Shown here: positions 1-64,000 of the stretch, one piece after another
How the letters are laid out: every line of letters starts with the position of its first letter
How positions within the stretch are numbered: the first letter of the stretch is position 1
Source of the DNA: Patescibacteria group bacterium
GTDB lineage: Bacteria; Patescibacteriota; Microgenomatia; UBA8517
Assembly (NCBI GenBank): GCA_035291665.1
Contig: DATDRP010000006.1
Location: 145,255 to 209,254, forward strand
DNA: 64,000 bases
Direction: 5' to 3'
The notes under the pieces: generated by a model
The model's input: the letters and a program-made list of their open reading frames with translations, nothing else
Database searches by the model: none
Told to the model about the DNA's origin: nothing
Position numbers and translations under genes: made by a program

Positions 1-654
1 AAAATTGCTGAAGAATGCGGTGTGTACAATCTCTCACTGGATTTGATCAAACTGATCGGGCGTTACAGATTCAGAACCTCATACGGTCAAAATCTCGGAA
101 TCCATACAATAGAAGAAACAAAAATCGGGGTTGCAGTTGCCCAGGAGCTCGGTGCTAATGTGGATATTGTACGTTTGGGATGTTTACTCCACGATATCGG
201 TAAAGTTGTAACCGACGAAGAAGGAACTCATGTTCAGGCCGGTGTTGCGGCACTAAAGAAATACGGCCTTCCGAAAGAAGTAATCGCAACGGTTGCCGAA
301 CATCATGAAGATAAACCTTTTTCATCAACAGAATCGGTAATTGTTTGGATTGCAGATGCCGTATCCGGATCGCGTCCGGGAGCAAGGTACGAACCGCACG
401 AAGACTATGTTCAGAGAATGGATAAAATTGAAGACCTGGCAACCGGATTTGAGGGTGTTGATGTTGCATACGCTTTTCAGGCCGGTAGGGATGTTCGCGT
501 AATTGTCAAACCTGATGAAATTGACGATGACAAGCTGGTTGTCCTTGCCCATGATATTGCGAAAAAACTTGAAAATGAGGCAGAATATGTCGGGCAGATA
601 AAAGTTACCGTTATCCGGGAAACCAGAGCCACAGAAACCACTTCAGCGAGATAA
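1..654 (+). CDS. rny: Ribonuclease Y, C-terminal HD domain (5'-truncated by window edge)
   Basis: Frame 1 is open from nt 1. The HD-domain motifs LLHDIGK and HHEDKPF...WIADAVSGSRPGARYE are typical of the RNase Y C-terminus. Stop TAA at 652-654. Confidence 0.8.
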   Translation, partial: KIAEECGVYNLSLDLIKLIGRYRFRTSYGQNLGIHTIEETKIGVAVAQELGANVDIVRLGCLLHDIGKVVTDEEGTHVQAGVAALKKYGLPKEVIATVAEHHEDKPFSSTESVIVWIADAVSGSRPGARYEPHEDYVQRMDKIEDLATGFEGVDVAYAFQAGRDVRVIVKPDEIDDDKLVVLAHDIAKKLENEAEYVGQIKVTVIRETRATETTSAR

Positions 655-699
655 AATATCAGTACAAAGAGAATAGTGAAAAGAAATAAGCAATAAAAA

Positions 700-840
700 T
701 AGGCAATAAGTTGTGGGATGTGAGTAGTGGGAATTGAGTCTTAAGTATTAAGTTTTAAGTAGTTAGTATTGATATATTCCTAATAACTTAATATCGAGTC
801 TCTTATATCCTGCAATCACTTTTTACCATATCCTTGACAT
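700..840 (-). repeat. CT-rich modular intergenic repeat, inverted copy (purine-rich on + strand)
   Basis: gtgggatgtgagtagtggga at ~725-744 is the exact reverse complement of tcccactactcacatcccac at ~53107-53126. It is followed by a ttaagt/attaag-rich segment related to the ttccttaattcctatattcctaat modules elsewhere. Confidence 0.5.
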
Positions 841-874
841 TTTTTATTTAATGTATTATCTTTTTGCTCAAGGT

Positions 875-1153
875 ATGACAAAAAAGGATCTTGTTGAAAT
901 CGTTGCACGGAAAGCCCACATGACTTCGAAAGCTGCTGAAGAAGCAATTGATGTATTTCTTGATGAAATCGGAAGATCACTTGGTAAAGGTGTAAAAAGA
1001 GTTGTGCTATCCGGTTTTGGAGTATTTAGGGTAACTTGGATGCAGGGGAAAACGGTTAAGATCCCAAACTCTGAAAAAACAGTATCAATAAAAAGACACC
1101 GGCTTCCACGATTTACTCCGGGCAGCAGGTTTAAAAAACAAGTCCAAAGATAG
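875..1153 (+). CDS. hup: HU/IHF-family nucleoid DNA-binding protein
   Basis: MTKKDLVEIVARKAHMTSKAAEEAIDVFLDEIGRSL...GFGVFRV...RxxRxP is a typical HU fold signature. AAGGT lies 4-5 nt upstream of ATG 875. The track ORF starts at 851, but MTKK is the likely start. Confidence 0.8.
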   Translation: MTKKDLVEIVARKAHMTSKAAEEAIDVFLDEIGRSLGKGVKRVVLSGFGVFRVTWMQGKTVKIPNSEKTVSIKRHRLPRFTPGSRFKKQVQR

Positions 1154-1230
1154 ATAAAAGAGATATTAAGATATTAGGATATTAAGTGACAGGAAGCAGA
1201 CTTCACTAAATACATTTAATTTTGAAATAA

Positions 1231-2196
1231 ATGAACAGTAAACTTCTGGTGATATGCGGAGCTACCGCAACGGGAAAAACTGAACTCGGATTGAAACTGG
1301 CAAAGAAATTTAATGGTGAAATTGTTTCTGCCGATTCGCGGCAGGTGTATAAACATATGGACATTGGTACAGGTAAAGACATACCGGACAACTTCAAGAG
1401 ACAAAAGTCAGAAATAATATTTAACAATAAATATGTGAATTATTTTACCGATGGCATTATTCGGCTATGGGGTTATGATTTGGCGGACACAAAAGAAGAA
1501 TTCAGTATTAGTCAATATGAAAAAGTTGGTCGGATGATTGTCAACGACATCTTCAAAAGGAATAAATTACCGATTATTATCGGCGGGTCGGGACTGTACA
1601 TTAAATCGCTGGTTGATCATATCGATACACTAAACATCCCCCGAAATGAAATATTACGTAAAAAACTTGAACTCATGGAACCTGACGAGCTCTATTTGGT
1701 TTTGGAAGAATTAGCGCCGGGTGTAGCAAGTTCTCTGAACAATTCTGACAAAAAAAACAAAAGAAGATTGATACGGAAGATTGAAATTGCAAAAAGTAAA
1801 TACCCAGTCGAAAAAAAGTTTGAGAATTATAACCCTTTATTTATTGGTCTAAAAGTTGATAAAAATAAATTAAAGAAAAGAATTGAAAAAAGAGTTTCTA
1901 AGAGACTTGAAATAGGATTTACCGAAGAGGTAAACAAACTTAAAAAAGCTGGATTAAGTCTTAAGGATCAATCAATGCAAACACCCGGCTATCGGCAAAT
2001 GCTACTAGGATTAGATATAAAGAGCACTCAGGCTATTTGGGTGAGCGAAGAAATAAAATATTCAAAAAGACAAATGACCTGGTTTTCAAAAGACAAGAGA
2101 ATAAATTGGTTTAATCCGGTTAATAGGGAAGATTCGGAGAAGCTGGTAAATATGTTAATGAAATGGTATAAAGAAATTGATGTACAAAAAAGTTGA
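1231..2196 (+). CDS. miaA: tRNA dimethylallyltransferase
   Basis: N-terminal P-loop ICGATATGKTELGLKLAKKFNGEIVSADSRQVYKHMDIGTGK matches the MiaA signature (xGPTAsGKT...IsaDSmQvYrgmdIgTAK). Confidence 0.85.
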   Translation: MNSKLLVICGATATGKTELGLKLAKKFNGEIVSADSRQVYKHMDIGTGKDIPDNFKRQKSEIIFNNKYVNYFTDGIIRLWGYDLADTKEEFSISQYEKVGRMIVNDIFKRNKLPIIIGGSGLYIKSLVDHIDTLNIPRNEILRKKLELMEPDELYLVLEELAPGVASSLNNSDKKNKRRLIRKIEIAKSKYPVEKKFENYNPLFIGLKVDKNKLKKRIEKRVSKRLEIGFTEEVNKLKKAGLSLKDQSMQTPGYRQMLLGLDIKSTQAIWVSEEIKYSKRQMTWFSKDKRINWFNPVNREDSEKLVNMLMKWYKEIDVQKS

Positions 2197-3163
2197 AATT
2201 TCCCACAAAACTATTATTTTTACTGTCTTATTTATACTCCTTCTGTGGTTTTTGTATTATATGAGGGATATTTTGTTTCAGGTGTTTGTGGCACTGATTA
2301 TATCCGCATCGTTTAACCCTTCCGTAACAAGAATTGTACGATTAAAAATTCCAAGGTCGCTGGCTGTAGTTATTGTTTATTTCATTTTCTTAGGAATTAT
2401 TGGCTTTTCCTTATATATTCTGATCCCTACTTTGATTGATCAAAGTACTAATTTTGTAAAAAATCTACCGGTTTATTTAGCGGGTTTAGGGCTGCCGGAT
2501 GTCGTGCGTGATCGAATTCTTTCGGAACTTCTCTTACAGGTAGGTACTATTCCCAGCCAGATAGCAAAAGCAGTCGTTTCTATTTTTTCGAATGTTCTGA
2601 ACTTTGTCGCAGTTTTAATATTCTCTTTTTATTTTCTGGTTTATCGAAACAAATTAATTAGCAATCTGAGGGAATTTGAGGGGCTGAAAAACAAAAAGAA
2701 TATTATCTACGCGATAGAAAACATTGAACACAAAATTGGAAATTGGGCAAGGGGAGAGCTTGCGTTGATGTTTATTGTCGGAACTGCCACTTATATCGGA
2801 CTTTTAATGATGTCAGTCCCATATGCACTTCCATTGGGAATTTTGGCTGGTCTATTTGAAATGGTTCCTCTCATCGGGCCGTTTATCGCCGGAGCTCCGG
2901 CAGTTTTAATAGGATTTGGTACCTCTCCTGTAACCGGAGTTGCAGTTGCAGCGTTGGCATTTTTGATTCAACAGGTTGAAAATTATTTCTTGGTACCAAA
3001 AATTATGCAGAAATCGGTAGGGCTGAATCCTATTGTCACATTATTAACACTTACTGTCGGTTTCCGACTTTTCGGAATAATAGGGGCACTCATTGCAATT
3101 CCGATTGTTTTAACAATACAGGTTATTGTTGTTGAGTATATATCCTTCAAGGATAAGGAATAG
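2177..3163 (+). CDS. AI-2E family (UPF0118/PerM-like) transporter, multi-pass membrane protein
   Basis: 8 predicted hydrophobic helices. Conserved AI-2E block GNWARGELALMFIVG...LGILAGLFEMVPLIGPFIAGAPAVL. Overlaps the miaA end by 20 nt. Confidence 0.7.
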   Translation: MMYKKVEISHKTIIFTVLFILLLWFLYYMRDILFQVFVALIISASFNPSVTRIVRLKIPRSLAVVIVYFIFLGIIGFSLYILIPTLIDQSTNFVKNLPVYLAGLGLPDVVRDRILSELLLQVGTIPSQIAKAVVSIFSNVLNFVAVLIFSFYFLVYRNKLISNLREFEGLKNKKNIIYAIENIEHKIGNWARGELALMFIVGTATYIGLLMMSVPYALPLGILAGLFEMVPLIGPFIAGAPAVLIGFGTSPVTGVAVAALAFLIQQVENYFLVPKIMQKSVGLNPIVTLLTLTVGFRLFGIIGALIAIPIVLTIQVIVVEYISFKDKE

Positions 3164-3195
3164 GTGTCTTTAAGTATTTATATCCTATATTATTT

Positions 3196-3224
3196 TACTT
3201 CATTTGCTTGGATTTGGTATAATA
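3196..3224 (+). promoter_or_regulatory. Sigma70-type promoter for rnpB: -35 TTACTT, 17-nt spacer, extended -10 TGGTATAAT
   Basis: ttactt(3196-3201)...tggtataat(3216-3224). The predicted TSS at ~3230 coincides with the start of the P1 helix of the RNase P RNA. Confidence 0.5.
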
Positions 3225-3229
3225 TACAT

Positions 3230-3748
3230 GCTTTGGAGAAGGAGTGATCGCCACGTTCAGTTAACATGAACGTGGAGGAAAGTCCAGGCAGCAGTAAGAA
3301 GGGAACGGAGCGTAAGCTCCGACTGGAAGCCAGCTTAGCTGGTGAACAGCTGGTGTCTTTGGTTTGTGAAAATAAACTAAGAACCGAATCTGAATTGACA
3401 GATTTGGAGAGTCACAGAGACGATCCTTCGGTTAAACTTGAGGAATTACGACATTAATCAGCAAGTAACTTTGCGATAGATGACTAATCCTTAGGCACAT
3501 TGAAGGGGTGAAACGCTGATAATCCCACCCGCTGCAACCTCCGACTATCCCACCCTTTTTATTTTTTATAAAGTAAAAAGACAAAGCAGCTTACCTGAAA
3601 TTTATTAGGAATGATAGAAATATCAATTCAATAAAGGCGGGATGAAGCTTGAGGGCAGTCCTGATTAATTCGGGACAACTCCGATTTAATCGGAGTTAGA
3701 CAGATGATCACTTAGAAACAGAACCTGGCTTACTATTCTCCAAAGCCT
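3230..3748 (+). ncRNA. rnpB: RNase P RNA, bacterial type A
   Basis: P1: GCTTTGGAGAA (3230-3240) pairs with TTCTCCAAAGCC (3736-3747). P3 hairpin ccacgttcagttaacatgaacgtgg. P4 5' strand GGAGGAAAGTCCAGGC (~3274-3289) pairs with the P4 3' strand ACAGAACCTGGCTTAC (~3718-3733), including a compensatory A/T change. GGGGTGAAACGCTG resembles the P10/11 GGGTGAAA block; AGACAGATGATCAC resembles the E. coli TAGATGAATGAC block. The 63-aa ORF 3266-3457 inside it is spurious. Confidence 0.75.
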
Positions 3749-3752
3749 TAAG

Positions 3753-3779
3753 AAACCCACAAGTATTTGTGGGTTTTTT
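3753..3779 (+). terminator. Rho-independent terminator after rnpB
   Basis: aaacccac-aagtattt-gtgggttt followed by a T-run. Confidence 0.6.
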
Positions 3780-3843
3780 CATGAATAATGAATAGCAAAG
3801 TTTTCACCGAAGGAGGGGTTTTTACTATTCTCCAAAGCCTTAA

Positions 3844-3870
3844 AAAACCCCGATGGAGTCGGGGTTTTTT
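3844..3870 (+). terminator. Second rho-independent terminator, preceded by a duplicate of the rnpB P1-3' sequence
   Basis: aaaaccccga-tggag-tcggggtttttt. The upstream 19-mer ctattctccaaagccttaa (3826-3844) duplicates 3733-3751. Confidence 0.55.
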
Positions 3871-3900
3871 AGTTGCAAGGAAGGATGTTAAAATTAAGTT

Positions 3901-4095
3901 ATGAATACATTCTTTTTCATGATTTCAATCCTCTGTTTCATGCATGCTTTGAGAGACTATCTTCAAATGAAGGGAATTAACAACTGGTTTACAGAATTCG
4001 GACATATTTGGAAAAAACCGGAATGGGAAAAATATAGTGCAGTATTTTTTTCTATTTTGGGATTGATATTGTTATTTTTCGCAATTAGAAATTAG
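3901..4095 (+). CDS. Hypothetical small membrane protein (2 TM)
   Basis: 64-aa ORF with two hydrophobic segments. No convincing RBS. Confidence 0.3.
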   Translation: MNTFFFMISILCFMHALRDYLQMKGINNWFTEFGHIWKKPEWEKYSAVFFSILGLILLFFAIRN

Positions 4096-4189
4096 ATCAA
4101 TTAGTAATTTTTTAGACTCGTTTATGTAATATAATAAAAACATAGCTTTACCTTTATTTAATATATGAGGTAGAAAGTGGTGCCTGCCT

Positions 4190-5869
4190 ATGTTATTGTC
4201 GAATGACAAACTTAAGAAGATACTTGTCGGGTCCGGATATATTACGGAACCCGATTTTGATAACGCCGTACAAAGTGCCACTGACCTGGGAAAAGACGTC
4301 TCTGACATCCTGATCTTCAGAGGATTAATCAGCGAGGATGCACTGGGTAAACTAATTTCCCAGCACTTCAATATTCCATACGTTGACGTACGGAGAATGT
4401 TTATATCAACAGAAATCCTGAAGCTGATTCCTGAGAAGTTGGCCAGGGTGTATCGAATGATTCCTTTTGAACTTACGGGGAAAAAACTTAAGGTTGCAAT
4501 GGAAAACCCTGAGGATTTTGAGGGTTTGGAATTCGCAAAACGTCAAACTGGTTTTGAGGTTGAACCGTATTTTGCAAGGTCGGAAGATATTTCAAAAGCG
4601 CTTGGACAATACAAAAAGAATCTGAAAAGCGACTTTGAGAAAATTATTTCTGAAAACCTGAAAAAAGCCAGTGTCAGCGGTAATTTGGAAAAAGCGGCAG
4701 AGGATGTTCCCATTGTTAAAATTTTAAACACAATTTTTGAATATGCTGTTGCTGCTAGGGCTTCCGATATACATATTGAAACACAAACAGATGATGTTGT
4801 AGTCAGATTCAGAATAGATGGAGTTTTACGGGACATCATAAAGTTTCAGCGCGGTATTGAAGAAGCAATTATTGCCAGAATCAAGATTCTTTCTAATTTA
4901 AAAATTGACGAACATCGTATTCCTCAGGACGGAAGATATAAATTCAATATTGATGACGAAGTGGTCGCACTTCGTATTTCTATAATCCCCGGATTTGTTG
5001 GGGAAAACGTTGTCATGAGAATTCTTCGCGAGACCAACCGGCCGTTGAGTTTTGAAGAGCTGGGTATAACCGGAAAAGGCTTGAAAATTCTTAGAGATAA
5101 TACTTCAAAACCACACGGAATGATTCTTGTCACGGGTCCGACCGGATCCGGAAAAACTACGACTCTCTACTCCGTTTTGAATGTCTTAAATACAATTGAA
5201 GTTAAGATCTGTACAATTGAAGATCCGATTGAGTACGGAGTTAACCGAGTAACTCAAATTCAGGTAAATCCAAAAACAGGATTAACTTTTGCCTTAGGCC
5301 TTCGGGCTTTAATGAGACACGACCCGGATATTATTATGGTTGGAGAAATCCGCGATCAGGAAACAGCAGAAATAGCAATTCATTCTGCTTTGACGGGACA
5401 TCTGGTATTATCCACCCTGCACACAAATACGGCATCCGGCGCAGTACCCCGGCTTTTGGACATGGGTGCAGAACCGTATCTTTTGGCTTCAACTCTGAAT
5501 CTGATCGTGGCGCAAAGACTGGTTCGGAGGATTTGCCAGACATGCATTACAAAATACCAACCCGATCCGGAAATAATAAAGCGCATCGAGAAGGATCTTG
5601 GAGCAGACTATATAAAAATAAAATTTTATAAAGGCAAAGGTTGCGATGAGTGTAATAATAAGGGCTATTCAGGACGGGTTGGCATATATGAAATACTACC
5701 CGTTACAGAAAAACTACGGGAAGTAATTTCAAAAAAACCATCTTCCGAAATGCTTGAAGATCAGGCATTAAAGGAAGGGATGGTTTCAATGCTTCAGGAC
5801 GGAGTTGATAAGGTTTCAGCAGGACAAACGACTATTGAAGAAGTCTTTAGAGTAGCAAGCGAAGATTAA
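4190..5869 (+). CDS. pilB: Type IV pilus assembly ATPase PilB (GspE family)
   Basis: N-terminal T2SSE_N-like domain. Walker A VTGPTGSGKTTTLYS, Asp box, Walker B and His box. C-terminal tetracysteine CxxC...CxxC. Confidence 0.9.
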   Translation: MLLSNDKLKKILVGSGYITEPDFDNAVQSATDLGKDVSDILIFRGLISEDALGKLISQHFNIPYVDVRRMFISTEILKLIPEKLARVYRMIPFELTGKKLKVAMENPEDFEGLEFAKRQTGFEVEPYFARSEDISKALGQYKKNLKSDFEKIISENLKKASVSGNLEKAAEDVPIVKILNTIFEYAVAARASDIHIETQTDDVVVRFRIDGVLRDIIKFQRGIEEAIIARIKILSNLKIDEHRIPQDGRYKFNIDDEVVALRISIIPGFVGENVVMRILRETNRPLSFEELGITGKGLKILRDNTSKPHGMILVTGPTGSGKTTTLYSVLNVLNTIEVKICTIEDPIEYGVNRVTQIQVNPKTGLTFALGLRALMRHDPDIIMVGEIRDQETAEIAIHSALTGHLVLSTLHTNTASGAVPRLLDMGAEPYLLASTLNLIVAQRLVRRICQTCITKYQPDPEIIKRIEKDLGADYIKIKFYKGKGCDECNNKGYSGRVGIYEILPVTEKLREVISKKPSSEMLEDQALKEGMVSMLQDGVDKVSAGQTTIEEVFRVASED

Positions 5870-5877
5870 AAAAGCTT

Positions 5878-7086
5878 ATGCCCTTATTTACATACAAAGT
5901 TAAAAATAAAAAAGGAGAATTAATTGAAGATGTCATTCAAGCTGCGGACAGTAAGGATGTCCAGTCTAACCTTCAAGCTGAAGGTTATCAGATTTTGACC
6001 ATCAGAAGGTTGGACTCAAAATTAAGCAGCCTCTCAGCAGGTGGAATTTCAATTTCAGAAAAAGCCGCCTTTTGCAGATTTTTGGCAACCATGTTGCGGG
6101 CGGGTCTTCCGCTTCCTGAAGCAATCGACATCATAAAAGATGATACGAAAAATCGTAAACTTAAAAAAGTACTTTTTGATATCGCATATGAAATTCGAAA
6201 AGGGAAAACCATGTCATCAGTATTGTCAAAGTATAAACGGGATTTTGACCCTGTTTTTCTGACGATGGTTAAGGCAGGAGAAGAATCAGGAACGATTGAT
6301 AAAAGCTTCGATTATCTCGCCAAACAATTATTAATGACATATGAACTAATTCAAAAAGTGAAAGGTGCGATGATGTACCCGATAGTTATAGTTGCTGCTA
6401 TGGGGGCAAATTTTGTTGTCATGCTTGTTTTTGTTTTGCCGAAACTTTCCAATGTTTTTCTTCAATTAAATGTTGAATTGCCTCCTGCCACCCGATTTGT
6501 GATGGAAACCGGCCAATTCATTGGCGACAATACGGTATTAGTTTTGGGAATTTTAATCGGTTTATTGGTTATAGGTTTTGTTCTTTTTACAGTTCAAAAG
6601 ACCCGGGATGCTATAACAGACTTTTTCATGCGCCTTCCTGCAATAAAAGATTTAATTATTCAGATTGACGTTGCCAGGTTTTCAAGAACACTTTCAACAC
6701 TTCTTCGAAGCGGAGTACCGATTATGGTCTGCCTGGAAGTTTGTGCAAATATCATGCGTCAGCCGGCACTCAAGAAACAGGCAAAACTTTTCGGTGAAAA
6801 AGTTGCTGAAGGAAAACAGCTTTCTGAAGTAATTGTAGGAGGTAGTAAAGCGTTTCCGTCAACTGTAATTCAAACAATTAAAGCAGGAGAAAAAAGCGGA
6901 AGTCTGGAAGATGTTCTGGAGGAAATGGCTGAATTTTATGAGAGGGAAGTCGATTACAATCTGAAGAAATTGACGTCTTTACTGGAACCTCTTTTGATGT
7001 TGGTTATCGGGGTAGCGGTGGGTGCGATGGTAATAATTATGATAACACCGATTTATTCTCTGGTCGGCGGGCTTGATAAGTTCTAA
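5878..7086 (+). CDS. pilC: Type IV pilus inner-membrane platform protein PilC (GspF family)
   Basis: Two GspF repeats with 3 TM. Typical C-terminal LLEPLLMLVIGVAVGAMVIIMITPIYSL. Confidence 0.9.
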   Translation: MPLFTYKVKNKKGELIEDVIQAADSKDVQSNLQAEGYQILTIRRLDSKLSSLSAGGISISEKAAFCRFLATMLRAGLPLPEAIDIIKDDTKNRKLKKVLFDIAYEIRKGKTMSSVLSKYKRDFDPVFLTMVKAGEESGTIDKSFDYLAKQLLMTYELIQKVKGAMMYPIVIVAAMGANFVVMLVFVLPKLSNVFLQLNVELPPATRFVMETGQFIGDNTVLVLGILIGLLVIGFVLFTVQKTRDAITDFFMRLPAIKDLIIQIDVARFSRTLSTLLRSGVPIMVCLEVCANIMRQPALKKQAKLFGEKVAEGKQLSEVIVGGSKAFPSTVIQTIKAGEKSGSLEDVLEEMAEFYEREVDYNLKKLTSLLEPLLMLVIGVAVGAMVIIMITPIYSLVGGLDKF

Positions 7087-7136
7087 ACGATTCGGTTCAA
7101 AATTCAATACCCCTCCGAATATATATAAAATTTCTC

Positions 7137-7853
7137 ATGAAGGAAGAAAAAGAAATTGATATCAGAAAATTGTTAAGCAATCCGGTTTATATTGTTTTGA
7201 TTGTAATTGGTTTAATCATAATTATTTTTGTTGTTTATATATTAGTCGGAAGAAATAGGAGTCTTAATGACGCACCGATAAAAGAAGGCCAAATCATGAT
7301 TCAAAAAGGAGACGAAGTTATCACAATTAATAGCAACGGACTTGTGGAGTATAAATCGAAAGACAAAGTCTATTATGAAACCTGGGATACCTCAAGAATA
7401 TCTTCATTTTTTACGCTGATTGAAAATAAAGCCCGTGAATCTTTAAAAAATCCGGATCAGAAAAAATGCGTATATAAAATTTATCTTTTCCTTGACGGAA
7501 AACTGGTTAATTTCTGTACAGATGACGAAGAAATTGCGGATACAGTTGAGGAAATATCTAACAAATATTCGGAAGAAGATCTTAGCGGTTACTTTCAGGA
7601 CGGGGAGGGATCTGGTGGAGACGGTGATGAGGATTTTGATGGTACGATTCATTTTCCTACACCAACACCCACAATTTCATTGATCTCACCTGTCCCGACA
7701 CCGACATCAACTCAATCCTCCGGCGGATCACAAACAAATTATCCGCCAGTGAATGCCGGCTGCGATACATGGAGTGTGAGTATTGTCGGGGGAAGAGCTG
7801 TAATTTCGAATACCTACTGCACAACCCAGCCAACGGCCACCCCGACGCCCTGA
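7137..7853 (+). CDS. Hypothetical membrane-anchored protein with PT-rich linker and Cys-containing C-terminal module
   Basis: N-terminal TM (VYIVLIVIGLIIIIFVVYILV). Acidic stretch DGEGSGGDGDEDFDG. PTPTPT linker. C-terminal CDTWSVSIVGGRAVISNTYC. Located directly after pilC. Confidence 0.5.
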   Translation: MKEEKEIDIRKLLSNPVYIVLIVIGLIIIIFVVYILVGRNRSLNDAPIKEGQIMIQKGDEVITINSNGLVEYKSKDKVYYETWDTSRISSFFTLIENKARESLKNPDQKKCVYKIYLFLDGKLVNFCTDDEEIADTVEEISNKYSEEDLSGYFQDGEGSGGDGDEDFDGTIHFPTPTPTISLISPVPTPTSTQSSGGSQTNYPPVNAGCDTWSVSIVGGRAVISNTYCTTQPTATPTP

Positions 7854-7864
7854 CGTTATTGTTC

Positions 7865-9295
7865 TTACTGGGCTTTTTCTTCAGTCCAGGATATGAATTC
7901 GTACTGACCCGAAGTTGGAAAATAAGGTGGAGGATTGTATAAAACATTTGTATCGTAATTGATCTCCCTCTGACGGAATCCGGACTCCGGACCTTCGCCG
8001 AAATTCCAATAGGACTTGAAATAAGATATGACTGAACCGTTTAATATTAGTTTTTGTTTAACAGCCTCATCCGTTCCCCCGCACCAATTGAAATAACCGT
8101 GACGTATTATTGTTCCCTGTTGTGTTAAAAGTACACCGTCGACCTGAAACTCCTCGGGTACGCTTCTTGTAAAATAAATATCGTTTTGGGATACGATACC
8201 GATAACATCGCTGCCGTCGTAGGCGGTATATTTTATGCTATTTGGTATATATATTACTGAACTGCTCGATTTGAGGGGAAAATCAACTGCAGCTACTGTA
8301 AGTCTTCCCCTGACCGTTCCTTCAATCCACAAGTCATCTTCAGCAAAAATAATCGGGACATCAACTACATTATAAGTACCCAAGAAGGTTTCGGAGCCAA
8401 TAATCTGGTAACTTTTCCGGCATCCTCCTATTCCGAATTCACCCAATCCCTGTCCGGGAACTGAATAAGCTTTCGTATAATCCGTAGAAATAACTTTATT
8501 AATTCTGACCGTTCCGTCACTCAGAAATAGTAAGTGATAGCCATCCGCGTTTGAATTATCAAGGTATAGTCCGTCGGATTTTGCGAAGTTTCTCATGTTT
8601 GAAAAGTCAACCGCAACGCTGTCAAAATCAACAAATGGAACGGGAAATTGCCAAAGTGCCTGGTCCCCGCCGGATCCCCATACACCATCCTTCGGTTCCG
8701 GGGGGTGACAGCCGGTCTCAGACCCGCACATGTATTCAAGCTGGGCACTGGAGACTATGGACGTATTTGTTCCATCCATTCTTATACCGTTGTTTGAATG
8801 TATTTTTCCGTTGACAACTGATCCTGATCCATACCAAGTACTTCCGTTTGACAAGAAAGAATAGATCGCCATTGAGGGAATTCCGTATTGAGCTTTAATT
8901 TTACGTTTTATTTTTGGATATTGATCGCTCCACGCAGTTGATTCGATGGTGACTATGGTTGAACCCTCCTGTGGAGGTGTTATTTCTAGGCTGTAATATC
9001 CCATTAAGGTTCCTTGGGGATCTTTGTATTCATGAACAAACGGGCCGTAGGGTACAGGTGTCACAGGAGTTCCCGTGCCATCGGTAAAATCATCAGGATC
9101 ATGTGCAAGATGCCATTTATAGTAATTTATACCGGCTTCTGAAATATTGAGGGCGCGTTCAGATGCAATTTGCCTGTTTGAGCTGTCGACTTGAACACCC
9201 AAAACGAACAACATGCCATAGATTATTATTATGAACGAGGCCGTAATAATAAGAATGGCCGGTGTTGCAAAACCGTTGTGTGTATTTTTTAACAT
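7865..9295 (-). CDS. Large pilus-associated protein, PilX-like N-terminus (putative minor pilin or tip-associated factor)
   Basis: N-terminal hydrophobic helix (NGFATPAILIITASFIIIIYGML) followed by RALNISEAGINYY, which resembles the PilX_N consensus (R..A...AEAG). Last gene of the minus-strand minor-pilin operon. Confidence 0.5.
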   Translation of the reverse strand: MLKNTHNGFATPAILIITASFIIIIYGMLFVLGVQVDSSNRQIASERALNISEAGINYYKWHLAHDPDDFTDGTGTPVTPVPYGPFVHEYKDPQGTLMGYYSLEITPPQEGSTIVTIESTAWSDQYPKIKRKIKAQYGIPSMAIYSFLSNGSTWYGSGSVVNGKIHSNNGIRMDGTNTSIVSSAQLEYMCGSETGCHPPEPKDGVWGSGGDQALWQFPVPFVDFDSVAVDFSNMRNFAKSDGLYLDNSNADGYHLLFLSDGTVRINKVISTDYTKAYSVPGQGLGEFGIGGCRKSYQIIGSETFLGTYNVVDVPIIFAEDDLWIEGTVRGRLTVAAVDFPLKSSSSVIYIPNSIKYTAYDGSDVIGIVSQNDIYFTRSVPEEFQVDGVLLTQQGTIIRHGYFNWCGGTDEAVKQKLILNGSVISYFKSYWNFGEGPESGFRQREINYDTNVLYNPPPYFPTSGQYEFISWTEEKAQ

Positions 9296-9345
9296 TTTCT
9301 GGTTTACATTAAGTATAAAATAATTGCAAACGTATAGGATGCTAG

Positions 9346-9957
9346 CTAAAGGTTATCTTTTAACATCCTGATGTTTGATATTGATTCAACTTCATAACCA
9401 TTAGCGGTATCACCGTTTTTGACAAGGAGATAAATTTTTACACTTCTGGTATCAGCAAGTCGATTAGTCATCCCGAGGGGGTTATTGATAATATCTTCCG
9501 GCCAATCGGCGTTGTAATAGTAAAAAACGGGAGTTTCGTTATAGATATTTTCGTTAAGCGTAATTACTGTTTCTGTATCCTGGTTATACTGTGCAGGATA
9601 ACCGGAAGGTTCAATAACACCTTTGTATAAATTGTGTTCATTTAAAAAATAACGGACTTTTTCTGTGCTTCCGTCAAGATCGATATCGGAGTAAAAACCG
9701 ATACTTTGGTCATCTACGTTGAACAAAGAATATGCTCCGTTGTCGCTGGTTTTTGCAGCCCGAATCTCTTTTATAAAAGTTGAAATAATCAAGTTTGCCT
9801 CATCAACGGATTTATAGCTTCTGGTTACCAGTATTTGGTTTTGGGTAAGAATATATTGAAGAGATACCAAACCAATTCCGATAAATGACAGGATTGTTAC
9901 GGCAATTAAAACCTCGATTAAAGAAATTCCTTTTTGTTTTGTTTTTATAGACATCAT
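9346..9957 (-). CDS. Prepilin-type N-terminal cleavage/methylation-domain protein (minor pilin, PilW/FimT-like)
   Basis: MMSIKTKQKG|ISLIEVLIAVTILSFIGIGL: a class III signal peptide with Gly at -1 and Glu at +5. Confidence 0.7.
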   Translation of the reverse strand: MMSIKTKQKGISLIEVLIAVTILSFIGIGLVSLQYILTQNQILVTRSYKSVDEANLIISTFIKEIRAAKTSDNGAYSLFNVDDQSIGFYSDIDLDGSTEKVRYFLNEHNLYKGVIEPSGYPAQYNQDTETVITLNENIYNETPVFYYYNADWPEDIINNPLGMTNRLADTRSVKIYLLVKNGDTANGYEVESISNIRMLKDNL

Positions 9958-11297
9958 TAAATTGGACTTAGGACAATAGTTTCATTTTTATACCCGTAGA
10001 CATCAACTGTTCCGTTAAAGTTGAAATATCCTGATTTGGTAGCTTCGATTGAATAAATTTTTTTCTGCAGGTCCGAAAAAAAGACTTGACCAAAATCAAT
10101 ATTATCTTCAAGTCCGCTCGAAGCAGTGGCATTGAAAACTGGTGCCGTATTATATAAACGTGCGGAAACTGAGGCGATCTGGTTTTCAGATGGATCTAGA
10201 AAAGTGATTAACACACTGTCGCTTGTATGATCTGTGACTGCAAAATTAACAGTATTTACGGTATCCGCAAGAACTTTTATCGGCAGGAACGGGTTAATAG
10301 CTTCAATGTCTCCGACGGAAGAATCTATTGTGATATGGTAGTTGTCCCACTCCAAATCCGGTAATTGAAAATGACCGGATGCGTCGGTAGCGAATTGTTC
10401 AGTATATTTATAAATCGGTTGATCGCTAGTATCTGTTCCGATAGTTTTTTCTCCCTGTATGGTGAATTCAACATTGCCTAAGGCTCCAAAACCGCTGACT
10501 GCGTCATCATGGGAAAATACATCTAATGTGCTGGTTTTATCAATGGAGAAAGAAATTTCTGTTAGCTGTCCCTGGAGTACGGTAAGATTAGGTTTGTTGG
10601 GATTTTCAACCTCTGTGGGAGAATAAGTCTGTTCTGAACTGTATCCCGATTTCGAAGTTAAGACTTGATAGCAAGGTGTTGTACAAACTGGAGCACCGGG
10701 TAAAATTACCCGACCGTTATCTGCTGTTAAAAGTGTCACATCTATTTGAGGAGTTGTGGTTGTTGCAATAATGTGTACGCTGGCTTGGTTTACAGGCTGA
10801 GCGTCGGAGTTTATAACGATGATGGATAAAGTTCCTCCGGTAACTGTTGATTCAATACCCGATGGCGATATGTCAGTAACCAACCTGATCGGGTTTCTTT
10901 GAGAGGTGATTTGCCCTTCCCATGAGGCATCAATTGTAATTCTTTTGTAATCAGTTGCCAATAAATCTGCCGGTGCTTGCTGGTCGAACGGATCATCAAT
11001 ATAAAGGATTGTTGTTTTAATATAATAATTTGCACCGTTGATATTTATCGTTTCATTCTGAGGAATATTACCCGGGGGAATTCCTCCGATTGTGCCGATA
11101 GAATCATAAGGGAGATTTCTTATCGTCTCCATCTTTTCTTGAGCGAGGTGTTTTGCATTAATACGGGAACTGTTATAGGTACTCACAGAATAAGAAGTTG
11201 TAACAAGAGTAAAAAGCGCCTGAGCAAGAATCGAAAATAAGGCTAACGAAATCAAAACACTTATCAAAACAGATCCTCTACTGACAATAGATTTCAT
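9957..11297 (-). CDS. PilV-like pseudopilin/minor pilin with long C-terminal domain
   Basis: Internal Met 43 of the track ORF gives MKSIVSRG|SVLISVLISLALFSILAQALF, a short basic leader plus hydrophobic helix typical of prepilins (no Glu at +5). The longer form (start 11423) would have a 50-aa leader, which is implausible. Confidence 0.55.
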   Translation of the reverse strand: MKSIVSRGSVLISVLISLALFSILAQALFTLVTTSYSVSTYNSSRINAKHLAQEKMETIRNLPYDSIGTIGGIPPGNIPQNETININGANYYIKTTILYIDDPFDQQAPADLLATDYKRITIDASWEGQITSQRNPIRLVTDISPSGIESTVTGGTLSIIVINSDAQPVNQASVHIIATTTTPQIDVTLLTADNGRVILPGAPVCTTPCYQVLTSKSGYSSEQTYSPTEVENPNKPNLTVLQGQLTEISFSIDKTSTLDVFSHDDAVSGFGALGNVEFTIQGEKTIGTDTSDQPIYKYTEQFATDASGHFQLPDLEWDNYHITIDSSVGDIEAINPFLPIKVLADTVNTVNFAVTDHTSDSVLITFLDPSENQIASVSARLYNTAPVFNATASSGLEDNIDFGQVFFSDLQKKIYSIEATKSGYFNFNGTVDVYGYKNETIVLSPI

Positions 11298-11468
11298 GGG
11301 CAGGTACATTGATATAAAGTATAGCATTTGGCATAATGGTAGAAAGAAGATGCTCAAAACTATTGTTTTGGACGTTTTGGTTTGGTTAGAAAAAATATAA
11401 TTAGGTAGTATGGTTATTTTCAAATTTCTTAATATCTTAGTATCTTAATATCTAATGCAAGTCCTGCC

Positions 11469-12863
11469 ATGGTAAGAAGATCATTCGTTTCAATATATTT
11501 CTTGAATAGTCAGTTCCAGCTGGTTATTCTTTCCGGATCAAAGAAAAAAGTTCAAAAGTATACAACGATTGATTTACCCGAAGGACTGATTTTGAATCAT
11601 GAAGTTCAAGATCCGAAACTCCTTGGTGAAATTCTTAAGAAAGTTTGGGCTAAATACAAAATCAAAGAAAAAAGTGTGGGAATAGTCGTTCCGGAGTTTT
11701 CCACATTCACAAAAAGCTTTAACCTGCCCGATCTTGCTGAAGACGAACTTGATGAAGCAGTAAGATGGCAATCATTAGACTATATTCCGTTGAATCAAAA
11801 TGAGATGGTGCTGGATTGGAAGGTAATTAAACGTACGGAAGCTTCTGTTCAGGTGTTGGCAGTTGCAATAAAGGACAATATTCTCAAAGGTTATGTTGAT
11901 GCAACAGCCCTAGCCGGTCTTTACCCCTTAGTTGTTGAAACACCTTCAATTTCCCTGACGCGTATTAGCGGTGAGAAGGGTGAAAAAATTATTATATTTT
12001 TCTCATTCGATGAAGTTATTATTGTCTTGGCTGATGGCCAAAGTATAATTTCGAGTTCGGTGCTGCATTCCTCCGCTTCGGCACAGGACATCGTACGGAC
12101 CTCCCAGCGGATGACTGCACACTATCAGGATATTTCCATCAAAGAAGTTTATCTTGGAGGTGTAATTTCATCTCAGGAAATTGTTAATCAAGTGGTAACG
12201 GGCTTAAACCTCAAAGCGGTAAAAATTGGGATTAAGGAAATTTCATTTAATGACTCGGAACTTCAAAAATATCTGATTCCGATTTCGCTTCAATTCAAAG
12301 ATCCTGCTGAACCATCAAGTTCAGAAACAATTAACTTATTGCCGGGCGCCGTTGTTTCAAAATATGAAAAGAAAAGATTAAGTGTTCAACTTTGGAGTTT
12401 GATGATGATTACGACTGTGATAATAGTCGTAAGTTTTTTAGCACTTCTGGGAAGTTATATGTACATTATTCAGAACCAGTCTTTTTACAACAATAAAAAT
12501 GAATCCGAAGTTGCAACGTACGGGAAAAACAAAGACGCATTGGAACAGATAAAAACCATCAATTTATCGTCCGATAGGGTTAAAAGTATTTTTAATCTTA
12601 TGCTGTATCCGCAGGATGTTTTAAACCTTGTAAAGAGTGCTGATCAGGAAGGTATACGTGTGATAAATTATAAAATTGATTTTGAAAAAAGGACAGCGCT
12701 CATACAGGGTGTTGCATCAACCAGAGATAATTTGCTGGATTTTAAAACCAGCCTGGAAAAAATGGAAGGAATTTCCGAAGTAAAGCTTCCCCTTTCAAGT
12801 TTTGAAAAAGAAACGGATTTAGAATTCAATATTTCGTTTACGTTTTTGCGTCAAAAAAAATAA
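11469..12863 (+). CDS. pilM: Type IV pilus assembly protein PilM fused to a PilN-like C-terminal membrane segment
   Basis: Actin-like PilM region (VGIVVPEFSTFTKSFNLPDLAEDELDEAVRWQSLDYIPL) followed by a single TM (LWSLMMITTVIIVVSFLALLGSYMYII) and a ~140-aa periplasmic tail, in one ORF. Confidence 0.7.
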   Translation: MVRRSFVSIYFLNSQFQLVILSGSKKKVQKYTTIDLPEGLILNHEVQDPKLLGEILKKVWAKYKIKEKSVGIVVPEFSTFTKSFNLPDLAEDELDEAVRWQSLDYIPLNQNEMVLDWKVIKRTEASVQVLAVAIKDNILKGYVDATALAGLYPLVVETPSISLTRISGEKGEKIIIFFSFDEVIIVLADGQSIISSSVLHSSASAQDIVRTSQRMTAHYQDISIKEVYLGGVISSQEIVNQVVTGLNLKAVKIGIKEISFNDSELQKYLIPISLQFKDPAEPSSSETINLLPGAVVSKYEKKRLSVQLWSLMMITTVIIVVSFLALLGSYMYIIQNQSFYNNKNESEVATYGKNKDALEQIKTINLSSDRVKSIFNLMLYPQDVLNLVKSADQEGIRVINYKIDFEKRTALIQGVASTRDNLLDFKTSLEKMEGISEVKLPLSSFEKETDLEFNISFTFLRQKK

Positions 12864-12869
12864 ATTAAT

Positions 12870-13487
12870 ATGAATGGAAAAAAGAGTGATGAACAACAAT
12901 TGAAAGCTAATAACAGCGGTGAACGGGATATGAAGCAGGTTAAAGAGAAAGTTCAAAAACCGAAAAAGACGATAAATTTTCTTTTGGTCTTCCTCTTTAT
13001 TAACTTGATTATTTTATTGGGCTCTTTATATCTGATTTATGATCTGCCTCGAAAGGCTGAGGTTTTGAAATCCGCAAAAATCGAAGCATTAAAGATTGAA
13101 GAAAGCAGCAAGGTGGATTTAACAGGTCTAGAGATAATCCAAAATAAAAAAAACTGGGAAATATTAAAAAGCTATTTCCCGGATGAAGTTGGTGTTATCA
13201 AATTTATTACCGATCTGGAAACTTTGAAGAAGAATGAAATTATTAAGGACATGTCATTCGTCAGCCAGGATGCCGTTAGGGATAAAACCGGAGCTTTGGG
13301 AATTCCGTTTATAATGGAAATTGAAGGAAGTTGGGACAAAGTAGACGCAGCTTTAAAGGATTTTTATGATTTACCGTATTTGGTGAGAGTGATTAATGTT
13401 GACGCAACTGTCCTTGAGGATGGGAGTGTAAACTTTAAATTTGGGGGTTTTATATATGTCTCAGAGAGCCTTGACAAAAATAGATAG
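12870..13487 (+). CDS. PilO-like pilus assembly protein (bitopic)
   Basis: Basic N-terminus, one TM (INFLLVFLFINLIILLGSLYLIY), a coiled-coil-prone region and a periplasmic domain. The position after pilMN is the canonical PilO slot. Confidence 0.45.
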   Translation: MNGKKSDEQQLKANNSGERDMKQVKEKVQKPKKTINFLLVFLFINLIILLGSLYLIYDLPRKAEVLKSAKIEALKIEESSKVDLTGLEIIQNKKNWEILKSYFPDEVGVIKFITDLETLKKNEIIKDMSFVSQDAVRDKTGALGIPFIMEIEGSWDKVDAALKDFYDLPYLVRVINVDATVLEDGSVNFKFGGFIYVSESLDKNR

Positions 13488-13689
13488 TTTTTTCTTTCTG
13501 TTCATTGGGGTAATGATAGTATTGGCTATCTTTGTTGTTGTGGCTTTCAAGGAAATATTTTCATCCATTCGAACGAGTTCCGATGTGACCGTTTCACTTT
13601 CGGAAAATGAATTGAAAGTTGATAAAAATAAATTACAGGAAGCTGTAAGTTTGATTGAATCTAAGGATGTTGTAGAATTAAAAAAGTAA
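13456..13689 (+). CDS. Hypothetical small membrane protein (possible PilP-like); overlaps previous gene
   Basis: 78-82 aa with a single TM (FFFLFIGVMIVLAIFVVVAF). Exact start uncertain. Confidence 0.25.
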   Translation: MSQRALTKIDSFFFLFIGVMIVLAIFVVVAFKEIFSSIRTSSDVTVSLSENELKVDKNKLQEAVSLIESKDVVELKK

Positions 13690-14147
13690 TGAAAAATAAA
13701 TTTAAAGCCTTTACTTTAATTGAACTTTTGATTGTAATTTCGATTATCGGACTACTGGCAACAACAATGGTCATTGCCATTAACCCTTCAAAACAATTAG
13801 CAAAAGCCAGGGATGGACAGAGAGAAGGTGATGTCTATTCAATTTTTTCCTATGTTCAGCAATACAAATCAGAACACAATGGAACATTACCCGATACTGA
13901 CGGAGATCCGGAAACGAATAATTTTCCCACAAGCTTGACTTGTATTGGATCGTCGGGAGGGTGCTTTAACCTTGCAGGAGCCGGTGACGATGATGAATCA
14001 ATAGTGCCTGACTATGCAGCAGCGCTCCCAACTGATCCGAAGACAGGAAGTGGAGTAAATACAGGTTATTTGATTATGGTTGATGCTTATGGCCACATTA
14101 CCGCATCCGCCTCAGGTGAAACAAAGACAATCAGCATAACGAGGTAG
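13689..14147 (+). CDS. pilA: Type IV major pilin
   Basis: MKNKFKA|FTLIELLIVISIIGLLATTMVIAI: a class III signal peptide with Phe at +1 and Glu at +5. Two Cys near the C-terminus (C...C disulfide loop). Confidence 0.85.
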   Translation: MKNKFKAFTLIELLIVISIIGLLATTMVIAINPSKQLAKARDGQREGDVYSIFSYVQQYKSEHNGTLPDTDGDPETNNFPTSLTCIGSSGGCFNLAGAGDDDESIVPDYAAALPTDPKTGSGVNTGYLIMVDAYGHITASASGETKTISITR

Positions 14148-14304
14148 AATAATTTTTACGATTAATTACCTCTCTTTCCGAGTTTACCAAACCGGTATGA
14201 CTTTCATCATATTTACCAAACTACTTCAGGTCAGTGTAATAGTATAAAATAAATTTATATATGCGCTTTGAAATGATTCGTAACTTAAGTATTATTAAAT
14301 AACC

Positions 14305-15165
14305 GTGGGAAATTTCTTTAAACGGGTAATGAATGAATTGGTCTATGGAGGCCATCTGCTGTCTTTAGGGGCTTCCGGTATTGTTTGGTCGGTAATACTT
14401 CTGAACGGATCGGATGGCGGATTCCCAATAGTAGTTTTAGCATATTTGATTTCACAACTGGTTTATAACATTGACCATTTGAAAGAAGAGAAGATTGTTA
14501 GTAGTCAAGGAAACGCCGAGAGGACTTCTTACTTGGAGAAAACAAGAAAAAAACAAGTATTTGCGTTAATGATATATGTCGCTTTATTCATAGCCTTTGG
14601 AGTCTTATCTCCTCTTCCGGTTTTTCTTTTATCATCCTCAATAGTTCTGGGAGGGATCCTTTATACATTGAAACTAAAAAAGATGATGAAAGAAATTGTC
14701 GGTTTAAAAAATATCTATATATCCTTTTTTTGGGGTGTTTTAAGTTTTTTGGTACCTTTGTATTATTTCCTTAATCCGCTGAACCCGGTTTTTATATCGA
14801 TTTCATTATTCATTTTTCTTAGATGGATTGTTAATTCAACCTTTTTTGATTTGAAAGATATTGAAAGCGATAAAAAAATTAACATAAAAACCCTACCAGT
14901 AGTTTTTGGATTTACAAAAACAATAAATTATTTACATCTCTTTAATATATTTTCCGGATTAGCTCTTATATTATTTGTCTATTTTTCTGTTTTACCGACA
15001 TATACCATTGTTTTATTATTTTTATGGATATACAGCATGTTTTATCTTGCCAGAGCTAAGTATTTAACTGATAAAGATTTACGCAGTTTGTCTTATATTG
15101 TTGTTGATGGTGAATATATTTTATGGCCATTCGCCATATTAATTGGGAAGTACCTGTTTGAATAG
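14305..15165 (+). CDS. UbiA-family prenyltransferase (polytopic membrane protein)
   Basis: 8-9 TM. The Asp-rich motifs YNIDHLKEE and DLKDIESD (DxxDxxxD) lie at positions typical of UbiA-superfamily enzymes. Confidence 0.55.
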   Translation: MGNFFKRVMNELVYGGHLLSLGASGIVWSVILLNGSDGGFPIVVLAYLISQLVYNIDHLKEEKIVSSQGNAERTSYLEKTRKKQVFALMIYVALFIAFGVLSPLPVFLLSSSIVLGGILYTLKLKKMMKEIVGLKNIYISFFWGVLSFLVPLYYFLNPLNPVFISISLFIFLRWIVNSTFFDLKDIESDKKINIKTLPVVFGFTKTINYLHLFNIFSGLALILFVYFSVLPTYTIVLLFLWIYSMFYLARAKYLTDKDLRSLSYIVVDGEYILWPFAILIGKYLFE

Positions 15166-15170
15166 TATTT

Positions 15171-16766
15171 ATGAATACAAATATTTTCGTCCAGATTGTA
15201 CTGGTATCGATTAATGCATTTGGGTTAGTCCTCGCCTGGTGGATTCTTCGTGGCGGAAACTCTAAACAATTGAAATTATGGTTCTCTCTTATGACAATAT
15301 TTATACTTTTGTGGGCTAATTTTTCTTATTTTGGTTCGACCGCCAGGAGTGTGTCTACTGGACTATTGTTTTACAGATTAAATTGGGCGGCGGTTTCGTT
15401 ATTTCTACCGTCATTTTTTTATTTTTTTGTAATTTATTTTCTTCTCAAAAGCCACTTGGCTAGTAAAATCGGAATTATAATATTTATTTTATCAATAATA
15501 TTTTTTATTCTTTCGCTTTTTACAGGATTGATTATTAAAGATGTAGTTCAACAAAGCTGGGGTATGGGGATAGTATTCGGACCCCTTTCTGATTATTTCA
15601 ATATCTTCTCAGCAATAGTTGCCATAATTGTTATTACCTATAGTGTGCAAAGTTATAAATCATTATCTAAAGAAATGAAAGTGAAACTAAATTATTTTCT
15701 GGCTGGTATTTTTGTCTTTATAACTGCAAATTTGGTATTTAATGTTGGCTTACAAGTAATTTTCCAGAGTGTAAGATTTCAAATCTATGGAGATTTTTCT
15801 GCGATATTCTTTTTAGTTTTTACAGCCTATGCGATCGTGAAGTATGAACTTTTTGATATAAAAATTATCGCAACTGAAGGTTTAACAGCAGTATTATGGA
15901 TAGTCTTACTTGCTAAAACGTTTGTATCAGAATCTCCGGTACAACTACTAATAAATATTCTTATATTTCTTTTAACCGTAATTTTCGGAGTGCTTTTAAT
16001 AAAAAGTGTCACGCGTGAGGTTAAACAAAGACAACTTCTCGAAGAACTCAATAAAAAGTTGAAAGAGCTTGACAAACAGAAAGATGAATTTGTGAGTATG
16101 GCGGCTCACGAACTTCGTTCCCCGTTAACCGCCATCAAAGGATATGTTTCGATGATTATGGAAGGCGATACAGGTGATATTCCCGAAAAAGCCAGACAAT
16201 ATCTTGCCGATAGCATGGCGGTTACTGACCGGCTTGTTCGTTTGGTCAATAATATGCTCAATGTTTCAAGAATAGAGGAAGGACGGATTGTTTATCAGAT
16301 GGAAGAGACCCATCTTATACGTGCCGTTCAGGAGGTTTATTATTCGTATCGGATTGAAGCAGAAAGAAAAGGGATTGAAATTGTAATGAATATACCCAAC
16401 GGTTTGGATGATGTTGTGTACGTGGACCCCGACAGAATTCGTGAGGTGATCGGGAATATAGTAAGTAATGCTGTAAAGTTTACGGAAAAAGGGAAAATTG
16501 AAATTTCAATAGGGAATCCCCGGAAGGGTGTGGTCAGGGTGGATGTTTCCGACACAGGTCCCGGAATTACCGAAGAAGAGCAAAAAAAATTATTTGTAAA
16601 GTTTTATCGTGCAGAGTCTACAGCCGGTAAAACTTTCGGTACCGGACTCGGGCTTTATATAACAAAGCTTCTGATTGATAATTTCGGTGGTGTGATCGGA
16701 GTTGAGTCACAAATTGATAAAGGAACAACCTTCTGGTTTGAATTACCTGTCAGAAAGCAGGTATAA
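15171..16766 (+). CDS. Membrane sensor histidine kinase
   Basis: ~8 N-terminal TM helices. HisKA H-box EFVSMAAHELRSPLTAIKGY. HATPase_c N, G1 (DTGPGI) and G2 (GTGLGL) boxes. Confidence 0.85.
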   Translation: MNTNIFVQIVLVSINAFGLVLAWWILRGGNSKQLKLWFSLMTIFILLWANFSYFGSTARSVSTGLLFYRLNWAAVSLFLPSFFYFFVIYFLLKSHLASKIGIIIFILSIIFFILSLFTGLIIKDVVQQSWGMGIVFGPLSDYFNIFSAIVAIIVITYSVQSYKSLSKEMKVKLNYFLAGIFVFITANLVFNVGLQVIFQSVRFQIYGDFSAIFFLVFTAYAIVKYELFDIKIIATEGLTAVLWIVLLAKTFVSESPVQLLINILIFLLTVIFGVLLIKSVTREVKQRQLLEELNKKLKELDKQKDEFVSMAAHELRSPLTAIKGYVSMIMEGDTGDIPEKARQYLADSMAVTDRLVRLVNNMLNVSRIEEGRIVYQMEETHLIRAVQEVYYSYRIEAERKGIEIVMNIPNGLDDVVYVDPDRIREVIGNIVSNAVKFTEKGKIEISIGNPRKGVVRVDVSDTGPGITEEEQKKLFVKFYRAESTAGKTFGTGLGLYITKLLIDNFGGVIGVESQIDKGTTFWFELPVRKQV

Positions 16767-16778
16767 TTACAACACAGT

Positions 16779-17207
16779 ATGATGCAGGATGATTCTCAAG
16801 GATTGGGAGCACCCGCGGTTACAATACCGCAGTCGCAGGACCGTAAAAAAATTCTTCTTATCGAAGACGATCCGTTTCTTCTTCAAATGTATAATGACAA
16901 ATTTGTTAATGAGGGATATGAGGTAAATGTTGCCCATGATGGACTCGAAGGGCTAAAAATGCTCAATGAGAAGCAGGTGGACTTGGTACTTTTGGATATT
17001 TTGATACCGAAACTTTCGGGAGTTGATTTATTGACCAAAATAAAAGAAGACCCGAAGTTGCAAAAAATGCCGATTATTGCCCTTACCAATCTTTCAAACG
17101 TAAAAGAGGAACAGGATGTCAAAGCAAAGGGTGTGAATGAATATTTAATAAAATCTGATTATACCCCCACGCAAGTTGTTGAAATTGTGAAGAAATATCT
17201 CCCGTGA
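16779..17207 (+). CDS. Single-domain response regulator (CheY-like receiver only)
   Basis: KKILLIEDDPFLLQMY...VDLVLLDILIPKLSGVDLL...MPIIALTN: receiver-domain Asp pocket and conserved Lys. No output domain. Confidence 0.8.
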   Translation: MMQDDSQGLGAPAVTIPQSQDRKKILLIEDDPFLLQMYNDKFVNEGYEVNVAHDGLEGLKMLNEKQVDLVLLDILIPKLSGVDLLTKIKEDPKLQKMPIIALTNLSNVKEEQDVKAKGVNEYLIKSDYTPTQVVEIVKKYLP

Positions 17208-17242
17208 CAGCCTTTTTTAGAAAGTGAGTCTTAAATGGAAAT

Positions 17243-17848
17243 TTACTTCGGACGCGTGAGAACAAAAACCAAACCAATTATTGCGACGAGAGCAAGACCC
17301 GATGCAAGTCCCGCCCGCTTTAACCCGAGTATAACTTTATCGCGAACTGAGGATTTTTCAGGTGTTGGTGTGGGGGATTCTTGACTTTCTTCACCTGTTG
17401 CTTCGGGATTCTCCGGGAGATTTTCGGTTGGCTTTTCCAAAAACGTAATTGGCTTGACACTCCCTCTCATAACAACTTCACCCGCAGGTAGTTTAGTTTT
17501 TGCATTTTTTTCAGTTGTGATAAAAAGACTTGCAAAAGGAACTTTTGATACGTATTCACCCTTGCCAAGTCCGATTTGCCCAAGTGCGAAGGGATCGCCC
17601 CCGGCTACCGGGTTTGCCCAGAGAATATAGGTGTATATCGATCCATCAACCGGGTAAAGGATGTTTCGGCATGAAACAATTACACGGTATGAACCGGTTT
17701 GCATTTGTAGTGATGCGGCGAAACATTTGTAATCAAGTTCTGTGGTACTGCGAAGTTCAAAAGTGCCATCGGATGCATGAACGACCGTAAACCCTAAGAG
17801 TAAATATATAGAAAAACCAAAAATGAAGGTTTTTAAAATTTTTAACAT
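17243..17848 (-). CDS. Hypothetical secreted protein with C-terminal membrane anchor
   Basis: Signal peptide (IFGFSIYLLLGFTVVHASD), PTPTPE linker, C-terminal TM plus basic tail (GLASGLALVAIIGLVFVLTRPK). Confidence 0.5.
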   Translation of the reverse strand: MLKILKTFIFGFSIYLLLGFTVVHASDGTFELRSTTELDYKCFAASLQMQTGSYRVIVSCRNILYPVDGSIYTYILWANPVAGGDPFALGQIGLGKGEYVSKVPFASLFITTEKNAKTKLPAGEVVMRGSVKPITFLEKPTENLPENPEATGEESQESPTPTPEKSSVRDKVILGLKRAGLASGLALVAIIGLVFVLTRPK

Positions 17849-17991
17849 ATTATTAATTTCTTAAGATTTATTTTATCAAAATATATTCCAAAATAACACT
17901 AATTAGTATTAATTGGTAACTCGACCGAGACAGCATTTTCAAATTTTTGTAGAATTGAAAACAAGCACTGGTTGCTTTAAGATGTACATAT

Positions 17992-18423
17992 ATGCCTGAT
18001 CCTGTCCAACAGACCCCAGCGCCCGTTCCCGGAAAAACTGTAGATGTCAGAAACATCCCCAACCTTCTTCTGGTTGAAGATGATCCTGTGCTTTCGAAAA
18101 TGTACACCGAAAAATTTAAATTCGAAGGTTTTAATGTATTAACCGCCATGAACGGAGAAGACGGATTGAGGCTTGCACTATCAGAAAATATTGACCTTAT
18201 AATATTAGATCTGATGCTTCCCCGGTTGTCAGGAAGTGAACTTTTAGCAAAGTTGCGTCAGGATGCAAAAGGCAGAAATACAAAAGTAATTGCTCTGACA
18301 AACCTGGCCGAACAAGAAGAAAGGCAAAAAGTTATGCAGCTTGGAGTTCTGGATTATCTAATAAAAGCGATGCAAACTCCGGAAGAAGTGGTGGAAAAAG
18401 TAAAAAAGTACCTCAGTACATAA
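17992..18423 (+). CDS. Single-domain response regulator (CheY-like receiver only)
   Basis: LLLVEDDPVLSKMY...IDLIILDLMLPRLSGSELL...KVIALTN. Paralogous to 16779-17207. Confidence 0.8.
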   Translation: MPDPVQQTPAPVPGKTVDVRNIPNLLLVEDDPVLSKMYTEKFKFEGFNVLTAMNGEDGLRLALSENIDLIILDLMLPRLSGSELLAKLRQDAKGRNTKVIALTNLAEQEERQKVMQLGVLDYLIKAMQTPEEVVEKVKKYLST

Positions 18424-18427
18424 TGAC

Positions 18428-20071
18428 TTAGACTTTCCAAAGCAGTTTTTTGTAATCCTCAATGACTCTTGTCGTAGAGAAATTTGTTGAAGTGTTTATA
18501 GATCTTCTCATACGTTGAATCCATTCCTGCGGAAGACCATTTTTATCTCTTCCAAAGAACATGGGAGCGATGGAATCTTTGAGGGTTGAATATAAGCTTC
18601 CGGATGGGTTACCCGCATCAAGAATCCACCCGATATCTTTCCAGTCAACCTCAGACACCCAACCGTCAGCTACAGTGCAGCTCAAAACACCGTTTGCGAT
18701 AGCTTTCATACCGGATGTTCCGCTTGCTTCCTGATTGCCCTTGGGAGTATTGAGCCAAACGTCTGATCCGGAGACCAAATTATTGGCTAGTGATATATTG
18801 TAGTTTGGTATAAAAATCGCGTTTCCAAAAAGCTCCTTAGAAAAAATTTCAATAATCCTCTCGATTATTGATTTTGCGTTCGGGTCTGCTGAATGCGAGT
18901 TTCCTGCAAAAAGGATCTGAATCGGGTGATTGATATCAGTAATAATAGATTTGAGTGTTTCTATATCCTGAAAAACAGACATCGGTTGTTTATATTCTGC
19001 AAGCCTTCTTGCCCAAGTTACTACCAATTTGTTCGGATCATATCCGATACCGGTTCTTTTTATAACCGTTTCTGCCAATTCGTGTTTTTTTATTATATGA
19101 AGGTCCCAGATTTGTTCGTCGCTCAGTTGGGTATTTCTGAAGTCGCTATCCTGCCACCTTCCCATGTGTACGCCGTTTGTTATATTAACCCACTCGAAGT
19201 CAGGCCACTGTTTTTTGGCGTATGATTCGTGAAGCTTACTCACACTGTTGTGGCGAATGGATACGGATAATGCAAATTTTGTTATATCAAATTTATTGTT
19301 CGCAACCTTTCCCATGGATAGTAGTCCGCCACCCTCGACATTAAAAAGTTTTGAGTACCCGGAAGTATATTTTTCAAACAATTCTATCGGATAAAGCGGG
19401 TTTCCGGCAGAGACCAGGGTATGATTTGTATAAACAATTTTAGATTTCGCAATGTTCCAACTTTCAGTAAAACTTAATTTTTCATTTTCACTGAGAATAT
19501 TTTTTGTTATTTCCAGAACACACATCGTCGGCCGGCCTTCATTAATATGGTAGACGGATGGCTTGATATTTAATTCATTAAGGAGTTTTACCCCTCCGAT
19601 GCCCAATATAAGCATTTGCCGGACCTGGCTTTCTTCGTCACCGTGGTATAAAGCATCCATATCAGAAATCCATTGCTGGGGATTGCCATCCACGTCAGTT
19701 GAAAGAAAATACAAGGTTACTTTTTCTGATAATCTGATTTGATATGGTTTGACGTAAATTTTATCTCCTCCGAACTCCAGAGTTAACTTAAGAGGTTTAC
19801 CATTTTTGTACGTTGGCCGTAAAAAAGAAGTGTCGTGGTCAAATTCAGTATCTCTTTTCTCTTCGTTTCCGGTACCTGTTATGTGCTGCATGAACCATCT
19901 TCCTTTATAAAGAAGACCCACACCGACCATGGGAAAATCCTGGTCGGCTGCTTCTTGTATGATATCTGCCGATAAAATTCCTAAGCCGCCTGAATATGTC
20001 GGGAGATCATTATCAATTCCGAATTCGGCACATAAAAAAGCAACCGGTTTATTGGGGGCAGAGTTTTCCAC
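18428..20071 (-). CDS. glgP: Alpha-glucan (glycogen/maltodextrin) phosphorylase, GT35 family, short form
   Basis: PLP-lysine signature EASGTSGMK (NQEASGTSGMKAIANG) and GT35 core blocks. Only 547 aa. Confidence 0.8.
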   Translation of the reverse strand: MENSAPNKPVAFLCAEFGIDNDLPTYSGGLGILSADIIQEAADQDFPMVGVGLLYKGRWFMQHITGTGNEEKRDTEFDHDTSFLRPTYKNGKPLKLTLEFGGDKIYVKPYQIRLSEKVTLYFLSTDVDGNPQQWISDMDALYHGDEESQVRQMLILGIGGVKLLNELNIKPSVYHINEGRPTMCVLEITKNILSENEKLSFTESWNIAKSKIVYTNHTLVSAGNPLYPIELFEKYTSGYSKLFNVEGGGLLSMGKVANNKFDITKFALSVSIRHNSVSKLHESYAKKQWPDFEWVNITNGVHMGRWQDSDFRNTQLSDEQIWDLHIIKKHELAETVIKRTGIGYDPNKLVVTWARRLAEYKQPMSVFQDIETLKSIITDINHPIQILFAGNSHSADPNAKSIIERIIEIFSKELFGNAIFIPNYNISLANNLVSGSDVWLNTPKGNQEASGTSGMKAIANGVLSCTVADGWVSEVDWKDIGWILDAGNPSGSLYSTLKDSIAPMFFGRDKNGLPQEWIQRMRRSINTSTNFSTTRVIEDYKKLLWKV

Positions 20072-20186
20072 TATCTAAATTTAACATTTTTTCAAGCTTA
20101 AGAATACCTTCATGAAGATTTGCAATAATTTAATGTTGCACCCCAAGTTGAACTATTCTGGCTATGGCTTATAATGCCTTAGATAC

Positions 20187-21839
20187 ATGATTAACAAAGG
20201 ATCAGTCCCCTTGAGTGAGAAAGAAGATTTCCAAATCTCGGATGAAACGGAAAGGTTGATTAATTCGTACAAGGAAGAATGGTTATATATTGATCGAACC
20301 AAATCTGAGGCAAAATTCCATGTCAGTCAGATCCTAAGCCCCTTAGCATTTTTTTATGAACGGATAAGGAATGCTCTGGACTACAAAGGCGACCATTTGA
20401 TGAGGCGGAATGCAATCGAAAGGATCCTCCGACGTCAGATATGGGAAAAAAGGACGGGTAATCCTTCCGTTTTGTCCGAAACACTTCTGAAAGAACTTAT
20501 TTGGGCACGATATGAAAAAAATGATTATGTTCCGAAAAAAAAGATTCAGATTCTTGAGGTTGTTGTAAGAAAATATTTAAAAATATTTCAACGATTGGAA
20601 ACCGTGAAGAGCGAGAAAGGACTGCAGGAATGTAAGGATTGGTTTATGGGAGTATTTTCTTCGGAAGTAGAAGAGCTATTGGAACCGTCAATATTCTTAA
20701 AAGAATCATTGAACTATGAAGTATTTTCTTGGTTTAAGGAAAATTATGATTGGCAAGAGCACAATCTTTCTGATAAAGACCGGGATATTCAAATTTTCAT
20801 AGCAATACACAGAAGTCTGACCAAATCGGATAAGGCCGGTGTGAGATACCGTCTATTAAAGGTTTACTATCCAAATTGGGATGAAATTGACGATATCGAA
20901 ATCATGAAGTCGTTTGCATCTCTCATTAACCTGATTGACGAAATTGAAGAAAAGCTCAATTCCTTGTACCAACCGAGGCTTTTCCGTTTCATACAAAGGC
21001 AACTACCGGCTTTTTTGATATTGAAAGAAATGATAGATGAAGATTTTGAAGAAGCTGAAAAGATTTTCCAGTCCCCGAAAAAACTCGAGAATAAAATCAC
21101 TGAGGTTTGTAATAAAAAATATTCACAAATAGGTACGAGGATCAGGACGGGAATTATCCGGAGTATTATCTATATTTTTATGACCAAAGCCCTTTTGGCT
21201 TTGATGATAGAAATCCCATATGAACTTTTTGTTACCAAGGATTTGAATTTTGCATCACTTTCGATAAATGTACTTTTCCCTCCGACCTTAATGTTTTTGG
21301 TGGGAATGACCATCAGAAAACCGGGTGATGAAAATACACAAAGAATTATCCAAATAATCAAGAGCTTTGTATATGAGCATAAAAAGACGGGAAGGTATGA
21401 GTTTTCTTTGGAACGTAAAAAATTGGGGGGATTAGTGAGTCAAATATTTTTGGTGCTTTATCTTCTTATGTTTTTGATTACATTCGGCGGAATCGGGTTA
21501 ATTCTATTGGATTTGGGCTTCAATCTTTTAAGCGCGGGAATGTTTTTTATTTTTTTATCATTGGTGCTTCTTTTTGTTTACAGGGTCCGGTACACAGCAA
21601 CAGAATTAAATGTTCAGGGTGAACGGGAAGGTTTTTTGAGTCACCTTTTTTCCAATTTTACGATACCGCTTTTGAATCTCGGACAGGTAATTTCAAACGG
21701 GTTCAGGAAACTGAACTTTATTTTATTATTTATGGATTTTCTGATTGAAGTTCCGCTTAAAAGCATTATCGCAATTTTTGAAGAATGGAGCATGTTCATG
21801 AGGGAAAAAAGGGAAGAAGTTATTGAAATTCCGAATTAG
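20187..21839 (+). CDS. Hypothetical protein: large N-terminal soluble domain plus C-terminal multi-TM region
   Basis: 550-aa ORF. ~5 hydrophobic helices in the last 230 aa. No recognisable motif. Confidence 0.5.
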   Translation: MINKGSVPLSEKEDFQISDETERLINSYKEEWLYIDRTKSEAKFHVSQILSPLAFFYERIRNALDYKGDHLMRRNAIERILRRQIWEKRTGNPSVLSETLLKELIWARYEKNDYVPKKKIQILEVVVRKYLKIFQRLETVKSEKGLQECKDWFMGVFSSEVEELLEPSIFLKESLNYEVFSWFKENYDWQEHNLSDKDRDIQIFIAIHRSLTKSDKAGVRYRLLKVYYPNWDEIDDIEIMKSFASLINLIDEIEEKLNSLYQPRLFRFIQRQLPAFLILKEMIDEDFEEAEKIFQSPKKLENKITEVCNKKYSQIGTRIRTGIIRSIIYIFMTKALLALMIEIPYELFVTKDLNFASLSINVLFPPTLMFLVGMTIRKPGDENTQRIIQIIKSFVYEHKKTGRYEFSLERKKLGGLVSQIFLVLYLLMFLITFGGIGLILLDLGFNLLSAGMFFIFLSLVLLFVYRVRYTATELNVQGEREGFLSHLFSNFTIPLLNLGQVISNGFRKLNFILLFMDFLIEVPLKSIIAIFEEWSMFMREKREEVIEIPN

Positions 21840-22712
21840 CTATTTTCCATAGTCAAAATAACCGTCCTTGAATCCCTCTATTATTTCTCTTATTAGCTCG
21901 CCTGCTTTTTTGGCTGCAGCCCTCGGTAGGTCGCCTGCGCCCGAGAAAATAGAATCCTTAGGGCAAGCAGTTAAAGAATCATCTTCATCAAGCTTATGCG
22001 ATTCACTGGTTAGAACCGGAATTGTTCCTGCGGATTGTTCAACGAAAACTCTTGTGTTAATAGTTTCGAATCTTTTGTTGATTTCCCAGATGCCGCTAAT
22101 TGCGGGACTTTTATCAGATCCTAATGGACTACCGAGAAGGTCATTTTTTTCCAAATCAGTCAGTTCACAGTTAAAATTCTCAATTAGTCCCAAACCTTTG
22201 GTACCGGTAGGTGTATTTACGCCAAATACTGCGTAAATCGCATCTCCCGTAAACGGGCGGGGGATTTTGACAACATATGTTATGAGTACGTCATTAAGTG
22301 TGATCTGCTCACCGCCGGAGTTTTCTCTGACATCTTTTAGAATTTTATCATCGGGATTCGGCGTTGGAGTTAAAGTGTCAAGGGGAATTGCAGTGGTAGG
22401 TCTTGTCGTTGGTGATTCAACTGTAAATTTTGCAGGAGTTAAGGTTGGTGTAGGTAGAATAACTATTGTCGGTACTTCTTTTTTGGTTTGCAATTCAGAA
22501 ACCTGAGTTTGGAGGGCATTTTGGGTAGCCTGAAGTTTTTGATATTCTTTTAGTAAATCTTTGGGCACTGAAGTTTCCTGAATTTTATTTCCACTTTCTT
22601 CCGCTTCATCCTGGGTAGATGAATTTACCGGTCTGCATGCGGAAACAAACATCGATGCGATAGTTATATACGAACCGGTTCTGATTAACCAATTGGGGTT
22701 ATCTTTCCTCAT
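21840..22712 (-). CDS. Hypothetical lipoprotein with PT-rich linker
   Basis: Lipobox-like ...ASMFVSAC. Coiled-coil segment. TPTLTP...TLTPTPNP linker. C-terminal globular domain. Confidence 0.5.
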   Translation of the reverse strand: MRKDNPNWLIRTGSYITIASMFVSACRPVNSSTQDEAEESGNKIQETSVPKDLLKEYQKLQATQNALQTQVSELQTKKEVPTIVILPTPTLTPAKFTVESPTTRPTTAIPLDTLTPTPNPDDKILKDVRENSGGEQITLNDVLITYVVKIPRPFTGDAIYAVFGVNTPTGTKGLGLIENFNCELTDLEKNDLLGSPLGSDKSPAISGIWEINKRFETINTRVFVEQSAGTIPVLTSESHKLDEDDSLTACPKDSIFSGAGDLPRAAAKKAGELIREIIEGFKDGYFDYGK

Positions 22713-22740
22713 GTTGTATTATACCAAGGAAAGTAAATAT

Positions 22741-23334
22741 CTAGCCAAGAAGTTCGGCTATTTTATTCCAATCAACCACGTTCCACCAGGCTTCGATGTA
22801 CTCGGCTCTGCGGTTTTGATATCGAAGATAATAAGCATGTTCCCAGAGATCCAGTCCCAAAAGCACAGTATAAGCTTTACTTACCGGTGAATCCTGATTT
22901 TGTGTTGTTGTTATTTCAAGCGTATTGTTTTTTTGTACAAGCCATGTCCAACCACTGCCAAAAAGGGTTGTTGCCTTGTCCGAAAATATATTTTTAAAAT
23001 TATCGATGCTTCCAAAACCTGTTGAAATAGCTTTTTTGACTTTGTCATCAGGTTCATTTTTCTCAGGCGTCATCATTTGCCAAAAAAGACTGTGATTGAG
23101 ATGGCCGCCGCCGAAATTTATTACTTTCGATCTTATTTCGGAAGGAAGATCTTCAGGGTTTTTCAGAAGCTCCTCGATAGGCTTTTCTTTTAGATTTTCA
23201 AAATCCTTCAACACATCATTAAGCTTGTCCACGTATCCCTGATGGTGTTTGGTATGATGGATTTTCATCGTTTCCTGGTCGATGTAGGGTTCCAGGTCGT
23301 TATATTCGTATGGAAGCGTCGGAAGTTTATACAT
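22741..23334 (-). CDS. sodA: Fe/Mn superoxide dismutase
   Basis: HHTKHHQ...GGGHLNHSLFW...DLWEHAYYL: the four metal ligands and SOD Fe/Mn signatures. Confidence 0.9.
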   Translation of the reverse strand: MYKLPTLPYEYNDLEPYIDQETMKIHHTKHHQGYVDKLNDVLKDFENLKEKPIEELLKNPEDLPSEIRSKVINFGGGHLNHSLFWQMMTPEKNEPDDKVKKAISTGFGSIDNFKNIFSDKATTLFGSGWTWLVQKNNTLEITTTQNQDSPVSKAYTVLLGLDLWEHAYYLRYQNRRAEYIEAWWNVVDWNKIAELLG

Positions 23335-23831
23335 GTAGAAAGGTTATCTTCATGAATATCATTTGTCAAGGCTGTTTTACCTCTTGCAATGCGGAAAAAC
23401 GTCTGATAAGATTCAATCCTTCATCGAATAGTTCCATTAATTTTTCTGCCTGAGCGTTGTTTTAATTTATGAATTTAAAAGCCGAGGAAGCATTTTATGT
23501 GGTAGCATTTTTCTCATTTTTAGCCTTCTTTCTGGTGCTTACAGGCATTGTTGGGTTTCTTATTTAAAAATCCAAAAATCACCAGTTGAGGTAGATCATT
23601 ATACTCCCCGCAATCCAAATCACGACGCCAATTGAAGCTAAGGCTTTGTTGAAAAACGAAAGGATTAAAAGGGCGAAAAAGATTATCACGTGAGGTCCGT
23701 ACTTCCGCAGATTTCTGTTGACGTTGTAATTATTGAACAGGTTCTCCAAGTTCATGGTTTAATAATATCATGTCTAAAAGATTAGGTGTTATATTCCATT
23801 ATTACAACAACAACAATGGTTACATTGAAGG

Positions 23832-24119
23832 TTGTTGGCCTTGGTTGACTATGTAATAATACAAAATATGTCGGACACAAAAATACTACAAGCGATATTG
23901 GATAGTCAAAAGGCAATAAAAGAAGAGCTTAAGGGTGATATTGGTAAGGTTGGAAAAGACATTTTACGTGTTGAGAAAAAGGTTGACCGGAATGGAGAAA
24001 GGATAGATAAACTTGGTTTGCAACTTGCACGACTGGAGGATGATGCTCCAACAGTAGAGGAATTTGATAATTTGGATAAGAGAATGGGGAAATTGGAAAA
24101 GACAGTTGCTTCAATTTAA
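23832..24119 (+). CDS. Hypothetical coiled-coil protein
   Basis: 95-aa charged, heptad-like sequence. No motif. Confidence 0.3.
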   Translation: MLALVDYVIIQNMSDTKILQAILDSQKAIKEELKGDIGKVGKDILRVEKKVDRNGERIDKLGLQLARLEDDAPTVEEFDNLDKRMGKLEKTVASI

Positions 24120-24229
24120 CTTTTGATAAATTAGGTGAATTTAGGAGTTATCTTTTGAGTTAAGATGCGTAAATCAAAAAAGGTAATTAATCCCTGCATA
24201 CTATATGTCATCTACTATATACTAAATTA

Positions 24230-25762
24230 ATGTTGGCAAAAATTTCTTCCGGGGCAACGGTGGGACTTAATGCAACACTCATTGATGTTGAAGTAGATAT
24301 TGCAAATGGCTTACCGACTTTTACTATAGTTGGGCTTCCTGATAAGGCAGTAGAGGAAAGCCGCGAACGTGTCCGCTCCGCTCTGAAAAATTCCGGCGCA
24401 GACTTTCCGATGAGCAGGATCACAGTCAATCTGGCACCTGCCGATCTTCCGAAAGCCGGTCCTGCATATGACCTTCCGATTGCTTTAGGGATATTGATTG
24501 CGTCTGAGCAAATAAGACCGGATGTCAAGAAATATTTATTTTATGGTGAGCTTTCATTGGACGGCAACCTCCGCCATACAAACGGAATATTACCTTTGGC
24601 GTATTTGGCCAAAGAGAAGAAGTTTGACGGCGTTTTTATACCCAGAATTAATGATCAGGAAGCCTCTGTAGTGAGAGGAATAAAAGTTTATCCCGTAGAA
24701 TCTCTTCTTGAGCTGGTAAGATTTTTCAGCGGAACTGTAAAAATTATACCTTCCAAGCAAATTTCATTATCGAGTCTTCTGAAAACAGTTGAAGCAGAAT
24801 TCGATTTTTCAGAAATTATAGGTCAGGAACAAGCCAAACGGGCAATGGAAATTGCCGCGGCAGGGAACCACAACATCTTTATGAAAGGTTCGCCCGGTTC
24901 CGGAAAAACCATGCTATCCCGGGCGCTTCCGGGAATTTTGCCGGTTCTAACTGAAGACGAAGCCCTGGAAGTAACAAAAATTTATTCGATAACGGGGAAT
25001 CTTCCTCCCGGACAGGCGATCGTTACAACCCGGCCATTCCGTAGCCCTCATCACACCACCAGCAGGATAGGGCTAATTGGAGGAGGAACAAATCCGTCAC
25101 CCGGCGAGGTTTCGCTCGCACATCGAGGAGTTTTATTTTTGGATGAGTTTCCCGAATTCCCAAGGAATGTTTTGGAATCCCTGCGTCAGCCGATGGAGGA
25201 TGGGATTGTGACAATCTCGCGGGCAAAAGGAACAGTTTCATATCCGGCGAAATTTTTACTGGTTGCAGCATCAAATCCATGTCCTTGCGGCTATTTTGGC
25301 GATGCCAAAAGACGCTGTAAATGTCTTCCTGGAACGATTTCCCGATATCAAAAAAGAGTTTCAGGACCGATTCTCGACCGGATCGATATTCATGTTTCGG
25401 TTCCAAGCGTTGATACACAAAAACTTATTGACATCAAGAGTAACAGCAAGAGCAAGAGTTCAAAAGAAATACAAGAAAAAGTTCAGAAAGCAAGAGACAT
25501 TCAGATAAAAAGGTTTAGAGGAACGAGAATAAGATCAAATGCAGAGATGAGTACAAAAAATGTCAAAGAGTTGGCTCCCCTATCTCAAGAATGTCGTACA
25601 ATGATGATATCTGCAACTGCAACAATGGATTTGACCGCAAGATCGTATTTTAAAGTTGTGAAGATTACCCGGACGATCGCCGACTTGGAAGGTGCAACCG
25701 ACATTTCCACAACCCATTTGGCTGAAGCTCTTCAATACCGTCCGATGCAGGACGATTTTTAA
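24230..25762 (+). CDS. comM: YifB/ComM family Mg-chelatase-like AAA+ ATPase
   Basis: N-terminal Lon-like/ChlI domain (GLPTFTIVGLPDKAVEESRERVRSAL), Walker A GSPGSGKT, Walker B LFLDEF, C-terminal Mg_chelatase_C. Confidence 0.85.
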   Translation: MLAKISSGATVGLNATLIDVEVDIANGLPTFTIVGLPDKAVEESRERVRSALKNSGADFPMSRITVNLAPADLPKAGPAYDLPIALGILIASEQIRPDVKKYLFYGELSLDGNLRHTNGILPLAYLAKEKKFDGVFIPRINDQEASVVRGIKVYPVESLLELVRFFSGTVKIIPSKQISLSSLLKTVEAEFDFSEIIGQEQAKRAMEIAAAGNHNIFMKGSPGSGKTMLSRALPGILPVLTEDEALEVTKIYSITGNLPPGQAIVTTRPFRSPHHTTSRIGLIGGGTNPSPGEVSLAHRGVLFLDEFPEFPRNVLESLRQPMEDGIVTISRAKGTVSYPAKFLLVAASNPCPCGYFGDAKRRCKCLPGTISRYQKRVSGPILDRIDIHVSVPSVDTQKLIDIKSNSKSKSSKEIQEKVQKARDIQIKRFRGTRIRSNAEMSTKNVKELAPLSQECRTMMISATATMDLTARSYFKVVKITRTIADLEGATDISTTHLAEALQYRPMQDDF

Positions 25763-25854
25763 CAATAAATTCTGAGTTTACCGAAGGACAGTATCGTCCT
25801 AAAGAAAGTGATTTTTGGAAGCAGCGAAATAAAAATTAAGTGAAGTTTAACACT

Positions 25855-26112
25855 TTATTCCTCCCCGATCGGTAGATTTCCTCTTCCACCCCAAAAGCAA
25901 GAATTTGAAACACTCTCCCCTTTTCTGGGACAAAATGTTACAAACGTTCCGTCGGCTTTATTGAAATAGGACACTCTTAATAGTCCGCATACTCCGCAAT
26001 TTCCAAGAATTTTTAATATATTACCTCCGGGAATACTCATAATAATACCCAAGCCATCCGGATTTAATCCCAACCTTGAAAGAAATTCGGGATTGACTTC
26101 ACTTTTTGGCAT
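25855..26112 (-). CDS. Hypothetical protein
   Basis: 85-aa ORF in an otherwise empty 460-nt gap. No motif. Confidence 0.25.
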   Translation of the reverse strand: MPKSEVNPEFLSRLGLNPDGLGIIMSIPGGNILKILGNCGVCGLLRVSYFNKADGTFVTFCPRKGESVSNSCFWGGRGNLPIGEE

Positions 26113-26219
26113 ATGTTGGGCGATTTTAACAAAATTTTAGAAATATTTCACCCATAGTTGTTGAATCATTTAGATGATAGTTTTTTCCAGTAAGGAAGAA
26201 CTTATGGGTAGAATACTAA

Positions 26220-26729
26220 TTAGACAAAGAATTTTATAAAGTCCTCGGTATACGGATATTCATGATCGGATCTCGGTTTGGAAATGATCTTAATACTTGA
26301 ATTTACTTTTTCGATAAGGTTTTTGACGTCGCCGAATTTTGCGTGATTATCATTTTCATTTTGAATAATTAGTACCCGACCGGATTGAATATCGGAAAGG
26401 ACATCAAAGCGTTTTTGATCTGCTTCCAAAAAGTCATTGAGAGGAATCCCGCAAAGTAAAATTTTACCGATTTTGTCGGGTTTGATTTTCAACATTTCCA
26501 TAGCCACCAAGGTTCCAACTGATTTTGCCAGAAGATCAATTTTTTCTTCACTTACCAGATCAAGAATTTTATTTGCCTGACTTTCAATCCACCCGGCTTC
26601 TGATTTACCTGTTTCCCAGTGCGGCCAATAGATAACTCTAGTCGGAACATGTGTTTCCAACTCAGCCTTGATTTGTTCCGCCCAATCTTTATTTTTCAAA
26701 GAGTAGGCCGGAAGAATAACTACGGGCAT
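26220..26729 (-). CDS. Alpha/beta-hydrolase-fold protein (putative esterase)
   Basis: Nucleophile elbow AKSVG (GxSxG-like), a later Asp, and His near the C-terminus. 169 aa. Confidence 0.4.
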   Translation of the reverse strand: MPVVILPAYSLKNKDWAEQIKAELETHVPTRVIYWPHWETGKSEAGWIESQANKILDLVSEEKIDLLAKSVGTLVAMEMLKIKPDKIGKILLCGIPLNDFLEADQKRFDVLSDIQSGRVLIIQNENDNHAKFGDVKNLIEKVNSSIKIISKPRSDHEYPYTEDFIKFFV

Positions 26730-26858
26730 ATCAGAATCTTAACATAAAGTTATAATTTTTTAACTTTTAGGACACGAATTTTAGCCAATTATTTTAAGAT
26801 ATTAAATCCAAATAAAAAAGACTTGAAACAGGATATATTGGTTAACCTATAATCACTC

Positions 26859-27167
26859 ATGCCGGAAAGAAAAAGGTGCGGAGCGCAGATTCACCACCCC
26901 AATTGTGATGGCTGGGCAAACTCCATTGATCATTTTACCCCGAAGTGCATAGGACAGGCTTTCGGTTTGGAGAAAAAAGAAGTAGCGTCAGAGGAAAATC
27001 TGGTACCGATGAATAAGCTTTGCCACAGACTGAAAGATCAATCAACAACTCAGCGTTATCAATTACTAATGAAACAAAAGAGGGGAAGCAGTATTTCCCT
27101 TGATGATTATAGAAATATGAGAAATAGGTATGATCTTGTTTTTGTAACCGAAGGCTCCAGTGACTAA
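26859..27167 (+). CDS. HNH endonuclease family protein
   Basis: C...H..NC......DH..P......N...CH(x)...: Cys pair plus HNH catalytic His-Asn-His spacing. Confidence 0.5.
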   Translation: MPERKRCGAQIHHPNCDGWANSIDHFTPKCIGQAFGLEKKEVASEENLVPMNKLCHRLKDQSTTQRYQLLMKQKRGSSISLDDYRNMRNRYDLVFVTEGSSD

Positions 27168-27196
27168 GTGGCTAATACTTTTGCTACAATATTCTC

Positions 27197-27640
27197 ATGC
27201 GAATTGTTGTTCAAAGAGTAAAAAGTTGCAAAGTTTCTGTATCCGAAAAAACTGTCGGGGAAATTGGAAATGGTTTTTTGGTCTTATTGGGGATCAAAAG
27301 GGGTGATTCGGAAAAAGATGTTGAAGAATTGGTTGATAAGCTTTACAAGCTTCGTATAATGTCAGACCAAGAGGATAAAATGAATCTGACAGTTACGGAA
27401 GCTGGAGCCTCGATTTTGGTAGTTTCTCAATTTACTCTTTACGCCAATACGAAAAAAGGAAACAGGCCAAGTTTTATTCAAGCCGAAGATTCAGGAAAAG
27501 CTGAAGTGCTGTATAAAAAATTTGTATCTATTTTGAAAGAAAAGAACGTCCCCGTTCAAACGGGAGAATTCGGTTCATATATGAAAATTGATGCACAACT
27601 TGATGGTCCTGTGACTATAATATTAGAAAGTGGAAAATAA
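27197..27640 (+). CDS. dtd: D-aminoacyl-tRNA deacylase
   Basis: MRIVVQRV...SQFTLYA...: the canonical Dtd SQFTL motif and Gly-cisPro-like region. 147 aa. Confidence 0.85.
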   Translation: MRIVVQRVKSCKVSVSEKTVGEIGNGFLVLLGIKRGDSEKDVEELVDKLYKLRIMSDQEDKMNLTVTEAGASILVVSQFTLYANTKKGNRPSFIQAEDSGKAEVLYKKFVSILKEKNVPVQTGEFGSYMKIDAQLDGPVTIILESGK

Positions 27641-28322
27641 CATACCTATTACAAATACTCAGGCGGGAAGCGAAAAAGTAAGCCGGGGAAAATTTTGGCT
27701 TTCAGTTGTTAATATTATCTTTAAAGTCTTTTTCCTCTCATCTTCTTTAGTACTATCAGTACTTGTTCTTATTGGAACATTTCACCTTGGGTATCTCAAT
27801 GGATTTGCATCGGGAGAGAAAGCGACCGAAGAATATTTTGTAAAACTTATCGAAGCGGATGGCGGAGAAAGCAGTTTTGTTGTAACTCAAAATCAGGAAA
27901 GCAATCAAAAGTCCATCAACAAACTGGATTTAACATACGGACAAAATGTTACCTGGGGAGGGCCAGAACTTTGGGATTCCGTGAATGCAAAAAGAGTTGA
28001 ATACGGAGTTAACCCTCTTGGTAAGCGTGATGATCTATGCACGATAGCATCAATCCGTTTGAATGAACTTTTGGAGCTTCAAAAATTGGATGGTCATGAG
28101 GGTTTTTCCACCATGACGGAAAAACGTCCAGATCTGAAATGGATTTTTGATAAGTATTCGACAATAGCCGAATTTCTGGCAGTAGGTGGAGAAACGCCCC
28201 AAAAAACCGTCGAGCTTTGGGATAATACGCTTGGGCATAAAAAGCTACTTAATGGTGGGGAATATGTATGGGGATGTATTTATTCCCAAAATACGTTCGC
28301 AGTTGCTATTGCAGCGTATTAA
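27630..28322 (+). CDS. Hypothetical membrane-anchored extracytoplasmic protein (weak CAP/SCP-like features)
   Basis: One N-terminal TM. C-terminal GHKKLL..GEYVWGC is reminiscent of CAP-domain His/Cys blocks. Not conclusive. Confidence 0.4.
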   Translation: MENNIPITNTQAGSEKVSRGKFWLSVVNIIFKVFFLSSSLVLSVLVLIGTFHLGYLNGFASGEKATEEYFVKLIEADGGESSFVVTQNQESNQKSINKLDLTYGQNVTWGGPELWDSVNAKRVEYGVNPLGKRDDLCTIASIRLNELLELQKLDGHEGFSTMTEKRPDLKWIFDKYSTIAEFLAVGGETPQKTVELWDNTLGHKKLLNGGEYVWGCIYSQNTFAVAIAAY

Positions 28323-28648
28323 CTTCATCAGCTTCAGTCCCCGGTAAGGTAACAGAAAATTGGCGAAATAAAAAAAGATATAACAAAAAGTATTATAGTA
28401 ACAACTGAAAATAATACTGCATTCCTGAACCTTTTTAGAATTATTTTTCTTTCGACCTTTTTTTTAGCAATTAACCTAAATAGAAAGTAGGTGCCGGAAA
28501 CTAAATTGGATAAAGACAGTAAAAGAAAAATAAATAAAACCAACTTGTAAATATAGCTGAAGTTAATTAGCTATTTAGTAAATTTGTTGAAACAAAAATA
28601 GATCGGATAAGGCGGGTCGATCATGATGTCATCTACCATAAAACTTGC

Positions 28649-29272
28649 TTAATTATACATATTTTTCAAAAACCCTTTCAGTTTCTTTTCTGTATTATAT
28701 TGTCTACCGATAGAGACAAATAGGCGGTTAATGTCGCTCCAGTATTTCTTCGGAAGAATTTTCATAAGTTCAAGCTCTGTTTTTTCCGGAGTTTTTGTCT
28801 TAACCCATCCCAAGAGATTGCTGATTTTGTGAACATGGGTGTCAACTGCGATTGCAGGAATTCCGAACGCCCGATTTAAAACCAAATTGGCGGTTTTTCT
28901 TCCAACTCCGGGAAGTTTCATCAGATCTTCTCTGGTTTGGGGGATTTCCGATTTGAAATCCCTGATAATTAATTCAGAGAGATCAGGAAGTTGGCGCGCT
29001 TTAGTTTTATAAAATCCCACTGGATATATTAGTTTTTGAATTTCCAATTGACCTAATTTACCTAATTTTTTAATGTCAGGCGCATTCGAAAATAATCTTT
29101 TTGAAGCGGTAAGTGTAACATCATCGTTGGTTCTGGAAGACAGTAGTGTTGAAATGAGAGTTTTGTATGGATTATTTCCGAAGGTTTCGAGAGGAACGAG
29201 CCGGTAGTTTCTTTTGAAGACTCTAAAAATTTTTTCGAAGTTATATGATTTCATCCTTCTTACAAAAGGCAA
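28649..29272 (-). CDS. nth: Endonuclease III-like HhH-GPD DNA glycosylase (no Fe-S cluster cysteines)
   Basis: HhH-GPD [40 protein letters not shown] with catalytic Lys/Asp. The C-terminus lacks the CxxxxxxCxxCxxxxxC cluster. Confidence 0.75.
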   Translation of the reverse strand: [207 protein letters not shown]

Positions 29273-29280
29273 AACCCGTA

Positions 29281-29312
29281 AATTACGGGTCTGCCCTTTT
29301 TATAAATATTCA
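29281..29312 (-). terminator. Rho-independent terminator (minus strand) after the small zinc-ribbon gene
   Basis: Reverse complement gggcagacccgtaatttacgggttttgcc followed by TTTT. Confidence 0.4.
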
Positions 29313-29329
29313 AAAATCTAAAGACTTTA

Positions 29330-29464
29330 TTAGCCTCCGATCTTGAACATGGTTGTGCCGCAAACTTCACACTTACCTTTCTTAGCTTTTTTACCATTTT
29401 TCATCGTTACGTCTTCAATATCTTTACCTTCTCTTTTTGCGCGGCACTTTACACAATACATCAT
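29330..29464 (-). CDS. 44-aa zinc-ribbon protein (CxxC...CxxC), DUF5679-like
   Basis: MMYCVKCRAKREGKDIEDVTMKNGKKAKKGKCEVCGTTMFKIGG. A strong GGAGGTGA SD lies 6-13 nt upstream of ATG. Below the 60-aa cutoff of the ORF track. Confidence 0.55.
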   Translation of the reverse strand: MMYCVKCRAKREGKDIEDVTMKNGKKAKKGKCEVCGTTMFKIGG

Positions 29465-29502
29465 TTCGCTCACCTCCTCTCGTAAGGGCAGATCAAAAAC
29501 TG

Positions 29503-29793
29503 TTAGTTACCCTTCCAGGCTAAGTATAGCATCATCTCAGCCACAAATATGGTTACTGCCAAGCCGAGACTTTTGAATAGGTCTTTTTTAATCGAAGCTA
29601 AGTTATACATTTTGCCCGTAAAGCTGGCTTTTTCAATTCTGACGGGAGAAACAATTTTTGATTTTTTATCTTCCTGAAATTGGCTCTTGACAGTTGAAGC
29701 TGATACGTATTTTTTCGTGCCTAAAAGCAGACTTTCCTGATATCTATTTTTTGCTTTAAACTTTTGTTTTCTGGTACGGCGTTTATGACTCAT
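29503..29793 (-). CDS. Hypothetical basic protein with C-terminal TM
   Basis: 96 aa. Lys/Arg-rich N-terminus and hydrophobic C-terminus (LGLAVTIFVAEMMLYLAW). No SD. Confidence 0.35.
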   Translation of the reverse strand: MSHKRRTRKQKFKAKNRYQESLLLGTKKYVSASTVKSQFQEDKKSKIVSPVRIEKASFTGKMYNLASIKKDLFKSLGLAVTIFVAEMMLYLAWKGN

Positions 29794-29935
29794 TTGTAAA
29801 TTATTAAGGTATTTGTTATATGAATAAATAACACAACTTATTTAATTCTGCAACAGTAAATGCCTGAATACATTATATAATTGGATAGCAAACATTAAGA
29901 AAGTAAAGTTAGCGATATATATTTAGTTATAGAAA

Positions 29936-30436
29936 ATGATAACAACAATACTTTTAATTTTGATCATAATTTGGCTGTCAGTTGTGAGCTTTTATTTGTT
30001 TGATGTTTATAAGTCATTACGGAAACTGACAAGGAATGTGAAGGAACGTGATCTTTTGAAAATTCTATCCAAAGTATTCGAAAAAGAGTCGGAAAATTCA
30101 AAGTTAATTATCCAGAATTCAGATAAAATTAAGAAACTTTTTTCTGATGAGAAATTCATGCTCCATAAATTAGGAGTAGTAAGATTCAATCCGTTCTCGG
30201 AAATGGGCGGGGATCACAGTTTTTCAGTTGCTCTTCTGGACGGCAATAACGATGGAATTCTTTTAACAGGCCTCCATACAAGAGAAAGAACGCGAGTCTA
30301 TATGAAAAAAATTAATAAAGGGATTAGTAAGGTAGAACTATCGAAAGAAGAAAGCGAGGCTCTTAAAAAAGCTAAAGTAAATGATACCCTCGCCCAAGCC
30401 AAGTCACACTTGGTTGTCGAGTCAGACTCGATCTGA
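29936..30436 (+). CDS. DUF4446-family protein
   Basis: N-terminal TM. Core VRFNPFSEMGGDHSFSVALLDGNNDGILLTGLHTRERTRVY matches the DUF4446 consensus recalled from Firmicutes homologs. Confidence 0.5.
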   Translation: MITTILLILIIIWLSVVSFYLFDVYKSLRKLTRNVKERDLLKILSKVFEKESENSKLIIQNSDKIKKLFSDEKFMLHKLGVVRFNPFSEMGGDHSFSVALLDGNNDGILLTGLHTRERTRVYMKKINKGISKVELSKEESEALKKAKVNDTLAQAKSHLVVESDSI

Positions 30437-30683
30437 TTCGGTGGTCTTCTTAAACGCTGTTATAAGTCGGGGTGACTGCACGATGCACGTGCATTGTACA
30501 GGCACCCTAACAATAAGATAATTTCATTTAAATTGTGAATAATCCTCTTTAGATTTCTCAAAGATACACCTGATGAGTGAAGGATTTAACCGGTAATACA
30601 TACTCGGACAATTTAATCTTTCAAGGTTTCCCCATTGAAAATTACCGCAACCATCAACTATTATTAAATAGTCGTTTTTTAAG

Positions 30684-31880
30684 GTGATTCTCATGGCAAA
30701 AATTTCAAAACAATACCTCATTACTTTGGTTATGAGTTTCTTGGGTCTGTATTTGATTTCAGCGGGGGTTTCTTATGCTGTATTTTCTTATATCGGTAAA
30801 GATACTACCCCGGTGGCTCAAAGTGATTTGCCGAAAGATGCTCGGGTTGATTTATCTCAGCCAAAAACTGAGGAATGCGTCATGAACGGTAAATATTACA
30901 CAAAAGATGAAAAAAATATTTGGGAAACCCGCCGGCCAATTGCTGCGATGATTGAAAATCATTTAGATGCCCGACCTCTTTCGGGAATTTCAAAAGCAGA
31001 TATTATTTATGAAGCCGTTGCAGAAGGCGGTATAACACGCATGTTAAATATTTTTTATTGCGGAGCGGCAGCGGAAGATGTTGAAATAGCGCCGGTCAGG
31101 TCGGCAAGAATTTATTTTGTTAATTGGGCGCAAGAGTACGAAGATCCGATATTCATGCACGTTGGCGGCGCAAATGATTATGCAGGTTACGGCGATACCG
31201 CAAAAGATGCAAGAGCACTTGAATATTTGACTACGATTGGATGGAGAGTGGCGGGGGGAAATGATTTTGATACAACATTTGATTCAGGATATCCCGTATT
31301 CTGGCGTAATTACGAAAGACTGGACCATGAGGTGGCAACGGAACACACAATGACGGCATCGTTAGACGAAGCATACAAACAAGCTGAAAAAAGAGGTTTC
31401 GGTCCCGTCAATGAAGATGGAGAGAAATGGAGTGATAATTTTGTTGCCTGGAGATTTGTGGATGATAAAGTGGTTGAAACTCCGGAGTATGAAACCATTA
31501 GTTTTGACTTTTGGGATAATAAACCGGATTATTCCGTATCGTGGAAATATGATAAAAGCAAAAATGCTTATTTACGAAGTAATGGCGGAAAAGAATTTAT
31601 TGATTTGACTACCGGCAGCCAGCTAGAAGCGAAAAATGTAGTTATTCAGTTTGTGAAAGAAAGAGGTCCGGTTGACAGGAATATACATATGTTATATACA
31701 ACTACCGGTGAAGGCAAGGCTACATTTTTTAACCAAGGAACAGTAACCGAAGGGACTTGGGAGAAAATTACTGCCGACTCCAGAACGCGTTTTTATGATG
31801 ATAAAGGTAAGGAAGTTTCATTTGTCAGGGGATTAATTTGGATTGAAGCAATTCCCACTGGAAACGTCATCAATTATTGA
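30684..31880 (+). CDS. DUF3048-domain protein (YerB-like), membrane-anchored
   Basis: RRPIAAMIENHLDARPLSGISKADIIYEAVAEGGITRMLNIFY matches the DUF3048 N-terminal signature. N-terminal TM anchor. Confidence 0.7.
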   Translation: MILMAKISKQYLITLVMSFLGLYLISAGVSYAVFSYIGKDTTPVAQSDLPKDARVDLSQPKTEECVMNGKYYTKDEKNIWETRRPIAAMIENHLDARPLSGISKADIIYEAVAEGGITRMLNIFYCGAAAEDVEIAPVRSARIYFVNWAQEYEDPIFMHVGGANDYAGYGDTAKDARALEYLTTIGWRVAGGNDFDTTFDSGYPVFWRNYERLDHEVATEHTMTASLDEAYKQAEKRGFGPVNEDGEKWSDNFVAWRFVDDKVVETPEYETISFDFWDNKPDYSVSWKYDKSKNAYLRSNGGKEFIDLTTGSQLEAKNVVIQFVKERGPVDRNIHMLYTTTGEGKATFFNQGTVTEGTWEKITADSRTRFYDDKGKEVSFVRGLIWIEAIPTGNVINY

Positions 31881-31930
31881 GTACAATAATTGTACTAGTT
31901 TTCTGCCCCAATTAAATTTAAAGATAAAGT

Positions 31931-32512
31931 ATGGTCAGCCTTGCAGATATTATTACCTCAAAAGTCAGAGTAAAAATTTTGGATCTTTATTTTTCCAATG
32001 TTAAAGAAATGTATCATGTCCGGGGAATTGTACGCGAAATAAAAGAAGAAATTAATGCCGTCAGGCGCGAGCTTGCAAGATTGGAAAAGTGTGATCTTTT
32101 GAAAAGAGAAGCACGGGGTAATAGAGTCTATTATTTTTTGAATAAAGATTATCCTTTTTACGGGGACCTCGTTTCAATGGTCTCAAAAACAACCGGCTTG
32201 GGAGCAGAGATTATCCAGTTAAAAAACAAGATTGGCAAACTCTCAATAGTTATGTTTTCCGGTAAATTTGCAAGAAGGATTGAAAGAAAAAGAGAAGACT
32301 CTGTTGATATTTTACTGGTCGGAGATGTTACGCTCCCCGATCTGGCTTCCGTAATTCGAAAAGAAGAGACAAAACGCGGATCGGAAATTAATTACACCGT
32401 TATGACACGTCAGGAACTCGATTTCAGAAAACGGCGAAGAGATCCCTTCTTACAGGAGATTATGTTGGAGGAAAGAATTATGATTATTGGGGATGAGAGT
32501 GACTTATTGTAG
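31931..32512 (+). CDS. Putative winged-helix DNA-binding regulator
   Basis: N-terminal wHTH-like region (VRVKILDLY...HVRGIVREIKEEINAVRRELARLEKCDLLKREARGNRVYY) plus a ~100-aa C-terminal domain. Confidence 0.4.
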   Translation: MVSLADIITSKVRVKILDLYFSNVKEMYHVRGIVREIKEEINAVRRELARLEKCDLLKREARGNRVYYFLNKDYPFYGDLVSMVSKTTGLGAEIIQLKNKIGKLSIVMFSGKFARRIERKREDSVDILLVGDVTLPDLASVIRKEETKRGSEINYTVMTRQELDFRKRRRDPFLQEIMLEERIMIIGDESDLL

Positions 32513-32566
32513 GTATACTAATTGCTCCTATGAATTTTTCCAAAGTCTGTTCTAAAATATTAAAAT

Positions 32567-33901
32567 ATGTTTAAAACTCCTCTTCCTAAAGTGTTGCTGA
32601 TAATATTTCTGACCGTTTTTTCAATATATATTAATCTTCCCGGAAGCTTCACGCTTGATTTAACCCGTTACAAAATAAATTTCAATAAAACGCTTTCGAA
32701 ACCTGATCTAAAAATTGGAAGATTCAATTTGGGGAAAAAGAACGAGCTTATTTTGGGACTCGATCTTCAAGGGGGAAGCCGCTTGGTATTTGAAGCCGAT
32801 ACGGTAAATATAGACAGTTCTGTTTCCGGTGATGCATTGACCGGAACGAAAGATATTATAGAGAAACGGGTAAACCTTTTCGGGGTATCCGAACCCAATG
32901 TTCAGCTTTCCGAATTCGAAGGTAAAAAAAGGATTGTTGTTGAGCTTCCTGGGATAAAAGACATTAAGGAAGCAATAAAAATAATCGGGACTACTGCCCA
33001 GCTTAATTTTGCCGAAGTGAGCGAAGAAGAAGATAAAGGTTTGATTCCGACTGATCTAACCGGAGCGGATCTTGTAAAATCCCAAGTACAATTCGATCAA
33101 AAAACTTCAAAACCGGTTGTCGCCATAGAATTTAATGAAGCGGGCGGCAGTAAGTTTGAAAAATTGACGGAAAAAAATATCGGAAAGCCATTAGTAATCC
33201 TTCTGGATAATAATATTATTTCATATCCCACGGTGCAGGATAAAATTTCGGGCGGATCGGCAGTTATTACCGGAGATTTTACTTTGGACGAGGCAAAAAA
33301 TCTTGCAATTCAGCTTAATGCAGGAGCATTGCCCGTTCCGATCACTTTGGTTGAGCAAAGGACTGTCGGAGCGGCATTAGGTACCGAATCAGTACAAAAA
33401 TCTGTGAATGCGGGAGTAGTCGGCTTAGTTATGGTTATGCTCTTTATGATTCTTTCATATGGACGGATGGGTTTTGTTGCCGATTTAGCGCTCCTCATAT
33501 TCGGAACCATTACACTATCCTTGTATAAATTGATTCCCGTAGTTTTAACTCTTCCGGGAATTGCCGGATTTTTACTTTCGGTTGGTATGGCAGTTGATTC
33601 AAATATTTTGATATTTGAAAGGTTTAAAGAGGAAATAATTAAACGACCTTTTACAGATGCTCTTGAAATATCATTTGGGAAAGCATGGGATTCCATACGT
33701 GACGCCAACATTGCAACCCTGTCAACAGCTTTTATTTTGGCAAATCCTTTTGAATGGAATTTTCTACACACTTCCGGTCCGGTACGCGGTTTTGCTATCA
33801 CACTTGCTTTGGGGATTCTGATCAGTTTATTTACAGGCATTGTCGTTACGAGAAATTTACTAAGGGTTCTGATTCGAAAGAGTGGAAGAGTAAAAGAGTA
33901 G
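32567..33901 (+). CDS. secD: Protein translocase subunit SecD
   Basis: LGLDLQGGSRLVFEAD periplasmic signature and C-terminal 6-TM SecD_SecF domain. Confidence 0.9.
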   Translation: MFKTPLPKVLLIIFLTVFSIYINLPGSFTLDLTRYKINFNKTLSKPDLKIGRFNLGKKNELILGLDLQGGSRLVFEADTVNIDSSVSGDALTGTKDIIEKRVNLFGVSEPNVQLSEFEGKKRIVVELPGIKDIKEAIKIIGTTAQLNFAEVSEEEDKGLIPTDLTGADLVKSQVQFDQKTSKPVVAIEFNEAGGSKFEKLTEKNIGKPLVILLDNNIISYPTVQDKISGGSAVITGDFTLDEAKNLAIQLNAGALPVPITLVEQRTVGAALGTESVQKSVNAGVVGLVMVMLFMILSYGRMGFVADLALLIFGTITLSLYKLIPVVLTLPGIAGFLLSVGMAVDSNILIFERFKEEIIKRPFTDALEISFGKAWDSIRDANIATLSTAFILANPFEWNFLHTSGPVRGFAITLALGILISLFTGIVVTRNLLRVLIRKSGRVKE

Positions 33902-33963
33902 AAGAGCTTGAGTATTTTTTTTACTTATACACTTGAACTCTCCTGCTCTTATACACTAATCAT

Positions 33964-34845
33964 ATGAATTGGCTTAAATATAAAAATATCAATTTAACTC
34001 TGTCAGGATTTTTGATTATTATCAGTATAATTTCACTTTTGAAGTGGGGTTTGAAAATAGGTGTTGATTTTACCGGTGGCTCTGTTATCGAATACAAAAT
34101 TGAAGAAAATTTTTCTCATGAGGAGGTTGTTACCCATGCCAAAGACAAAGGTTTCGATATCGTGTCTGTACAAAATGCCGGAAATAAAGTTTATCTTTTC
34201 AAACTGCCGCCGATTTCTGAAGACCAAAAATCTCAACTGACAGGTATTTTAAATGATGATCTAAAACTCAAGGCAACCGAACAAAAATTTGAGTCTGTCG
34301 GACCGGCAATAGGGGTCGAACTGATTAAAAAAACAGTTTATGCAATGATTATTGCGACGGTTATTATTTTATTCTGGATTGCTTATCAATTTAAAAATTT
34401 ACGTTTTGGTTTATCGGCAACAATTGCGACGATACACGACAGTACGATCTTGTTGGGTTCGTTTTCAATACTGGGGAAGTTTTTCGGGGCGGAAGTGGAT
34501 TTTCTTTTCGTTACAGCAATGTTGACAATCCTTTCATTTTCCGTTCACGACACAATTGTTGTTTTCGACCGAATCAGAGAACTTAAGAAAAGATCTTCTG
34601 GGGACGAAACAGATATTATAAATACTGCACTAAGCCAGACTATGGTTCGGTCGCTTAATAACTCCTTTACGATTTTATTCATGCTTTTTGCGTTGGTTCT
34701 TCTTGGAGGCATATCGGTCCGGTGGTTTGCGATTGCACTTTTTATCGGCACAATTCTGGGAACATATTCATCACCCTTCATAGCAGTTCCTTTTTATGTT
34801 GTTCTGGGAAATTTGGGGAGAAAAATTAAAAACCGAAAACCCTGA
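33964..34845 (+). CDS. secF: Protein translocase subunit SecF
   Basis: GVDFTGGSVIEY...: SecF N-terminal signature and 6 TM. Confidence 0.9.
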   Translation: MNWLKYKNINLTLSGFLIIISIISLLKWGLKIGVDFTGGSVIEYKIEENFSHEEVVTHAKDKGFDIVSVQNAGNKVYLFKLPPISEDQKSQLTGILNDDLKLKATEQKFESVGPAIGVELIKKTVYAMIIATVIILFWIAYQFKNLRFGLSATIATIHDSTILLGSFSILGKFFGAEVDFLFVTAMLTILSFSVHDTIVVFDRIRELKKRSSGDETDIINTALSQTMVRSLNNSFTILFMLFALVLLGGISVRWFAIALFIGTILGTYSSPFIAVPFYVVLGNLGRKIKNRKP

Positions 34846-34851
34846 TTGTTA

Positions 34852-35148
34852 TCAGGTATAAAGTATCTCAAAAAATTCAATAAAGAAGAAAAATATATCC
34901 ATTACCAGGAAAAAAATTAAGTAAATAAGAATATAGTGGAGCCGTTTTTTAAAGGGATAAAGTGTCTTCAATACTGCAAAAGGTAAAATTGTTAATAAAA
35001 TATAAAACCCGATTCGTATGGTAAGCGGTATATATTTTGTGAACTGTCCGCCGGAAGCACTAAGATCGTAAGGTACAAGAAGTTTATTTATAAGACCTTG
35101 TATGATCAGATCAAAGTCCCTGAAAATGTGGGCAGTAAATTCAATCAT
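34852..35148 (-). CDS. Hypothetical small membrane protein
   Basis: 98 aa, 2-3 hydrophobic helices. Convergent with secF. Confidence 0.3.
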   Translation of the reverse strand: MIEFTAHIFRDFDLIIQGLINKLLVPYDLSASGGQFTKYIPLTIRIGFYILLTILPFAVLKTLYPFKKRLHYILIYLIFFLVMDIFFFFIEFFEILYT

Positions 35149-35216
35149 TAATATAATTATACCAAGCGGAAGAAAGTCCGGTCATTAAAAATATCTGAAG
35201 TCGGATTTTTTTAGAT

Positions 35217-36644
35217 TTACTTCAGTTTTAAAAGAGCTTCGATGAGCTCATCCGGGTTATTTTTGATTTCTTTAGCAACAACCAAGTCAAATAGCTTTTT
35301 TAAAGCTTCACCGACTTTGGGTCCGGGTTTGAGATTGAGTTTTTTCATAACGGTAACTCCGTTAATCTTCAGATCAGTAACTTTGAATGGCTGCTTTTGA
35401 ACAAGTTTTATCTTCCGTTTGAAATCCTCCAATCTCCAGGAGGTTTCACTAGCACCACCACCGAGTCTGTCAGCAGTTCTTAACGCGAGCATATCGGAGA
35501 CGTTTTCCAGACCAACGTTAGTAATAAACCTTCTCACCGCAGTATCTGTTTGATTTTCGTTGACGCTAAATTGGTGCCAGCGGACAAGTTTTTCCAGTTT
35601 TTCGGACTGTTTTTTTGAAAGCTTAATCCTTTTTGCCAACTTCTTGGCAATATATGTACTTACAACTTCATGATTGTAGAAAGTTATTATCCCGCTGTTC
35701 AATTTTTTATAGGTTGATACTTTTCCCAAATCATGAATTAGTATTGCCAGTTTTGTCACGGGGTCTTCGGTTGGTGCAAATTTCAATGACATAAGAGAGT
35801 GTGTCCCGACGTCGTACACATGGTGTCTCCGGGGAGATTTTTGCTGGATATCGAATGCTTTTTCAAATTCGGGAATAATCTGTTCCATAAGTTTGGTTTT
35901 TTGAAGTAACATTACTCCTTCGTGTGCGTACGGAGACTTCATAATTTTCAGAAGTTCATCTCTCACCCTCTCAGCTGTGATTTTTCGGATCGAGTCAGAA
36001 AGTTCCTTAATCGCAAATAAGGTGTGCTCTTCAATTTGGAAACGGATTTCAGTTGCAATTCTAACCGCACGCATCATCCGAAGGGAATCTTCAGTAAAAC
36101 GTTCGACCGGATTTCCTACTGCCCTAATGAGTTTATTTTCGAGATCTTTTTGACCATCGTAAAGATCAATTAGAGTAAAAGTGCGGGAGAGTGCAAGAGC
36201 CTGAGCAGTTTTTTTCTTATACTCTTTTACTCTTTTACTCTCCTGCTCTATTTTCAACGCCATTGCGTTAATGGTGAAGTCGCGTCTTTTGAGGTCGTCA
36301 GTAAGTGTTTTTCCCCACAAGACTTTGTCTGGTCTTCGCGAATCGCTATAACCGTGTTCAGTTCTGAAAGTCGTAATTTCGTAAGGTCTTTCTCCTTCAA
36401 TTTCGTTTGGGATGCCGACGGTTCCGAATTTGTTATCGTAATAAGCATTTTCAAAAAGAGTAAGGATTTGTTCGGGTACAGCATTAGTTGTGAAATCCCA
36501 ATCATAGACAATTTTTCCCATTAAAATGTCCCTTATAGCCCCGCCTACAATATAAATTTCAAAATCTTTTTTTTCAAAAGCGGATATAATTTTTGCTACC
36601 TGACCGGGAACATCAACTTTCATATTATTTGTAGTAAGCATCAA
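35217..36644 (-). CDS. cca: CCA-adding tRNA nucleotidyltransferase with HD domain
   Basis: PolyA_pol head domain (IVGGAIRDILMGKIVYDWDFTT; DxD), tRNA-NT body, HD motif (ILIHDLGK). C-terminal extension. Confidence 0.85.
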   Translation of the reverse strand: MMLTTNNMKVDVPGQVAKIISAFEKKDFEIYIVGGAIRDILMGKIVYDWDFTTNAVPEQILTLFENAYYDNKFGTVGIPNEIEGERPYEITTFRTEHGYSDSRRPDKVLWGKTLTDDLKRRDFTINAMALKIEQESKRVKEYKKKTAQALALSRTFTLIDLYDGQKDLENKLIRAVGNPVERFTEDSLRMMRAVRIATEIRFQIEEHTLFAIKELSDSIRKITAERVRDELLKIMKSPYAHEGVMLLQKTKLMEQIIPEFEKAFDIQQKSPRRHHVYDVGTHSLMSLKFAPTEDPVTKLAILIHDLGKVSTYKKLNSGIITFYNHEVVSTYIAKKLAKRIKLSKKQSEKLEKLVRWHQFSVNENQTDTAVRRFITNVGLENVSDMLALRTADRLGGGASETSWRLEDFKRKIKLVQKQPFKVTDLKINGVTVMKKLNLKPGPKVGEALKKLFDLVVAKEIKNNPDELIEALLKLK

Positions 36645-36737
36645 TAGGTAATTAGTTAATTTCGGAAAAATACTCTTCCGAGTATATCAGATATATTATA
36701 CTTCAAGATTTTGTGAATTTGATTATACTGGTAACAT

Positions 36738-38438
36738 GTGTTGAAATCTGGTATGAAGATCAATATTAAAAAGGAGTTGGTTTGGAAAATTCAATCGGAT
36801 TTAACCGAAGGAGTAAATAGTAACGAAGAAATTATAAATAAGCTTCTGGAGGGAAAAGGATACGGCACAACGTCAAAACGGAATAATTTTTTAAATCCAC
36901 CCCATCCGAAACAGATTAAGCTATCAAAACTTGGGATAAAAGCTCAAGAGATGCAAAAAGCAGTAAAAAGACTTACAACAGCTTTGGAAAAAAAAGAGCG
37001 GATTACTGTATTTGGTGATTATGACGCGGATGGAATCTGCTCAACAGCAATAGTCTGGGAAGCACTAGATGATCTTGGTTTTCTTGCTATGCCTCACATT
37101 CCCAAAAGAGAAGACGGTTACGGTATCAAAAAGGACAGCCTGGACCAGATTATGAAAAAATATCCGGATACAAAAATAATTATTACCGTCGATAATGGGA
37201 TCGTTGCTCACGATGCCGTTTCCTATGCAAATAAATTGGGGATTAACGTAATTGTGTTGGATCACCATGAAGTGTCCGAGAAGTATCCGGATGCATATGC
37301 TCTGATTTATACTAAAAAACTTTGCGGGGCAGCAATATCTTATTTTTTCGCAAGAGAACTCAAAAATAAAATTAAAGGGAAAAAATCAGAATTCCCATAC
37401 CACGATCCTATTGATTTGGCTGCGATTGGAACCGTCGCGGATCAAATGCAGTTAGTTGATGTAAACCGCGCCATTGTAAAATCGGGGCTTTCTGTACTTC
37501 GAAAAACAAATAGGATCGGGCTAACTGAGATGTTCAAAGAAGCCTCTATCGACAAGAGCAAAATCGGTACGTATGAAATAAATTATGTTATAGCTCCAAG
37601 GATTAATGCAATGGGAAGGCTCGATGAGGCAATGGAGTCTTTAAGATTAATTTGTGCACGAAGTTTCGGAAAAGCAAGAAGTCTTTCGGGAATTTTGGGA
37701 GAAACAAACAGGAAACGTCAGTCGGTTGTTGAAAAATCTACAATCATGGCATTTGAGAAACTGGAAAACTATGATTTTTCATCCAGAGTTATAATACTTG
37801 GTGATGAAAGCTTTCATGAAGGAGTCATCGGTCTTATCGCTTCAAAACTGACGGAAAAGTACTATCTGCCATCTATTGTTTTTTCGATAGGAAAAGAAAT
37901 TTCAAAAGCTTCAGCCAGGTCGATAAAAGGTTTCAATATTAATGCAAACATACGCAAATTGTCGAATCTGACTGAAGGAGGCGGCGGGCATGAGATGGCT
38001 GCCGGTTTCAGTATTAAAAATAATAATCTGAAAATATTTGAGAAAGAGTTTAAGAAATTAGCTAAAGTTAAAATAAAACAAAAGATGCTTGAAAAGAGGT
38101 TGCTGGTGAATGCAAGATTAAACTTTAATCAAATAAATTTGGGTTTGGCACAAAAACTACTCGACTTCGAACCGTACGGTATAGGAAATTCCAAACCGGT
38201 ATTTGTTTCCCAAAACGTGACGATACAAAATTCCAAAAAAGTTGGAAGTGCTGCAAATCATATGAAACTTACCCTAAACCAAACTGAGAAATATCTGGAT
38301 GCGATTTATTTTAATTTCGGAAGCGATGGATTTCTGGGAGGAACTAAAGTCAAAGCTGCGTATCAAATTGATATTAACACTTGGGATAACAGAATTAATT
38401 TACAGCTTTTAATTAAGGACATAAAACCAGAAATATAA
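36738..38438 (+). CDS. recJ: Single-stranded-DNA-specific exonuclease RecJ
   Basis: DHH motifs (ITVFGDYDADGICST; VDNGI; LDHH) and DHHA1 GGGH. Confidence 0.85.
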   Translation: MLKSGMKINIKKELVWKIQSDLTEGVNSNEEIINKLLEGKGYGTTSKRNNFLNPPHPKQIKLSKLGIKAQEMQKAVKRLTTALEKKERITVFGDYDADGICSTAIVWEALDDLGFLAMPHIPKREDGYGIKKDSLDQIMKKYPDTKIIITVDNGIVAHDAVSYANKLGINVIVLDHHEVSEKYPDAYALIYTKKLCGAAISYFFARELKNKIKGKKSEFPYHDPIDLAAIGTVADQMQLVDVNRAIVKSGLSVLRKTNRIGLTEMFKEASIDKSKIGTYEINYVIAPRINAMGRLDEAMESLRLICARSFGKARSLSGILGETNRKRQSVVEKSTIMAFEKLENYDFSSRVIILGDESFHEGVIGLIASKLTEKYYLPSIVFSIGKEISKASARSIKGFNINANIRKLSNLTEGGGGHEMAAGFSIKNNNLKIFEKEFKKLAKVKIKQKMLEKRLLVNARLNFNQINLGLAQKLLDFEPYGIGNSKPVFVSQNVTIQNSKKVGSAANHMKLTLNQTEKYLDAIYFNFGSDGFLGGTKVKAAYQIDINTWDNRINLQLLIKDIKPEI

Positions 38439-39940
38439 TGAAAACAAACTATATTAATCCTGAGAAAGAATTCAATCATTTTTTGGAAGGTATAAAAGCA
38501 AGAGGGTTGGATGAGGTTGTTGTGAAAAAAGCATGGGATTTCGCGCTTTTGGCCCATCATGGACAAAAGAGAAAAACCGGGGAACCGTTTGTGGTCCATT
38601 GTTTGGAAGTAGCAAAACAATTGAATGATTGGAAATTGGATCAGGATAGTATTGTAGCCGGACTATTGCATGACACGGTCGAAGATGGCGGCGCAAAATT
38701 TGAGGATATCGAAAAAGAATTTAATGGTGATGTGTCAAAGCTGGTCGCCGGCGTTACGAAAATTTCCGATATCAGACTTCGCGGAAGTCAGAGTGAAGCG
38801 TTTATTGAAAATTTAAGGAAAATGTTTTTGGCAATGGCCAAAGACCTTCGTGTTATTTTGGTAAAACTGGCGGACCGACTTCACAATATGAAAACACTTT
38901 GGGGAGTGGATCCCGAAAAAAGGAAAAGAATAGCCGAGGAAACACTTTCGATATATGCACCGCTTGCCGAAAGATTGGGGATGGGTGAAGTAAAATCACA
39001 AATGGACGATTTAGCATTCCCATATGTATATCCCGAGGAATATGAAAGGGTAAAAAAAGAATCCAAAAAATATTATAAAGACGCGGAAAAACAAGTTGTA
39101 AAAGTTAAAAGAACTATTTTGAAAGCTTTAGCAAATCATGATTTAAGCGTAAAAATCAGCGGGAGAAAAAAACATCTTTATTCCCTATGGAAAAAGCTCA
39201 ACAGACCCGAAATTGAATGGGATTTTGAAAAAATTCAAGACATTGTTGCGCTTCGGATTATTACCAAAAGCATTTCTCAATGTTATACCGCACTCGGAGT
39301 TGTACACCAGCTTTATAAACCGGTTCCCCATTTGGGGATCTCGGATTTTATTGCCCAGCCGAAACCGAATGGCTACCAATCGATTCATACTAAAGTTTTT
39401 GGTGTAAACGGAAGGATTATCGAAATCCAAATCCGGACGGAAGAAATGCACGAACAAGCCGAGCACGGTATTGCAGCTCATTGGTTTTTATCGGACCTGA
39501 AATCCAAGGGGAAGTTTACATCAGAGGACGTGGAGAAAGGGGAATTGGCAATGGTGAAAGGTAATAAATTAACCTGGGTAAGACAGCTTGCCGATTGGCA
39601 GAAAGAAATAAAAGATCAATCGGAATATCTTGAAGCCGTAAAGTTTGATGCTTTGGGAGAAAGGATTTTTGTTTTTTCACCCATGGGAGATGTATATGAT
39701 TTACCGAACGGCGCGACTCCCGTGGATTTTGCATACGCGGTTCATTCAAACCTCGGAAATTTTGTTAAAGCCGCCAAAGTAAACGCAAAGCTGGTACCCC
39801 TCAACCATATACTGAAAAGCGGGGATGTGGTGGAGATAATAAAACAAAAAAACGAAAAAGGTCCGACAAAGGATTGGATCGGTTTTGTTAATACAACCCT
39901 CGCGAAACGCGAGATTAATAAGTATTTGAGAAAAAATTAA
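38438..39940 (+). CDS. rel: Bifunctional (p)ppGpp synthetase/hydrolase, short form (HD-SYNTH-TGS, no ACT/CC)
   Basis: HD (HDTVEDG), RelA_SpoT synthetase core (YQSIHTKV...), TGS domain (DVYDLPNGATPVDFAYAVHS). 500 aa. Start overlaps the recJ stop. Confidence 0.85.
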   Translation: MKTNYINPEKEFNHFLEGIKARGLDEVVVKKAWDFALLAHHGQKRKTGEPFVVHCLEVAKQLNDWKLDQDSIVAGLLHDTVEDGGAKFEDIEKEFNGDVSKLVAGVTKISDIRLRGSQSEAFIENLRKMFLAMAKDLRVILVKLADRLHNMKTLWGVDPEKRKRIAEETLSIYAPLAERLGMGEVKSQMDDLAFPYVYPEEYERVKKESKKYYKDAEKQVVKVKRTILKALANHDLSVKISGRKKHLYSLWKKLNRPEIEWDFEKIQDIVALRIITKSISQCYTALGVVHQLYKPVPHLGISDFIAQPKPNGYQSIHTKVFGVNGRIIEIQIRTEEMHEQAEHGIAAHWFLSDLKSKGKFTSEDVEKGELAMVKGNKLTWVRQLADWQKEIKDQSEYLEAVKFDALGERIFVFSPMGDVYDLPNGATPVDFAYAVHSNLGNFVKAAKVNAKLVPLNHILKSGDVVEIIKQKNEKGPTKDWIGFVNTTLAKREINKYLRKN

Positions 39941-40015
39941 CAAAGGGTACAATACAGATATGCCTAGCTGTATTTACTTGGCATTTGCCCGGGATGAAAT
40001 TGATAGTCAATTATT

Positions 40016-41407
40016 ATGGATAGAACACTAATTTCCCAAGTCACAAGTAAAGTCGGTGAGAAAGTAAAACTTCAAGGATGGGTGGACACAATCCGCGATC
40101 ACGGTAAAATTACCTTTATCGATCTTCGGGACAGGTCAAGCTTAGTTCAATGTGTCGGATCAGATTTGGATCCTGTCACACCGGAAAGCGTTGTAGAAAT
40201 TATAGGTACAATTGCAAATCGACCTGAAAAACTCATTAATAAAAATATCGAGACAGGTACGGTTGAAATCCAGATAGAAACATTGCGGATAATCTCAAAA
40301 GCTTTAGAGTTGCCAATCCCTATTGAAGGAGACGGTTGGGATATCGATGAAAAGGTAAGGTTAAAATACAGGTATTTGGATCTGAGAAGGTCCCGGATGG
40401 CAAAAAATATTCGGACGCGATCTAAGGTGGCCAATTTCATGAGGAAGTGGTTGATTGATCGCGATTTTGTTGAAGTAGAAACACCGATTTTGACAAAAAC
40501 CACGCCTGAAGGTGCCAGGGATTTTCTGGTTCCGTCAAGACTTCAGAAGGGTAAATTTTATGCCCTGCCTCAATCCCCGCAGCAATATAAACAAATGCTC
40601 ATGGTTGCCGGATTTGAAAGGTATTTCCAGATTGCCCGTTGTTTTCGGGATGAAGATCCGAGAGCTGACCGGGCATATGGTGAGTTTACCCAGCTTGATA
40701 TTGAAATGAGCTTTGTGGAACAGGAAGACATCCTGAAAATGACGGAGGAATTATTTACTCAACTGGTCAAGGAAGTATTTCCGGAAAAGAAGTTTACTCA
40801 ACTGCCATGGCCAAGGATTCCGCATAAAGTTGCGATGGAGAAATACGGTTCGGACAAGCCGGATATTCGAAAAAATAAAAATGATCCGGATGAGCTGGCT
40901 TTTTGTTGGGTAGTTGATTTTCCCTTATTTACAGAGCAATCAGAAAAGGATTATTTTCATGGATCAGGCAGTGCAAAATTTGCCCCATCGCATCATATGT
41001 TTACGGCACCCCACCCTGAAGATATAAAACTTTTGGATTCCGATCCGACAAAAGTACGCGGGCTTCAGCACGATATGGTTTTGAACGGTTTTGAGGTGGG
41101 AGGAGGAAGTATCAGAATTCACCAGCCCGAAGTACAACAGAAAGTATTTGATCTTATTGGATTTTCTAAAGAACAAAAGAAAGAGTTTGAACACATGCTG
41201 ACAGCCTTCAAATATGGTGTCCCGCCCCATGGAGGAATAGCTCCGGGAGTTGATCGTTTTACCTATGTTGTTTTAGGTGAACAAAGTATACGGGAAGTTA
41301 TGGCCTTCCCTACTTCGGCTTCGGGAATGACATCGGTCATGGATGCGCCAAGTAGCGCAACTGACGACCAGCTAAAAGAACTTTCCATAAGGGTTGTTAA
41401 GAAATAA
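40016..41407 (+). CDS. aspS: Aspartyl-tRNA synthetase, bacterial-type core lacking the GAD insertion domain
   Basis: OB-fold N-terminus. Motif 2 FERYFQIARCFRDEDPRADRAYGEFTQLDIEMSF. Motif 3 GGGSIRIH. YGSDKPDIRKNKNDPDELAFCWVVDFPLF shows the GAD domain is replaced by ~10 aa. Confidence 0.85.
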   Translation: MDRTLISQVTSKVGEKVKLQGWVDTIRDHGKITFIDLRDRSSLVQCVGSDLDPVTPESVVEIIGTIANRPEKLINKNIETGTVEIQIETLRIISKALELPIPIEGDGWDIDEKVRLKYRYLDLRRSRMAKNIRTRSKVANFMRKWLIDRDFVEVETPILTKTTPEGARDFLVPSRLQKGKFYALPQSPQQYKQMLMVAGFERYFQIARCFRDEDPRADRAYGEFTQLDIEMSFVEQEDILKMTEELFTQLVKEVFPEKKFTQLPWPRIPHKVAMEKYGSDKPDIRKNKNDPDELAFCWVVDFPLFTEQSEKDYFHGSGSAKFAPSHHMFTAPHPEDIKLLDSDPTKVRGLQHDMVLNGFEVGGGSIRIHQPEVQQKVFDLIGFSKEQKKEFEHMLTAFKYGVPPHGGIAPGVDRFTYVVLGEQSIREVMAFPTSASGMTSVMDAPSSATDDQLKELSIRVVKK

Positions 41408-41522
41408 TTTTCTTGATTGGAGAGTAAGCTTTTTTCCAAGATGTCATTGAAAGTATCTTCAATTTGATTTAATCTGGATTCTAGAATCTTTTTTCCAAAT
41501 TTTTTTAATCCAATAGAATGTC

Positions 41523-42473
41523 ATGAATAAATATCCCCCCGGAAATAAAATAAATATCTTTTTCCCCACGCTTGTTTTTTGTTTTCTTTACATATCTTTT
41601 GCAACATTTCTTGTAAGTTACTACTACAGTACTCCCAAGCCGGAACAGGTAGTTTTTGCGCAGGATGAAAAAACATTAGGATTGTCAACAGCGGTTACTG
41701 AATCAAAACCGCTGCAACCGCAAATTGTCAGCGGCATACCGATACCTGATATATCTGCATGGTCAGCTTATGCAATTGAGGCAAAAAGCCATTATGTTTT
41801 ATACGAGAAGAATGAATCGGAACAGGTTTTTCCCGCATCTACTGCAAAGATAGTAACGGCGCTTGTTAGTCTTGACTATTACGATCTTCAAAGCGTAGTG
41901 AGCGTCGGAAAATTAAACGTGGAAGGTCAAAAGATGGGATTGGTTGGGGGAGAACAAATTACAGTTGAAAATCTTCTTTCGGGTTTGCTTGTTTTGAGTG
42001 CGAATGATGCGGCTGAAGTACTGGCTTCAAACTATCCCGGGGGACGGGATATTTTTATTGCACAGATGAATGTGAAAGCAAAAGAACTTGGCATGGTTAG
42101 TACAATTTTTACAAATCCATCCGGATTGGATTCTTCAAACCAAACAACAACAGCAAAAGATTTGATCAAAGCCTCTGAAGTTGCAATGGAAAATGATACT
42201 TTTTCAAAGCTGGTCGCCACAAAAGATATAACTGTTTCAAGCATTGACGGAGCATACAAGCACCGCCTTTACAACATAAATAGGTTATTGTGGGAAGTGG
42301 ATGGAGTCAAAGGTGTTAAAACGGGAAAAACTGATGGAGCTCAGGAAAATTTGATTACTTATATTGAACGCGATGGAGTGGGAGTGTATATTGCTGTTTT
42401 GGGAAGTAATGACAGATTTAATGATTCAAAAAAATTAATTGATTACATCTTCGCCAAATATTCATTTGAGTAA
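41523..42473 (+). CDS. dacA: D-alanyl-D-alanine carboxypeptidase (S11, PBP5-like)
   Basis: SxxK ASTAKIV, SxN (LSAND) and KTG (VKTGKT) motifs. N-terminal TM. Confidence 0.8.
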   Translation: MNKYPPGNKINIFFPTLVFCFLYISFATFLVSYYYSTPKPEQVVFAQDEKTLGLSTAVTESKPLQPQIVSGIPIPDISAWSAYAIEAKSHYVLYEKNESEQVFPASTAKIVTALVSLDYYDLQSVVSVGKLNVEGQKMGLVGGEQITVENLLSGLLVLSANDAAEVLASNYPGGRDIFIAQMNVKAKELGMVSTIFTNPSGLDSSNQTTTAKDLIKASEVAMENDTFSKLVATKDITVSSIDGAYKHRLYNINRLLWEVDGVKGVKTGKTDGAQENLITYIERDGVGVYIAVLGSNDRFNDSKKLIDYIFAKYSFE

Positions 42474-42490
42474 GAATTAGCTCTGAATCT

Positions 42491-42530
42491 TAAACTTTTA
42501 GACCTGCCTACCGGCAGGCAGGTTTAAACT
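42491..42530. terminator. Bidirectional hairpin between convergent genes
   Basis: acctgcc-taccggca-ggcaggt flanked by T/A runs on both sides. Confidence 0.4.
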
Positions 42531-42565
42531 TACACTTTTGGACGGGACTTAGAACATACGTTTGA

Positions 42566-43615
42566 CTATTCGGAGCGAACGTATTCGTTGATTACCGCCG
42601 GGATGTAGGCAACAAAATTGTTATCCCCTTCAAAAACAACAACAGGTTGGAAATATTCCGTATATTGTCCGGGGTCATAATATGCCAGATAAACTTTTCT
42701 TATTGTAATCGTTCCTTTGGAATTGTCTCCCAAATCGGCAATATACCCTTTTCCGGATTTCAATTCTTCCCAGGCCTCTTCAGAGGTTTTTATCGGGTAT
42801 GTACCGTTTTTATTTTCGTCGAGGGCAAAGTGATGATATTCGGCTGCAACCACCTGGTCGCCGCCTGCTCTTGCGCCGGAGAACATGAACCAAACATTTG
42901 CCTGCCCCCTGACGCTGGTGACATTCGGAAGATCATTGTAAGTTTTTCGATATAGATTAATTTTGATAAGGTTGGCGTCCGATAAAGAATTGGCTTCGAC
43001 AAAGTTTCCGTTGTTAATTTTAACGAAACTGTGAGTAATTTCACCGCTTAAATCCTCAGGAAGCGACCTTGCTCGGGAAAGATAAGTTTTTGCCAAAGCT
43101 GTAGCCTGTTCGGGGGTTGGCGGAACATTTTCAATTGCAGTCGGTTTTGAATTCAAATCATAGCTAATGGAAAAAATTCCTGTGACAATGTTCAGGTTTA
43201 ATGACGCCGGCGAGGTTGGGTGAGTAAAAAGATAAACCGTCTCTACCAACTCCCGTCCATCAGGACTGAATCCCAAACTGGCCGCTTTTTGTTTCGCCAG
43301 ATCAAGAGATTTGATTGTTGAAATCGGTTTGGGCATAAAATAAACAGTCAGCTGTTTTGGAAATTTGGGTAATTTCAAATCGGCCGTTTCCAGGGTAAAA
43401 ACAAGATCTACGGTGTTGGTCTTACTCGGAAAAGGAATTGGCGATAATTTGTCAAATGACAAAGTCGGAGGAGGGGGAGGCTCCGGAAAATATTTTCTGT
43501 ATAAACCCAGGCCGATTTTGTACGAATATCTGACAATGACTAAAAAAACTGCAAAATAAATTGAATACCTGATTATTTTTCTTGAAGTGATGGCAACTTG
43601 TGTCAATGAGCTCAT
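42566..43615 (-). CDS. Hypothetical membrane-anchored protein
   Basis: N-terminal TM (IIRYSIYFAVFLVIV), PEPPPPPT linker, large extracytoplasmic domain. No motif. Confidence 0.5.
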   Translation of the reverse strand: MSSLTQVAITSRKIIRYSIYFAVFLVIVRYSYKIGLGLYRKYFPEPPPPPTLSFDKLSPIPFPSKTNTVDLVFTLETADLKLPKFPKQLTVYFMPKPISTIKSLDLAKQKAASLGFSPDGRELVETVYLFTHPTSPASLNLNIVTGIFSISYDLNSKPTAIENVPPTPEQATALAKTYLSRARSLPEDLSGEITHSFVKINNGNFVEANSLSDANLIKINLYRKTYNDLPNVTSVRGQANVWFMFSGARAGGDQVVAAEYHHFALDENKNGTYPIKTSEEAWEELKSGKGYIADLGDNSKGTITIRKVYLAYYDPGQYTEYFQPVVVFEGDNNFVAYIPAVINEYVRSE

Positions 43616-43781
43616 ACAACAATCATTTTAGATGATTAATGGTAAATTTCAAATGACGTAAACCGAAGTGGAGAACAATTCATGAGATATTTAACCGCAA
43701 CAAAATATACACAGCGTTTTTTTAAAATTATGAAATTGTGTGGATAATATGAGCCAAAAACGCTAGAATTCAGTTGTAAGT

Positions 43782-45143
43782 ATGTCGGGAACATTTAAAA
43801 CAAAAAGTAAAAAAGTTCGGACAAGATTTGCTCCAAGTCCTACAGGAACTCTGCATGTCGGAGGTCTTCGGACGGCAGTTTATGCATATGCATTAGCCAA
43901 AAGATACAAAGGAGATTTTATTTTACGTATTGAAGACACCGACCAAAAAAGGCTTGTCCCCCAAGCGAAAGAAAAACTGGAAGAAATTTTAAAACAATTT
44001 TCTCTAACCTGGGATGAATATTATGTTCAAAGCGAGCGTGTAAAATCAGGGATTTACGCAAAAGCCGCTGAGAAACTGGTAAGGGATGGGCATGCTTTTT
44101 ACTGTCAATGTCTACCAAGGAATGCAAAAACCGAGGGGTTCTCAAAAATCTTACGGGATCCCTGCCGTGATAAAAATTTAAGAACAGGCGCGATAAAGCT
44201 AAAAGTTCCTGAAAACAAGAAAGTAAGTTATAGAGATTTTGTTATCCAAAAAGAAATAATCTGGGATAGTGGCGTGGTTGATGATGCAACGCTTCTAAAA
44301 TCCGACGGATTTCCGACATACCATTTGGCGGTTGTTGTGGATGACCACGATATGAATATCTCACATGTACTTCGCGGACATGATTGGTTGCCATCTACAC
44401 CAATCCACCTTTTGGTTTATGAATACTTGGAGTATGACCGTCCTGAAATTGGTCATTTAACGGATATTTTGGATCCTGAGGGAGGCAAACTGTCAAAGCG
44501 CAAAGGGAGTGTCTCTTGTGAGGCAATCCTTGCGGAAGGGTATCTGCCTGAGGCAATCTTAAATTTTGTTATGCTTCTCGGATGGGCGCCAAAAGATGAC
44601 CGTGAGATATTTACTCTTGAAGAATTTGTGAAGGCTTTTGACGAAAATGGTTTTCAAAAGTCAAACCCGATTTATAACCGGGATAAATTAAATTGGTTTA
44701 ATGGTGAATATATAAGAAATTCAAAAAACTCAATACTAATGACCAAATTAGTTGATTTTTTTAATAGGAAATACGCTGAAGAAAAGCTTGAAAAAATAAT
44801 CCCCCTCGTCAGGGAGAGGTTGAATACACTTTCAGAATTTGAAAGTTTGGCGGGATTCTTTTTCGAATTACCCAAGGCGGACAAAAAACTTCTCGGTGAA
44901 AATTTTAAGGAACATTTATCGGGTGCAATCACAGTTTTGGAGGGAGTTAATATATGGAATCTTGAAAATATTAACAAAGCTTTGATGGATCTGATCCAAA
45001 GCAAAAACTTCAAAACCGGAAAATTTTTTATGGATATACGGATTGCGATTACAGGCAGTTCGGTAACTCCACCGATAAACGAATCGATGGAAATTCTCGG
45101 AAAGGATGAAAGCATAAAAAGGCTAAGCGGTATTTTAAACTGA
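43782..45143 (+). CDS. gltX: Glutamyl-tRNA synthetase
   Basis: HIGH (PSPTGTLHVGG) and KMSKS (KLSKRKG) motifs. Class I catalytic core. Confidence 0.9.
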   Translation: MSGTFKTKSKKVRTRFAPSPTGTLHVGGLRTAVYAYALAKRYKGDFILRIEDTDQKRLVPQAKEKLEEILKQFSLTWDEYYVQSERVKSGIYAKAAEKLVRDGHAFYCQCLPRNAKTEGFSKILRDPCRDKNLRTGAIKLKVPENKKVSYRDFVIQKEIIWDSGVVDDATLLKSDGFPTYHLAVVVDDHDMNISHVLRGHDWLPSTPIHLLVYEYLEYDRPEIGHLTDILDPEGGKLSKRKGSVSCEAILAEGYLPEAILNFVMLLGWAPKDDREIFTLEEFVKAFDENGFQKSNPIYNRDKLNWFNGEYIRNSKNSILMTKLVDFFNRKYAEEKLEKIIPLVRERLNTLSEFESLAGFFFELPKADKKLLGENFKEHLSGAITVLEGVNIWNLENINKALMDLIQSKNFKTGKFFMDIRIAITGSSVTPPINESMEILGKDESIKRLSGILN

Positions 45144-45170
45144 ATCCCATCGTTCGCATATAATAAGATT

Positions 45171-46121
45171 ATGAAGAAAAAATCTGCCCAATTTGGATTT
45201 GACGATATCCGGTCAAAATTAAAACTCAAAAACCTTGAACAGCGTCAGAAGATATTAAAAAAATACCCGAGCGTTGATAAAATATTTTCTGAAAGAGGAA
45301 TAGATATCGGCCGGATTCGGGAACATTCTGCAAGACTATTAGGTGCAGGAATTATAAGCGGAACTCTTCTTTTGGGACAACCCGATACAGCCCATACTCT
45401 CCCGGCTCCTGATTATACCGATCCAAAAGAGATTGAAAACGCCCTGGCGAGAATGAAAACAAAAAAAGAAGGCTTGGTCGAAACTTTGACAGCAATACTC
45501 CCGGCAACAGCAAGACCTTTAAACCGCAACGAAGAAAAAATGCTGGAAGGGGTATTTAAAAATTATATCGGAGTGGATGCAAGAGCCGGCCTTGAAGGCG
45601 AACATTTAAATCAAACCTATGGTTATATCGGCGCAGAACAGCATCTGATCCGATATCCGGGTGATTCAATTGTTAGTCACGGTGATCCGCAAATTCAGAG
45701 ATCCGGGATGGCTCCCGGTAAAGGCGCGTGGGGTTATTTTGCAAATTCAGCCTCGGTACTGACGGACAATCTATCCGAAACAGAGAAATGGTACGCTGTT
45801 GTACAAACTTTATATCTTCCGGACTGGGGAACAAGACAGCCATACTTGAAAAACTGGTACAAATACCGCAAAGTTTTAATCGTAAATACAAAAAACGGAA
45901 ATGCGGTTGTTGCAGCAATTGCTGATTCAGGCCCCGCCGCTTGGACAGGGAAACACTATGGGGGAAGTCCTGAAGTAATGTATCATCTTGGCGGACAAAA
46001 GTATAAAAAAGGTGCGGTAATTGTTTTTTTTGTTAACGATCCGGATAATAAAGTACCACTAGGCCCGGTTGAATATGAGGAAATTAATTTGAATTTGGTT
46101 GAAACAGAAATTGCAACATAA
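45171..46121 (+). CDS. Hypothetical protein with RlpA/3D-like double-psi beta-barrel C-terminal region
   Basis: KVLIVNTKNGNAVVAAIADSGPAAW resembles the RlpA block VrVtNlxNGrsVvVRvNDRGPF. N-terminal region is unassigned. Confidence 0.35.
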   Translation: MKKKSAQFGFDDIRSKLKLKNLEQRQKILKKYPSVDKIFSERGIDIGRIREHSARLLGAGIISGTLLLGQPDTAHTLPAPDYTDPKEIENALARMKTKKEGLVETLTAILPATARPLNRNEEKMLEGVFKNYIGVDARAGLEGEHLNQTYGYIGAEQHLIRYPGDSIVSHGDPQIQRSGMAPGKGAWGYFANSASVLTDNLSETEKWYAVVQTLYLPDWGTRQPYLKNWYKYRKVLIVNTKNGNAVVAAIADSGPAAWTGKHYGGSPEVMYHLGGQKYKKGAVIVFFVNDPDNKVPLGPVEYEEINLNLVETEIAT

Positions 46122-46178
46122 GTTTATAAGCAGAATTTTTTACAATCGAGTATTAATGAGAGTGCCAAAGAATTTTAT

Positions 46179-46565
46179 ATGAGTAAAATTTTTTATGATG
46201 AATTTATTGATTTAGGAGACTTTCATATGCATCTAAAAAGTATGGTTCAGGATGATAATGAAAAAGAAGATTTATGGCATCTGGTGGATGAATTCATACA
46301 TCTTAGGATGATAGAAATTATTCTTGATAATTTACATGAAGATTTGCACGAAGAATTTCTGAGAATGTTTGGTGAGCGACCTTATGATGAATCATTGGTG
46401 ACATATCTTGACCAAAACATGGCTATCAAGTTTCCGATCCTTGTTGAGAACGAAATGGAATATCTCCAAAACGAATTATATGAGCATTTCGGAATTCAAA
46501 AGCCGGTTAAACTTCCGGTGAAAAAGAAGAAAAAGAAAACGTCGAAAACTACTTCGAAAGCTTGA
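46179..46565 (+). CDS. Hypothetical acidic protein with Lys-rich tail
   Basis: 128 aa. C-terminal KKKKKKTSKTTSKA. Confidence 0.4.
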   Translation: MSKIFYDEFIDLGDFHMHLKSMVQDDNEKEDLWHLVDEFIHLRMIEIILDNLHEDLHEEFLRMFGERPYDESLVTYLDQNMAIKFPILVENEMEYLQNELYEHFGIQKPVKLPVKKKKKKTSKTTSKA

Positions 46566-47193
46566 TGAAGTGTTCTTTTTTAAGTTCTTCGTTGTGGTTT
46601 TTCAGATATTTTTCTCCATCGAACATTTGGCTTTTGTGCGCCATAATTGTCTGTTTTTTCTTCTCATAATAATCACTGATATCAACAGTGTAATTGATTT
46701 CGTGAAGTCCGTATCCGGGAGGGAAATAAATAAAATATTTTCCTTCGAGAGCTCTTTGAGCTTTATTCAGACAAAAGTAGAGCAGAGTCTTCAGTCTTCT
46801 GCTGCGTTCGAAAACAAATGTTGAAACCATACTGACTGCAATGTGGTCAATGTGACCCGATACCCCCCTGGGTTCGAAAGTGATAAGGGTATCAGATTTC
46901 GTTACATTAACTTTTTCCTGAATTTTGGCCGCTAATTTATGATAGTTTTTATTGCACAAACAGCCGTCCTCAAAATTGAAAAAGAAAACTTTTTTTACTC
47001 CCATTATCCTTGCTGAATTCCGGAGTTCTGCGGATCTTCTTTTCCGTAAGTTTTTGTATTTTGATTGTTGACCTCCGCCCCGTGTCACACAAACAAGATA
47101 GACATCATTAATTTTGCTTAATTTTGACAAAGTTCCGGATGGGCCAAAAGCCTCATCATCGGGGTGAGCAAATACGGCTAAAATATTTCCCAT
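46549..47193 (-). CDS. PIG-L/LmbE-family N-acetylglucosaminyl deacetylase
   Basis: N-terminal VFAHPDDEAFGPSGT and HxDH (GHIDHIAV) zinc site. Confidence 0.8.
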   Translation of the reverse strand: MGNILAVFAHPDDEAFGPSGTLSKLSKINDVYLVCVTRGGGQQSKYKNLRKRRSAELRNSARIMGVKKVFFFNFEDGCLCNKNYHKLAAKIQEKVNVTKSDTLITFEPRGVSGHIDHIAVSMVSTFVFERSRRLKTLLYFCLNKAQRALEGKYFIYFPPGYGLHEINYTVDISDYYEKKKQTIMAHKSQMFDGEKYLKNHNEELKKEHFIKLSK

Positions 47194-47229
47194 TTTTTAA
47201 AAGAGGTTATTATTTTAATGCAAAACGGA

Positions 47230-47709
47230 TTATTTTTGAAGCGGGACTTCGGAAATGTTGATCTGGTAAGTTTTCACATCCTGGGGTGAAATGTTGGTCT
47301 CCCACGGTTTTTTGTATTCAAAACGGATTTCTGATTTTCCGCTTTTAAGAATTTCGAATTCAAAGTACTGGGTACCGCCGGAGCCCACCAGCTTTTCATT
47401 ACCTTTTGCTAAATAAGTATTATTAAGAAGCTTAAAATAACTTTTATCAAAATTAACCTGCCATTGATATCCCGTTGAAGGATCAGTATAAAGTGCAAGT
47501 TTTAGTGGTTTTCCGAACTCAACAAAAACAGGGATCTCGGATGAAGCAGCCGGAGTTGGGGTTATTTCGATCCGGTTGGCAGTTGACACAGATTCCCGTG
47601 GCTGAGTTTTTTTTGAAACCGCGGCCTGGTAAACAATTAAAGTAAGTATAAGGAGTACAATAATTCCCCCAGGAATGGCAAAGATCAGGATGTGTTTTTT
47701 CTGCAGCAT
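47230..47709 (-). CDS. Chagasin-family (I42) peptidase inhibitor, membrane-anchored
   Basis: N-terminal TM. TGYQW...GSGGTQYFEFEILKSGKSEIRFEYKKPWE matches the chagasin NPTTGY(x)W / GxGG / RPW motifs. Confidence 0.65.
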   Translation of the reverse strand: MLQKKHILIFAIPGGIIVLLILTLIVYQAAVSKKTQPRESVSTANRIEITPTPAASSEIPVFVEFGKPLKLALYTDPSTGYQWQVNFDKSYFKLLNNTYLAKGNEKLVGSGGTQYFEFEILKSGKSEIRFEYKKPWETNISPQDVKTYQINISEVPLQK

Positions 47710-47765
47710 ATTCCATTATACAAACGGATTACAAATTTTGTAAATGAAGGAACCTAATTTAGTTT

Positions 47766-48446
47766 TCAAAAAGGTATTTCCCCTTGTTTGACTGAATCCT
47801 CATGAGTCAACTCTTCCCCAATATGACGATAGTTGCACCATTTACAGTTGTTACTTTCTTTGGGGGGAGGCTCTTTTAAAAGCTGGTCGATTTCTTTCAT
47901 GAATCCATGAAATTGATCCATATCCGGTTTGATTTCCAACCAGGTGGGTGGAAAGTCCAGTTTTGCAATTCCGTTTTCAAAACTTACGCTTTCGGGGTAA
48001 AAAATCAAAAGTGCCGTTTTGGAAATCGTTATTGCTGATCCCCGTCTTGGATTTTCGAGAGCAAATTTATATGCCGAGAGCTGGGTTTTGTATTTTTCTG
48101 CTTTTCCGTCATCAGGGGTGCTGATTTTCAGATCTATCAATGAATAGGTTTTATCCGGGTTTTCCAAAAGAAGGTCATACTTGCCTTTGATGTAGACACT
48201 TGTTTGGGGAACAACAATTGACTCGACCCAACCCTCCTGAGATACTATATTTCCTTCCGGAAGCGTATCTGATAGGGATTTAAGGTTTTTTCCCACCAGA
48301 CTTCCCTGAATCTGAGTGTTAATAGCGGAAAATACTCCCGGCATCGGCATTGAAGGCTGATAAATATTGTGGACGACTTTCAGGTAGTAGCAAAGTTTAC
48401 ATTCCTCATATAAGTAAGCGAAATCGGAAGGCGATAGTTTATACAT
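47766..48446 (-). CDS. PD-(D/E)XK nuclease, Cas4/RecB-like with 4-Cys cluster
   Basis: N-terminal CKLCYY plus C-terminal CKWCNY (Cys1...Cys3). Core GKYDLLL...IDLKIS...QLSAYKFAL (D-ExK-QxxxY). No CRISPR or cas nearby. Confidence 0.6.
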   Translation of the reverse strand: MYKLSPSDFAYLYEECKLCYYLKVVHNIYQPSMPMPGVFSAINTQIQGSLVGKNLKSLSDTLPEGNIVSQEGWVESIVVPQTSVYIKGKYDLLLENPDKTYSLIDLKISTPDDGKAEKYKTQLSAYKFALENPRRGSAITISKTALLIFYPESVSFENGIAKLDFPPTWLEIKPDMDQFHGFMKEIDQLLKEPPPKESNNCKWCNYRHIGEELTHEDSVKQGEIPF

Positions 48447-48507
48447 TACATCTCACATTATACAGCTTTAATAAAATATACATCCCACAAGTAAATTATA
48501 TGAAGGC

Positions 48508-49272
48508 TCACTTTAAGTCACTAAGTTTGGATCTTAACTTGGGAGGCAGCTTTCTGGATCCTTCCCGAAAAGACAATCCTGACATTTTATTTTTGTTGTT
48601 TTTTAAGAAATTGTAAACAGTTTCGGGAGATTTTGCGGACATATCCCGAAGGGTCCAGCCGATTGCTTTTCTGATAAAAAATTTGGCTCTTTTATTAACT
48701 AAAGTACCCTTATAAATCTTATCAATCCACAATTCATCAAATTGTGATTGTGCCATTTGAAAAAATAAATCCTTCCTTCCTCCTTTTCCGCTTCTGAAAA
48801 GAAGGAGTTGGGAAAGAAGTGCGCTTCGCCTGACCCAATAATCATCATCTTTGATCCATTTTAGTAAATATTCATAAACCGATTTATGTTTTTGTAATAT
48901 ACCGGGCATTAAAGGAATAATGAGACTATCCAGGAGCGCCCAACCCCGCGATTGCCTCATCATTTTTTCAATTAACGGTAAATCACTTTTATTCAGTTCG
49001 TTTGAATGAAGTTCAAGTATTTCAAGAGCGAGTGTTTTTTCTTCAAATGAAGGTTGGTTCCATAAATATTTTACAAATACAATAGCTTCTTTTTTATTCA
49101 GAGATAATAGAAAATCTTTATGCTTCAAGTAATATTCATGCCTTTTATTTGAACCCACCCCGTAATGTTTCAAATCCGAGTAAAGATATGCTTTTTCCTT
49201 GACAGCTCTTTCGGAATTAAAATTATCATTAAGAAACTTTTTGTATATTTTATGGAATTCATTCTTGTTCAT
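48508..49272 (-). CDS. DNA alkylation repair enzyme, AlkD-like HEAT repeat glycosylase
   Basis: WVRRSA and IGWTLRD blocks characteristic of PF08713. Confidence 0.7.
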   Translation of the reverse strand: MNKNEFHKIYKKFLNDNFNSERAVKEKAYLYSDLKHYGVGSNKRHEYYLKHKDFLLSLNKKEAIVFVKYLWNQPSFEEKTLALEILELHSNELNKSDLPLIEKMMRQSRGWALLDSLIIPLMPGILQKHKSVYEYLLKWIKDDDYWVRRSALLSQLLLFRSGKGGRKDLFFQMAQSQFDELWIDKIYKGTLVNKRAKFFIRKAIGWTLRDMSAKSPETVYNFLKNNKNKMSGLSFREGSRKLPPKLRSKLSDLK

Positions 49273-49351
49273 GCTTACCTATTTTACCTTTCCTGAATTG
49301 ATTGTAAACAATAATATAGTAATAATAATTATAGTGTCATATAATGTCTGA

Positions 49352-50494
49352 GTGAAAAAAGATCTTGCCGGAAAAACACTTCTCCTACACGCAAAGTTTG
49401 CAGGTAAACTCGGAACTCAAGTTTTGACGCCCATCAGAACAAAAGACGATTTGAGTTTGGTGTATACACCCGGTGTTGCGTCAGTTTCTTCCGAAATCGC
49501 GAAGCATCCGGAAAAAATATATAAATATACGATAAAAAGCCACACAGTTGCTGTTGTCAGTGATGGATCGGCCGTCTTGGGGTTGGGCGATATTGGAGCC
49601 GCTGCGGCGATACCTGTAATGGAAGGCAAGTGCGCCCTTTTTAAGACTTTTGCAGGACTTGATGCGTTTCCGATTTGTTTGACTACACAAAATCCAAAGG
49701 AGATTATAAGTATTGTAAAAAATATTTCTCCCGTTTTCGGAGCAATTAATTTGGAGGACATTTCTGCTCCCCGTTGTTTTGAGATTGAGGAAGCTCTTCA
49801 GAATATCGGGATTCCTGTTATGCATGACGATCAGCATGGGACTGCGGTTGTTGTTCTTGCTGGACTTATAAATGCATTAAAAGTCGCAGGTAAAAAGATG
49901 AATCAGATAAAAGTGGTTCTTCTCGGGGCGGGAGCTGCAGGAAATGCGATTGCGAATTTTTTGTCCGATAAGGTGAAGGAGTTGGTTGTTGTTGACAGCC
50001 GGGGGATTATCTCAAAAAAAAGAAGCGATCTGGATAAATATAAAAAAAGACTACTAAGGTTTTCTAACAGGAAAAATGTTTCAGGAAGCCTGGCTGATGC
50101 TTTGCCTGGAGCTGATGTTTTTATCGGTGTTTCAAGAGGAGGGCTTTTTGAGCCCGGTTTTGTGAAGTTGATGAATGAAAAATCAATAATTTTTGCTCTT
50201 GCCAATCCTACCCCTGAAATTATGCCGGAAATTGCACATAAAGCCGGTGCATTTATTGTTGCCAGCGGCCGGAGCGACTACCCAAACCAAATTAACAATT
50301 CACTCGCTTTTCCGGGGATTTTTAAAGGGACATTAATTTCCGGTGCTTCAAGAATCACGCGGGAAATGAAAGAAAGCGCAGCAGTCGCTTTATCCCGGTT
50401 GGTTAAAAATCCTACAAGAGAAAAAATAATTCCCGGACCTTTTGATAAAGGTGTGGTGGAAGTAGTTTCCAGGGCAGTTATAAACGCATCCTAG
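49352..50494 (+). CDS. maeB: NAD(P)-dependent malic enzyme (short form)
   Basis: LSLVYTPGVA, the malic-enzyme divalent-cation/NAD sites, Rossmann GAGAAG. Confidence 0.85.
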   Translation: MKKDLAGKTLLLHAKFAGKLGTQVLTPIRTKDDLSLVYTPGVASVSSEIAKHPEKIYKYTIKSHTVAVVSDGSAVLGLGDIGAAAAIPVMEGKCALFKTFAGLDAFPICLTTQNPKEIISIVKNISPVFGAINLEDISAPRCFEIEEALQNIGIPVMHDDQHGTAVVVLAGLINALKVAGKKMNQIKVVLLGAGAAGNAIANFLSDKVKELVVVDSRGIISKKRSDLDKYKKRLLRFSNRKNVSGSLADALPGADVFIGVSRGGLFEPGFVKLMNEKSIIFALANPTPEIMPEIAHKAGAFIVASGRSDYPNQINNSLAFPGIFKGTLISGASRITREMKESAAVALSRLVKNPTREKIIPGPFDKGVVEVVSRAVINAS

Positions 50495-50524
50495 GCGACT
50501 TTATTATTAAAAGACTTTTTGTTT

Positions 50525-50800
50525 TCAACTTGTTATGTTTTTTTGAACCCGTAGGATTTTTTTGCGGGTAATAATAATGTTGGTAAGAACTATTGCTGAG
50601 TAAACTACTCCGGAAATGCAGACTTTTACTATGTTTGCATGTGTTGTTATTGTCAGGAGAGCACCGCTTGCAAGAGTAGCCAAAAAAGCAATCCCGGTAA
50701 CAAAAACCTTTCTATTTGATGGTGTTATCGATGTGTAAAACGAATACAAAACACTGGTCAATGCCAAAAAGATATGAATGATTAACATGCACCAAAACAA
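50525..50800 (-). CDS. Hypothetical small membrane protein (3 TM)
   Basis: 91 aa hydrophobic. Confidence 0.3.
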   Translation of the reverse strand: MFWCMLIIHIFLALTSVLYSFYTSITPSNRKVFVTGIAFLATLASGALLTITTHANIVKVCISGVVYSAIVLTNIIITRKKILRVQKNITS

Positions 50801-50874
50801 ACCTTCAGATTAACGTTATATATTCTATCATTTTTCTTATATTTCGATACAATATATCTACATTTTTAACTCAT

Positions 50875-51258
50875 ATGCAAACAGGATCTGAACTTTGTAA
50901 AATATGCCCTATTAATGAGAGCTGCAGTTCAGATCTTAACCCTGAAAGTGCAACAAAAAGGAGGCTTGTCATTAATAATCCCTGGAACTGCCGGCATCTG
51001 ACGTGTCCTGCAGGCGTTGAAGAAGCCAAAAAGGAAAAGTCGCGTTTAAGATCTAAAAATATATTTTTTGGTTATGCCTACTTTTCGTCAAAGGACAAAC
51101 CAAGTGTCAGAAGATTTGATATGAAGTTGGGTATTATCGAATCATTTCAGGATGGACAGTGGCATTCAACAGGTCAGTCAATCTATAAAAATTATATTGT
51201 TGATAGAAAAAACTATCCATATAAAAGAATCAGGAATTTCAGTGTGAAGAAAACTTAA
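50875..51258 (+). CDS. Hypothetical Cys-containing protein
   Basis: CKICP...C...C...CRHLTCP: 6 Cys in the first 50 aa. Confidence 0.4.
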   Translation: MQTGSELCKICPINESCSSDLNPESATKRRLVINNPWNCRHLTCPAGVEEAKKEKSRLRSKNIFFGYAYFSSKDKPSVRRFDMKLGIIESFQDGQWHSTGQSIYKNYIVDRKNYPYKRIRNFSVKKT

Positions 51259-51323
51259 AACTAAATACCCACTTCCCACAACTCATTTCCTATTTCTTTC
51301 CCCTTTTCTCTATTAGCTAATTT
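51259..51323 (+). repeat. CT-rich modular intergenic repeat (short copy)
   Basis: aaaacttaaaactaaataCCCACTTCCCACAACTCATTTCCtatttctttccccttttctctattagctaattttt shares its head and tttc(c/g)cttttctctatt modules with copies at 53795 and 59598. Confidence 0.6.
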
Positions 51324-51776
51324 TTAATCCCTGACTTTTGTCTTTTCTATATCTTCTTCGCTCATGCCGAAATGGTGGGCGATTTCGTGAATAACGGTAT
51401 TTTTGATATTAACAACTGCGTTTTCATAACTATTAGAAATCCGAAGAAGGGGAATTTTAAAGATTGTGATCTTATCAGGGAGCGGTCCGCCGATGCCATA
51501 GTTTCTTCTTTTTGTCTGGGGTATTCCTTCATACAAACCAAGAAGTAATCCTCTGCCTTGGTTTCTCCCGACAAGGTTCATTTGCGATACCGTCGGCCAG
51601 TCAGCAATTACAATTGCCACATTTTCCATTTTGTCTTTGAACTCCTGAGGAAGTTCTTTCAGCGCCTGATCGATAATTTTCCCAAACTCCTGATCATCCA
51701 TGAAGGAAATTATATTTAATCCCAAGCTTAACGGCAAGGAAGGTTCATCGCTGAAGACCAATTCGGCGGCTTTCAT
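51324..51776 (-). CDS. Zincin_1-like (DUF1025) putative zinc metallopeptidase
   Basis: C-terminal HEIAHHFGMSEEDI matches the HExxHHFG zinc-binding signature. Confidence 0.6.
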   Translation of the reverse strand: MKAAELVFSDEPSLPLSLGLNIISFMDDQEFGKIIDQALKELPQEFKDKMENVAIVIADWPTVSQMNLVGRNQGRGLLLGLYEGIPQTKRRNYGIGGPLPDKITIFKIPLLRISNSYENAVVNIKNTVIHEIAHHFGMSEEDIEKTKVRD

Positions 51777-51826
51777 AAATTTCCTATATTTGATTCTGCG
51801 AAGGAGGTTGTGGATAATGAAGTATT

Positions 51827-53065
51827 ATGGACGAAGCCGGGGATAACATTACTGGAAGTCATATCTCAAGAAGAGATTTTTTGAATATGGGAGTATTGGG
51901 TTTGGCATCAATTGCTACTGGTAAAAAATTGGTGAATACCATTAATTATCTCGCTGACGCATTAGGTGATAAAGTTGAAGAATCGGGAATTAATAACAAG
52001 CTCCATGAAGTTTTGAAAATTGTTCAGGAAAATTCAAAGATGATTGTTAATTTTTCTGACAAATATGGTATCCCACCGGAAGTTTTGGCGACAGTTGTGT
52101 CTATGGAACATTTGATTATTTTAACCGGTAAAACGAAAAAAGATGGATATGCGATAGGTATTTCGGAATCAGATTCCATAAAAGGATTTACTGATTTAAT
52201 CGAGAAAGAAATTCACCCCGATAAAGCCAATATAGGATTGTGTCAAGTAAATCTTCAGGATGCAATCAATTTTGAAGACCGATTGGTTGGAAAAGATGCG
52301 TTTCCTGATGCGGATAAGCAAAAAAGAGAACAAACGACTTATGAGAGGCTGGAATCTCCTTGGTGGAACATGGTGTATTTTTCAGAAATGCTTAAAAAAG
52401 AGGCCGCTGATACCGGAAAAACTATTACAGACAAACAAGCAGCAACCCAGTTTATCAGAGAAAAATACAATGACGACTCTCATAAGTTAAAAATATTTAA
52501 TGAACTACTGGATGTATATTCAAACTTTTTTCAGGATAAGAAACCGGATGAAAAATTTAAGAGGTGTTCACTCGAAGAAGCGATAAGTGTTTGGAATGAA
52601 TACCCAGAGTATTCACATTTATTCCGAAGTGTTTGGCCTGTTGAATACTTTGTAGTTCATCATACTGCAGGTAAATATCACACTGAGTCGATAATCACAG
52701 CGGAACACATTGCCAAAGGTTTTGGTGACATTGGTTATAACGGAATTATCGGGAATGGCGAACTTACAAGCGACGGTAAATTTTATCCTGGGAGAAGTAC
52801 AAAAAAAGAAGGTGCGCATACTTTGAGCTACAACAAAAAGTCCATCGGTGTTGCTTTGGTCGGGGATTTCAATATAACTGAACCCACAACGCTACAACTG
52901 GATTCATTAAGGAAAGCCATTATTGCCAGTTCTGCAATTTATGAGATTGATCCTTTCAAAGTAGTTGGCCACAGAGAACTAAATGATACGCAGTGTCCGG
53001 GAAATAATTTTACAACTGATAAATTCAAAAGACCGGTAGATGTGGCCGCAGGGAAAATAGTATAG
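51827..53065 (+). CDS. N-acetylmuramoyl-L-alanine amidase (Amidase_2/PGRP domain) with Tat signal and N-terminal domain of unknown function
   Basis: Twin-arginine SRRDFLNMGVLGLASIATG. C-terminal YFVVHHTAG...GYNGIIGNGEL...GAHTLSYNKKSIGVALVGDF...VVGHRELNDTQCPG. N-terminal region has a weak SLT-like E-S...GLCQV. Confidence 0.75.
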   Translation: MDEAGDNITGSHISRRDFLNMGVLGLASIATGKKLVNTINYLADALGDKVEESGINNKLHEVLKIVQENSKMIVNFSDKYGIPPEVLATVVSMEHLIILTGKTKKDGYAIGISESDSIKGFTDLIEKEIHPDKANIGLCQVNLQDAINFEDRLVGKDAFPDADKQKREQTTYERLESPWWNMVYFSEMLKKEAADTGKTITDKQAATQFIREKYNDDSHKLKIFNELLDVYSNFFQDKKPDEKFKRCSLEEAISVWNEYPEYSHLFRSVWPVEYFVVHHTAGKYHTESIITAEHIAKGFGDIGYNGIIGNGELTSDGKFYPGRSTKKEGAHTLSYNKKSIGVALVGDFNITEPTTLQLDSLRKAIIASSAIYEIDPFKVVGHRELNDTQCPGNNFTTDKFKRPVDVAAGKIV

Positions 53066-53200
53066 AAAAACTTAACTCCAAATAACTTAATTTCTATTTT
53101 TCCCTTTCCCACTACTCACATCCCACTTCCCATCACCTACCCCCTACAACCTATCTCCTACCGCTTACAATCCACTTTTTATCTCCATTCATCTATATTT
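53066..53200 (+). repeat. CT-rich modular intergenic repeat
   Basis: aaaaacttaactccaaataacttaatttc...tcccactactcacatcccacttcccatcacctaccccctacaacctatctcctaccgcttacaatccac. Confidence 0.6.
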
Positions 53201-53232
53201 GTAGCTTTCGGATGGCGTACAATACCAGCATT

Positions 53233-53526
53233 ATGCAGGAAAATGAAAAACCATCAATTTGTCAACGGAACTTTATGCTGGATTGCAAGCCCGGCTGTCC
53301 TCTTTATGCTTATTCCAAGAATTCCGTTCAAACTTTGGCGGATCAACACGGAGTGACTTTTGATGAAGCAATAAAAAAGATCCGAAGTATGCGCTTTGAT
53401 CAACAAGTGCAGATTCTGGCTTTAATAAAGGGTGGTTTACAATCCGTAAAAGAGAAGAGGGGGATTGTTTTGGAATGCGATAATGAGAAAAATGGGTTAA
53501 TTTCGGACCATTTTGGTTTCGGATAG
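53233..53526 (+). CDS. Hypothetical small protein (alternative start 53212)
   Basis: 98-104 aa ORF. Its 5' end lies in a 36-nt motif duplicated at the 5' end of the next gene. Confidence 0.4.
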   Translation: MQENEKPSICQRNFMLDCKPGCPLYAYSKNSVQTLADQHGVTFDEAIKKIRSMRFDQQVQILALIKGGLQSVKEKRGIVLECDNEKNGLISDHFGFG

Positions 53527-53543
53527 CGTACAATACCATCATC

Positions 53544-53786
53544 ATGCCGGAAAAGTGGTTTCGAAGGGTAGAAAATTTGGCAATTATTCCAGTAATAGGT
53601 GGTGATTTACCGGGTATGTATAGGGAGTTTCCACCTGAACTTCATGATGCTTTTGAGGAAGGTAAAAAAGCACTGGTTCCCGGTGAACAGTCTTATATAT
53701 CTATGAGGGGTCCTGTAAAGTATGGTGGTTTTGAAAGCAAAGTATTCATCGTTTCGAAGATCACTCTCGTAAAAGTTGCAGGGTGA
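53544..53786 (+). CDS. Hypothetical small protein
   Basis: 80 aa. Faint similarity to the preceding ORF (ILALIKGGL vs LAIIPVIGGDL). Confidence 0.4.
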   Translation: MPEKWFRRVENLAIIPVIGGDLPGMYREFPPELHDAFEEGKKALVPGEQSYISMRGPVKYGGFESKVFIVSKITLVKVAG

Positions 53787-53794
53787 GAAACTAC

Positions 53795-54030
53795 TAAAAA
53801 CTTAAAACTGAATACTAAATACTCACAACTCACTTCCCACATCTCACTTCCCATTTCTTTTCGCTTTTCTCTATTCTCTTAATTCCTTAATTCCTATATT
53901 CCTAATTTCTTATCTTCATTTCCCACAACTCACTTCTCACTACTCATTTCCTACTTCCTACCTCCTACAACCTATAACCATTGCCCCTCTCATTTCTCAC
54001 ATCCCACATCCCATCTCTTACAACCTACCG
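53795..54030 (+). repeat. CT-rich modular intergenic repeat (longest + strand copy)
   Basis: aaaacttaaaactgaatactaaatactcacaactcacttcccacatctcacttcccatttcttttcgcttttctctattctcttaattccttaattcctatattcctaat...cctacaacctataaccatt... Confidence 0.65.
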
Positions 54031-54056
54031 ATCAGTGTTAATATACCAATATAAGT

Positions 54057-55028
54057 ATGAAGAAAATAATTGCCGCTATTTTACTATTATTAACAGCCGC
54101 ATTTGTGTTTTTCGGTTGGCAATATTTTGCTCCGGTTGGTTCATCCGAAGATCTTGTGGTTTTTGTCGTTCCGGAAAAAATGCCGGATTTTAATGTACCC
54201 GAAGAACTGTATAAGCAAAAATATATTAAAAGTTCCAAGGCCTTCCGGTTCCTTCTTGAAAATTTTGCACCGGGAGTAGAGATAAAACCCGGCGGATATA
54301 AAATAAGTCAAAACATGAATGCTTGGCAGGTTATGAAAAAGATTACAGGACAAGAGGATTTGAAATGGGTAACAATTTCTTATTGCCCCCGGAAAGAACA
54401 GGTTGGCGAGAAGCTTGCAGAAGTCTTGGGGTGGAACGACCTGAATCTAAGTGATTGGAATTCGCTCTATAAAAATACCAAACAGGAGTATTTTGAAGGA
54501 GTCTATTATCCGGATACATATCTGATTCCGGTTGACGAATCCCCATCACAAGTTGCCGGAAGATTTATAAACCGTTTCAATGAAAAGTTCGCACCTTTAT
54601 CGGAAAAGTTTATAGAAAAAAATATCAAATGGACGACAGGTCTCAAGATTGCCTCACTTATAGCCCGCGAAGCAGGAGGAACAGAGGATATGAATATAAT
54701 ATCTGCCGTAATCTGGAACCGTTTGGACGGGGGAATGCCGCTTCAGATTGATGCAACGATGCAATACACTCTCGGAAAAAATGAGGATGGCAGCTGGTGG
54801 GGAAATATTGATCTTTCAGAAAAAGATAAAGACTCGCCCTATAATAGCTATATGTATAAAGGACTTCCTCCCACTCCTATTTGCAGTCCGAATGTTAGTG
54901 CCATTGAAGCTGTTATTAACCCCGAAGAAACCGATTGTCTATTTTATCTGCATGACAAGAATAAAAATATTCATTGCGCGGTTTCCTACAAAGACCATCT
55001 GAAGAATATCCAAAAATATTTGAAGTAA
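54057..55028 (+). CDS. mltG: Endolytic murein transglycosylase MltG (YceG family)
   Basis: GGYKISQNMNAWQV; EGVYYPDTYLI; ASLIAREA; VIWNRLDGGMPLQIDATMQY; PYNSYMYKGLPPTPICSP. N-terminal TM. Confidence 0.8.
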   Translation: MKKIIAAILLLLTAAFVFFGWQYFAPVGSSEDLVVFVVPEKMPDFNVPEELYKQKYIKSSKAFRFLLENFAPGVEIKPGGYKISQNMNAWQVMKKITGQEDLKWVTISYCPRKEQVGEKLAEVLGWNDLNLSDWNSLYKNTKQEYFEGVYYPDTYLIPVDESPSQVAGRFINRFNEKFAPLSEKFIEKNIKWTTGLKIASLIAREAGGTEDMNIISAVIWNRLDGGMPLQIDATMQYTLGKNEDGSWWGNIDLSEKDKDSPYNSYMYKGLPPTPICSPNVSAIEAVINPEETDCLFYLHDKNKNIHCAVSYKDHLKNIQKYLK

Positions 55029-55134
55029 ACATTAAAAATATACTATAAGAATATTCAGGAAAAGCCATCGAGTCTAATTGGATCTACCTCGACATCCAAG
55101 CTTGACTTGACTCGGGGGGGGATGTCATAGTCAT

Positions 55135-55163
55135 TGACTTATGGGATAGTTTGATGCAATAAT
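55135..55163 (+). promoter_or_regulatory. Candidate sigma70 promoter for the giant gene: TTGACT, 17 nt, TGcAATAAT
   Basis: -35 55135-55140, -10 55158-55163 with upstream TG. The ATG at 55173 lies ~10 nt downstream, implying a very short leader. Confidence 0.3.
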
Positions 55164-55172
55164 CACTTGAGA

Positions 55173-58100
55173 ATGCGGACGTTTTCAAGAAAGCTATCAT
55201 ATCTTCTTTGTTTTACTCTTCTTTTTTACCAACTCTCCCTTTTTTTATTCAACGATGCAAAAACCGCACAAGCAACTACGGCATCATATCAAGTGTCAAC
55301 TTCTACTGATGATGTAAACGAAGACGGCGGGACAATGAATTCAACAAGTACCAGTATTTGGGTGGGAACGGGCGGATCCACAAGCCAAAGTTACACCGGT
55401 TTCCGATTTACCAACGTAAGTATTCCCCAAGGATCAACTATTACATCTGCTTATATAGAGCTTTGGTCTATCCAAGATTCATGGATTGATACCGGTTATC
55501 AAATCGGGGCAGAAAATGTCGGCAATAGTACAACTTTCACAAGTACAACAAAGCCGTCACAACGGGCTCTGACAACCGCCGTGGTCAACTATTCATCAAG
55601 CTCCCATTGGTTAATCAACACTTGGTATCAGGATGCAAACATACCCTCAGTTATTCAGGAAGTTGTTAACCGTACTGATTGGACAAGCGGTAATGCGTTG
55701 TCGATTATTTACAAGGGAACTTCCGCAGCATGGGGTAGAAAGTATGCATCAAGCTATAACGGGAACCCATCCTATGCTCCGCGTTTAGTTGTTGCATTTG
55801 AAGCCGCAACCACGCCTAGTCCGACGCCGCCGCCGACGCCCACTCCCACTGAAACTCCGACTCCTACACCAACAGAAACACCAACTCCTACTCCTACCGA
55901 ATCTCTAACTCCGACTCCCACGGAAATCCCCACTCCCACTCCGACCGAGACGCCAACGCCAATGCCTACCCCAACAGCCTCGGTTACCCCGACACCTCAG
56001 CCACCTTCGGAATGGACGCAGCTCGGACATGACGCACAGCATTCATCGTACACGGAACAATTTGTCCCAACCCCATGGAAGTGGAAATGGTCATGGAACG
56101 GACCCGACGCAGCAGGAAATGTACGTGCGGATAAACTGAATTATCCCGGAAGCAGTGATTTTACAACTCCGGGTATCCCTCGGAATATTCAACCGGTGAC
56201 CGGTGGGGGTAAAGTATATATTGCTGCCGGAAATTTCGGTGTTTACGCCCTTAATGAGGAAGACGTAAATACTGACAGTTTTGCAGATGTTTTGTGGAAC
56301 GTAAATCCGGTTGCTGGTGGTGGAGTTAAGTCAACTCCCGCATACGATAGCGAAACTGGAGCATTATTTGTTCTTGGAACAAATGGCGTTGTTTACAAAT
56401 TGGATACCCTTAACAGCGGGATCGTGATTGGAGAATTTAATACAAATCAAAGTTATGCACCATATACAACAAGTGCTGACCGATACAATCGGGTAGCGTT
56501 GCCGACATCCCCCACACTTTCGGGAAACCGGTTATTTGTATCGATGGGACAGAAAGTTTTTGCACTGGACAAAAACAATCTTAGTAATCTTATATGGGAG
56601 TACGATGCGGGAGCAGAAGTTTATACACCGCCTGCATACTCAACTGTCAGGGATATGGTCTTTGTTGCATCTCAGGATTTGACACCCGGTCCGGATGGAA
56701 AACTTCATATTTATACGCATGCAATATCAAATTCTAATGGACTGGAATTGTGGAAGACTAGCATCACTAATATCACCGGTGTTGAAGCGGGAGACCCCAA
56801 CCCGCCTCCAAATTACACCAGCCAGGTAAGAGCGGAAGTACTTAACGGTTGGCCGGTTATTGCTGAAGAACATGGTCTGGTTTTTATCAAATTAAGACTT
56901 AATTGGAATACGATGTGGACTTGGAGTCCCTGGTCAACGAGCAATGAGACGAACCGGACGAGGCTTCTTTCCAATCCAACACAACAAGCTCTGATTGCTC
57001 TTTCAATGGATAGCGGGAGCCAACCGTTTGTTGTCAATATCGGTCACGGAGGCTATGGAGATGGATTCATCCCGATGGGACCCCAACCGGTTGTAAAGAG
57101 GTTTGCCGATGGGAGTGAAGTTGTCTATACGATGGTAAGGGGAGACAGTCAATCCGGTGTTGACGGTCGTTCGGATACCCACTTTGGGGAGTTGGTTTTG
57201 GATTCAACAACAGCAACCGGATTTGAACCGGGCTATGTCAGATGGATTGAATACGGTAATTATGGTTGGCCGGCAAATTCAAATAATGATACTCCGCCGA
57301 CAGATGAGCAGCCGAATGTATCAATGTCAGGAAACTATCTTTTCGGAGGCCACTGGGCTGTTGGGAATGCGATGGAAATCGTTGATAGGAATGCAAATTT
57401 GGGAGGCTATTCAAACCCCATCACAACAGAACCGATTCCGAATATCGCTTTAATGACAAATTCGTCAACTGTTCCGGAAGGATTTGACTCTTCACACTAT
57501 GTTTCACACAATTTTGGCATGGCAACGAATGGGGAATGGAGGGCGTTGCCTCCCGGATTTTACGTATATTGGAATCAAGGGCATCTTTATGATCAATACT
57601 GGAGCGACTACTCTACCTGGACAGTTAGTAATAATACCGTTTACTATTTGACGAATGATGGTGCACTTGTTGCTTTAGATCACAATAGTGGCAGTCCTAC
57701 ACCTACACCAACACCCAGTCCAACTGCCACGCCTACTCCCACTGAAACTCCGACTCCGATACCGACCGAGATACCAACACCTACGCCAACTGAGATTCCT
57801 ACCCCGACACCGACTGACATTCCGGCTCCGACTCCAACAGAAATACCTACTCCGACACCTACGGATTCTCCCACTCCAACGCCGACTGATACGCCCACTC
57901 CCACGGACACACCCACTCCGACACCTCCGCTAGTGATTAATATGGCTGTCATGAGCGACAGCTCTTCTGATGAGTATCGTGCAGACGACAATCGTGCCGG
58001 AGGAACTCAATGGGAGTTAACAACGCTGGCCTGGACCGAGTTATTGGAAAAATATCGCGGATTTAATTTGGGGTCTTGGGGAACGCGTGGGGAGCCAAGA

Positions 58101-59597
58101 CGGACCGGTTATGAATACAATTGGGCAAGGACAGGTGCCGAAGCAGCAGATGTAGTTTTTGCCGGCCAACATACAGGCGTTGCTTCCCAGGCACAGTCGG
58201 GTTTAGTCAATATTGTTTATTTCCAGATAGGAAACAACGATTTTGCATATTACCGAGACGGTGCAGATATATATAACGGTGCTCTTTCAGGACAGGCTTT
58301 AACCGATAAAATTAATGCAATAATTTCAAATATCTCAACTTCTCTCGATACTGTTTTGGATGCAGATCCAAACGTAAAGGTAATTCTTGGAAATATTGCA
58401 GATCCTGGACTATCACCTTATTGGGCAGCACAATTCCCTGATCCGGTAAAAAGGCAGTTGGTTACCGATGCAATAAACCAAACTAATGCGGGTATAACAA
58501 ACCTGCTTCTTACCCGGAGCAGAGTTACTTTATTTGATCAAATGGCTTTTGCAAACGAGCTTATGTCTAAGGTTGTTAATGGTAATTTGGTGATAGGCGG
58601 AGAAAATATCAGCTTAACTCAAAATGGCGATGAACCCCACCATGCAATTTTGGGAGATAATATCCATGGCGGGACAGTAATGGAAGGCTTAGTTGCCAAC
58701 GGTTTGATTCCTCTGGTAAATCAGACAACCGGATCGCAGATTCAATTATTTTCTGAAACCGAAATTTTGAATAATTCTGGTATCTTTCCCAGTCCGACTC
58801 CGACTCCCACGGTGATTCCTACTCCGACACCTACTCCGGTGTTTGAAACTCACTATATATCGGTAAATCCGGACGGAGTTATCGGAGGGGTAGCTGTTGC
58901 CGGAGAAGATATTCTCAAATTCAATACCGTAACTGGTTTGTATGAAACATACTTCGACGGTTCGGATGTTGAGCTTTCGGGAACATCGATTGATGCGTTT
59001 ACCTTTCTTCCCGGAGGCGACATGATTCTGTCTTTTTCCGGAAGCGTTTCAATAACTGGGTTGGGGACAGTCGCTTCGCAGGACTTGGTCAGGTTTACTC
59101 CGCTTTCGACAGGTAATAGTACAAGCGGATCTTTTAGTTTATATTTTGACGGATCAGATGTTGCCTTAAGCAATTCGTCGGAAAATATAGATTCAGTATC
59201 GGTTTTGGAAAATGGGGATATTCTCTTATCAACAAATGGCAGTATTTCCGTAACCGGAGTTTCAGCAAACGATGAAGATATTATCGAATTTACTCCGACT
59301 TCACTCGGTCCGGCAACTTCGGGAAGCTGGTCACTTTATTTTGATGCATCTGATGTTGGATTATCAAGTACGAGCGAAGATATCGATGCTTTGAGTATCG
59401 CGTCATCGGGAGATTTTTATCTTTCAACAAGCGGCAGCTTCAGTGTTACGGGTGTCTCCGGTCAAAATAATGATGTCTTTATCTTTGATCCGTTAACTTT
59501 GGGAGGGGATTCGTCAGGAACTTTTTCCCAGCCGATTTATTTGGACGGAAGCGCTTTCGGATTATCGGGTTTCAACGTTACGGGATACTACAAATAA
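55173..59597 (+). CDS. Giant secreted multidomain protein: signal peptide, N-terminal domain, PT linker, beta-propeller (PQQ/BamB-like repeats), PT linker, SGNH/GDSL hydrolase, PT linker, 4x ~60-aa C-terminal repeats
   Basis: Signal peptide [24 protein letters not shown]. Three (PTPTPTE)n linkers. WKWSWNG / [13 protein letters not shown] / [14 protein letters not shown] repeats. SGNH blocks (MSDSSSDE; IGNNDF; ..DNIHG). Four repeats of ...SGS(F/W)[11 protein letters not shown]... The track ORF starts at TTG 55167. Confidence 0.8.
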
Positions 59598-59825
59598 CTT
59601 ACAACTCATTTCCCATTTATTTTCCCTTTTCTCTAGTCTCTTAGTTCCTTAATTCCTATATTCCTAATATCCTACCCCCTATCTCTAATAACCAATTATC
59701 AAATTCCAAATACCAAACAATAAATTTCTAATATCTAATTTCCAATAAATTTTCTCTTAGTTCCTTAATTCCTTTATTCCTGATATCCTACCTCCTATAA
59801 CCTGCAACCTATAACCATTATACCC
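59598..59825 (+). repeat. CT-rich modular intergenic repeat with internal duplication
   Basis: acaactcatttcccatttattttcccttttctctagtctcttagttccttaattcctatattcctaatatcctaccccctatctc...ttttctcttagttccttaattcctttattcctgatatcctacctcctataacctgcaacctataaccatt. Confidence 0.65.
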
Positions 59826-60551
59826 TCACATTCTGTAGCTTAACGCTGAAGTGTTGGCTTTTGTGATATTAACACTTAGGATTTCACCATCATAATTGAA
59901 TACGAATGAAACACGAGCATCAAGATTGTTTGTGATGTATAGATTTTGTCTTGCACTTTTATCAAATCCGCCGGGAAGATAAAAAATTGAAACTCCGTAT
60001 TCCTTCGGAACTTCATTAATAACAGCAAAATTGTGATTTGAAGGATCATATGCAGTCAGTCCTGCATCTTTTGCCGCCCAGTATAAAATTGATGCCAAAT
60101 GGCAGACACCGTCTCCCATAAGATAACCATCGGACTTGAACCCATCCTGATAGTTGAAGCGGGCATTAGTCGTTTTAACTACATTTTTATTAAACTTATC
60201 CAGTATCTGGCTATGAAAAGCAAAGCTTTCTCCCGGGTTCAAATCAAACTTATAGTCCCTGGGTTTTTCAATATTCTCCCAGACGATTTCTGATTTATTT
60301 TTAACTGTCCCGTCCATATAGTTTAAAGTCAGAAGGATATTATCTTTGAATACATCATTTACAAATTTATTGGGATATCTCTCCTCCAAAGATATGGATT
60401 TTGAAGAAAGGGTAGAGTATCCTTCTTCTTCTACGGAATTATTATTTGCCACATTGACCACCTCCGCCGGGGACGACGGGAATAAAATTATCAGTAATAT
60501 AAAAAGATAAAGTAATTTTTTATACATAGGACTCACTTTTTTTTCAGACAT
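59826..60551 (-). CDS. VanW-family protein
   Basis: GDGVCHLASILYWAAKDAGL matches the VanW GGGVCQvSsTLYnAa..AGL block. N-terminal signal/TM. Confidence 0.65.
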   Translation of the reverse strand: MSEKKVSPMYKKLLYLFILLIILFPSSPAEVVNVANNNSVEEEGYSTLSSKSISLEERYPNKFVNDVFKDNILLTLNYMDGTVKNKSEIVWENIEKPRDYKFDLNPGESFAFHSQILDKFNKNVVKTTNARFNYQDGFKSDGYLMGDGVCHLASILYWAAKDAGLTAYDPSNHNFAVINEVPKEYGVSIFYLPGGFDKSARQNLYITNNLDARVSFVFNYDGEILSVNITKANTSALSYRM

Positions 60552-60655
60552 AAAAAAAGTTCCCGAACGGGAACTATAGTGTGTATATTACCACATTATA
60601 GGTCTTTTTTCAACCTAACTGATGAAAATATGTTTATTTTTTGATAGTCTGAAAT

Positions 60656-61351
60656 ATGGCAAAATATCGGAAAAACAATTTCCCCTATCTGATAACCGTA
60701 CTTTCCGTAGTTCTTATTAGCCTTGGAATTTTTATATCAAAAAGGAATGTTTCCTATTCCAAGTGTGCAAACACTTTGAGCTGTGAAGAAAGTCTTAACT
60801 TTTCCATAAACAATGATGAAACAGCCGTTTTTAATGGTGAAATCATTAAGCCGCCGGAAATAGATCTTGCGCAAATTATTGACGAACCGAAAGTATTGGG
60901 TGAAGAAACCGCAGTTTCGGACAAACGTATTGAAGTTGACTTGACTACGCAAACCCTCAAAGCATATGAAGGAGAGAAGCTTTATATGGAAAGTAAAATA
61001 TCATCCGGAAAAATGTTTCCTACGCCAAACGGGGAATTTACCATATGGAGAAAAATAAGAGCCACCAAGATGTCGGGCGGGACGGGTAATGGATATTATT
61101 ACCTTCCGAATGTGCCGTATGTTATGTTTTTTTCCGGTTCCAAATTATCAGCCGGACTCGGGTTTAGCCTTCACGGTACATATTGGCATGACAATTTTGG
61201 CCACCCCATGAGTCACGGCTGTGTGAACATGAAGACGCGGGATGCAAAGAAACTTTTCGAATGGGTGGATCCTCCAATGACTCCCGAACAAAAACAATCC
61301 GAACCGGGTGAAACCGGAACAAAAATAATCATATATGGAAAAGCACCATAA
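60656..61351 (+). CDS. L,D-transpeptidase (YkuD domain)
   Basis: Catalytic SLHGTYWHDNFGHPMSHGCVNM (His...SHGC). N-terminal TM. Confidence 0.8.
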   Translation: MAKYRKNNFPYLITVLSVVLISLGIFISKRNVSYSKCANTLSCEESLNFSINNDETAVFNGEIIKPPEIDLAQIIDEPKVLGEETAVSDKRIEVDLTTQTLKAYEGEKLYMESKISSGKMFPTPNGEFTIWRKIRATKMSGGTGNGYYYLPNVPYVMFFSGSKLSAGLGFSLHGTYWHDNFGHPMSHGCVNMKTRDAKKLFEWVDPPMTPEQKQSEPGETGTKIIIYGKAP

Positions 61352-61964
61352 TAAATATTATTTAATTTTGACCTTATCCGGAATATTTCTTACTACCGGA
61401 CTTGTACTTATGGCCGCATCCGGACTGAAGAAAGATGTGTCTGTGACTACCGATTTGGCGTATGACGCCAAAACTGAAATCCCATTCAAAGAAGAAGAGG
61501 CGGACATTATTTCCCCCGACGGCAAATATACTCTAACCGTTAAAAAAGGAATGGAATTGAATGGATTGGTTCCCCAATCATTTTATATATCATCGGAAAA
61601 GGACTCATCCCCGATAAAAATATTTGAAAAAAATTCAAAACCCGAAAATATGATATCAGTCCCGGAAAACACTTTTTCTCCGGATAATAAATATATTTTT
61701 CTGAAATACGACGAACAGGGTAAATCCCGATATCTTGTTTTACGGACAAACGGGGAAGAAATAAGGAATGGAGTTCCGACCGTGGAATTTGAGGGTCTTT
61801 TCAGCGAGAAATATCCTGAATTTGTTATTACTGATGTAACCGGATGGGGTAGCTATAGTTTAATTGTTATAAATACTGACACAATAGACGGAAAAACAGG
61901 TCCATCCTGGTGGTTTGACCTATCCAGCCTTACATTTATCCGTTTATCATCGAGATTTAATTGA
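61335..61964 (+). CDS. Hypothetical membrane-anchored protein
   Basis: N-terminal TM (YYLILTLSGIFLTTGLVLMAA). No motif. Confidence 0.45.
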   Translation: MEKHHNKYYLILTLSGIFLTTGLVLMAASGLKKDVSVTTDLAYDAKTEIPFKEEEADIISPDGKYTLTVKKGMELNGLVPQSFYISSEKDSSPIKIFEKNSKPENMISVPENTFSPDNKYIFLKYDEQGKSRYLVLRTNGEEIRNGVPTVEFEGLFSEKYPEFVITDVTGWGSYSLIVINTDTIDGKTGPSWWFDLSSLTFIRLSSRFN

Positions 61965-62059
61965 TACATAATTTCTTCAAAGGATAAAAGCCCGTATTGA
62001 AATATTGATATAGTATGTAAGCTGTGTTACAGACTTATGAGTTCAATTGCGTAAAATGA

Positions 62060-62716
62060 ATGAAGTATATGAATAATAAAGTTATAGTTGCTGCAGTCGT
62101 TCTGATATTGCTGCTTGTTGGCGGAGGAGCATATTTGATGATGTCCAAGAAGTCTGGCGTAACTACCCCAACAAGTGTTAATAATTCACAAGGAAGCGCT
62201 GTCCAAGAAACGACCGGATCGGGTCAAAAGTCGCTTAAGGATTTACTTTTGGCGGGAGTCCCGCAAAAATGCAGCTTTAGCGATGTAAGTAGCGGTGTGG
62301 AGATGGACGGAACATCATATATTGCCGGTGGAAAAGTCCGTGCCGATTTTAATTCAAAAACAGAAGGAAAGGCAACTTCCGGTCATACAATTGTTGACGG
62401 AAACACAAGTTACATTTGGATGGACGGATCGCAAACGGGATTTAAGATGGAAGTTAATGAAACCGAAAGCGACACGTCTTCAAATACAAATCAGGAAGGA
62501 TTGGATTTGAATAAATCGATTGACTATAAGTGCAGTACCTGGCTTCCTGATCAATCACTATTTAACCCACCGAGTGATGTTTCATTTACACAATTTTCTG
62601 CACCGCCAACCCAGGCAGCAGGTTCTAATACTCAATTGAACAATTTATGCAGCAGCTGTGATGCACTTACCGGTGATCAAAAAACCCAATGTCTATCTGC
62701 TTTGAACTGCAATTAA
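62060..62716 (+). CDS. Hypothetical membrane-anchored Cys-containing secreted protein
   Basis: N-terminal TM. Several Cys including C-terminal CSSCDALTGDQKTQCLSALNC. Confidence 0.5.
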   Translation: MKYMNNKVIVAAVVLILLLVGGGAYLMMSKKSGVTTPTSVNNSQGSAVQETTGSGQKSLKDLLLAGVPQKCSFSDVSSGVEMDGTSYIAGGKVRADFNSKTEGKATSGHTIVDGNTSYIWMDGSQTGFKMEVNETESDTSSNTNQEGLDLNKSIDYKCSTWLPDQSLFNPPSDVSFTQFSAPPTQAAGSNTQLNNLCSSCDALTGDQKTQCLSALNCN

Positions 62717-62956
62717 TACATCTGACAGATTGGATTTTATCCCTTTTTAATTCTAAATTGAAGCTAAAAAATTATATATGTTAATCGGAGGAGCACAAAG
62801 TATTACATCATCAGCTCTCATTGCAGTACCCTTTTTCGGGTTTATCAGTAGTGGACTTTTATTAACCATAACAAAATTTCTGGGAGGTGTTGTTTTACTA
62901 AGCTTCAGCACGACTAGAATACTTAGGGTTTTCATCAGATAGCAGACAAATTGAAT

Positions 62957-64000
62957 ATGGATGTATTTACGCTCTTCACTTTAATAATAGTTGTTTTGGG
63001 GACTTTAAATCTTTTCAGACTGACTTTTTTTATGGTGGGATCGGATATTTATGGTTTAAAAAATCATATACGCAAACGGAAAAAGTCAACATATGAACCG
63101 AATGTCATTGTTGTTATTCCGGCATACAACGAAGAGATAAGTATTACCTCATGTGTTACTTCCGTTCTACGAAGCAATTACCCCCGGGAAAAACTGGAAG
63201 TGATAGTGATCAATGATGGTTCAACCGACAAAACCAAAGAAATACTTGAAGAATATCAGCTAAAATCCAATGCCAGAAATCTAAAGATTGTCACTCAGGA
63301 AAATTCCGGAAAAGCTCATTCGTTGAATAACGGAATTCGCAATTATTCACACGGGGAACTGGTGATGTGTCTCGATGGGGATTCCATTCTATCGGAAAAT
63401 GCAATCAAAAATGCCGTTTTATATTTTGAAAAAGAAAATGTGATGGCGCTTGCATCAAATTTAAAAATTCAAAAAGGTAAGGGGATCTTAAATCTGATTC
63501 AAAGGTTTGAATATGCGGTTTCATACCAAATGAAAAAAGCCCAGACGGTTTTTAATATCGAATACATTATCGGGGGTGTGGGATCTATTTTCAGGCGTTC
63601 AATTCTGGAAAAAGTGCGCTTTTATGACACAAATACAGTGACAGAGGATATCGATTTGACTATGAAAATCATTAATAACGGCAATAAAGAATTCCGCGTG
63701 ATTTATGGTTCGGATGTTGTTGCATATACCCAAAGCGCGCTGACTATTAAAGATCTGATAAAACAGCGCTACCGCTGGAAATGGGGAAGATATCAAACTT
63801 TTTTGAAAAATAAGAAATTATTTTTTTCATTTGACAAAAAATATACAAAAGGGCTTTCTTGGTTTTATTTGCCTTTTGCACTTTTCACCGACATTACATT
63901 TTTCCTGGAGCCATTGATGCTGACTTATATCTGGCTTGTGATTTTGGGCCATCGGGATTACGGGAGTTTTTTGGTAATGATAGCAATCGTAACTTATTAC
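62957..64000 (+). CDS. Processive family-2 glycosyltransferase (3'-truncated by window edge)
   Basis: Absent from the ORF track because there is no stop in the window. N-terminal TM. VIVVIPAYNEE...VIVINDGSTDKT, DGD, TED and Q(R)YRW (QRYRWKWG) motifs, typical of cellulose/chitin/PNAG-synthase-like GT2. Confidence 0.75.
   Translation, partial: MDVFTLFTLIIVVLGTLNLFRLTFFMVGSDIYGLKNHIRKRKKSTYEPNVIVVIPAYNEEISITSCVTSVLRSNYPREKLEVIVINDGSTDKTKEILEEYQLKSNARNLKIVTQENSGKAHSLNNGIRNYSHGELVMCLDGDSILSENAIKNAVLYFEKENVMALASNLKIQKGKGILNLIQRFEYAVSYQMKKAQTVFNIEYIIGGVGSIFRRSILEKVRFYDTNTVTEDIDLTMKIINNGNKEFRVIYGSDVVAYTQSALTIKDLIKQRYRWKWGRYQTFLKNKKLFFSFDKKYTKGLSWFYLPFALFTDITFFLEPLMLTYIWLVILGHRDYGSFLVMIAIVTYY

Follow-up and report, generated by a model that had tools for sequence, protein, structure and literature searches.

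Closest described repeat systems

The REP and BIME elements of enterobacteria are imperfect hairpin-forming palindromes mobilised by RAYT transposase, and Rho-dependent attenuation has been reported for BIMEs. The STRR heptamers of cyanobacteria belong to the class of long simple sequence repeats. Among prokaryotic long simple sequence repeats with units of 5–11 nt, heptanucleotides are the commonest (Mrazek et al. 2007, as summarised in PMC4679880), and polymerase slippage was proposed as the cause (PMC4679880). In that summary, they are near-perfect head-to-tail arrays of 7-nt units, mainly non-coding and present at many loci per genome, with neighbouring sub-arrays of related units carrying point changes and a sporadic, lineage-specific distribution. 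TAACTGA heptamers form direct repeats between genes in marine Beggiatoaceae, Cyanobacteria, and Bacteroidetes (MacGregor 2015, PMC4679880). They show a strand preference relative to genes and a suspected RNA-level role through single-strand-binding proteins, and consist of a perfect single G-containing unit in 2–6 copies, mostly just upstream of start codons. The GGGNATC heptamers of Xanthomonas and Nostoc are over-represented in gaps between co-directional genes and depleted in those between divergent ones, often lie ≤50 bp from a stop codon, and are transcribed; their G-rich strand is sense after stop codons, and four units (G4) are preferred (Rehm et al. 2015, PMC4692102). Geobacter metallireducens carries multicopy elements of ~30 nt, with four to five tandem GC-rich (GGACCGG) or MTYCTGA heptanucleotides, within and between genes, and a regulatory role was proposed (PMC2700814).

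The window analyzed here is a 64-kb stretch of a groundwater Patescibacteria (CPR) genome. Homologous collinear copies of one G-free element, 80–250 nt in length, were recognized in five of its intergenic spacers, and four of them are clustered within 8.6 kb. The CT-rich, strand-asymmetric intergenic repeat of the original prediction is thus a real family, a lineage-specific dispersed repeat, with copy number, composition, and module order corrected below. Its heptamer periodicity places it among the bacterial heptanucleotide simple sequence repeats, with which it shares unit arrangement, location, sub-array structure, distribution, and a proposed slippage origin. Unlike those near-perfect repeats, its units are strongly degenerate (68–93% matches over 2–5 units), the entire element is a mosaic that has been copied from spacer to spacer and contains a conserved non-periodic core, and one strand is G-free throughout. 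Like the TAACTGA repeats, it consists of intergenic heptamer arrays with a preferred strand relative to genes, but its arrays lie directly after stop codons, combine several units, and lack G. Compared with the GGGNATC repeats, its sense strand is the C-rich one, with irregular G3 tracts. Like REP/BIME, it is an intergenic family dispersed behind stop codons that may influence transcript ends, but it cannot form hairpins.

Members and anatomy of the element

The five copies and two candidate arrays are as follows.

655..790, minus strand: inverted copy, flanked by the RNase Y stop codon (654) and the HU promoter (834–862)
51247..51325, plus strand: short copy, occupying the entire 65-nt spacer between convergent genes 50875–51258 (+) and 51324–51776 (−)
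53061..53200, plus strand: divergent copy, beginning right after the TAG stop of an amidase gene (51827–53065)
53787..54034, plus strand: longest copy, beginning one base past the TGA stop of an 80-aa ORF (53544–53786)
59584..59825, plus strand: copy overlapping the TAA stop of a 1476-aa surface protein gene (55167–59597)
1161..1186, G-free strand minus: candidate only, short TRF-detected 8-mer array (TAATATCT)x3.2 adjoining the HU stop codon
11423..11453, plus strand: candidate only, short TRF-detected 8-mer array (AATATCTT)x3.9 where a 45-nt spacer separates the start codons of two divergent genes

At least eight copies had been proposed, and five members are demonstrable. The two 8-mer arrays contain only 3–4 units and do not match the core model; the likeness of 1161–1186 is limited to an octamer sub-module. 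A profile model built from the copies, as suggested with the original prediction, retrieved four of the five in leave-one-out nhmmer searches (E 1e-4 for 655–790, 9e-9 for 51247–51325, 3.5e-10 for 53787–54034, and 5e-10 for 59584–59825), with zero other matches in the 64 kb. The core model matches 51247–51325, and also the inverted copy at 745–656 on the minus strand (E 5.6e-14), this copy being itself in the training set. Only 53061–53200 was missed by leave-one-out nhmmer, and therefore its homology is based on an exact 21-mer, collinear order, and periodicity. The 21-mer is the perfect reverse-complement match reported earlier as a 20-mer at 725–744; it actually joins 713–733 in the inverted copy to 53106–53126. 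Segments 53839–53912 and 59601–59674 are 89% identical over 74 nt, and the sequence of 59584–59825 is the same in three independent contigs.

The recurrence of the modules is far above shuffled controls for three patterns: the head 19-mer (5 matches against 0.15 expected), a 15-mer from the CACWTCCCAC module (10 against 0.33), and a 26-nt heptamer pattern (5 against 0.00). The modules had been described as shuffled and duplicated. Their order is in fact collinear among the copies, including the inverted one (head, CACTTCCCAC-type units, TTTCxCTTTTCTCTA/TTCCTTAA units, CCTACAACCTATAACC tail), and the copies differ by deletions as well as by duplications. The predicted doubling of the tail module in the last copy is confirmed as an internal duplication of the TTCCTTAA / CCTAC..AACC part. 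In 51247–51325, the head match is exact and overlaps the TAA stop codon of the upstream gene.

TRF (periods 7, 8, and 14) and lag-7 identity show all copies to be degenerate tandem arrays with a 7-nt unit. The heptamer periodicity was overlooked in the earlier description. Lag-7 identity in the five copies, in the order listed, is 0.54, 0.55, 0.49, 0.61, and 0.52, compared with ~0.28 in other spacers of the window and 0.23–0.30 in spacers of relatives. TRF reported periods 14 and 7 in the inverted copy, 7 and 14 in 53061–53200, and arrays of period 7, 14, and 8 spanning 53793–54013 in the longest copy. The head-to-tail units are CYCAYWW and CCTAYWW, with some 8-nt TTCCTWWW units.

The strand had been described as almost pure pyrimidine; pyrimidine content is only 63–74%, and the strand is instead G-free. 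Across copies, G is 0.7–6% and C is 21–36% (31% pooled; A229 C251 G20 T312). The plus-strand copies have C and G fractions of 0.32 and 0.02 (51247–51325), 0.35 and 0.03 (53061–53200), 0.33 and 0.03 (53787–54034), and 0.29 and 0.02 (59584–59825), ranging over C 0.29–0.35 and G 0.02–0.03 as measured on spacers 51259–51323, 53066–53211, 53787–54056, and 59598–59825. Spacer 655–790 has a like composition on the minus strand, and C-free runs are located at 705–739 and 741–778. The copies are the highest C-minus-G windows of the entire 64 kb (45–56 per 150 nt, 4–5 SD, T 36–43%), the largest excess being in 53787–54034. Five C3+ tracts are present inside 50 nt in 53061–53200.

Several identities had been offered for the family. 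A REP is unsupported, as there is no palindrome and the G-free strand is essentially unstructured (MFE ~0 to −2 kcal per 100 nt). A MITE is likewise unsupported, with neither terminal inverted repeats nor the duplicated flanks of target-site duplications at the copies; G-free sequence cannot make G:C arms. For the sRNA gene, there was no Rfam match, and because the four sense copies begin at a stop codon, they have no space for a separate promoter; a scan of one flank, that of the inverted copy 655–790, revealed no minus-strand promoter. Triplex (H-DNA) formation lacks a sufficiently long homopurine/homopyrimidine tract, since the "pyrimidine" strand contains 26–37% purines and its longest pyrimidine runs are 9–19 nt. 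A mobile REP/MITE-like element or a DNA structure (H-DNA triplex, G-quadruplex, or i-motif) would account for dispersed copies, one of them inverted, and could draw on the C3+ tracts of 53061–53200 and on the quadruplexes formed by G-rich GGGNATC heptamers in Xanthomonas and Nostoc (PMC4692102). However, palindromes and terminal inverted repeats are missing, A is interspersed among pyrimidine runs of ≤19 nt, four closely spaced G3/C3 tracts occur in one copy only, and, as originally stated, the ~30 window proteins scanned included no transposase or integrase. This explanation is largely refuted by the membership tests and is the most improbable of those considered.

Origin of the arrays and possible retention of the G-free strand

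The core model has no match in the loci of five relatives (14–21 kb each; MltG 65–73% identical), and in one relative the orthologous MltG-VanW spacer carries an unrelated 7/14-nt array. G-free heptamer arrays in any unit order are common in metagenomes (at least 120 loci, GC 34–71%) and viral contigs, where the heptamer pattern of the window matches 58 loci and two permuted controls match 94 and 82. The element therefore belongs to the known heptanucleotide simple-repeat class. It is likely that the element is a degenerate heptamer array of slippage origin: heptanucleotide units would expand by replication slippage, and whole segments would then be copied among nearby spacers.

The arrays may be a functionless by-product, copied locally wherever spacer DNA tolerated them, with the G-free strand reflecting only the founder unit and a strand-biased mutation process. 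The abundance of such arrays in any unit order agrees with this neutral account, as do the absence of the family from relatives' loci, the unrelated array in the orthologous spacer, the inverted copy, and the abundance of heptamers among long simple repeats, credited to slippage (PMC4679880). Arrays elsewhere also have no consistent gene orientation (antisense 31–36 versus sense 16–25, by crude ORF calls). However, G is still 0.7–2% in four copies although units and copies have diverged by 25–50%, and C stays at ~31%, against ~8–20% in the other spacers of this genome, which has 38% GC; neutral decay is expected to erode both features. C↔T differences exceed A↔G about 10-fold, both between neighbouring units (137 versus 11) and between copies (172 versus 18, at 49–75% identity). 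Neutrality is possible but doubtful, and selection may keep G off one strand.

A further possibility is a landing pad for a single-strand-binding protein with a ~7 nt footprint (a cold-shock-domain protein, ribosomal protein S1, or an RRM-type protein), which would coat the C/U/A-rich RNA, or single-stranded DNA, and modulate the flanking genes at the level of stability, translation, or termination. The strict 7-nt register, with a conserved CYCAY/CCTAY core and two or three variable bases, resembles repeated binding sites, which the unstructured strand would leave accessible. An RRM_1 protein is encoded at one relative's locus, and S1, Csp, and CsrA were proposed for the TAACTGA repeats in Beggiatoaceae (PMC4679880). 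On the other hand, no candidate protein was identified in the window, orientation is inconsistent, and permuted heptamers are equally common elsewhere, which gives no sign of a conserved recognition motif. The landing pad is thus considered improbable.

Gene context and predicted transcription termination

Six of eight copies had been placed at stop codons. Four begin 0–10 nt past the stop codon of a same-strand gene, whereas the inverted copy and the 1161 array adjoin stop codons in antisense only, where their sense RNA would be purine-rich, and 11423–11453 lies between start codons. At the other end, 53061–53200 stops ~5–17 nt upstream of a promoter-like repeat and a small ORF, 53787–54034 stops 22 nt ahead of the mltG/yceG start codon (54057), and 59584–59825 reaches the stop of a convergent vanW-like gene (59826). 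Promoter-like −10 boxes are directly 3' of two copies. Hairpin terminators occur at just 2 of the 67 gene ends in the window, and none was found after the genes preceding the four sense copies; most transcription-unit ends have neither a hairpin nor the element. On either DNA strand, the sense strands of coding sequences are rich in purines (54.4% and 52.6%).

As RNA, the G-free strand has an MFE of 0 to about −2.2 kcal per 100 nt (0.0 for 51247–51325 and −0.3 for 53787–54034), compared with roughly −10 to −29 for most other spacers. The four plus-strand copies contain 0–1 start codons, and YC dinucleotides number 23–25 per 100 nt against a background of 10–12. Rut sites are 60–90 nt, C>G-biased, and weakly structured, with A and C preferred (PMC12360218), and Rho targets of Bacillus subtilis are defined by two features, long C>G stretches and T-richness (PMC13323073). 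The element resembles such pyrimidine-rich targets in C>G bias, T-richness, and length (≥60–150 nt); like them, it also lacks secondary structure and lies in untranslated sequence past a stop codon (PMC12360218; PMC13323073). Known rut sites, in contrast, do not form repeat families and lack a 7-nt register, and the Rho dependence of the element is predicted only.

A 3'UTR-derived regulatory RNA or anti-Shine-Dalgarno mimic would use C-rich motifs such as UCACUUCC and ACCUCCU to pair with the GGAGGUGA-type ribosome-binding sites of mRNAs. The ribosome-binding site of this genome is of the GGAGGTGA type, and the commonest units (CACTTCC and ACCTCCT), read from the sequence, are complementary to it with G:U allowed. 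Exact CCTCC, however, occurs only twice in ~800 nt, and there is no Rfam match, conserved structure, or terminator hairpin delimiting a stable RNA. Such a role is very unlikely.

Among the functions first suggested, a termination or mRNA-tail role fits the properties of the element best, of the Rho type rather than the hairpin type. The orientation is weak evidence for it: at least four of five copies would fall on the strand of the upstream gene by chance with a probability of 6/32. Moreover, local direct duplication probably gave rise to the four sense copies, which are neighbours, and their orientations are therefore not independent. The antisense inverted copy, the many unit ends lacking the element, the absence of the core from five relatives' loci, and the inconsistent orientation of arrays elsewhere speak against Rho. 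The gene rho was not found in the 64-kb window or in any other locus examined. The Rho footprint is ~12–13 nt per subunit, and the 7-nt period itself is unexplained by Rho.

Rho loading specifically is plausible but tentative, and confidence in the full account of anatomy, origin, and function together is somewhat below even. The G-free strand may be kept because in four of five copies it would be transcribed as the untranslated tail right after the stop codon of the upstream gene. Such a tail, C>G, pyrimidine-rich, 65–250 nt, single-stranded, and ribosome-free, would have the profile of a Rho loading (rut) site. Purine-rich coding strands have been linked to Rho avoidance (Dierksheide et al. 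2026, PMC13323073). In this genome, where hairpin terminators are scarce and coding strands rich in purines, the element would act as a factor-dependent terminator or insulator separating transcription units.

The host stretch and its G-free spacers

With about 38% GC, the window is unremarkable chromosomal DNA from a groundwater member of Patescibacteria (CPR). Its MltG/YceG protein is identical to a protein on a JGI contig from sample 3300002503 and to one on an NCBI 'Patescibacteria group bacterium' contig. The record names of that sample carry the prefix C687J, which we take to be the Rifle aquifer series. The nearest named MltG homologues are from Candidatus Woesebacteria and Microgenomates (64-69% identity), and the host is Woesebacteria-like on this basis. 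Housekeeping genes occupy the window: RNase Y, HU, miaA, type IV pilus genes, secD, relA/spoT, recJ, an aspS/asnS-type synthetase, amidase, mltG, and vanW. The scan of the window revealed no tRNA or tmRNA, and the Rfam 15 search of the whole window at the gathering score returned no match.

Four C-rich spacers stand out on a crude gene map. On the + strand, the C fraction is 0.29-0.35 and the G fraction 0.02-0.03 in 51259-51323, 53066-53211, 53787-54056, and 59598-59825 (65-250 nt), while C and G are each about 0.1-0.2 in the approximately 45 other spacers. G-free runs, up to 119 nt long, are confined to those four spacers, and the mirror case, C-free on the + strand, is found at 705-778. Another seemingly C-rich spacer, 29273-29502, was rejected, as it holds a small minus-strand gene. 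This gene (29323-29457) encodes a 44-aa Cys-rich (zinc-ribbon-like) protein with a GGAGGTGA ribosome-binding site and a hairpin terminator, and sits in a spacer left empty by the 60-aa ORF cut-off.

Five copies of the G-free element were recognized in 64 kb, all of them intergenic. Their positions are as follows.

655-790, inverted: between the RNase Y stop codon (654) on the upstream side and the HU promoter (834-862) on the downstream side
51247-51325, + strand: the head overlaps the TAA stop of 50875-51258 (+), and the end abuts the stop of the convergent gene 51324-51776 (-)
53061-53200, + strand: directly past the TAG stop of the amidase gene, with approximately 5-17 nt to a -10-like box TACAAT
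53787-54034, + strand: 1 base past the TGA stop of an 80-aa ORF, the head motif lying 10 nt past the stop; the end lies 22 nt ahead of the mltG start, and TGtTAATAT follows it
59584-59825, + strand: overlaps the TAA stop of the 1476-aa gene and abuts the stop of the convergent vanW-like gene

All four + copies fall within a span of 8.6 kb and have the same orientation, as direct repeats. The original prediction had placed the elements directly after stop codons; this holds at same-strand stops for the four + copies, while the fifth copy and the short array at 1161-1186 are antisense. The G-free strand is the untranslated sense strand downstream of a gene in four copies, and the sense RNA of the inverted copy would be purine-rich. 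Downstream of the copy 53061-53200, a 38-nt direct repeat, TTTCGGATRGCGTACAATACCAKCATYATGC, is present at 53206-53243 and 53517-53554 (89% identical) and absent elsewhere in the window. It carries the TACAAT box, some 10 nt upstream of the ATG in each of two successive small ORFs, and may be a promoter for leaderless or near-leaderless mRNAs.

The recurrence of modules among the copies is far above the shuffled expectation, and 53839-53912 and 59601-59674 are 89% identical across 74 nt. The perfect inverted match previously reported exists, with a length of 21 nt and at 713-733 versus 53106-53126, not with the length and positions quoted. The alignment of the five regions on the G-free strand with MAFFT is collinear. 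The order is the head AAAACTTAAAACTRAATAC, CACTTCCCAC/CAACTCAYTTCCYAT units, TTTCxCTTTTCTCTAKTCTCTTA, TTCCTTAA-type octamers, and the CCTACMTCCTAYAACCTATAACCATT tail. The modules are therefore not shuffled, contrary to the earlier description; the copies differ by deletions, and 59584-59825 also by an internal duplication.

Leave-one-out nhmmer profiles recovered four of the five copies (E from 1e-4 to 3.5e-10) and no other match in the 128 kb searched. The copy 53061-53200 is too diverged to be recovered; it is counted as a member for its 21-mer, its order of modules, and its periodicity. Two further segments, 1161-1186 and 11423-11453, consist of just 3-4 units of an AT-rich octamer without a match to the core model, a nucleotide profile built from family copies, and the membership is thus set at five instead of the predicted eight or more. 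The strand described as almost pure pyrimidine is better characterized as G-free: pyrimidine amounts to 63-74% and A to 25-31%, and the longest pyrimidine run is 9-19 nt.

Heptamer periodicity and comparison with known repeat classes

All five copies consist of degenerate 7-nt units in tandem, a feature overlooked in the initial description. Tandem Repeats Finder reported periods 7 and 14 in all five copies, and the segment 53793-54013 is tiled by adjacent arrays with periods 7, 14, 7, 8, 7, 7, and 7. Identity at an offset of 7 nt is 0.49-0.61 among the five copies, and at 14 nt 0.43-0.56; the background at the 7-nt offset is 0.28 in the remaining 4.3 kb of window spacers and 0.23-0.30 in spacers of relatives. 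The units are CYCAYWW and CCTAYWW, together with a block of TTCCTWWW octamers. Sub-arrays are short, with 2-5 units and 68-100% matches by Tandem Repeats Finder, and the elements are degenerate mosaics, not clean microsatellites.

Other repeats in the window are distinct from this family. The 1476-aa ORF (55167-59597), a giant surface protein, includes Thr-Pro-rich coding repeats with a 24/48-nt period at 55788-55987 and 57681-57928. The origin of the elements from these Thr-Pro repeats was rejected, since the period there is 6/24 nt, not 7. Two 8-mer arrays (AAGAGTAG / TCTTTTAC) are in inverted orientation at 33878-33906 and 36215-36249, one member being located at the secD 3' end and the second within the ORF of the CCA-adding enzyme. 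They constitute a separate, unrelated, partly coding family, and were not counted as members of the G-free family.

The short tandemly repeated repetitive (STRR) sequences of heterocystous cyanobacteria have the units CCCCAGT, TTGGTCA, and CAACAGT. STRR proper was ruled out by the units here (CYCAYWW, CCTAYWW, and TTCCTWWW) and by the host, which belongs to Patescibacteria. The family shares with heptanucleotide simple sequence repeats (LSSR or STRR-like) the head-to-tail 7-nt units, the non-coding location, and the presence at several loci; it differs from clean heptamer SSRs in being degenerate, G-free, and copied as a whole mosaic. According to Mrazek et al. 2007, as cited in PMC4679880, heptanucleotides are the most abundant class of prokaryotic long SSRs with 5-11 nt units, and polymerase slippage is the proposed cause. 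TAACTGA repeats are described from Beggiatoaceae, Cyanobacteria, and Bacteroidetes (PMC4679880), GGGNATC repeats from Xanthomonas and Nostoc (PMC4692102), and heptanucleotide elements also from Geobacter (PMC2700814).

Transposon-like and structural classes fail on their defining features. The ends, AACCTATAACCATT at the tail and AAAACTTAAAACT at the head, are different and not complementary, and neither terminal inverted repeats nor, in the five-copy alignment, the duplicated flanks of a target-site duplication are visible, contrary to the suggestion of a MITE-like element. The REP-like alternative finds no stable stem-loop palindrome, with the minimum free energy (MFE) around 0 and no local inverted repeats in the elements. 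Triplex (H-DNA) formation had also been proposed, and no long homopurine/homopyrimidine mirror repeat is present. A G-quadruplex of the GGGNATC type was rejected, as it needs at least four G3 tracts with short loops: 53061-53200 alone reaches four or more C3 tracts, its loops being as long as 11 nt, and the other four copies have two or three. The i-motif reading was rejected on structure and composition. We regard the family as a real dispersed repeat, specific to its lineage and best placed in the known heptanucleotide simple-repeat class as a degenerate, G-free, mosaic-copied form.

Distribution in relatives and other organisms

The core model gave no match in five 14-21 kb loci of relatives whose MltG proteins are 65-73% identical, and long G-free, C-rich segments (86-251 nt) were found only in the window when compared with these loci. 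In the most syntenic relative (L136), the MltG-VanW spacer contains neither the giant gene nor the element. It contains instead, at 10975-11088, an unrelated array with a 7/14-nt period (GTATTATGAATTAT...), whose C-poor strand is the + strand. This array suggests that heptamer arrays arise repeatedly in this lineage. At two loci of a Woesebacteria relative (L138 5227-5278 and L139 5219-5278), a poly-C tract and the (CT)n run behind it adjoin a diversity-generating-retroelement-like pair of bAvd and reverse transcriptase.

No unit-number polymorphism was observed: the contigs of three samples, an independent ENA assembly among them, have the same sequence throughout 59598-59825. Contigs overlapping the window extend it 2.1 kb to the left and 0 to the right. 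The ENA contig (L376) shows six mismatches to window positions 60559-60643, all replacing a G of the window by another base and all near the contig end, a pattern that suggests an artefact of assembly or sequencing and not true variation.

The 21-mer TTCCTTAATTCCTWTATTCCT was found at nine loci in a collection of genome contigs whose scanned representatives evidently exclude the window's own genome. None is a true relative, and most are independent octamer arrays in unrelated phyla; the hosts include Prevotella, Saprospiraceae, Bacillota, Clostridium, and a Gottesmanbacteria MAG. At the Gottesmanbacteria locus, both G-poor stretches inspected, including the TTCCTTAATTCCTWTATTCCT match, are inside minus-strand ORFs. 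In four Prevotellaceae MAGs (L005, L009, L010, and L011), another sequence, TTCCTTAATTCCTATATTCCTTAG, recurs many times, beside CGGCCGTTAGGCCG hairpins or as an inverted pair forming a long hairpin, and represents a separate dispersed repeat family in Prevotella.

A degenerate four-heptamer pattern was found in at least 120 metagenome contigs (34-71% GC) from many unrelated organisms; the loci listed include none from the source samples and so no further copy from this genome. Clean arrays of (CTCACTA)n, (CCCACTT)n, or (CTCACAA)n make up most of the matches listed, and some matches are degenerate mosaics, G-free and 140-650 nt long, that resemble the elements of the window. Among viral contigs, the heptamer pattern of the window had 58 matches, and two controls permuted within the unit had 94 and 82. 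Permuted G-free heptamers are therefore as frequent or commoner, and CYCACWW was rejected as a specially conserved heptamer. The widespread feature is heptanucleotide repetition as such, and the motifs are not lineage markers.

There is no universal strand rule across organisms. Relative to co-directional flanking genes, the C-rich strand of the metagenome arrays was antisense in 31-36 cases and sense in 16-25, and a depletion in divergent spacers appeared under one version of ORF calling and disappeared under the other; these orientation counts, based on crude ORF calls, are not robust and carry no weight as evidence.

Exclusion of G and a possible role at gene ends

The copies are strongly diverged, with neighbouring units differing at about 45% of positions and copies being 49-75% identical, and thus many substitutions have accumulated. 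The direction of the differences is given below, with the caveat that outside the core a low-complexity sequence of three letters cannot be aligned precisely.

Substitution differences on the G-free strand
Between neighbouring units: C<->T 137; A<->G 11
Between copies: C<->T 172; A<->G 18

G still makes up no more than 0.7-2.2% of four copies and 5.9% of the inverted copy, and C is near 31%, although other spacers of the genome are C-poor. The excess of C<->T, the persistently low G, and the level of C suggest that one strand is constrained, or that mutation has a strong strand bias, and speak against simple neutral decay. The main rival explanation is that the elements are functionless simple repeats.

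As RNA, the G-free strand has an MFE of 0 to -2.2 kcal per 100 nt, while most other spacers range from -10 to -29. The four + copies contain zero or one potential start codon, since ATG, GTG, and TTG each require G. YC dinucleotides number 23-25 per 100 nt in the + copies and 10-12 across the whole window. In C-minus-G, the + copies rank highest in the 64 kb, at 45-56 per 150 nt, which exceeds the mean by 4-5 SD, with T at 36-43%; they are rivalled only by the Thr-Pro coding repeats of the giant surface protein, which are T-poor.

Hairpin-plus-T terminators are rare, being found at 2 of 67 gene ends in the window under a strict rule, and at none of the four genes upstream of the + copies. Many convergent gene pairs are only 0-35 nt apart. 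Hairpin terminators and GGAGGTGA-type ribosome-binding sites are nevertheless genuinely present in this genome. The 443-nt spacer 3458-3900, strongly structured (-29 kcal per 100 nt) and without an Rfam match, holds a tandem pair of 49-nt repeats (3730-3778 and 3822-3870), each closing with a strong GC hairpin and a T-run; the pair could represent a small RNA absent from the annotation, or else a terminator that was duplicated.

Rho utilization (rut) sites are C>G-biased, weakly structured stretches of 60-90 nt in which A and C are preferred (PMC12360218), and the family shares the C>G bias over at least 60-90 nt and the scarcity of RNA structure. In Bacillus subtilis, long C>G stretches together with T-richness suffice for Rho termination, and purine-rich coding on both replication strands (54% and 53%) is tied to Rho avoidance (PMC13323073). 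Coding sense strands of the window are likewise purine-rich on both DNA strands, with close values (54.4% for + genes and 52.6% for - genes). No rho gene was found among the window proteins scanned with Pfam, nor by tblastn of the fetched loci with an approximate E. coli Rho sequence, and the literature search found no paper on Rho in CPR bacteria.

The anatomy of the elements points to slippage and nearby mosaic copying as their origin, and a Rho-type function is proposed because the sense copies have the properties by which Rho loading sites are described. The 7-nt units would multiply by slippage, whole mosaics would then be copied between nearby spacers, and the mosaic would stay G-free through service as a Rho-type terminator or insulator after stop codons. 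We put this combined reading forward tentatively, as quite possible yet somewhat short of probable. The terminator or insulator role is attractive, but we only infer it, because the sense orientation comes from four non-independent copies out of five, the element is missing at most gene ends and in the relatives, and Rho leaves the 7-nt register unexplained. Two further possible explanations are a landing pad to which a protein with a footprint of 7 nt binds, and an anti-Shine-Dalgarno-like 3'UTR RNA.

A bolder and rather unlikely extension is that the mosaics are portable, self-duplicating cassettes for factor-dependent termination or insulation, serving newly inserted genes as Rho loading sites or as landing pads for a single-strand RNA-binding protein with a 7-nt footprint. 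A dispersed family derived from simple repeats would then supply newly inserted genes in a CPR genome mostly without hairpin terminators, and selection against G would be a direct read-out of the terminator or insulator function.

If no function is involved, the element is an ordinary, fast-evolving simple-repeat spacer, useful mainly as a strain marker, and also a caution that low-complexity intergenic motifs such as TTCCTTAATTCCTWTATTCCT recur across phyla by convergence. The functional reading, if true, would to our knowledge make this the first dispersed repeat family in a Candidate Phyla Radiation bacterium with the role of a factor-dependent terminator. The significance would rise with Rho dependence or a dedicated binding protein. 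If true, the functional reading would also show concretely what at least one subset of bacterial heptanucleotide repeats, long unexplained, is for, and would supply a simple signature (G-free, C-rich, in a 7-nt register) with which transcript ends could be annotated in uncultured genomes.

Follow-up and report, generated by a model that had tools for sequence, protein, structure and literature searches.

Described pili and the present locus

CPR bacteria rely on other cells, and the few species in culture cannot do without their pili. To our knowledge, ComZ is the sole pilus-tip DNA receptor to have been structurally characterised. Secretin-less type IV pili are already described for CPR bacteria, whose genomes encode co-localised PilB, PilC, PilM, PilN and PilO without PilQ (PMC6744442, Meheust et al. 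2019), and the PilM, PilN and PilO sub-complex is specific to type IVa pili (T4aP; PMC6916266). The locus described here resembles these CPR loci and T4P-1 and T4P-2 of the Saccharibacteria TM7x (PMC12206443), which belong to the same phylum, in its co-localised pilB, pilC, pilM/N/O and pilin genes, in its lack of PilQ and in its minor pilins with extra C-terminal domains. However, TM7x has separate pilM, pilN and pilO genes, retains pilT and pilD at locus 1, and has poorly conserved pilins, of which the modular ones carry jelly-roll or beta-propeller domains. Here, a single protein comprises PilM and PilN, pilT and pilD are unlinked to the locus, the pilins match PilC in conservation, and a ComZ-type solenoid is predicted instead.

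The window analysed is a stretch of 64,000 nucleotides, and its positions 4190-14147 hold a genuine but mostly ordinary gene cluster for a type IV pilus, belonging to an ultrasmall bacterium of Patescibacteria/Woesebacteria-like type. Every ORF of the pilus locus proposed in the preliminary description was recovered, with HMM support for PilB, PilC, PilM, PilN and PilO, and gene lengths of 559, 402, 238, 476, 203, 446 and 464 aa are reproduced by the public gene call for the identical contig. The suspected CPR origin also held, the identical PilMN protein being titled 'MAG TPA: pilus assembly protein PilM [Patescibacteria group bacterium]'. The same locus, with the same gene order, is found in 28 related genomes that are mostly labelled as Woesebacteria. 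What is new here is the analysis of the three minus-strand minor-pilin genes, chiefly that for a conserved, unannotated 476-aa pilin; the remainder of the locus adds nothing to existing knowledge of CPR pili. The features are as follows, with a slash marking each putative prepilin processing site.

4190-5869, plus strand: PilB-type extension ATPase with an N-terminal MshEN domain (T2SSE 9.5e-132, MshEN 6.1e-16)
5878-7086, plus strand: PilC platform protein (T2SSF 1.6e-55, in two stretches; GspF/PilC NCBIfam matches)
7137-7853, plus strand: conserved accessory membrane protein with a PT linker (TM at residues 19-37)
7865-9295, minus strand: 476-aa pilin, ComZ/GspK-like by predicted fold, proposed tip cap (leader MLKNTHNG/FATPA, Glu5 absent)
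9346-9957, minus strand: 203-aa canonical minor pilin, G/ISLIE (N_methyl 1.9e-6), GspJ/PilW-like by position and size only
9957-11297, minus strand: 446-aa modular pilin with a degenerate prepilin N-terminus, G/SVLIS, and a predicted GspI-like domain plus three beta-sandwich domains
11298-11468: divergent intergenic region separating the minor-pilin operon from pilMN-pilO-pilA, with one promoter-like site per strand
11469-12863, plus strand: PilM-PilN fusion, 464 aa, a single ORF
12870-13487, plus strand: PilO (TM at 38-56), starting 6 nt past pilMN
13441-13689, plus strand: small single-TM protein, 82 aa from a TTG, with an internal ATG at 13456 (TM 17-35)
13689-14147, plus strand: major pilin, 152 aa, MKNKFKA/FTLIELL (N_methyl 3.6e-7; GspG/ComGC N-terminal matches)

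We judge, with a probability of roughly 80%, that these genes specify the core machinery of a Patescibacteria (Woesebacteria-like) type IVa pilus that lacks a secretin and has a three-minor-pilin tip complex. The extension ATPase and the platform protein expected of such a pilus are recognised by the T2SSE and T2SSF HMMs, and the PilM, PilN and PilO sub-complex by HMM matches of the orthologues and by profile matches to PDB entries. In a motif scan of all 64 kb, the prepilin-like N-termini number exactly four and the T2SSE ATPases one. Class III signal peptides are predicted for 9346-9957 and 13689-14147, where N_methyl scores above its cut-off, and the two large pilin-like proteins (476 and 446 aa) possess a leader and a hydrophobic helix but not Glu5.

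The extension machine and the PilM-PilN fusion

In NCBIfam, the product of 4190-5869 is matched by TIGR02538 (PilB; 2.4e-168, 561 bits) and by GspE (552 bits); the PilB, PilC and GspE scores of the locus proteins are strong, yet lie under the equivalog cut-offs. PilB has a median identity of 66% to 25 related loci, and PilC, whose gene starts 8 nt past the pilB stop, has a median identity of 55%. Near-equal PilB and GspE scores would also be expected of a type II-secretion-like pseudopilus that exports proteins and forms no surface pilus, as would GspF being the best match for PilC and GspG for the pilin, the GspI- and GspK-like folds predicted for two minor pilins, and a fusion protein with the architecture of GspL (T2SSL matches 4 of 26 orthologues). 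We nevertheless consider this reading very improbable. Pfam scans of 50 window ORFs gave no family match to GspD secretin or GspC, PilM_2 (26/26) and PilN (16/26) fit the fusion orthologues better than does T2SSL, CPR cells have no outer membrane to cross (PMC6744442), and pili have been observed on such cells (PMC12206443). A Firmicutes ComG competence pilus was rejected, with ComGA and ComGB at 265 and 151 bits, far under PilB/GspE and GspF/PilC, and with PilM/N/O present.

The type IVa machine core includes the PilM-PilN fusion that had been proposed for 11469-12863, and this assignment proved solid. The protein consists of an actin-like PilM portion (~1-285), the sequence INLLP (287-292), a TM helix (310-328) and a PilN-like extracytoplasmic domain (~330-464). 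By itself it matches PilM_2 (5.3e-17, residues 18-165 only) and no PilN HMM, but its orthologues match PilN, at best with 1e-7. The family profile finds PilM in the PDB (3jc8, 5.7e-24; 2ych, 5.8e-19) and aligns its positions 288-429 with PilN residues 5-145 of 3jc8_N (1.4e-3). N289, L290, L291 and P292 are invariant in the 26 orthologues, and this NLLP of the PilM-binding motif of PilN directly precedes the membrane helix. Such a fusion is already described in C. difficile, an organism that, as here, has no outer membrane (PMC6916266); there and in GspL, one chain likewise combines an actin-like PilM domain in the cytoplasm with a single TM helix and an outer domain resembling PilN. Between its two halves, the fusion in Woesebacteria retains the INLLP motif of diderm type, whereas Pelicic (PMC6916266) suggests that PilN of monoderms may rely on another motif, at the C-terminus.

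The adjacent PilO-like protein matches PF04350 at only 0.036, and its orthologue profile finds no PilO in the PDB (best FliL, 0.011, and Amuc_1100, 0.29). Its identity as PilO is supported because 9 of 22 orthologues match the Pfam PilO family, at best with 7.9e-8. The small TM protein that follows has no Pfam or NCBIfam family and is kept at the same position in 16/28 loci (blastp). Its stop overlaps the ATG of the major pilin by 1 nt, and the overlaps of this kind in the locus suggest translational coupling. The major pilin has one conserved Cys pair and a median identity of 58%. Its Ala(-1), noted previously, is confirmed as a minority variant (6 of 26 aligned sequences) in a family that chiefly has Gly(-1).

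Also borne out is the PT-linker membrane protein at 7137-7853, in which an N-terminal TM helix is followed by a ~110-aa domain, an acidic/Gly-rich stretch, the PT linker and a C-terminal Cys...Cys mini-domain. This architecture recurs at the same position in 17 of the 28 related loci, and the protein has no Pfam, NCBIfam or PDB relative.

PilD, PilT and the PilQ secretin had been reported as missing from the window, in agreement with our Pfam scan of 50 ORFs (nearly all of those of at least 140 aa), which gave no Peptidase_A24, PilT or secretin match. None of the three is found within 10 kb of the 28 related loci, nor is a second T2SSE-type ATPase found near them. Since neither PilD nor PilT occurs in the window or near these loci, prepilin processing and retraction are assumed.

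The minus-strand minor pilins

Three divergent prepilin-like proteins had been recognised on the minus strand, and the N-terminal motif scan, together with predicted folds for two of them, supports all three. Both structure models (of the 476-aa and 446-aa proteins, as monomers) are confident. For the 446-aa protein, the model combines a GspI-like pilin domain with three beta-sandwich domains of transthyretin/CnaB type, with GspI/XcpV as the closest solved relative; HMMs detect CarboxypepD_reg (4.9e-8) and, weakly and at the N-terminus, ComGE/PilV. The protein, earlier labelled 'PilV-like', is better described as a putative modular GspI-like pilin. Its Glu5 is lost in this genome and present in some orthologues. 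The 203-aa protein is the canonical minor pilin it had been taken for. Its best NCBIfam match (PRK10557, 5e-6) is limited to the N-terminus, and 21 of 22 orthologues match N_methyl and no other family; a GspJ/PilW assignment was rejected, the N-terminal methylation motif being all that the sequence comparisons detect. Its start overlaps the upstream gene's stop by 1 nt.

The 476-aa protein had been called PilX_N-like, which the HMM search does not support: 7865-9295 matches no Pfam or NCBIfam family at E<=0.1. Its model shows instead a 55-residue N-terminal helix, a four-strand pilin sheet and a large beta-solenoid, that is, a predicted GspK-like pilin domain joined to an ice-binding-protein-like solenoid, as in ComZ. 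ComZ and GspK are the closest solved structures, ComZ ranking first by two methods, and the match is at the level of fold only (14% identity, global TM 0.33). A sequence-level tie to ComZ was rejected, in that a profile of 34 family members found no ComZ homology at E<=10 among all PDB sequences. In ComZ, the solenoid sits between the penultimate and last strands of the pilin sheet; the order predicted here, with the four-strand sheet (83-138), the solenoid and a last conserved strand (466-473), would be compatible with such an insertion.

At 50% identity, the family falls into more than 1400 clusters, none of them annotated, and the names of distant clusters are nearly all blank; at least one member comes from Magasanikbacteria, another CPR lineage, where it is joined to other domains. 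A sizeable family of 'hypothetical proteins' can now be annotated as pilins. Glu5 is missing throughout the family, and the tip pseudopilin GspK reportedly lacks it too (Korotkov and Hol 2008). The missing Glu5 and the bulky beta-solenoid are our reasons for proposing the 476-aa protein as the tip cap.

The minus-strand gene order (GspI-like, minor pilin, GspK-like) parallels gspI-J-K. The preliminary description had looked to structure prediction of the two large proteins for a tip complex; the predicted monomer folds and this order are what lead us to read the three proteins as a pilus tip or priming complex. The GspI-GspJ-GspK complex (PDB 3CI0) and its T4aP counterpart PilV-PilW-PilX differ in that no GspH/FimU-like fourth member is present here, the middle member is GspJ-like by position and size only, and the I-like and K-like members are 3-4x larger because of their added domains. 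ComZ of Thermus thermophilus HB27 (PDB 6QVI; PMC6561018), a competence pilin, shares the GspK-like domain and solenoid predicted here, and a putative GspI-like pilin is encoded two genes upstream of the 476-aa gene. PilA2, with which ComZ partners, is a small pilin of GspI type, whereas the putative GspI-like protein here adds three beta-sandwich domains, and this monoderm-like cell has no secretin for the pilus to traverse. The modular minor pilins PilB and PilC of Streptococcus sanguinis carry vWA and lectin domains in place of the predicted solenoid and transthyretin/CnaB-like domains. One large CPR lineage keeps a fixed three-gene minor-pilin module, whose largest member has a ComZ-type predicted fold.

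In the mechanism we propose, a prepilin peptidase encoded elsewhere would cleave after Gly/Ala(-1), and a priming complex of the three co-transcribed minor pilins would form first, on PilC. The 476-aa protein would cap the tip, with three Ig-like domains of the 446-aa protein projecting, while PilB would insert the 152-aa pilin beneath, the ATPase being coupled to the extracytoplasmic side through a PilMN-PilO ring. Ligands, either DNA or a conserved component of the host surface, would be bound by the tip complex, and retraction would require an unlinked PilT.

Candidate ligands of the pilus tip

The pilus may serve attachment or DNA uptake, its ligand being DNA or a host surface. Our tentative proposal is that the 476-aa family is a conserved tip receptor of Patescibacteria pili, a structural counterpart of ComZ whose conservation reflects a universal ligand; this would be either DNA from outside the cell, serving competence or the scavenging of nucleotides, or a conserved component of the cell wall. 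If this is true, the family provides the first concrete candidate for the target of CPR pili. Its ComZ-type predicted fold therefore makes it a specific candidate for DNA and cell-wall binding assays. ComZ itself has been argued, for steric reasons, to fit solely at the pilus tip (PMC6561018).

A rather unlikely reading is a dedicated competence pilus, in which the 476-aa protein functions as ComZ does, the tip binds extracellular DNA and retraction delivers it to ComEC, for transformation or nucleotide scavenging in a cell unable to make nucleotides. The ranking of ComZ as top solved relative and the shared two-domain make-up (PMC6561018) accord with it, as does an unusually high pilin conservation (median identity 56% for the 476-aa protein, similar to PilC) that would suit a universal ligand such as DNA. 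Saccharibacteria are naturally competent, com genes occur in CPR bacteria (PMC10633639), and comM, recJ and recX are in the neighbourhood. Against this, the comM/recJ linkage is loose (10-23 kb), and the 476-aa family is acidic (median pI 5.3) and has no sequence homology to ComZ, which prevents mapping of the DNA-contacting lysines K98 and K233 onto it. All pilins of the locus are acidic (pI 4.4-4.8) and thus lend no support to DNA binding. In Southlakia, T4P genes are essential but comEC is not, which indicates that competence is not the sole function of CPR pili (PMC10633639).

A host-attachment and/or twitching pilus is plausible, if short of an even chance. Its tip complex would bind a conserved host-surface component, with the CnaB/transthyretin-like domains and the beta-solenoid as adhesin modules. 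Host-specific adhesins usually evolve quickly, however, whereas the large pilins are conserved as much as PilC, and the lineage has no known host. We find it improbable that the 476-aa protein is a pilus-borne enzyme, such as a polysaccharide lyase or depolymerase acting, like phage tailspikes, to breach the host envelope.

The promoter-like sites in 11298-11468 equal the shuffled expectation in number, and their role as promoters is inference only; across the locus, counts from scans for promoters, terminators and tandem repeats likewise match shuffled expectation, with zero repeats. The 1-kb gap upstream of pilB was considered as a regulatory leader of the pilus operon and rejected, being occupied by an RNase P RNA gene. 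The comM gene placed about 10 kb downstream is present at 24230-25762, and nothing ties it to the pilus locus. RecX and RNase Y are encoded in the 3.3 kb upstream of the window (shorter contig).

Gene content and conservation of the pilus locus

All ORFs listed in the preliminary description of the type IV pilus locus were recovered with their coordinates, and the gene calls of an identical public contig agree in length; the product of the gene that ends at 11297, for instance, is 446 aa long there as well. Assignments made with Pfam and NCBIfam are given below, together with sequence identities from a scan of related loci.

Genes of the pilus locus, with Pfam and NCBIfam matches and, where given, the median identity of the counterparts in related loci to the window protein
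4190-5869, +, PilB/GspE-type ATPase with MshEN domain; 66%
5878-7086, +, PilC/GspF; 55%
7137-7853, +, PT-linker protein; no match
7865-9295, -, 476-aa protein; no match; 56%
9346-9957, -, N-terminal-methylation pilin (203 aa); 44%
9957-11297, -, 446-aa protein with CarboxypepD_reg domain; 47%
11469-12863, +, PilMN, PilM match confined to residues 18-165; 39%
12870-13487, +, PilO, marginal match (0.036); 35%
13441-13689, +, small TM protein; no match
13689-14147, +, N-terminal-methylation pilin (major pilin); 58%

The assignment of this DNA to the CPR is borne out by PilMN, because a public entry named ‘MAG TPA: pilus assembly protein PilM [Patescibacteria group bacterium]’ matches the window protein with 100% identity, and those relatives that have a named source (all ~470 aa) bear the label Woesebacteria, Patescibacteria group or uncultured bacterium. 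The locus scan, which took one genome per GTDB species, yielded 28 loci labelled as Woesebacteria (15), generic ‘uncultured Gammaproteobacteria/Pseudomonadales’ (12) or ‘Patescibacteria group’ (1). In every related locus that extends far enough, the gene order is the same: pilB, pilC and (PT-linker), then on the opposite strand the genes for the 476-aa, 203-aa and 446-aa proteins, followed by pilMN, pilO, (small TM) and the pilin. From the median identities, it follows that the pilins are conserved as much as the motor parts, or more, whereas the pilins of Saccharibacteria are reported to be poorly conserved (PMC12206443). The pilB gene of L005, a locus of Woesebacteria GW2011_GWA1_38_8, consists of two separate ORFs, one of 403 aa and one of 159 aa (L005:2973-4683), which is a frameshift or assembly error.

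Residues 1-70 of the window PilB (4190-4400) resemble the c-di-GMP-binding MshEN motif (NF053729, 22 bits versus a cut-off of 38). On visual inspection, both repeats have other residues in place of the RLGxx Arg and Gly, and therefore c-di-GMP binding may have been lost. The PT-linker protein comprises, across 17 loci, a TM helix, a ~110-aa domain, an acidic/Gly-rich stretch, the PT linker and, at its C-terminus, a Cys-Cys mini-domain, and no recognisable relative of it was found. This protein and the small TM protein that follows PilO, which is kept in 16 loci, probably belong to the machine as accessory components.

The reported lack of a secretin, PilD and PilT in the window likewise stands, as none of the 50 window ORFs that were scanned gave a Pfam match to secretin, Peptidase_A24 or PilT. 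The entire 64-kb window holds a single T2SSE ATPase and only four prepilin-like N-termini, and the 28 related loci, searched to 10 kb around them, showed neither a second ATPase nor an A24 active-site motif. PilD and PilT, if present, must be unlinked to the pilus locus. The absence of a secretin is in line with the published description of CPR bacteria (PMC6744442).

The PilM-PilN fusion and PilO

An alignment of 26 PilMN orthologues revealed that N289-L290-L291-P292 is invariant within the sequence ‘TINLLP’, which is followed by a hydrophobic helix (310-328). PilN carries INLLP as a conserved motif at its N-terminus, and this motif binds PilM in the PilM:PilN structures from Thermus and Pseudomonas. 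A profile of the PilMN family matches the solved PilM proteins of Myxococcus xanthus (3jc8, 5.7e-24) and Thermus (2ych, 5.8e-19), and its positions 288-429 match residues 5-145 of M. xanthus PilN (1.4e-3), so that the PilN match begins exactly at the INLLP motif. When the orthologues were scanned singly, all 26 matched PilM_2, 16 of the 26 matched PilN (best 1e-7) and four matched T2SSL. Thus, the fusion proposed for 11469-12863 has matches to both partners at the level of the family. By the same transitive argument, the adjacent gene is assigned as pilO, because 9 of 22 orthologues match PilO (best 7.9e-8). C. difficile already provides a natural PilM-PilN fusion (PMC6916266), and the example described here is therefore not new in kind, although its retention of the diderm-type INLLP motif is mildly notable.

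A predicted ComZ-like fold and a proposed tip complex

Among the four prepilin-like N-termini, that of the 203-aa pilin carries a canonical G|ISLIE site, and the major pilin begins with MKNKFKA|FTLIELL, where position -1 is mostly Gly among its orthologues and Ala in 6 of 26 aligned sequences. The G|SVLIS site of the 446-aa protein is a decayed prepilin signal, since several orthologues retain Glu at +5 and some match N_methyl. In the 476-aa family, the site reads G|(S/F)xTPA, where Pro at +4 is invariant and Glu is lacking at +5 throughout.

This last family is large. The scored candidates contain 2769 of its clusters at 90% identity, and clustering at 50% identity leaves 1465 with E<=1e-3. 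Its members are called ‘hypothetical protein’ wherever their source names them, and none has a Pfam domain. The family is strikingly conserved, with a mean column identity of 67% in its alignment, four invariant Cys residues and the motifs WHLAHDP, HSNNGIRMDG, CGSETGC and PPPYFPTSGEYEFISW. Further invariant positions are H62, H65, H166, D174, E193, H254, E302, E319 and H399. In an AlphaFold2 model built from 34 sequences (pLDDT 86.6, pTM 0.78), the N-terminus forms a helix of 55 residues, which is followed by a sheet of four strands (83-138), a long beta-solenoid and a last strand at 466-473. The sole strong Foldseek match to this model is ComZ (E 1.5e-10, probability 1.0), with a global TM of just 0.33. 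In ComZ, a triangular solenoid, with an ice-binding protein as its nearest relative, is inserted into a GspK-like pilin domain. Proteins of this type have been argued to fit nowhere but at the tip of the pilus, and there ComZ binds DNA jointly with the GspI-like pilin PilA2 (PMC6561018).

The 476-aa model combines the same two domains. No link between this family and ComZ is seen at the sequence level, and therefore we limit our claim to a shared architecture rather than orthology. Published work already covers secretin-less T4aP loci in CPR bacteria, modular minor pilins and PilM-PilN fusions. However, our literature search found no paper joining ComZ with Patescibacteria, and thus the ComZ-like assignment of this unannotated family represents a modest new annotation. 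Among distant family members (P0508/P0518), a 1789-aa ‘FISUMP domain-containing protein’ from a Candidatus Magasanikbacteria MAG matches positions 21-266 of the family profile, which indicates that the pilin-plus-solenoid start recurs at the N-terminus of far larger proteins in another CPR lineage.

In the model of the 446-aa protein (pLDDT 86.8), residues 2-60 form a helix and residues 81-143 a small sheet, and three beta-sandwich domains follow (154-251, 256-355 and 361-442). The minus-strand operon reads GspI-like protein, ~200-aa canonical pilin and GspK/ComZ-like protein, and its first two genes overlap by one base. Because this order is that of the gspI-J-K tip-complex genes and of pilV-W-X, we propose that the three minor pilins form a priming complex that would finally be located at the pilus tip, with the 476-aa protein, which lacks Glu5, as its cap. 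GspJ-like character was not detected in the middle, 203-aa pilin.

Two types of ligand can be considered for such a tip. DNA would be in keeping with the resemblance to ComZ, with the strong conservation and with the competence known from CPR bacteria (PMC10633639), but that resemblance comes without sequence homology, the pI is acidic, and in Southlakia the T4P is essential whereas comEC is not (PMC10633639). A component of the host surface would fit the adhesin-type domains and the data from Saccharibacteria (PMC12206443).

Flanking regions

The 1-kb ‘empty’ gap upstream of pilB contains a bacterial class A RNase P RNA (3232-3748, +). The RF00010 match reaches 76.7 bits, short of the gathering score of 100, but has an E-value of 3.4e-23 and spans the full model (1-367) over 517 nt, and thus the RNA carries insertions. 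Related loci share short blocks of this RNA at 90-95% identity. A public record places a 63-aa ORF on this RNA (3266-3457), which is probably a spurious call. The final ~25 nt of the region (ttactattctccaaagccttaa) are present twice, ~93 nt apart (3730-3870, +). By inspection of the sequence, a GC-rich hairpin and a T run come after each copy, and the repeat may thus have arisen by a small duplication that took in the 3' end of the RNase P RNA and its terminator.

Beyond the major pilin gene (15171-18423) are genes for a 531-aa multi-TM histidine kinase, a 142-aa receiver-only response regulator, a conserved 201-aa protein that is secreted or anchored, and a second receiver-only regulator. In many related genomes (matching positions in loci L003-L025), the kinase and regulator likewise follow the pilus locus, past a variable non-pilin insert, and these genes could regulate the pilus. 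The wider neighbourhood includes comM (24230-25762; Mg-chelatase-like, 1.3e-93), recJ (36738-38438) and recX (contig L029:848-1468, just upstream of the window). Finally, a 1476-aa ORF (55167-59597, +) occupies a G+C-richer stretch (0.42-0.47 versus ~0.38). Its N-terminus is signal-peptide-like with a Ser/Thr-rich start, its sole family match is a weak beta-propeller (2.2e-6, far under the cut-off), and it probably encodes a large surface protein.

Follow-up and report, generated by a model that had tools for sequence, protein, structure and literature searches.

The 64-kb stretch of DNA analyzed here (the window) comes from an uncultured Patescibacteria MAG and carries an open reading frame for a large protein in which four modules are separated by Pro-Thr linkers (Table 1). 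The length of 1476 residues given in the original prediction holds when translation is counted from a TTG codon, as is done for residue numbers throughout this work, and becomes 1474 when it is counted from the ATG six nucleotides downstream. An in-frame stop codon at 55152-55154 rules out any start further upstream, and the JGI gene call also begins at the ATG (55173). We favor the ATG because a transcription start about 7 nt past the -10 box would fall downstream of the TTG. Exact-sequence look-ups with both start variants returned no match, and scans of the unsplit protein against Pfam and NCBIfam gave weak propeller matches and low-complexity noise from the Pro-Thr linkers only; the protein was therefore divided into its modules for the family searches.

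Table 1. Features of the gene and its surroundings, with window positions and residue numbers counted from TTG 55167.
Feature	Position	Strand	Residues	Details
Amidase_2 gene	51827-53065
MltG/YceG gene	54057-55028
Sigma-70-like promoter	55134..55163	+		-35 TTGACT 55134-55139; 18-nt spacer; extended -10 TGc-AATAAT 55155-55163
Alternative start TTG	55167	+		1476 aa, same ORF
Sec-type signal peptide	55167..55274	+	1-36	read by eye; predicted cleavage after AQA36
Coding sequence	55173..59597	+		ATG start, 1474 aa + stop
DNRLRE/CBM96-type beta-sandwich module	55275..55805	+	37-213
Pro-Thr linker 1	55806..56021	+	214-285	8-residue period; TRF period 24 nt
PQQ-like (BamB-like) beta-propeller	56022..57686	+	286-840	Pfam, homologs, PDB profile matches
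Pro-Thr linker 2	57687..57929	+	841-921	sequence reading; TRF
SGNH/GDSL hydrolase domain	57930..58781	+	922-1205	homologs and catalytic blocks
SGNH blocks			930-1167	I S930-D-S932 (nucleophile); II G990; III G1022-x-N1024-D; V D1164-x-x-H1167
Pro-Thr linker 3	58782..58841	+	1206-1225	sequence reading
Four-bladed beta-propeller	58842..59594	+	1226-1476	four ~64-aa repeats; uncharacterised domain family
G-depleted 3' spacer	59598..59825	+		2% G, 29% C; unstructured; 65-nt direct repeat
VanW gene	59826-60551	-
YkuD L,D-transpeptidase gene	60656-61351

The signal peptide, likewise part of the original prediction, was recognized manually from a basic n-region (RMRTFSRK), a hydrophobic core of 19 residues and a c-region with an AxA site, cleavage being placed between AQA and TT, and it suggests export by the Sec route. 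A lipoprotein reading was rejected, since no lipobox surrounds the Cys at residue 15, and the protein contains none of the recognized anchors (LPXTG, SLH, lipobox or C-terminal TM). The observation of a real, putatively exported multidomain protein of 1474-1476 residues is confirmed. All three Pro-Thr linkers were also found as predicted, but their unit is of 8 residues (xxPTPTPT) and not of 7 (PTPTPTE), as follows from the DNA period of 24 nt.

The promoter matches the consensus at 10/12 positions and includes the TG of an extended -10. Its site and position agree with those first proposed, except that the spacer is of 18 and not 17 nt. The -10 box ends 9 nt before the ATG, and no Shine-Dalgarno sequence precedes the gene. 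Promoter-like sites as such occur in this region at chance level (15 versus 13.9 +/- 4.2 expected). A -10 box located 3-12 nt ahead of the start codon was found for 25/55 genes of the window, compared with 3.7 +/- 2.0 for random control positions, and Shine-Dalgarno motifs are essentially absent among these genes, so that near-leaderless expression would be a genome-wide pattern and no peculiarity of this gene. Judging from the promoter position, a near-leaderless transcript is plausible, and transcription would most likely start 0-5 nt before the ATG. A literature search on leaderless Patescibacteria found nothing directly relevant. Starts of this kind, near-leaderless and free of Shine-Dalgarno motifs, bear on gene calling and on translation initiation in Patescibacteria.

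Given that the DNA coding for the Pro-Thr linkers is repetitive, and that for the same population the JGI contigs are interrupted just ahead of linker 1, unrelated genes might have been fused during assembly through near-identical repeats. We consider the likelihood of such a chimera to be close to negligible. In the independent JGI assembly, 55771-59597 lies in one contig at 100% identity, with the large propeller, linker 2, the SGNH domain, linker 3 and the C-terminal propeller uninterrupted; the neighboring JGI contig overlaps it by 31 nt (55771-55801), and the outer flanks of the two contigs (mltG and VanW) agree with the gene order of the window. The GC3 of the four modules (0.35-0.39) also equals that of the genome (0.358 +/- 0.032). 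Recent horizontal transfer, to which a raised GC content (0.42-0.47) had drawn attention, was rejected because every module has a GC3 within the genome range and the GC excess is compositional. Elsewhere in the 64-kb window, none of the four modules is found again.

The SGNH domain has 194 full-length homologs, most of which carry PF13472 or PF00657, and the 120 homologs listed share 40-64% identity with it over the full domain length. This copy alone remains below the cut-off of both families, with 23.5 bits against a threshold of 32.9 for PF13472 (Lipase_GDSL_2) and 19.0 against 23.6 for PF00657, whereas most of the 120 homologs listed carry both families; membership is therefore based on transitive homology together with the motifs. 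All four blocks (Ser, Gly, Asn and His) named in the original prediction were recovered in a 121-sequence alignment of this domain and the 120 homologs, and the catalytic residues are 82-100% conserved. Ser932 is kept in 120/121 sequences, and position 930 is Ser here, as in 10/121, and has the usual Gly in 110/121. Block II has Gly in 99/121 and Ala in 19/121 sequences at G990, block III is conserved at G1022 (121/121), N1024 (117/121) and D1025 (119/121), and block V at D1164 (119/121) and H1167 (121/121). This is a genuine, intact SGNH hydrolase by family, and its conserved centre is presumably active. The Ser, Gly, Asn and Asp-x-x-His blocks are common to PF13472, PF00657 and the COG3240-type "phospholipase/lecithinase/hemolysin" branch; compared with known SGNH/GDSL hydrolases, the present subfamily has extra conserved motifs and is found here within a four-module protein. 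A PDB sequence search found no solved or characterized close relative of the subfamily. Some stand-alone homologs carry dockerins and one adjoins a sortase and a cohesin-like gene, partners that suggest surface display, and no consistent functional partner emerged from the gene contexts of the relatives examined.

The N-terminal domain, left unnamed in the original prediction, is present and could be identified as a DNRLRE/CBM96-type module that has the beta-sandwich fold of the solved members. It is below the cut-off of the NCBIfam DNRLRE model NF033679 (26.4 versus 34 bits, E 6.2e-6, profile positions 13-163 of 164), which is matched by 26 of the 36 copies of its family (best E 1.9e-10), and Pfam CBM96 is touched by one of the 36. 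The module matches solved polysaccharide-binding CBMs at only 14-15% identity, namely the alginate-binding CBM96 7vbo and the chondroitin-sulfate-binding CBM 8wab; CBM96 has been described as alginate-binding and related to DNRLRE (PMC9971899). Polysaccharide binding is putative for this module. Modules of this type recur beside the same SGNH subfamily in P0002, P0003, P0004 and P0005, and 46 of the 120 homologs listed contain such a module, in many cases at each end of the protein. A search of PDB sequences with the N-terminal profile retrieved designed "Pizza" propellers only, which we regard as compositional, no stretch passing alone.

The large central module was first read as a WD/PQQ-like propeller, of which the PQQ-like part stands, on the basis of matches to PF13360 and PF13570 and of homolog annotation, while the WD part found no support. 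The match to Pfam PQQ_2 (PF13360) is just under threshold (26.9 bits versus a cut-off of 27.6, E 4.4e-6), and that to PF13570 has an E of 4e-7. At least 413 homologs of this 555-aa module share 42-73% identity with it, most of them 43-50% over the full 555 aa, and most of the 120 listed are annotated with PF13360, PF13570 or PF01011; the module belongs to a tight family annotated as PQQ-binding-like. This family is large and consists mostly of Chloroflexota proteins of about 700 aa. Its profile retrieved BamB (E ~1e-8), tetrathionate hydrolase, PQQ-ADH and designed 8-blade propellers from the PDB (E 1e-12 to 1e-6), these matches spanning about 180 positions and, for PQQ-ADH, only a few blades. 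The role of BamB is tied to the outer membrane; neither a BamB-type function nor PQQ binding is supported for the present propeller, whose homologs occur mainly in Chloroflexota and Patescibacteria. As tetrathionate hydrolase and the PQQ dehydrogenases among its relatives are enzymes, the large propeller could itself be catalytic.

The four C-terminal repeats of about 60 aa in the original prediction are correct in number, yet they are not loose repeats and together make up one compact module, which is confidently assigned as a closed four-bladed propeller. FDGSDV-type motifs recur in it at residues 1263, 1327, 1392 and 1459, with a spacing of 64-67 aa. The module has a lectin and protein-binding hemopexin domains among its best fold matches. 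Foldseek gave only weak generic propeller matches (TM 0.24-0.45). Compared with MMP hemopexin domains, hemopexin, vitronectin and the plant PA2 albumin/lectin 3s18, the module is 9-12% identical, and its blades of about 64 aa, with an extra hairpin, differ from hemopexin blades of about 45-50 aa. The hemopexin profile PF00045 matched neither this module (E<=10) nor 23 modules of the family (E<=1), so that the likeness is one of fold, without demonstrated homology. The C-terminal profile had no meaningful match among PDB sequences, the family has no Pfam or NCBIfam model, and nothing directly relevant came from a literature search on bacterial four-bladed hemopexin-like modules. The family amounts to no fewer than 4476 clusters (50% identity), and no fewer than 581 of its loci lie in species-representative genomes of Chloroflexota, Actinomycetota, Cyanobacteria, Planctomycetota, Proteobacteria and Patescibacteria. 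Of 145 representative proteins, 83 extend at their C-terminus no more than 20 aa beyond the module, and the module is fused to unrelated secreted hydrolases such as metallophosphoesterases, M28 and M4 peptidases and lipase-like domains, a pattern consistent with a general function in binding or retention.

Taken together, these features point to a Sec-exported modular esterase that would act outside the cell or at its surface, a reading to which we assign a probability of about 0.6 and in which export, activity, binding and substrate are predicted. The original proposal, in which the protein is a surface enzyme or an adhesin and perhaps an esterase, remains the best reading, although the original interpretation is supported only in part. 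Following cleavage near Ala36, the mature protein would consist of four independently folding modules held apart by extended Pro-Thr linkers, with the SGNH hydrolase as the sole module having recognizable catalytic machinery. Ser932 would serve as the nucleophile, the amides of Gly990 and Asn1024 would form the oxyanion hole, and His1167 with Asp1164 would act as general base in the cleavage of an ester (acyl) bond. The beta-sandwich, the PQQ-like propeller and the four-bladed propeller would be non-catalytic targeting and retention modules that keep the enzyme on a polymeric ligand, be it a glycan of its own envelope, a host cell or a particulate substrate. As the substrate, an acylated glycan is slightly favored over lipids. 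It is not favored by all contexts, because two stand-alone SGNH homologs are located within PKS/NRPS clusters, and phospholipase-like names of relatives also speak against it. The architecture is that of a fairly ordinary mix-and-match surface enzyme. It resembles PT-linked cellulases and other CAZyme-style enzymes in combining a signal peptide and a single catalytic domain with several binding modules and PT linkers, and in the shuffling of modules among paralogs and between genomes. It differs from them in that the catalytic domain could be assigned to none of the characterized carbohydrate-esterase families, and in having two propellers among its accessory modules in place of classical CBMs.

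Patescibacteria rely on other cells, and attachment and scavenging are likely to be carried out by their large surface proteins. An SGNH phospholipase or lipase on long linkers could remove acyl chains or lysolipids from the membranes of a host while the other modules dock to its surface, and to our knowledge Patescibacteria, to which this MAG belongs, generally lack lipid synthesis. JGI names several SGNH relatives "phospholipase/lecithinase/hemolysin" or "lysophospholipase L1-like", and the sole PDB sequence match of the SGNH profile is Vibrio thermolabile hemolysin, a GDSL phospholipase. That match is weak (E 0.002), however, and covers only about 100 residues, and the recurrent fusion partner of the subfamily is a CBM-type module. 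Moreover, the richest homolog sets of the four modules are found in free-living Chloroflexota and other phyla, so the architecture is not symbiont-specific, and we regard lipid harvesting from a host as unlikely. It is improbable, too, that the protein is an adhesin in the first place, with propellers and beta-sandwich attaching to a host cell or surface and an accessory or inactive esterase, even though non-catalytic beta-structure, carried on long linkers, accounts for about 80% of its globular mass, the C-terminal module resembles in fold the lectin and hemopexin domains mentioned above, and type IV pilus genes within the window indicate a surface-interaction lifestyle. The full conservation of the SGNH catalytic residues argues for a working enzyme, and the occurrence of the same accessory modules on many unrelated hydrolases is a pattern expected of targeting modules more than of dedicated adhesins.

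Peptidoglycan O-acetylesterases are known among SGNH enzymes, and the presence of Amidase_2, MltG/YceG, VanW and YkuD L,D-transpeptidase genes nearby could suggest an Ape-like esterase working with these murein genes. The neighbors, though, are preceded by promoter-like sites of their own or lie in the opposite orientation, close multi-domain relatives are sited in unrelated contexts, between LysRS and SerRS, and no sequence similarity to a characterized Ape-type enzyme was detectable, which leaves this cell-wall role very improbable. We retain the proposed modular surface esterase, whose domain map and testable catalytic centre provide experimenters with a defined target.

The C-terminal propeller family, undescribed yet widespread, is the most novel part of the protein. 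It can tentatively be speculated, at odds well below even, that the module is the founding example of a bacterial hemopexin-fold family acting as a lectin-like or Ca2+-dependent tether that holds secreted hydrolases on glycans. If so, secreted enzymes of several kinds (phosphatases, peptidases, lipases and esterases) would stay attached to a glycan surface through this family, and in this Patescibacteria protein the module would dock the esterase onto the host or onto its own envelope. A propeller family that decorates secreted hydrolases across phyla is a by-product of wider value.

Downstream of the gene, an intrinsic terminator was not supported, nor was one after mltG, and Rfam had no match within the window or around the gene. 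The G-depleted 3' spacer is a possible Rho-type termination region for this gene. Related G-poor elements lie 3' of three other plus-strand genes.

The best-supported reading of the gene is a predicted Sec-exported modular esterase, in which a single catalytic SGNH domain would be flanked by three modules for binding or retention, set on extended Pro-Thr linkers. The open reading frame claimed in the original prediction is real: it runs from 55167 to 59597 on the forward strand and encodes 1476 aa counted from TTG (as are all residue numbers here), with an ATG at 55173, two codons downstream, in the ORF listing, and given the in-frame stop seen by sequence inspection at 55152-55154, no start codon lies earlier than TTG 55167. 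The signal peptide is also readable in the translation as had been claimed. Three Pro-Thr linkers part the four globular stretches; their DNA period of 24 nt (Tandem Repeats Finder) makes the linker unit 8 residues rather than the 7 first described. Two further ORFs across linker 2, 57680-57991 (-) and 57688-57933 (+), with products such as GVGVSVGV... and LRLR..., lie on the opposite strand and in another frame; they were rejected as genes, being by-products of repetitive PT-coding DNA.

Features of the target gene and its product, and further gene starts with a nearby -10 element
Feature	Position	Strand	Detail	Basis
Signal peptide	aa 1-36		basic n-region, 19-residue hydrophobic core, AQA/TT site	translation
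Globular stretch (N-terminal module)	aa 37-213			translation
Globular stretch (large propeller)	aa 286-840			translation
Globular stretch (SGNH domain)	aa 922-1205			translation
Globular stretch (C-terminal unit)	aa 1226-1476			translation
Ser932	aa 932		nucleophile, block I	120/121 sequences
Gly990	aa 990		block II	Gly 99/121, Ala 19/121
Asn1024	aa 1024		block III	117/121
Asp1164	aa 1164		block V	119/121
His1167	aa 1167		block V	121/121
Promoter	TTGACT 55134-55139; TGc-AATAAT, end 55163	+	18-nt spacer	sequence, promoter scan
-10 near start	21840..22712	-		window ORF
-10 near start	26859..27167			window ORF
-10 near start	45171..46121			window ORF
-10 near start	47230..47709	-		window ORF
-10 near start	49352..50494			window ORF

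Six proteins encoded in the window have identical counterparts among HLE49339-HLE49393, on a 606-kb contig of a Patescibacteria group bacterium MAG. An assembly chimera is unlikely as the source of this gene. In the independent JGI metagenome assembly 3300002503 of the same population the gene is broken just 5' of linker 1, yet the second of its two contigs carries 55771-59597 uninterrupted and identical to the window, the contig ends overlap by exactly 31 nt (55771-55801), and on their outer sides the contigs carry mltG and the VanW gene, the same neighbours that the gene has in the window. The split exemplifies the way in which short-read assemblies of such genes break up at PT-coding repeats. 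Recent transfer is similarly unsupported: the GC content of the gene is above that of its surroundings, yet its GC3 of 0.35-0.39 lies within the genome value (0.358 +/- 0.032), and the raised GC is compositional.

Taken alone, the SGNH domain stays below both Pfam cut-offs (Lipase_GDSL_2, 23.5 bits against 32.9; Lipase_GDSL, 19 bits against 23.6). A dedicated search returned 194 homologs, and the 120 listed are 40-64% identical across the whole domain, with PF13472/PF00657 in most of them. The check for absence of the catalytic tetrad that accompanied the original prediction was run on an alignment of 121 sequences, where the tetrad is present and Ser932, Gly990, Asn1024 and Asp1164/His1167 are kept; the sole deviation in the catalytic blocks, Ser instead of Gly at 930, is common to 10 homologs. 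The domain is therefore a bona fide SGNH hydrolase by family, with predicted activity. No close solved relative was found by profile search of PDB sequences, the sole match being the Vibrio thermolabile hemolysin (E 0.002, ~100 residues).

Two of the accessory modules go beyond the original interpretation, which was largely right and incomplete at both ends of the protein. The four C-terminal repeats noticed there, with FDGSDV-type motifs 64-67 residues apart, are not separate: they form a unit of ~250 aa. Among the first 120 matches, 23 keep this unit whole (38-49% identity), preceded there by metallophosphoesterases, M28 and M4 peptidases, lipase-like domains and other partners. AlphaFold2 modelled this unit with high confidence from 23 sequences (pLDDT 95.6, pTM 0.91), Foldseek returned generic propeller likeness only (TM 0.24-0.45), and no Pfam or NCBIfam model matched any of the 23 modules. 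An exhaustive profile search of 1.84 billion representatives gave 4476 proteins at E<=1e-3, with 2032 still found at E<=1e-30; many of the proteins have the module two to five times in tandem. In 83/145 newly listed top matches it stops no more than 20 residues short of the C-terminus. At least 581 loci were found in species-representative genomes, the majority in Chloroflexota and others in Actinomycetota, Cyanobacteria (Tolypothrix, Calothrix), Planctomycetota, Methylobacter marinus and Patescibacteria. The repeats thus form one compact four-bladed propeller, as modelled, of a large unnamed domain family, which resembles hemopexin domains at fold level only. At least 90% of aligned members have two Cys in blade 4, which probably form a disulfide; in the target, aa 1440 and 1451 (positions 215 and 226 of the module; window 59484-59519) are Phe and Gly instead.

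The N-terminal module has no Pfam match. Local BLAST located it in 46/120 best whole-protein matches, often at both protein ends or in several copies, and its AlphaFold2 model from a 36-copy alignment reached a pLDDT of 97.7. The NCBIfam DNRLRE model aligns over its whole length, scoring 26.4 bits against a cut-off of 34, and matches 26/36 copies. That CBM96 is related in just this way to DNRLRE domains of carbohydrate-active enzymes is described in the CBM96 paper (PMC9971899). The module is thus a divergent DNRLRE/CBM96-type beta-sandwich that probably binds glycan. For the large propeller, described as WD/PQQ-like, the PQQ-like part is supported and the WD part is not: PQQ_2 reaches 26.9 bits against a cut-off of 27.6, PF13570 has E 4e-7, and most of at least 413 homologs are 43-50% identical along all 555 residues, the majority being Chloroflexota proteins of ~700 aa whose annotation reads PQQ-binding-like or BamB-family propeller. 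In the PDB, the matches of its family profile span only ~180 positions; they comprise BamB, tetrathionate hydrolase, PQQ alcohol dehydrogenases and designed eight-blade propellers.

With its signal peptide, a catalytic domain, PT linkers and modules for binding, the protein has the design of classical multi-modular extracellular enzymes. Since the whole-protein search found no protein covering >42% of the query, the exact module combination is new within a known design; all modules except the C-terminal one belong, at least distantly, to described families, and the C-terminal family is really the undescribed piece. Two relatives occupy one syntenic slot (GreA, hypothetical, class I LysRS and HD protein on one side, SerRS on the other) in two small genomes (L089:6001-10302 and L091:6001-9189). 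P0004 combines GSDH, PKD, SGNH and DNRLRE-type modules, and P0001 Laminin_G_3, a PQQ-like propeller and a DNRLRE-type module; such different sets at a shared locus suggest module shuffling.

The DNRLRE-type module accompanies this SGNH subfamily in four homologous proteins (P0002-P0005), both accessory module types are found promiscuously on unrelated secreted hydrolases, some stand-alone SGNH homologs carry dockerins, and one such homolog lies next to a sortase and a cohesin-like gene; these observations would argue for a targeting role of the accessory modules. With regard to substrate, the clues are mixed. The partners of CBM type would fit an acylated glycan, and COG3240-type naming and a weak phospholipase match hint at lipids. 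Peptidoglycan is suggested by the murein genes around the target (Amidase_2, MltG, VanW, YkuD), although this neighbourhood is not conserved around relatives. Stand-alone SGNH homologs (43-53% identity) lie at L086:7001-8008, L088:7001-8026 and L087:7001-8230; in two genomes the gene sits between type I PKS modules, adjoining an NRPS condensation gene, and in a third it adjoins a sortase, a cohesin-like gene and glycosyltransferases.

The promoter proposed for the gene is present, with a spacer of 18 rather than 17 nt, and its -10 element stops 9 nt short of ATG 55173 (3 nt short of TTG 55167). Transcription starting ~7 nt 3' of the -10 would begin past the TTG, which favours the ATG, also the start of the JGI gene call, and would make the leader just a few nt long. 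Counted by themselves, promoter-like sites in this AT-rich region are no more frequent than chance predicts (15, with 13.9 +/- 4.2 expected). The near-leaderless start, predicted from position, is seemingly a trait of the genome and not of this gene alone: among 55 window ORFs, which almost lack Shine-Dalgarno motifs, 25 have a -10-like hexamer whose end lies 3-12 nt 5' of the start codon, against 3.7 +/- 2.0 at random positions (maximum 10 in 200 trials), and nine of the 25 have a perfect TATAAT 5-11 nt from the start. We infer from this window pattern that near-leaderless expression is a habit of the genome, to which the target conforms. The wider value of the gene lies in this start-site architecture and in the unnamed four-bladed family. 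The mltG-target spacer is of ordinary composition and showed no convincing terminator by sequence analysis, so read-through from mltG may occur.

Four spacers directly 3' of forward-strand genes (51250-51359, 53053-53209, 53786-54036 and 59584-59834) are nearly G-free (2-3% G, 29-35% C), unstructured (MFE ~0) and without an Rfam match. They share sequence, including a 65-nt direct repeat (59637-59701 / 59753-59817) with related copies at 53843-53906 and 51278-51312, and their composition resembles Rho-utilisation (rut) regions. Forward-strand stretches depleted in C (<=3 C per 100 nt; 666-778 and 13602-13707) are their mirror image, yet do not lie behind minus-strand genes in the simple expected way. 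The window also carries a type IV pilus gene set (4190-13487, with a PilB-type ATPase at 4190..5869 and a PilM-like gene at 11469..12863) and a short, 463-aa AspRS whose profile match is split in two stretches, both of which fit a reduced Patescibacteria genome.
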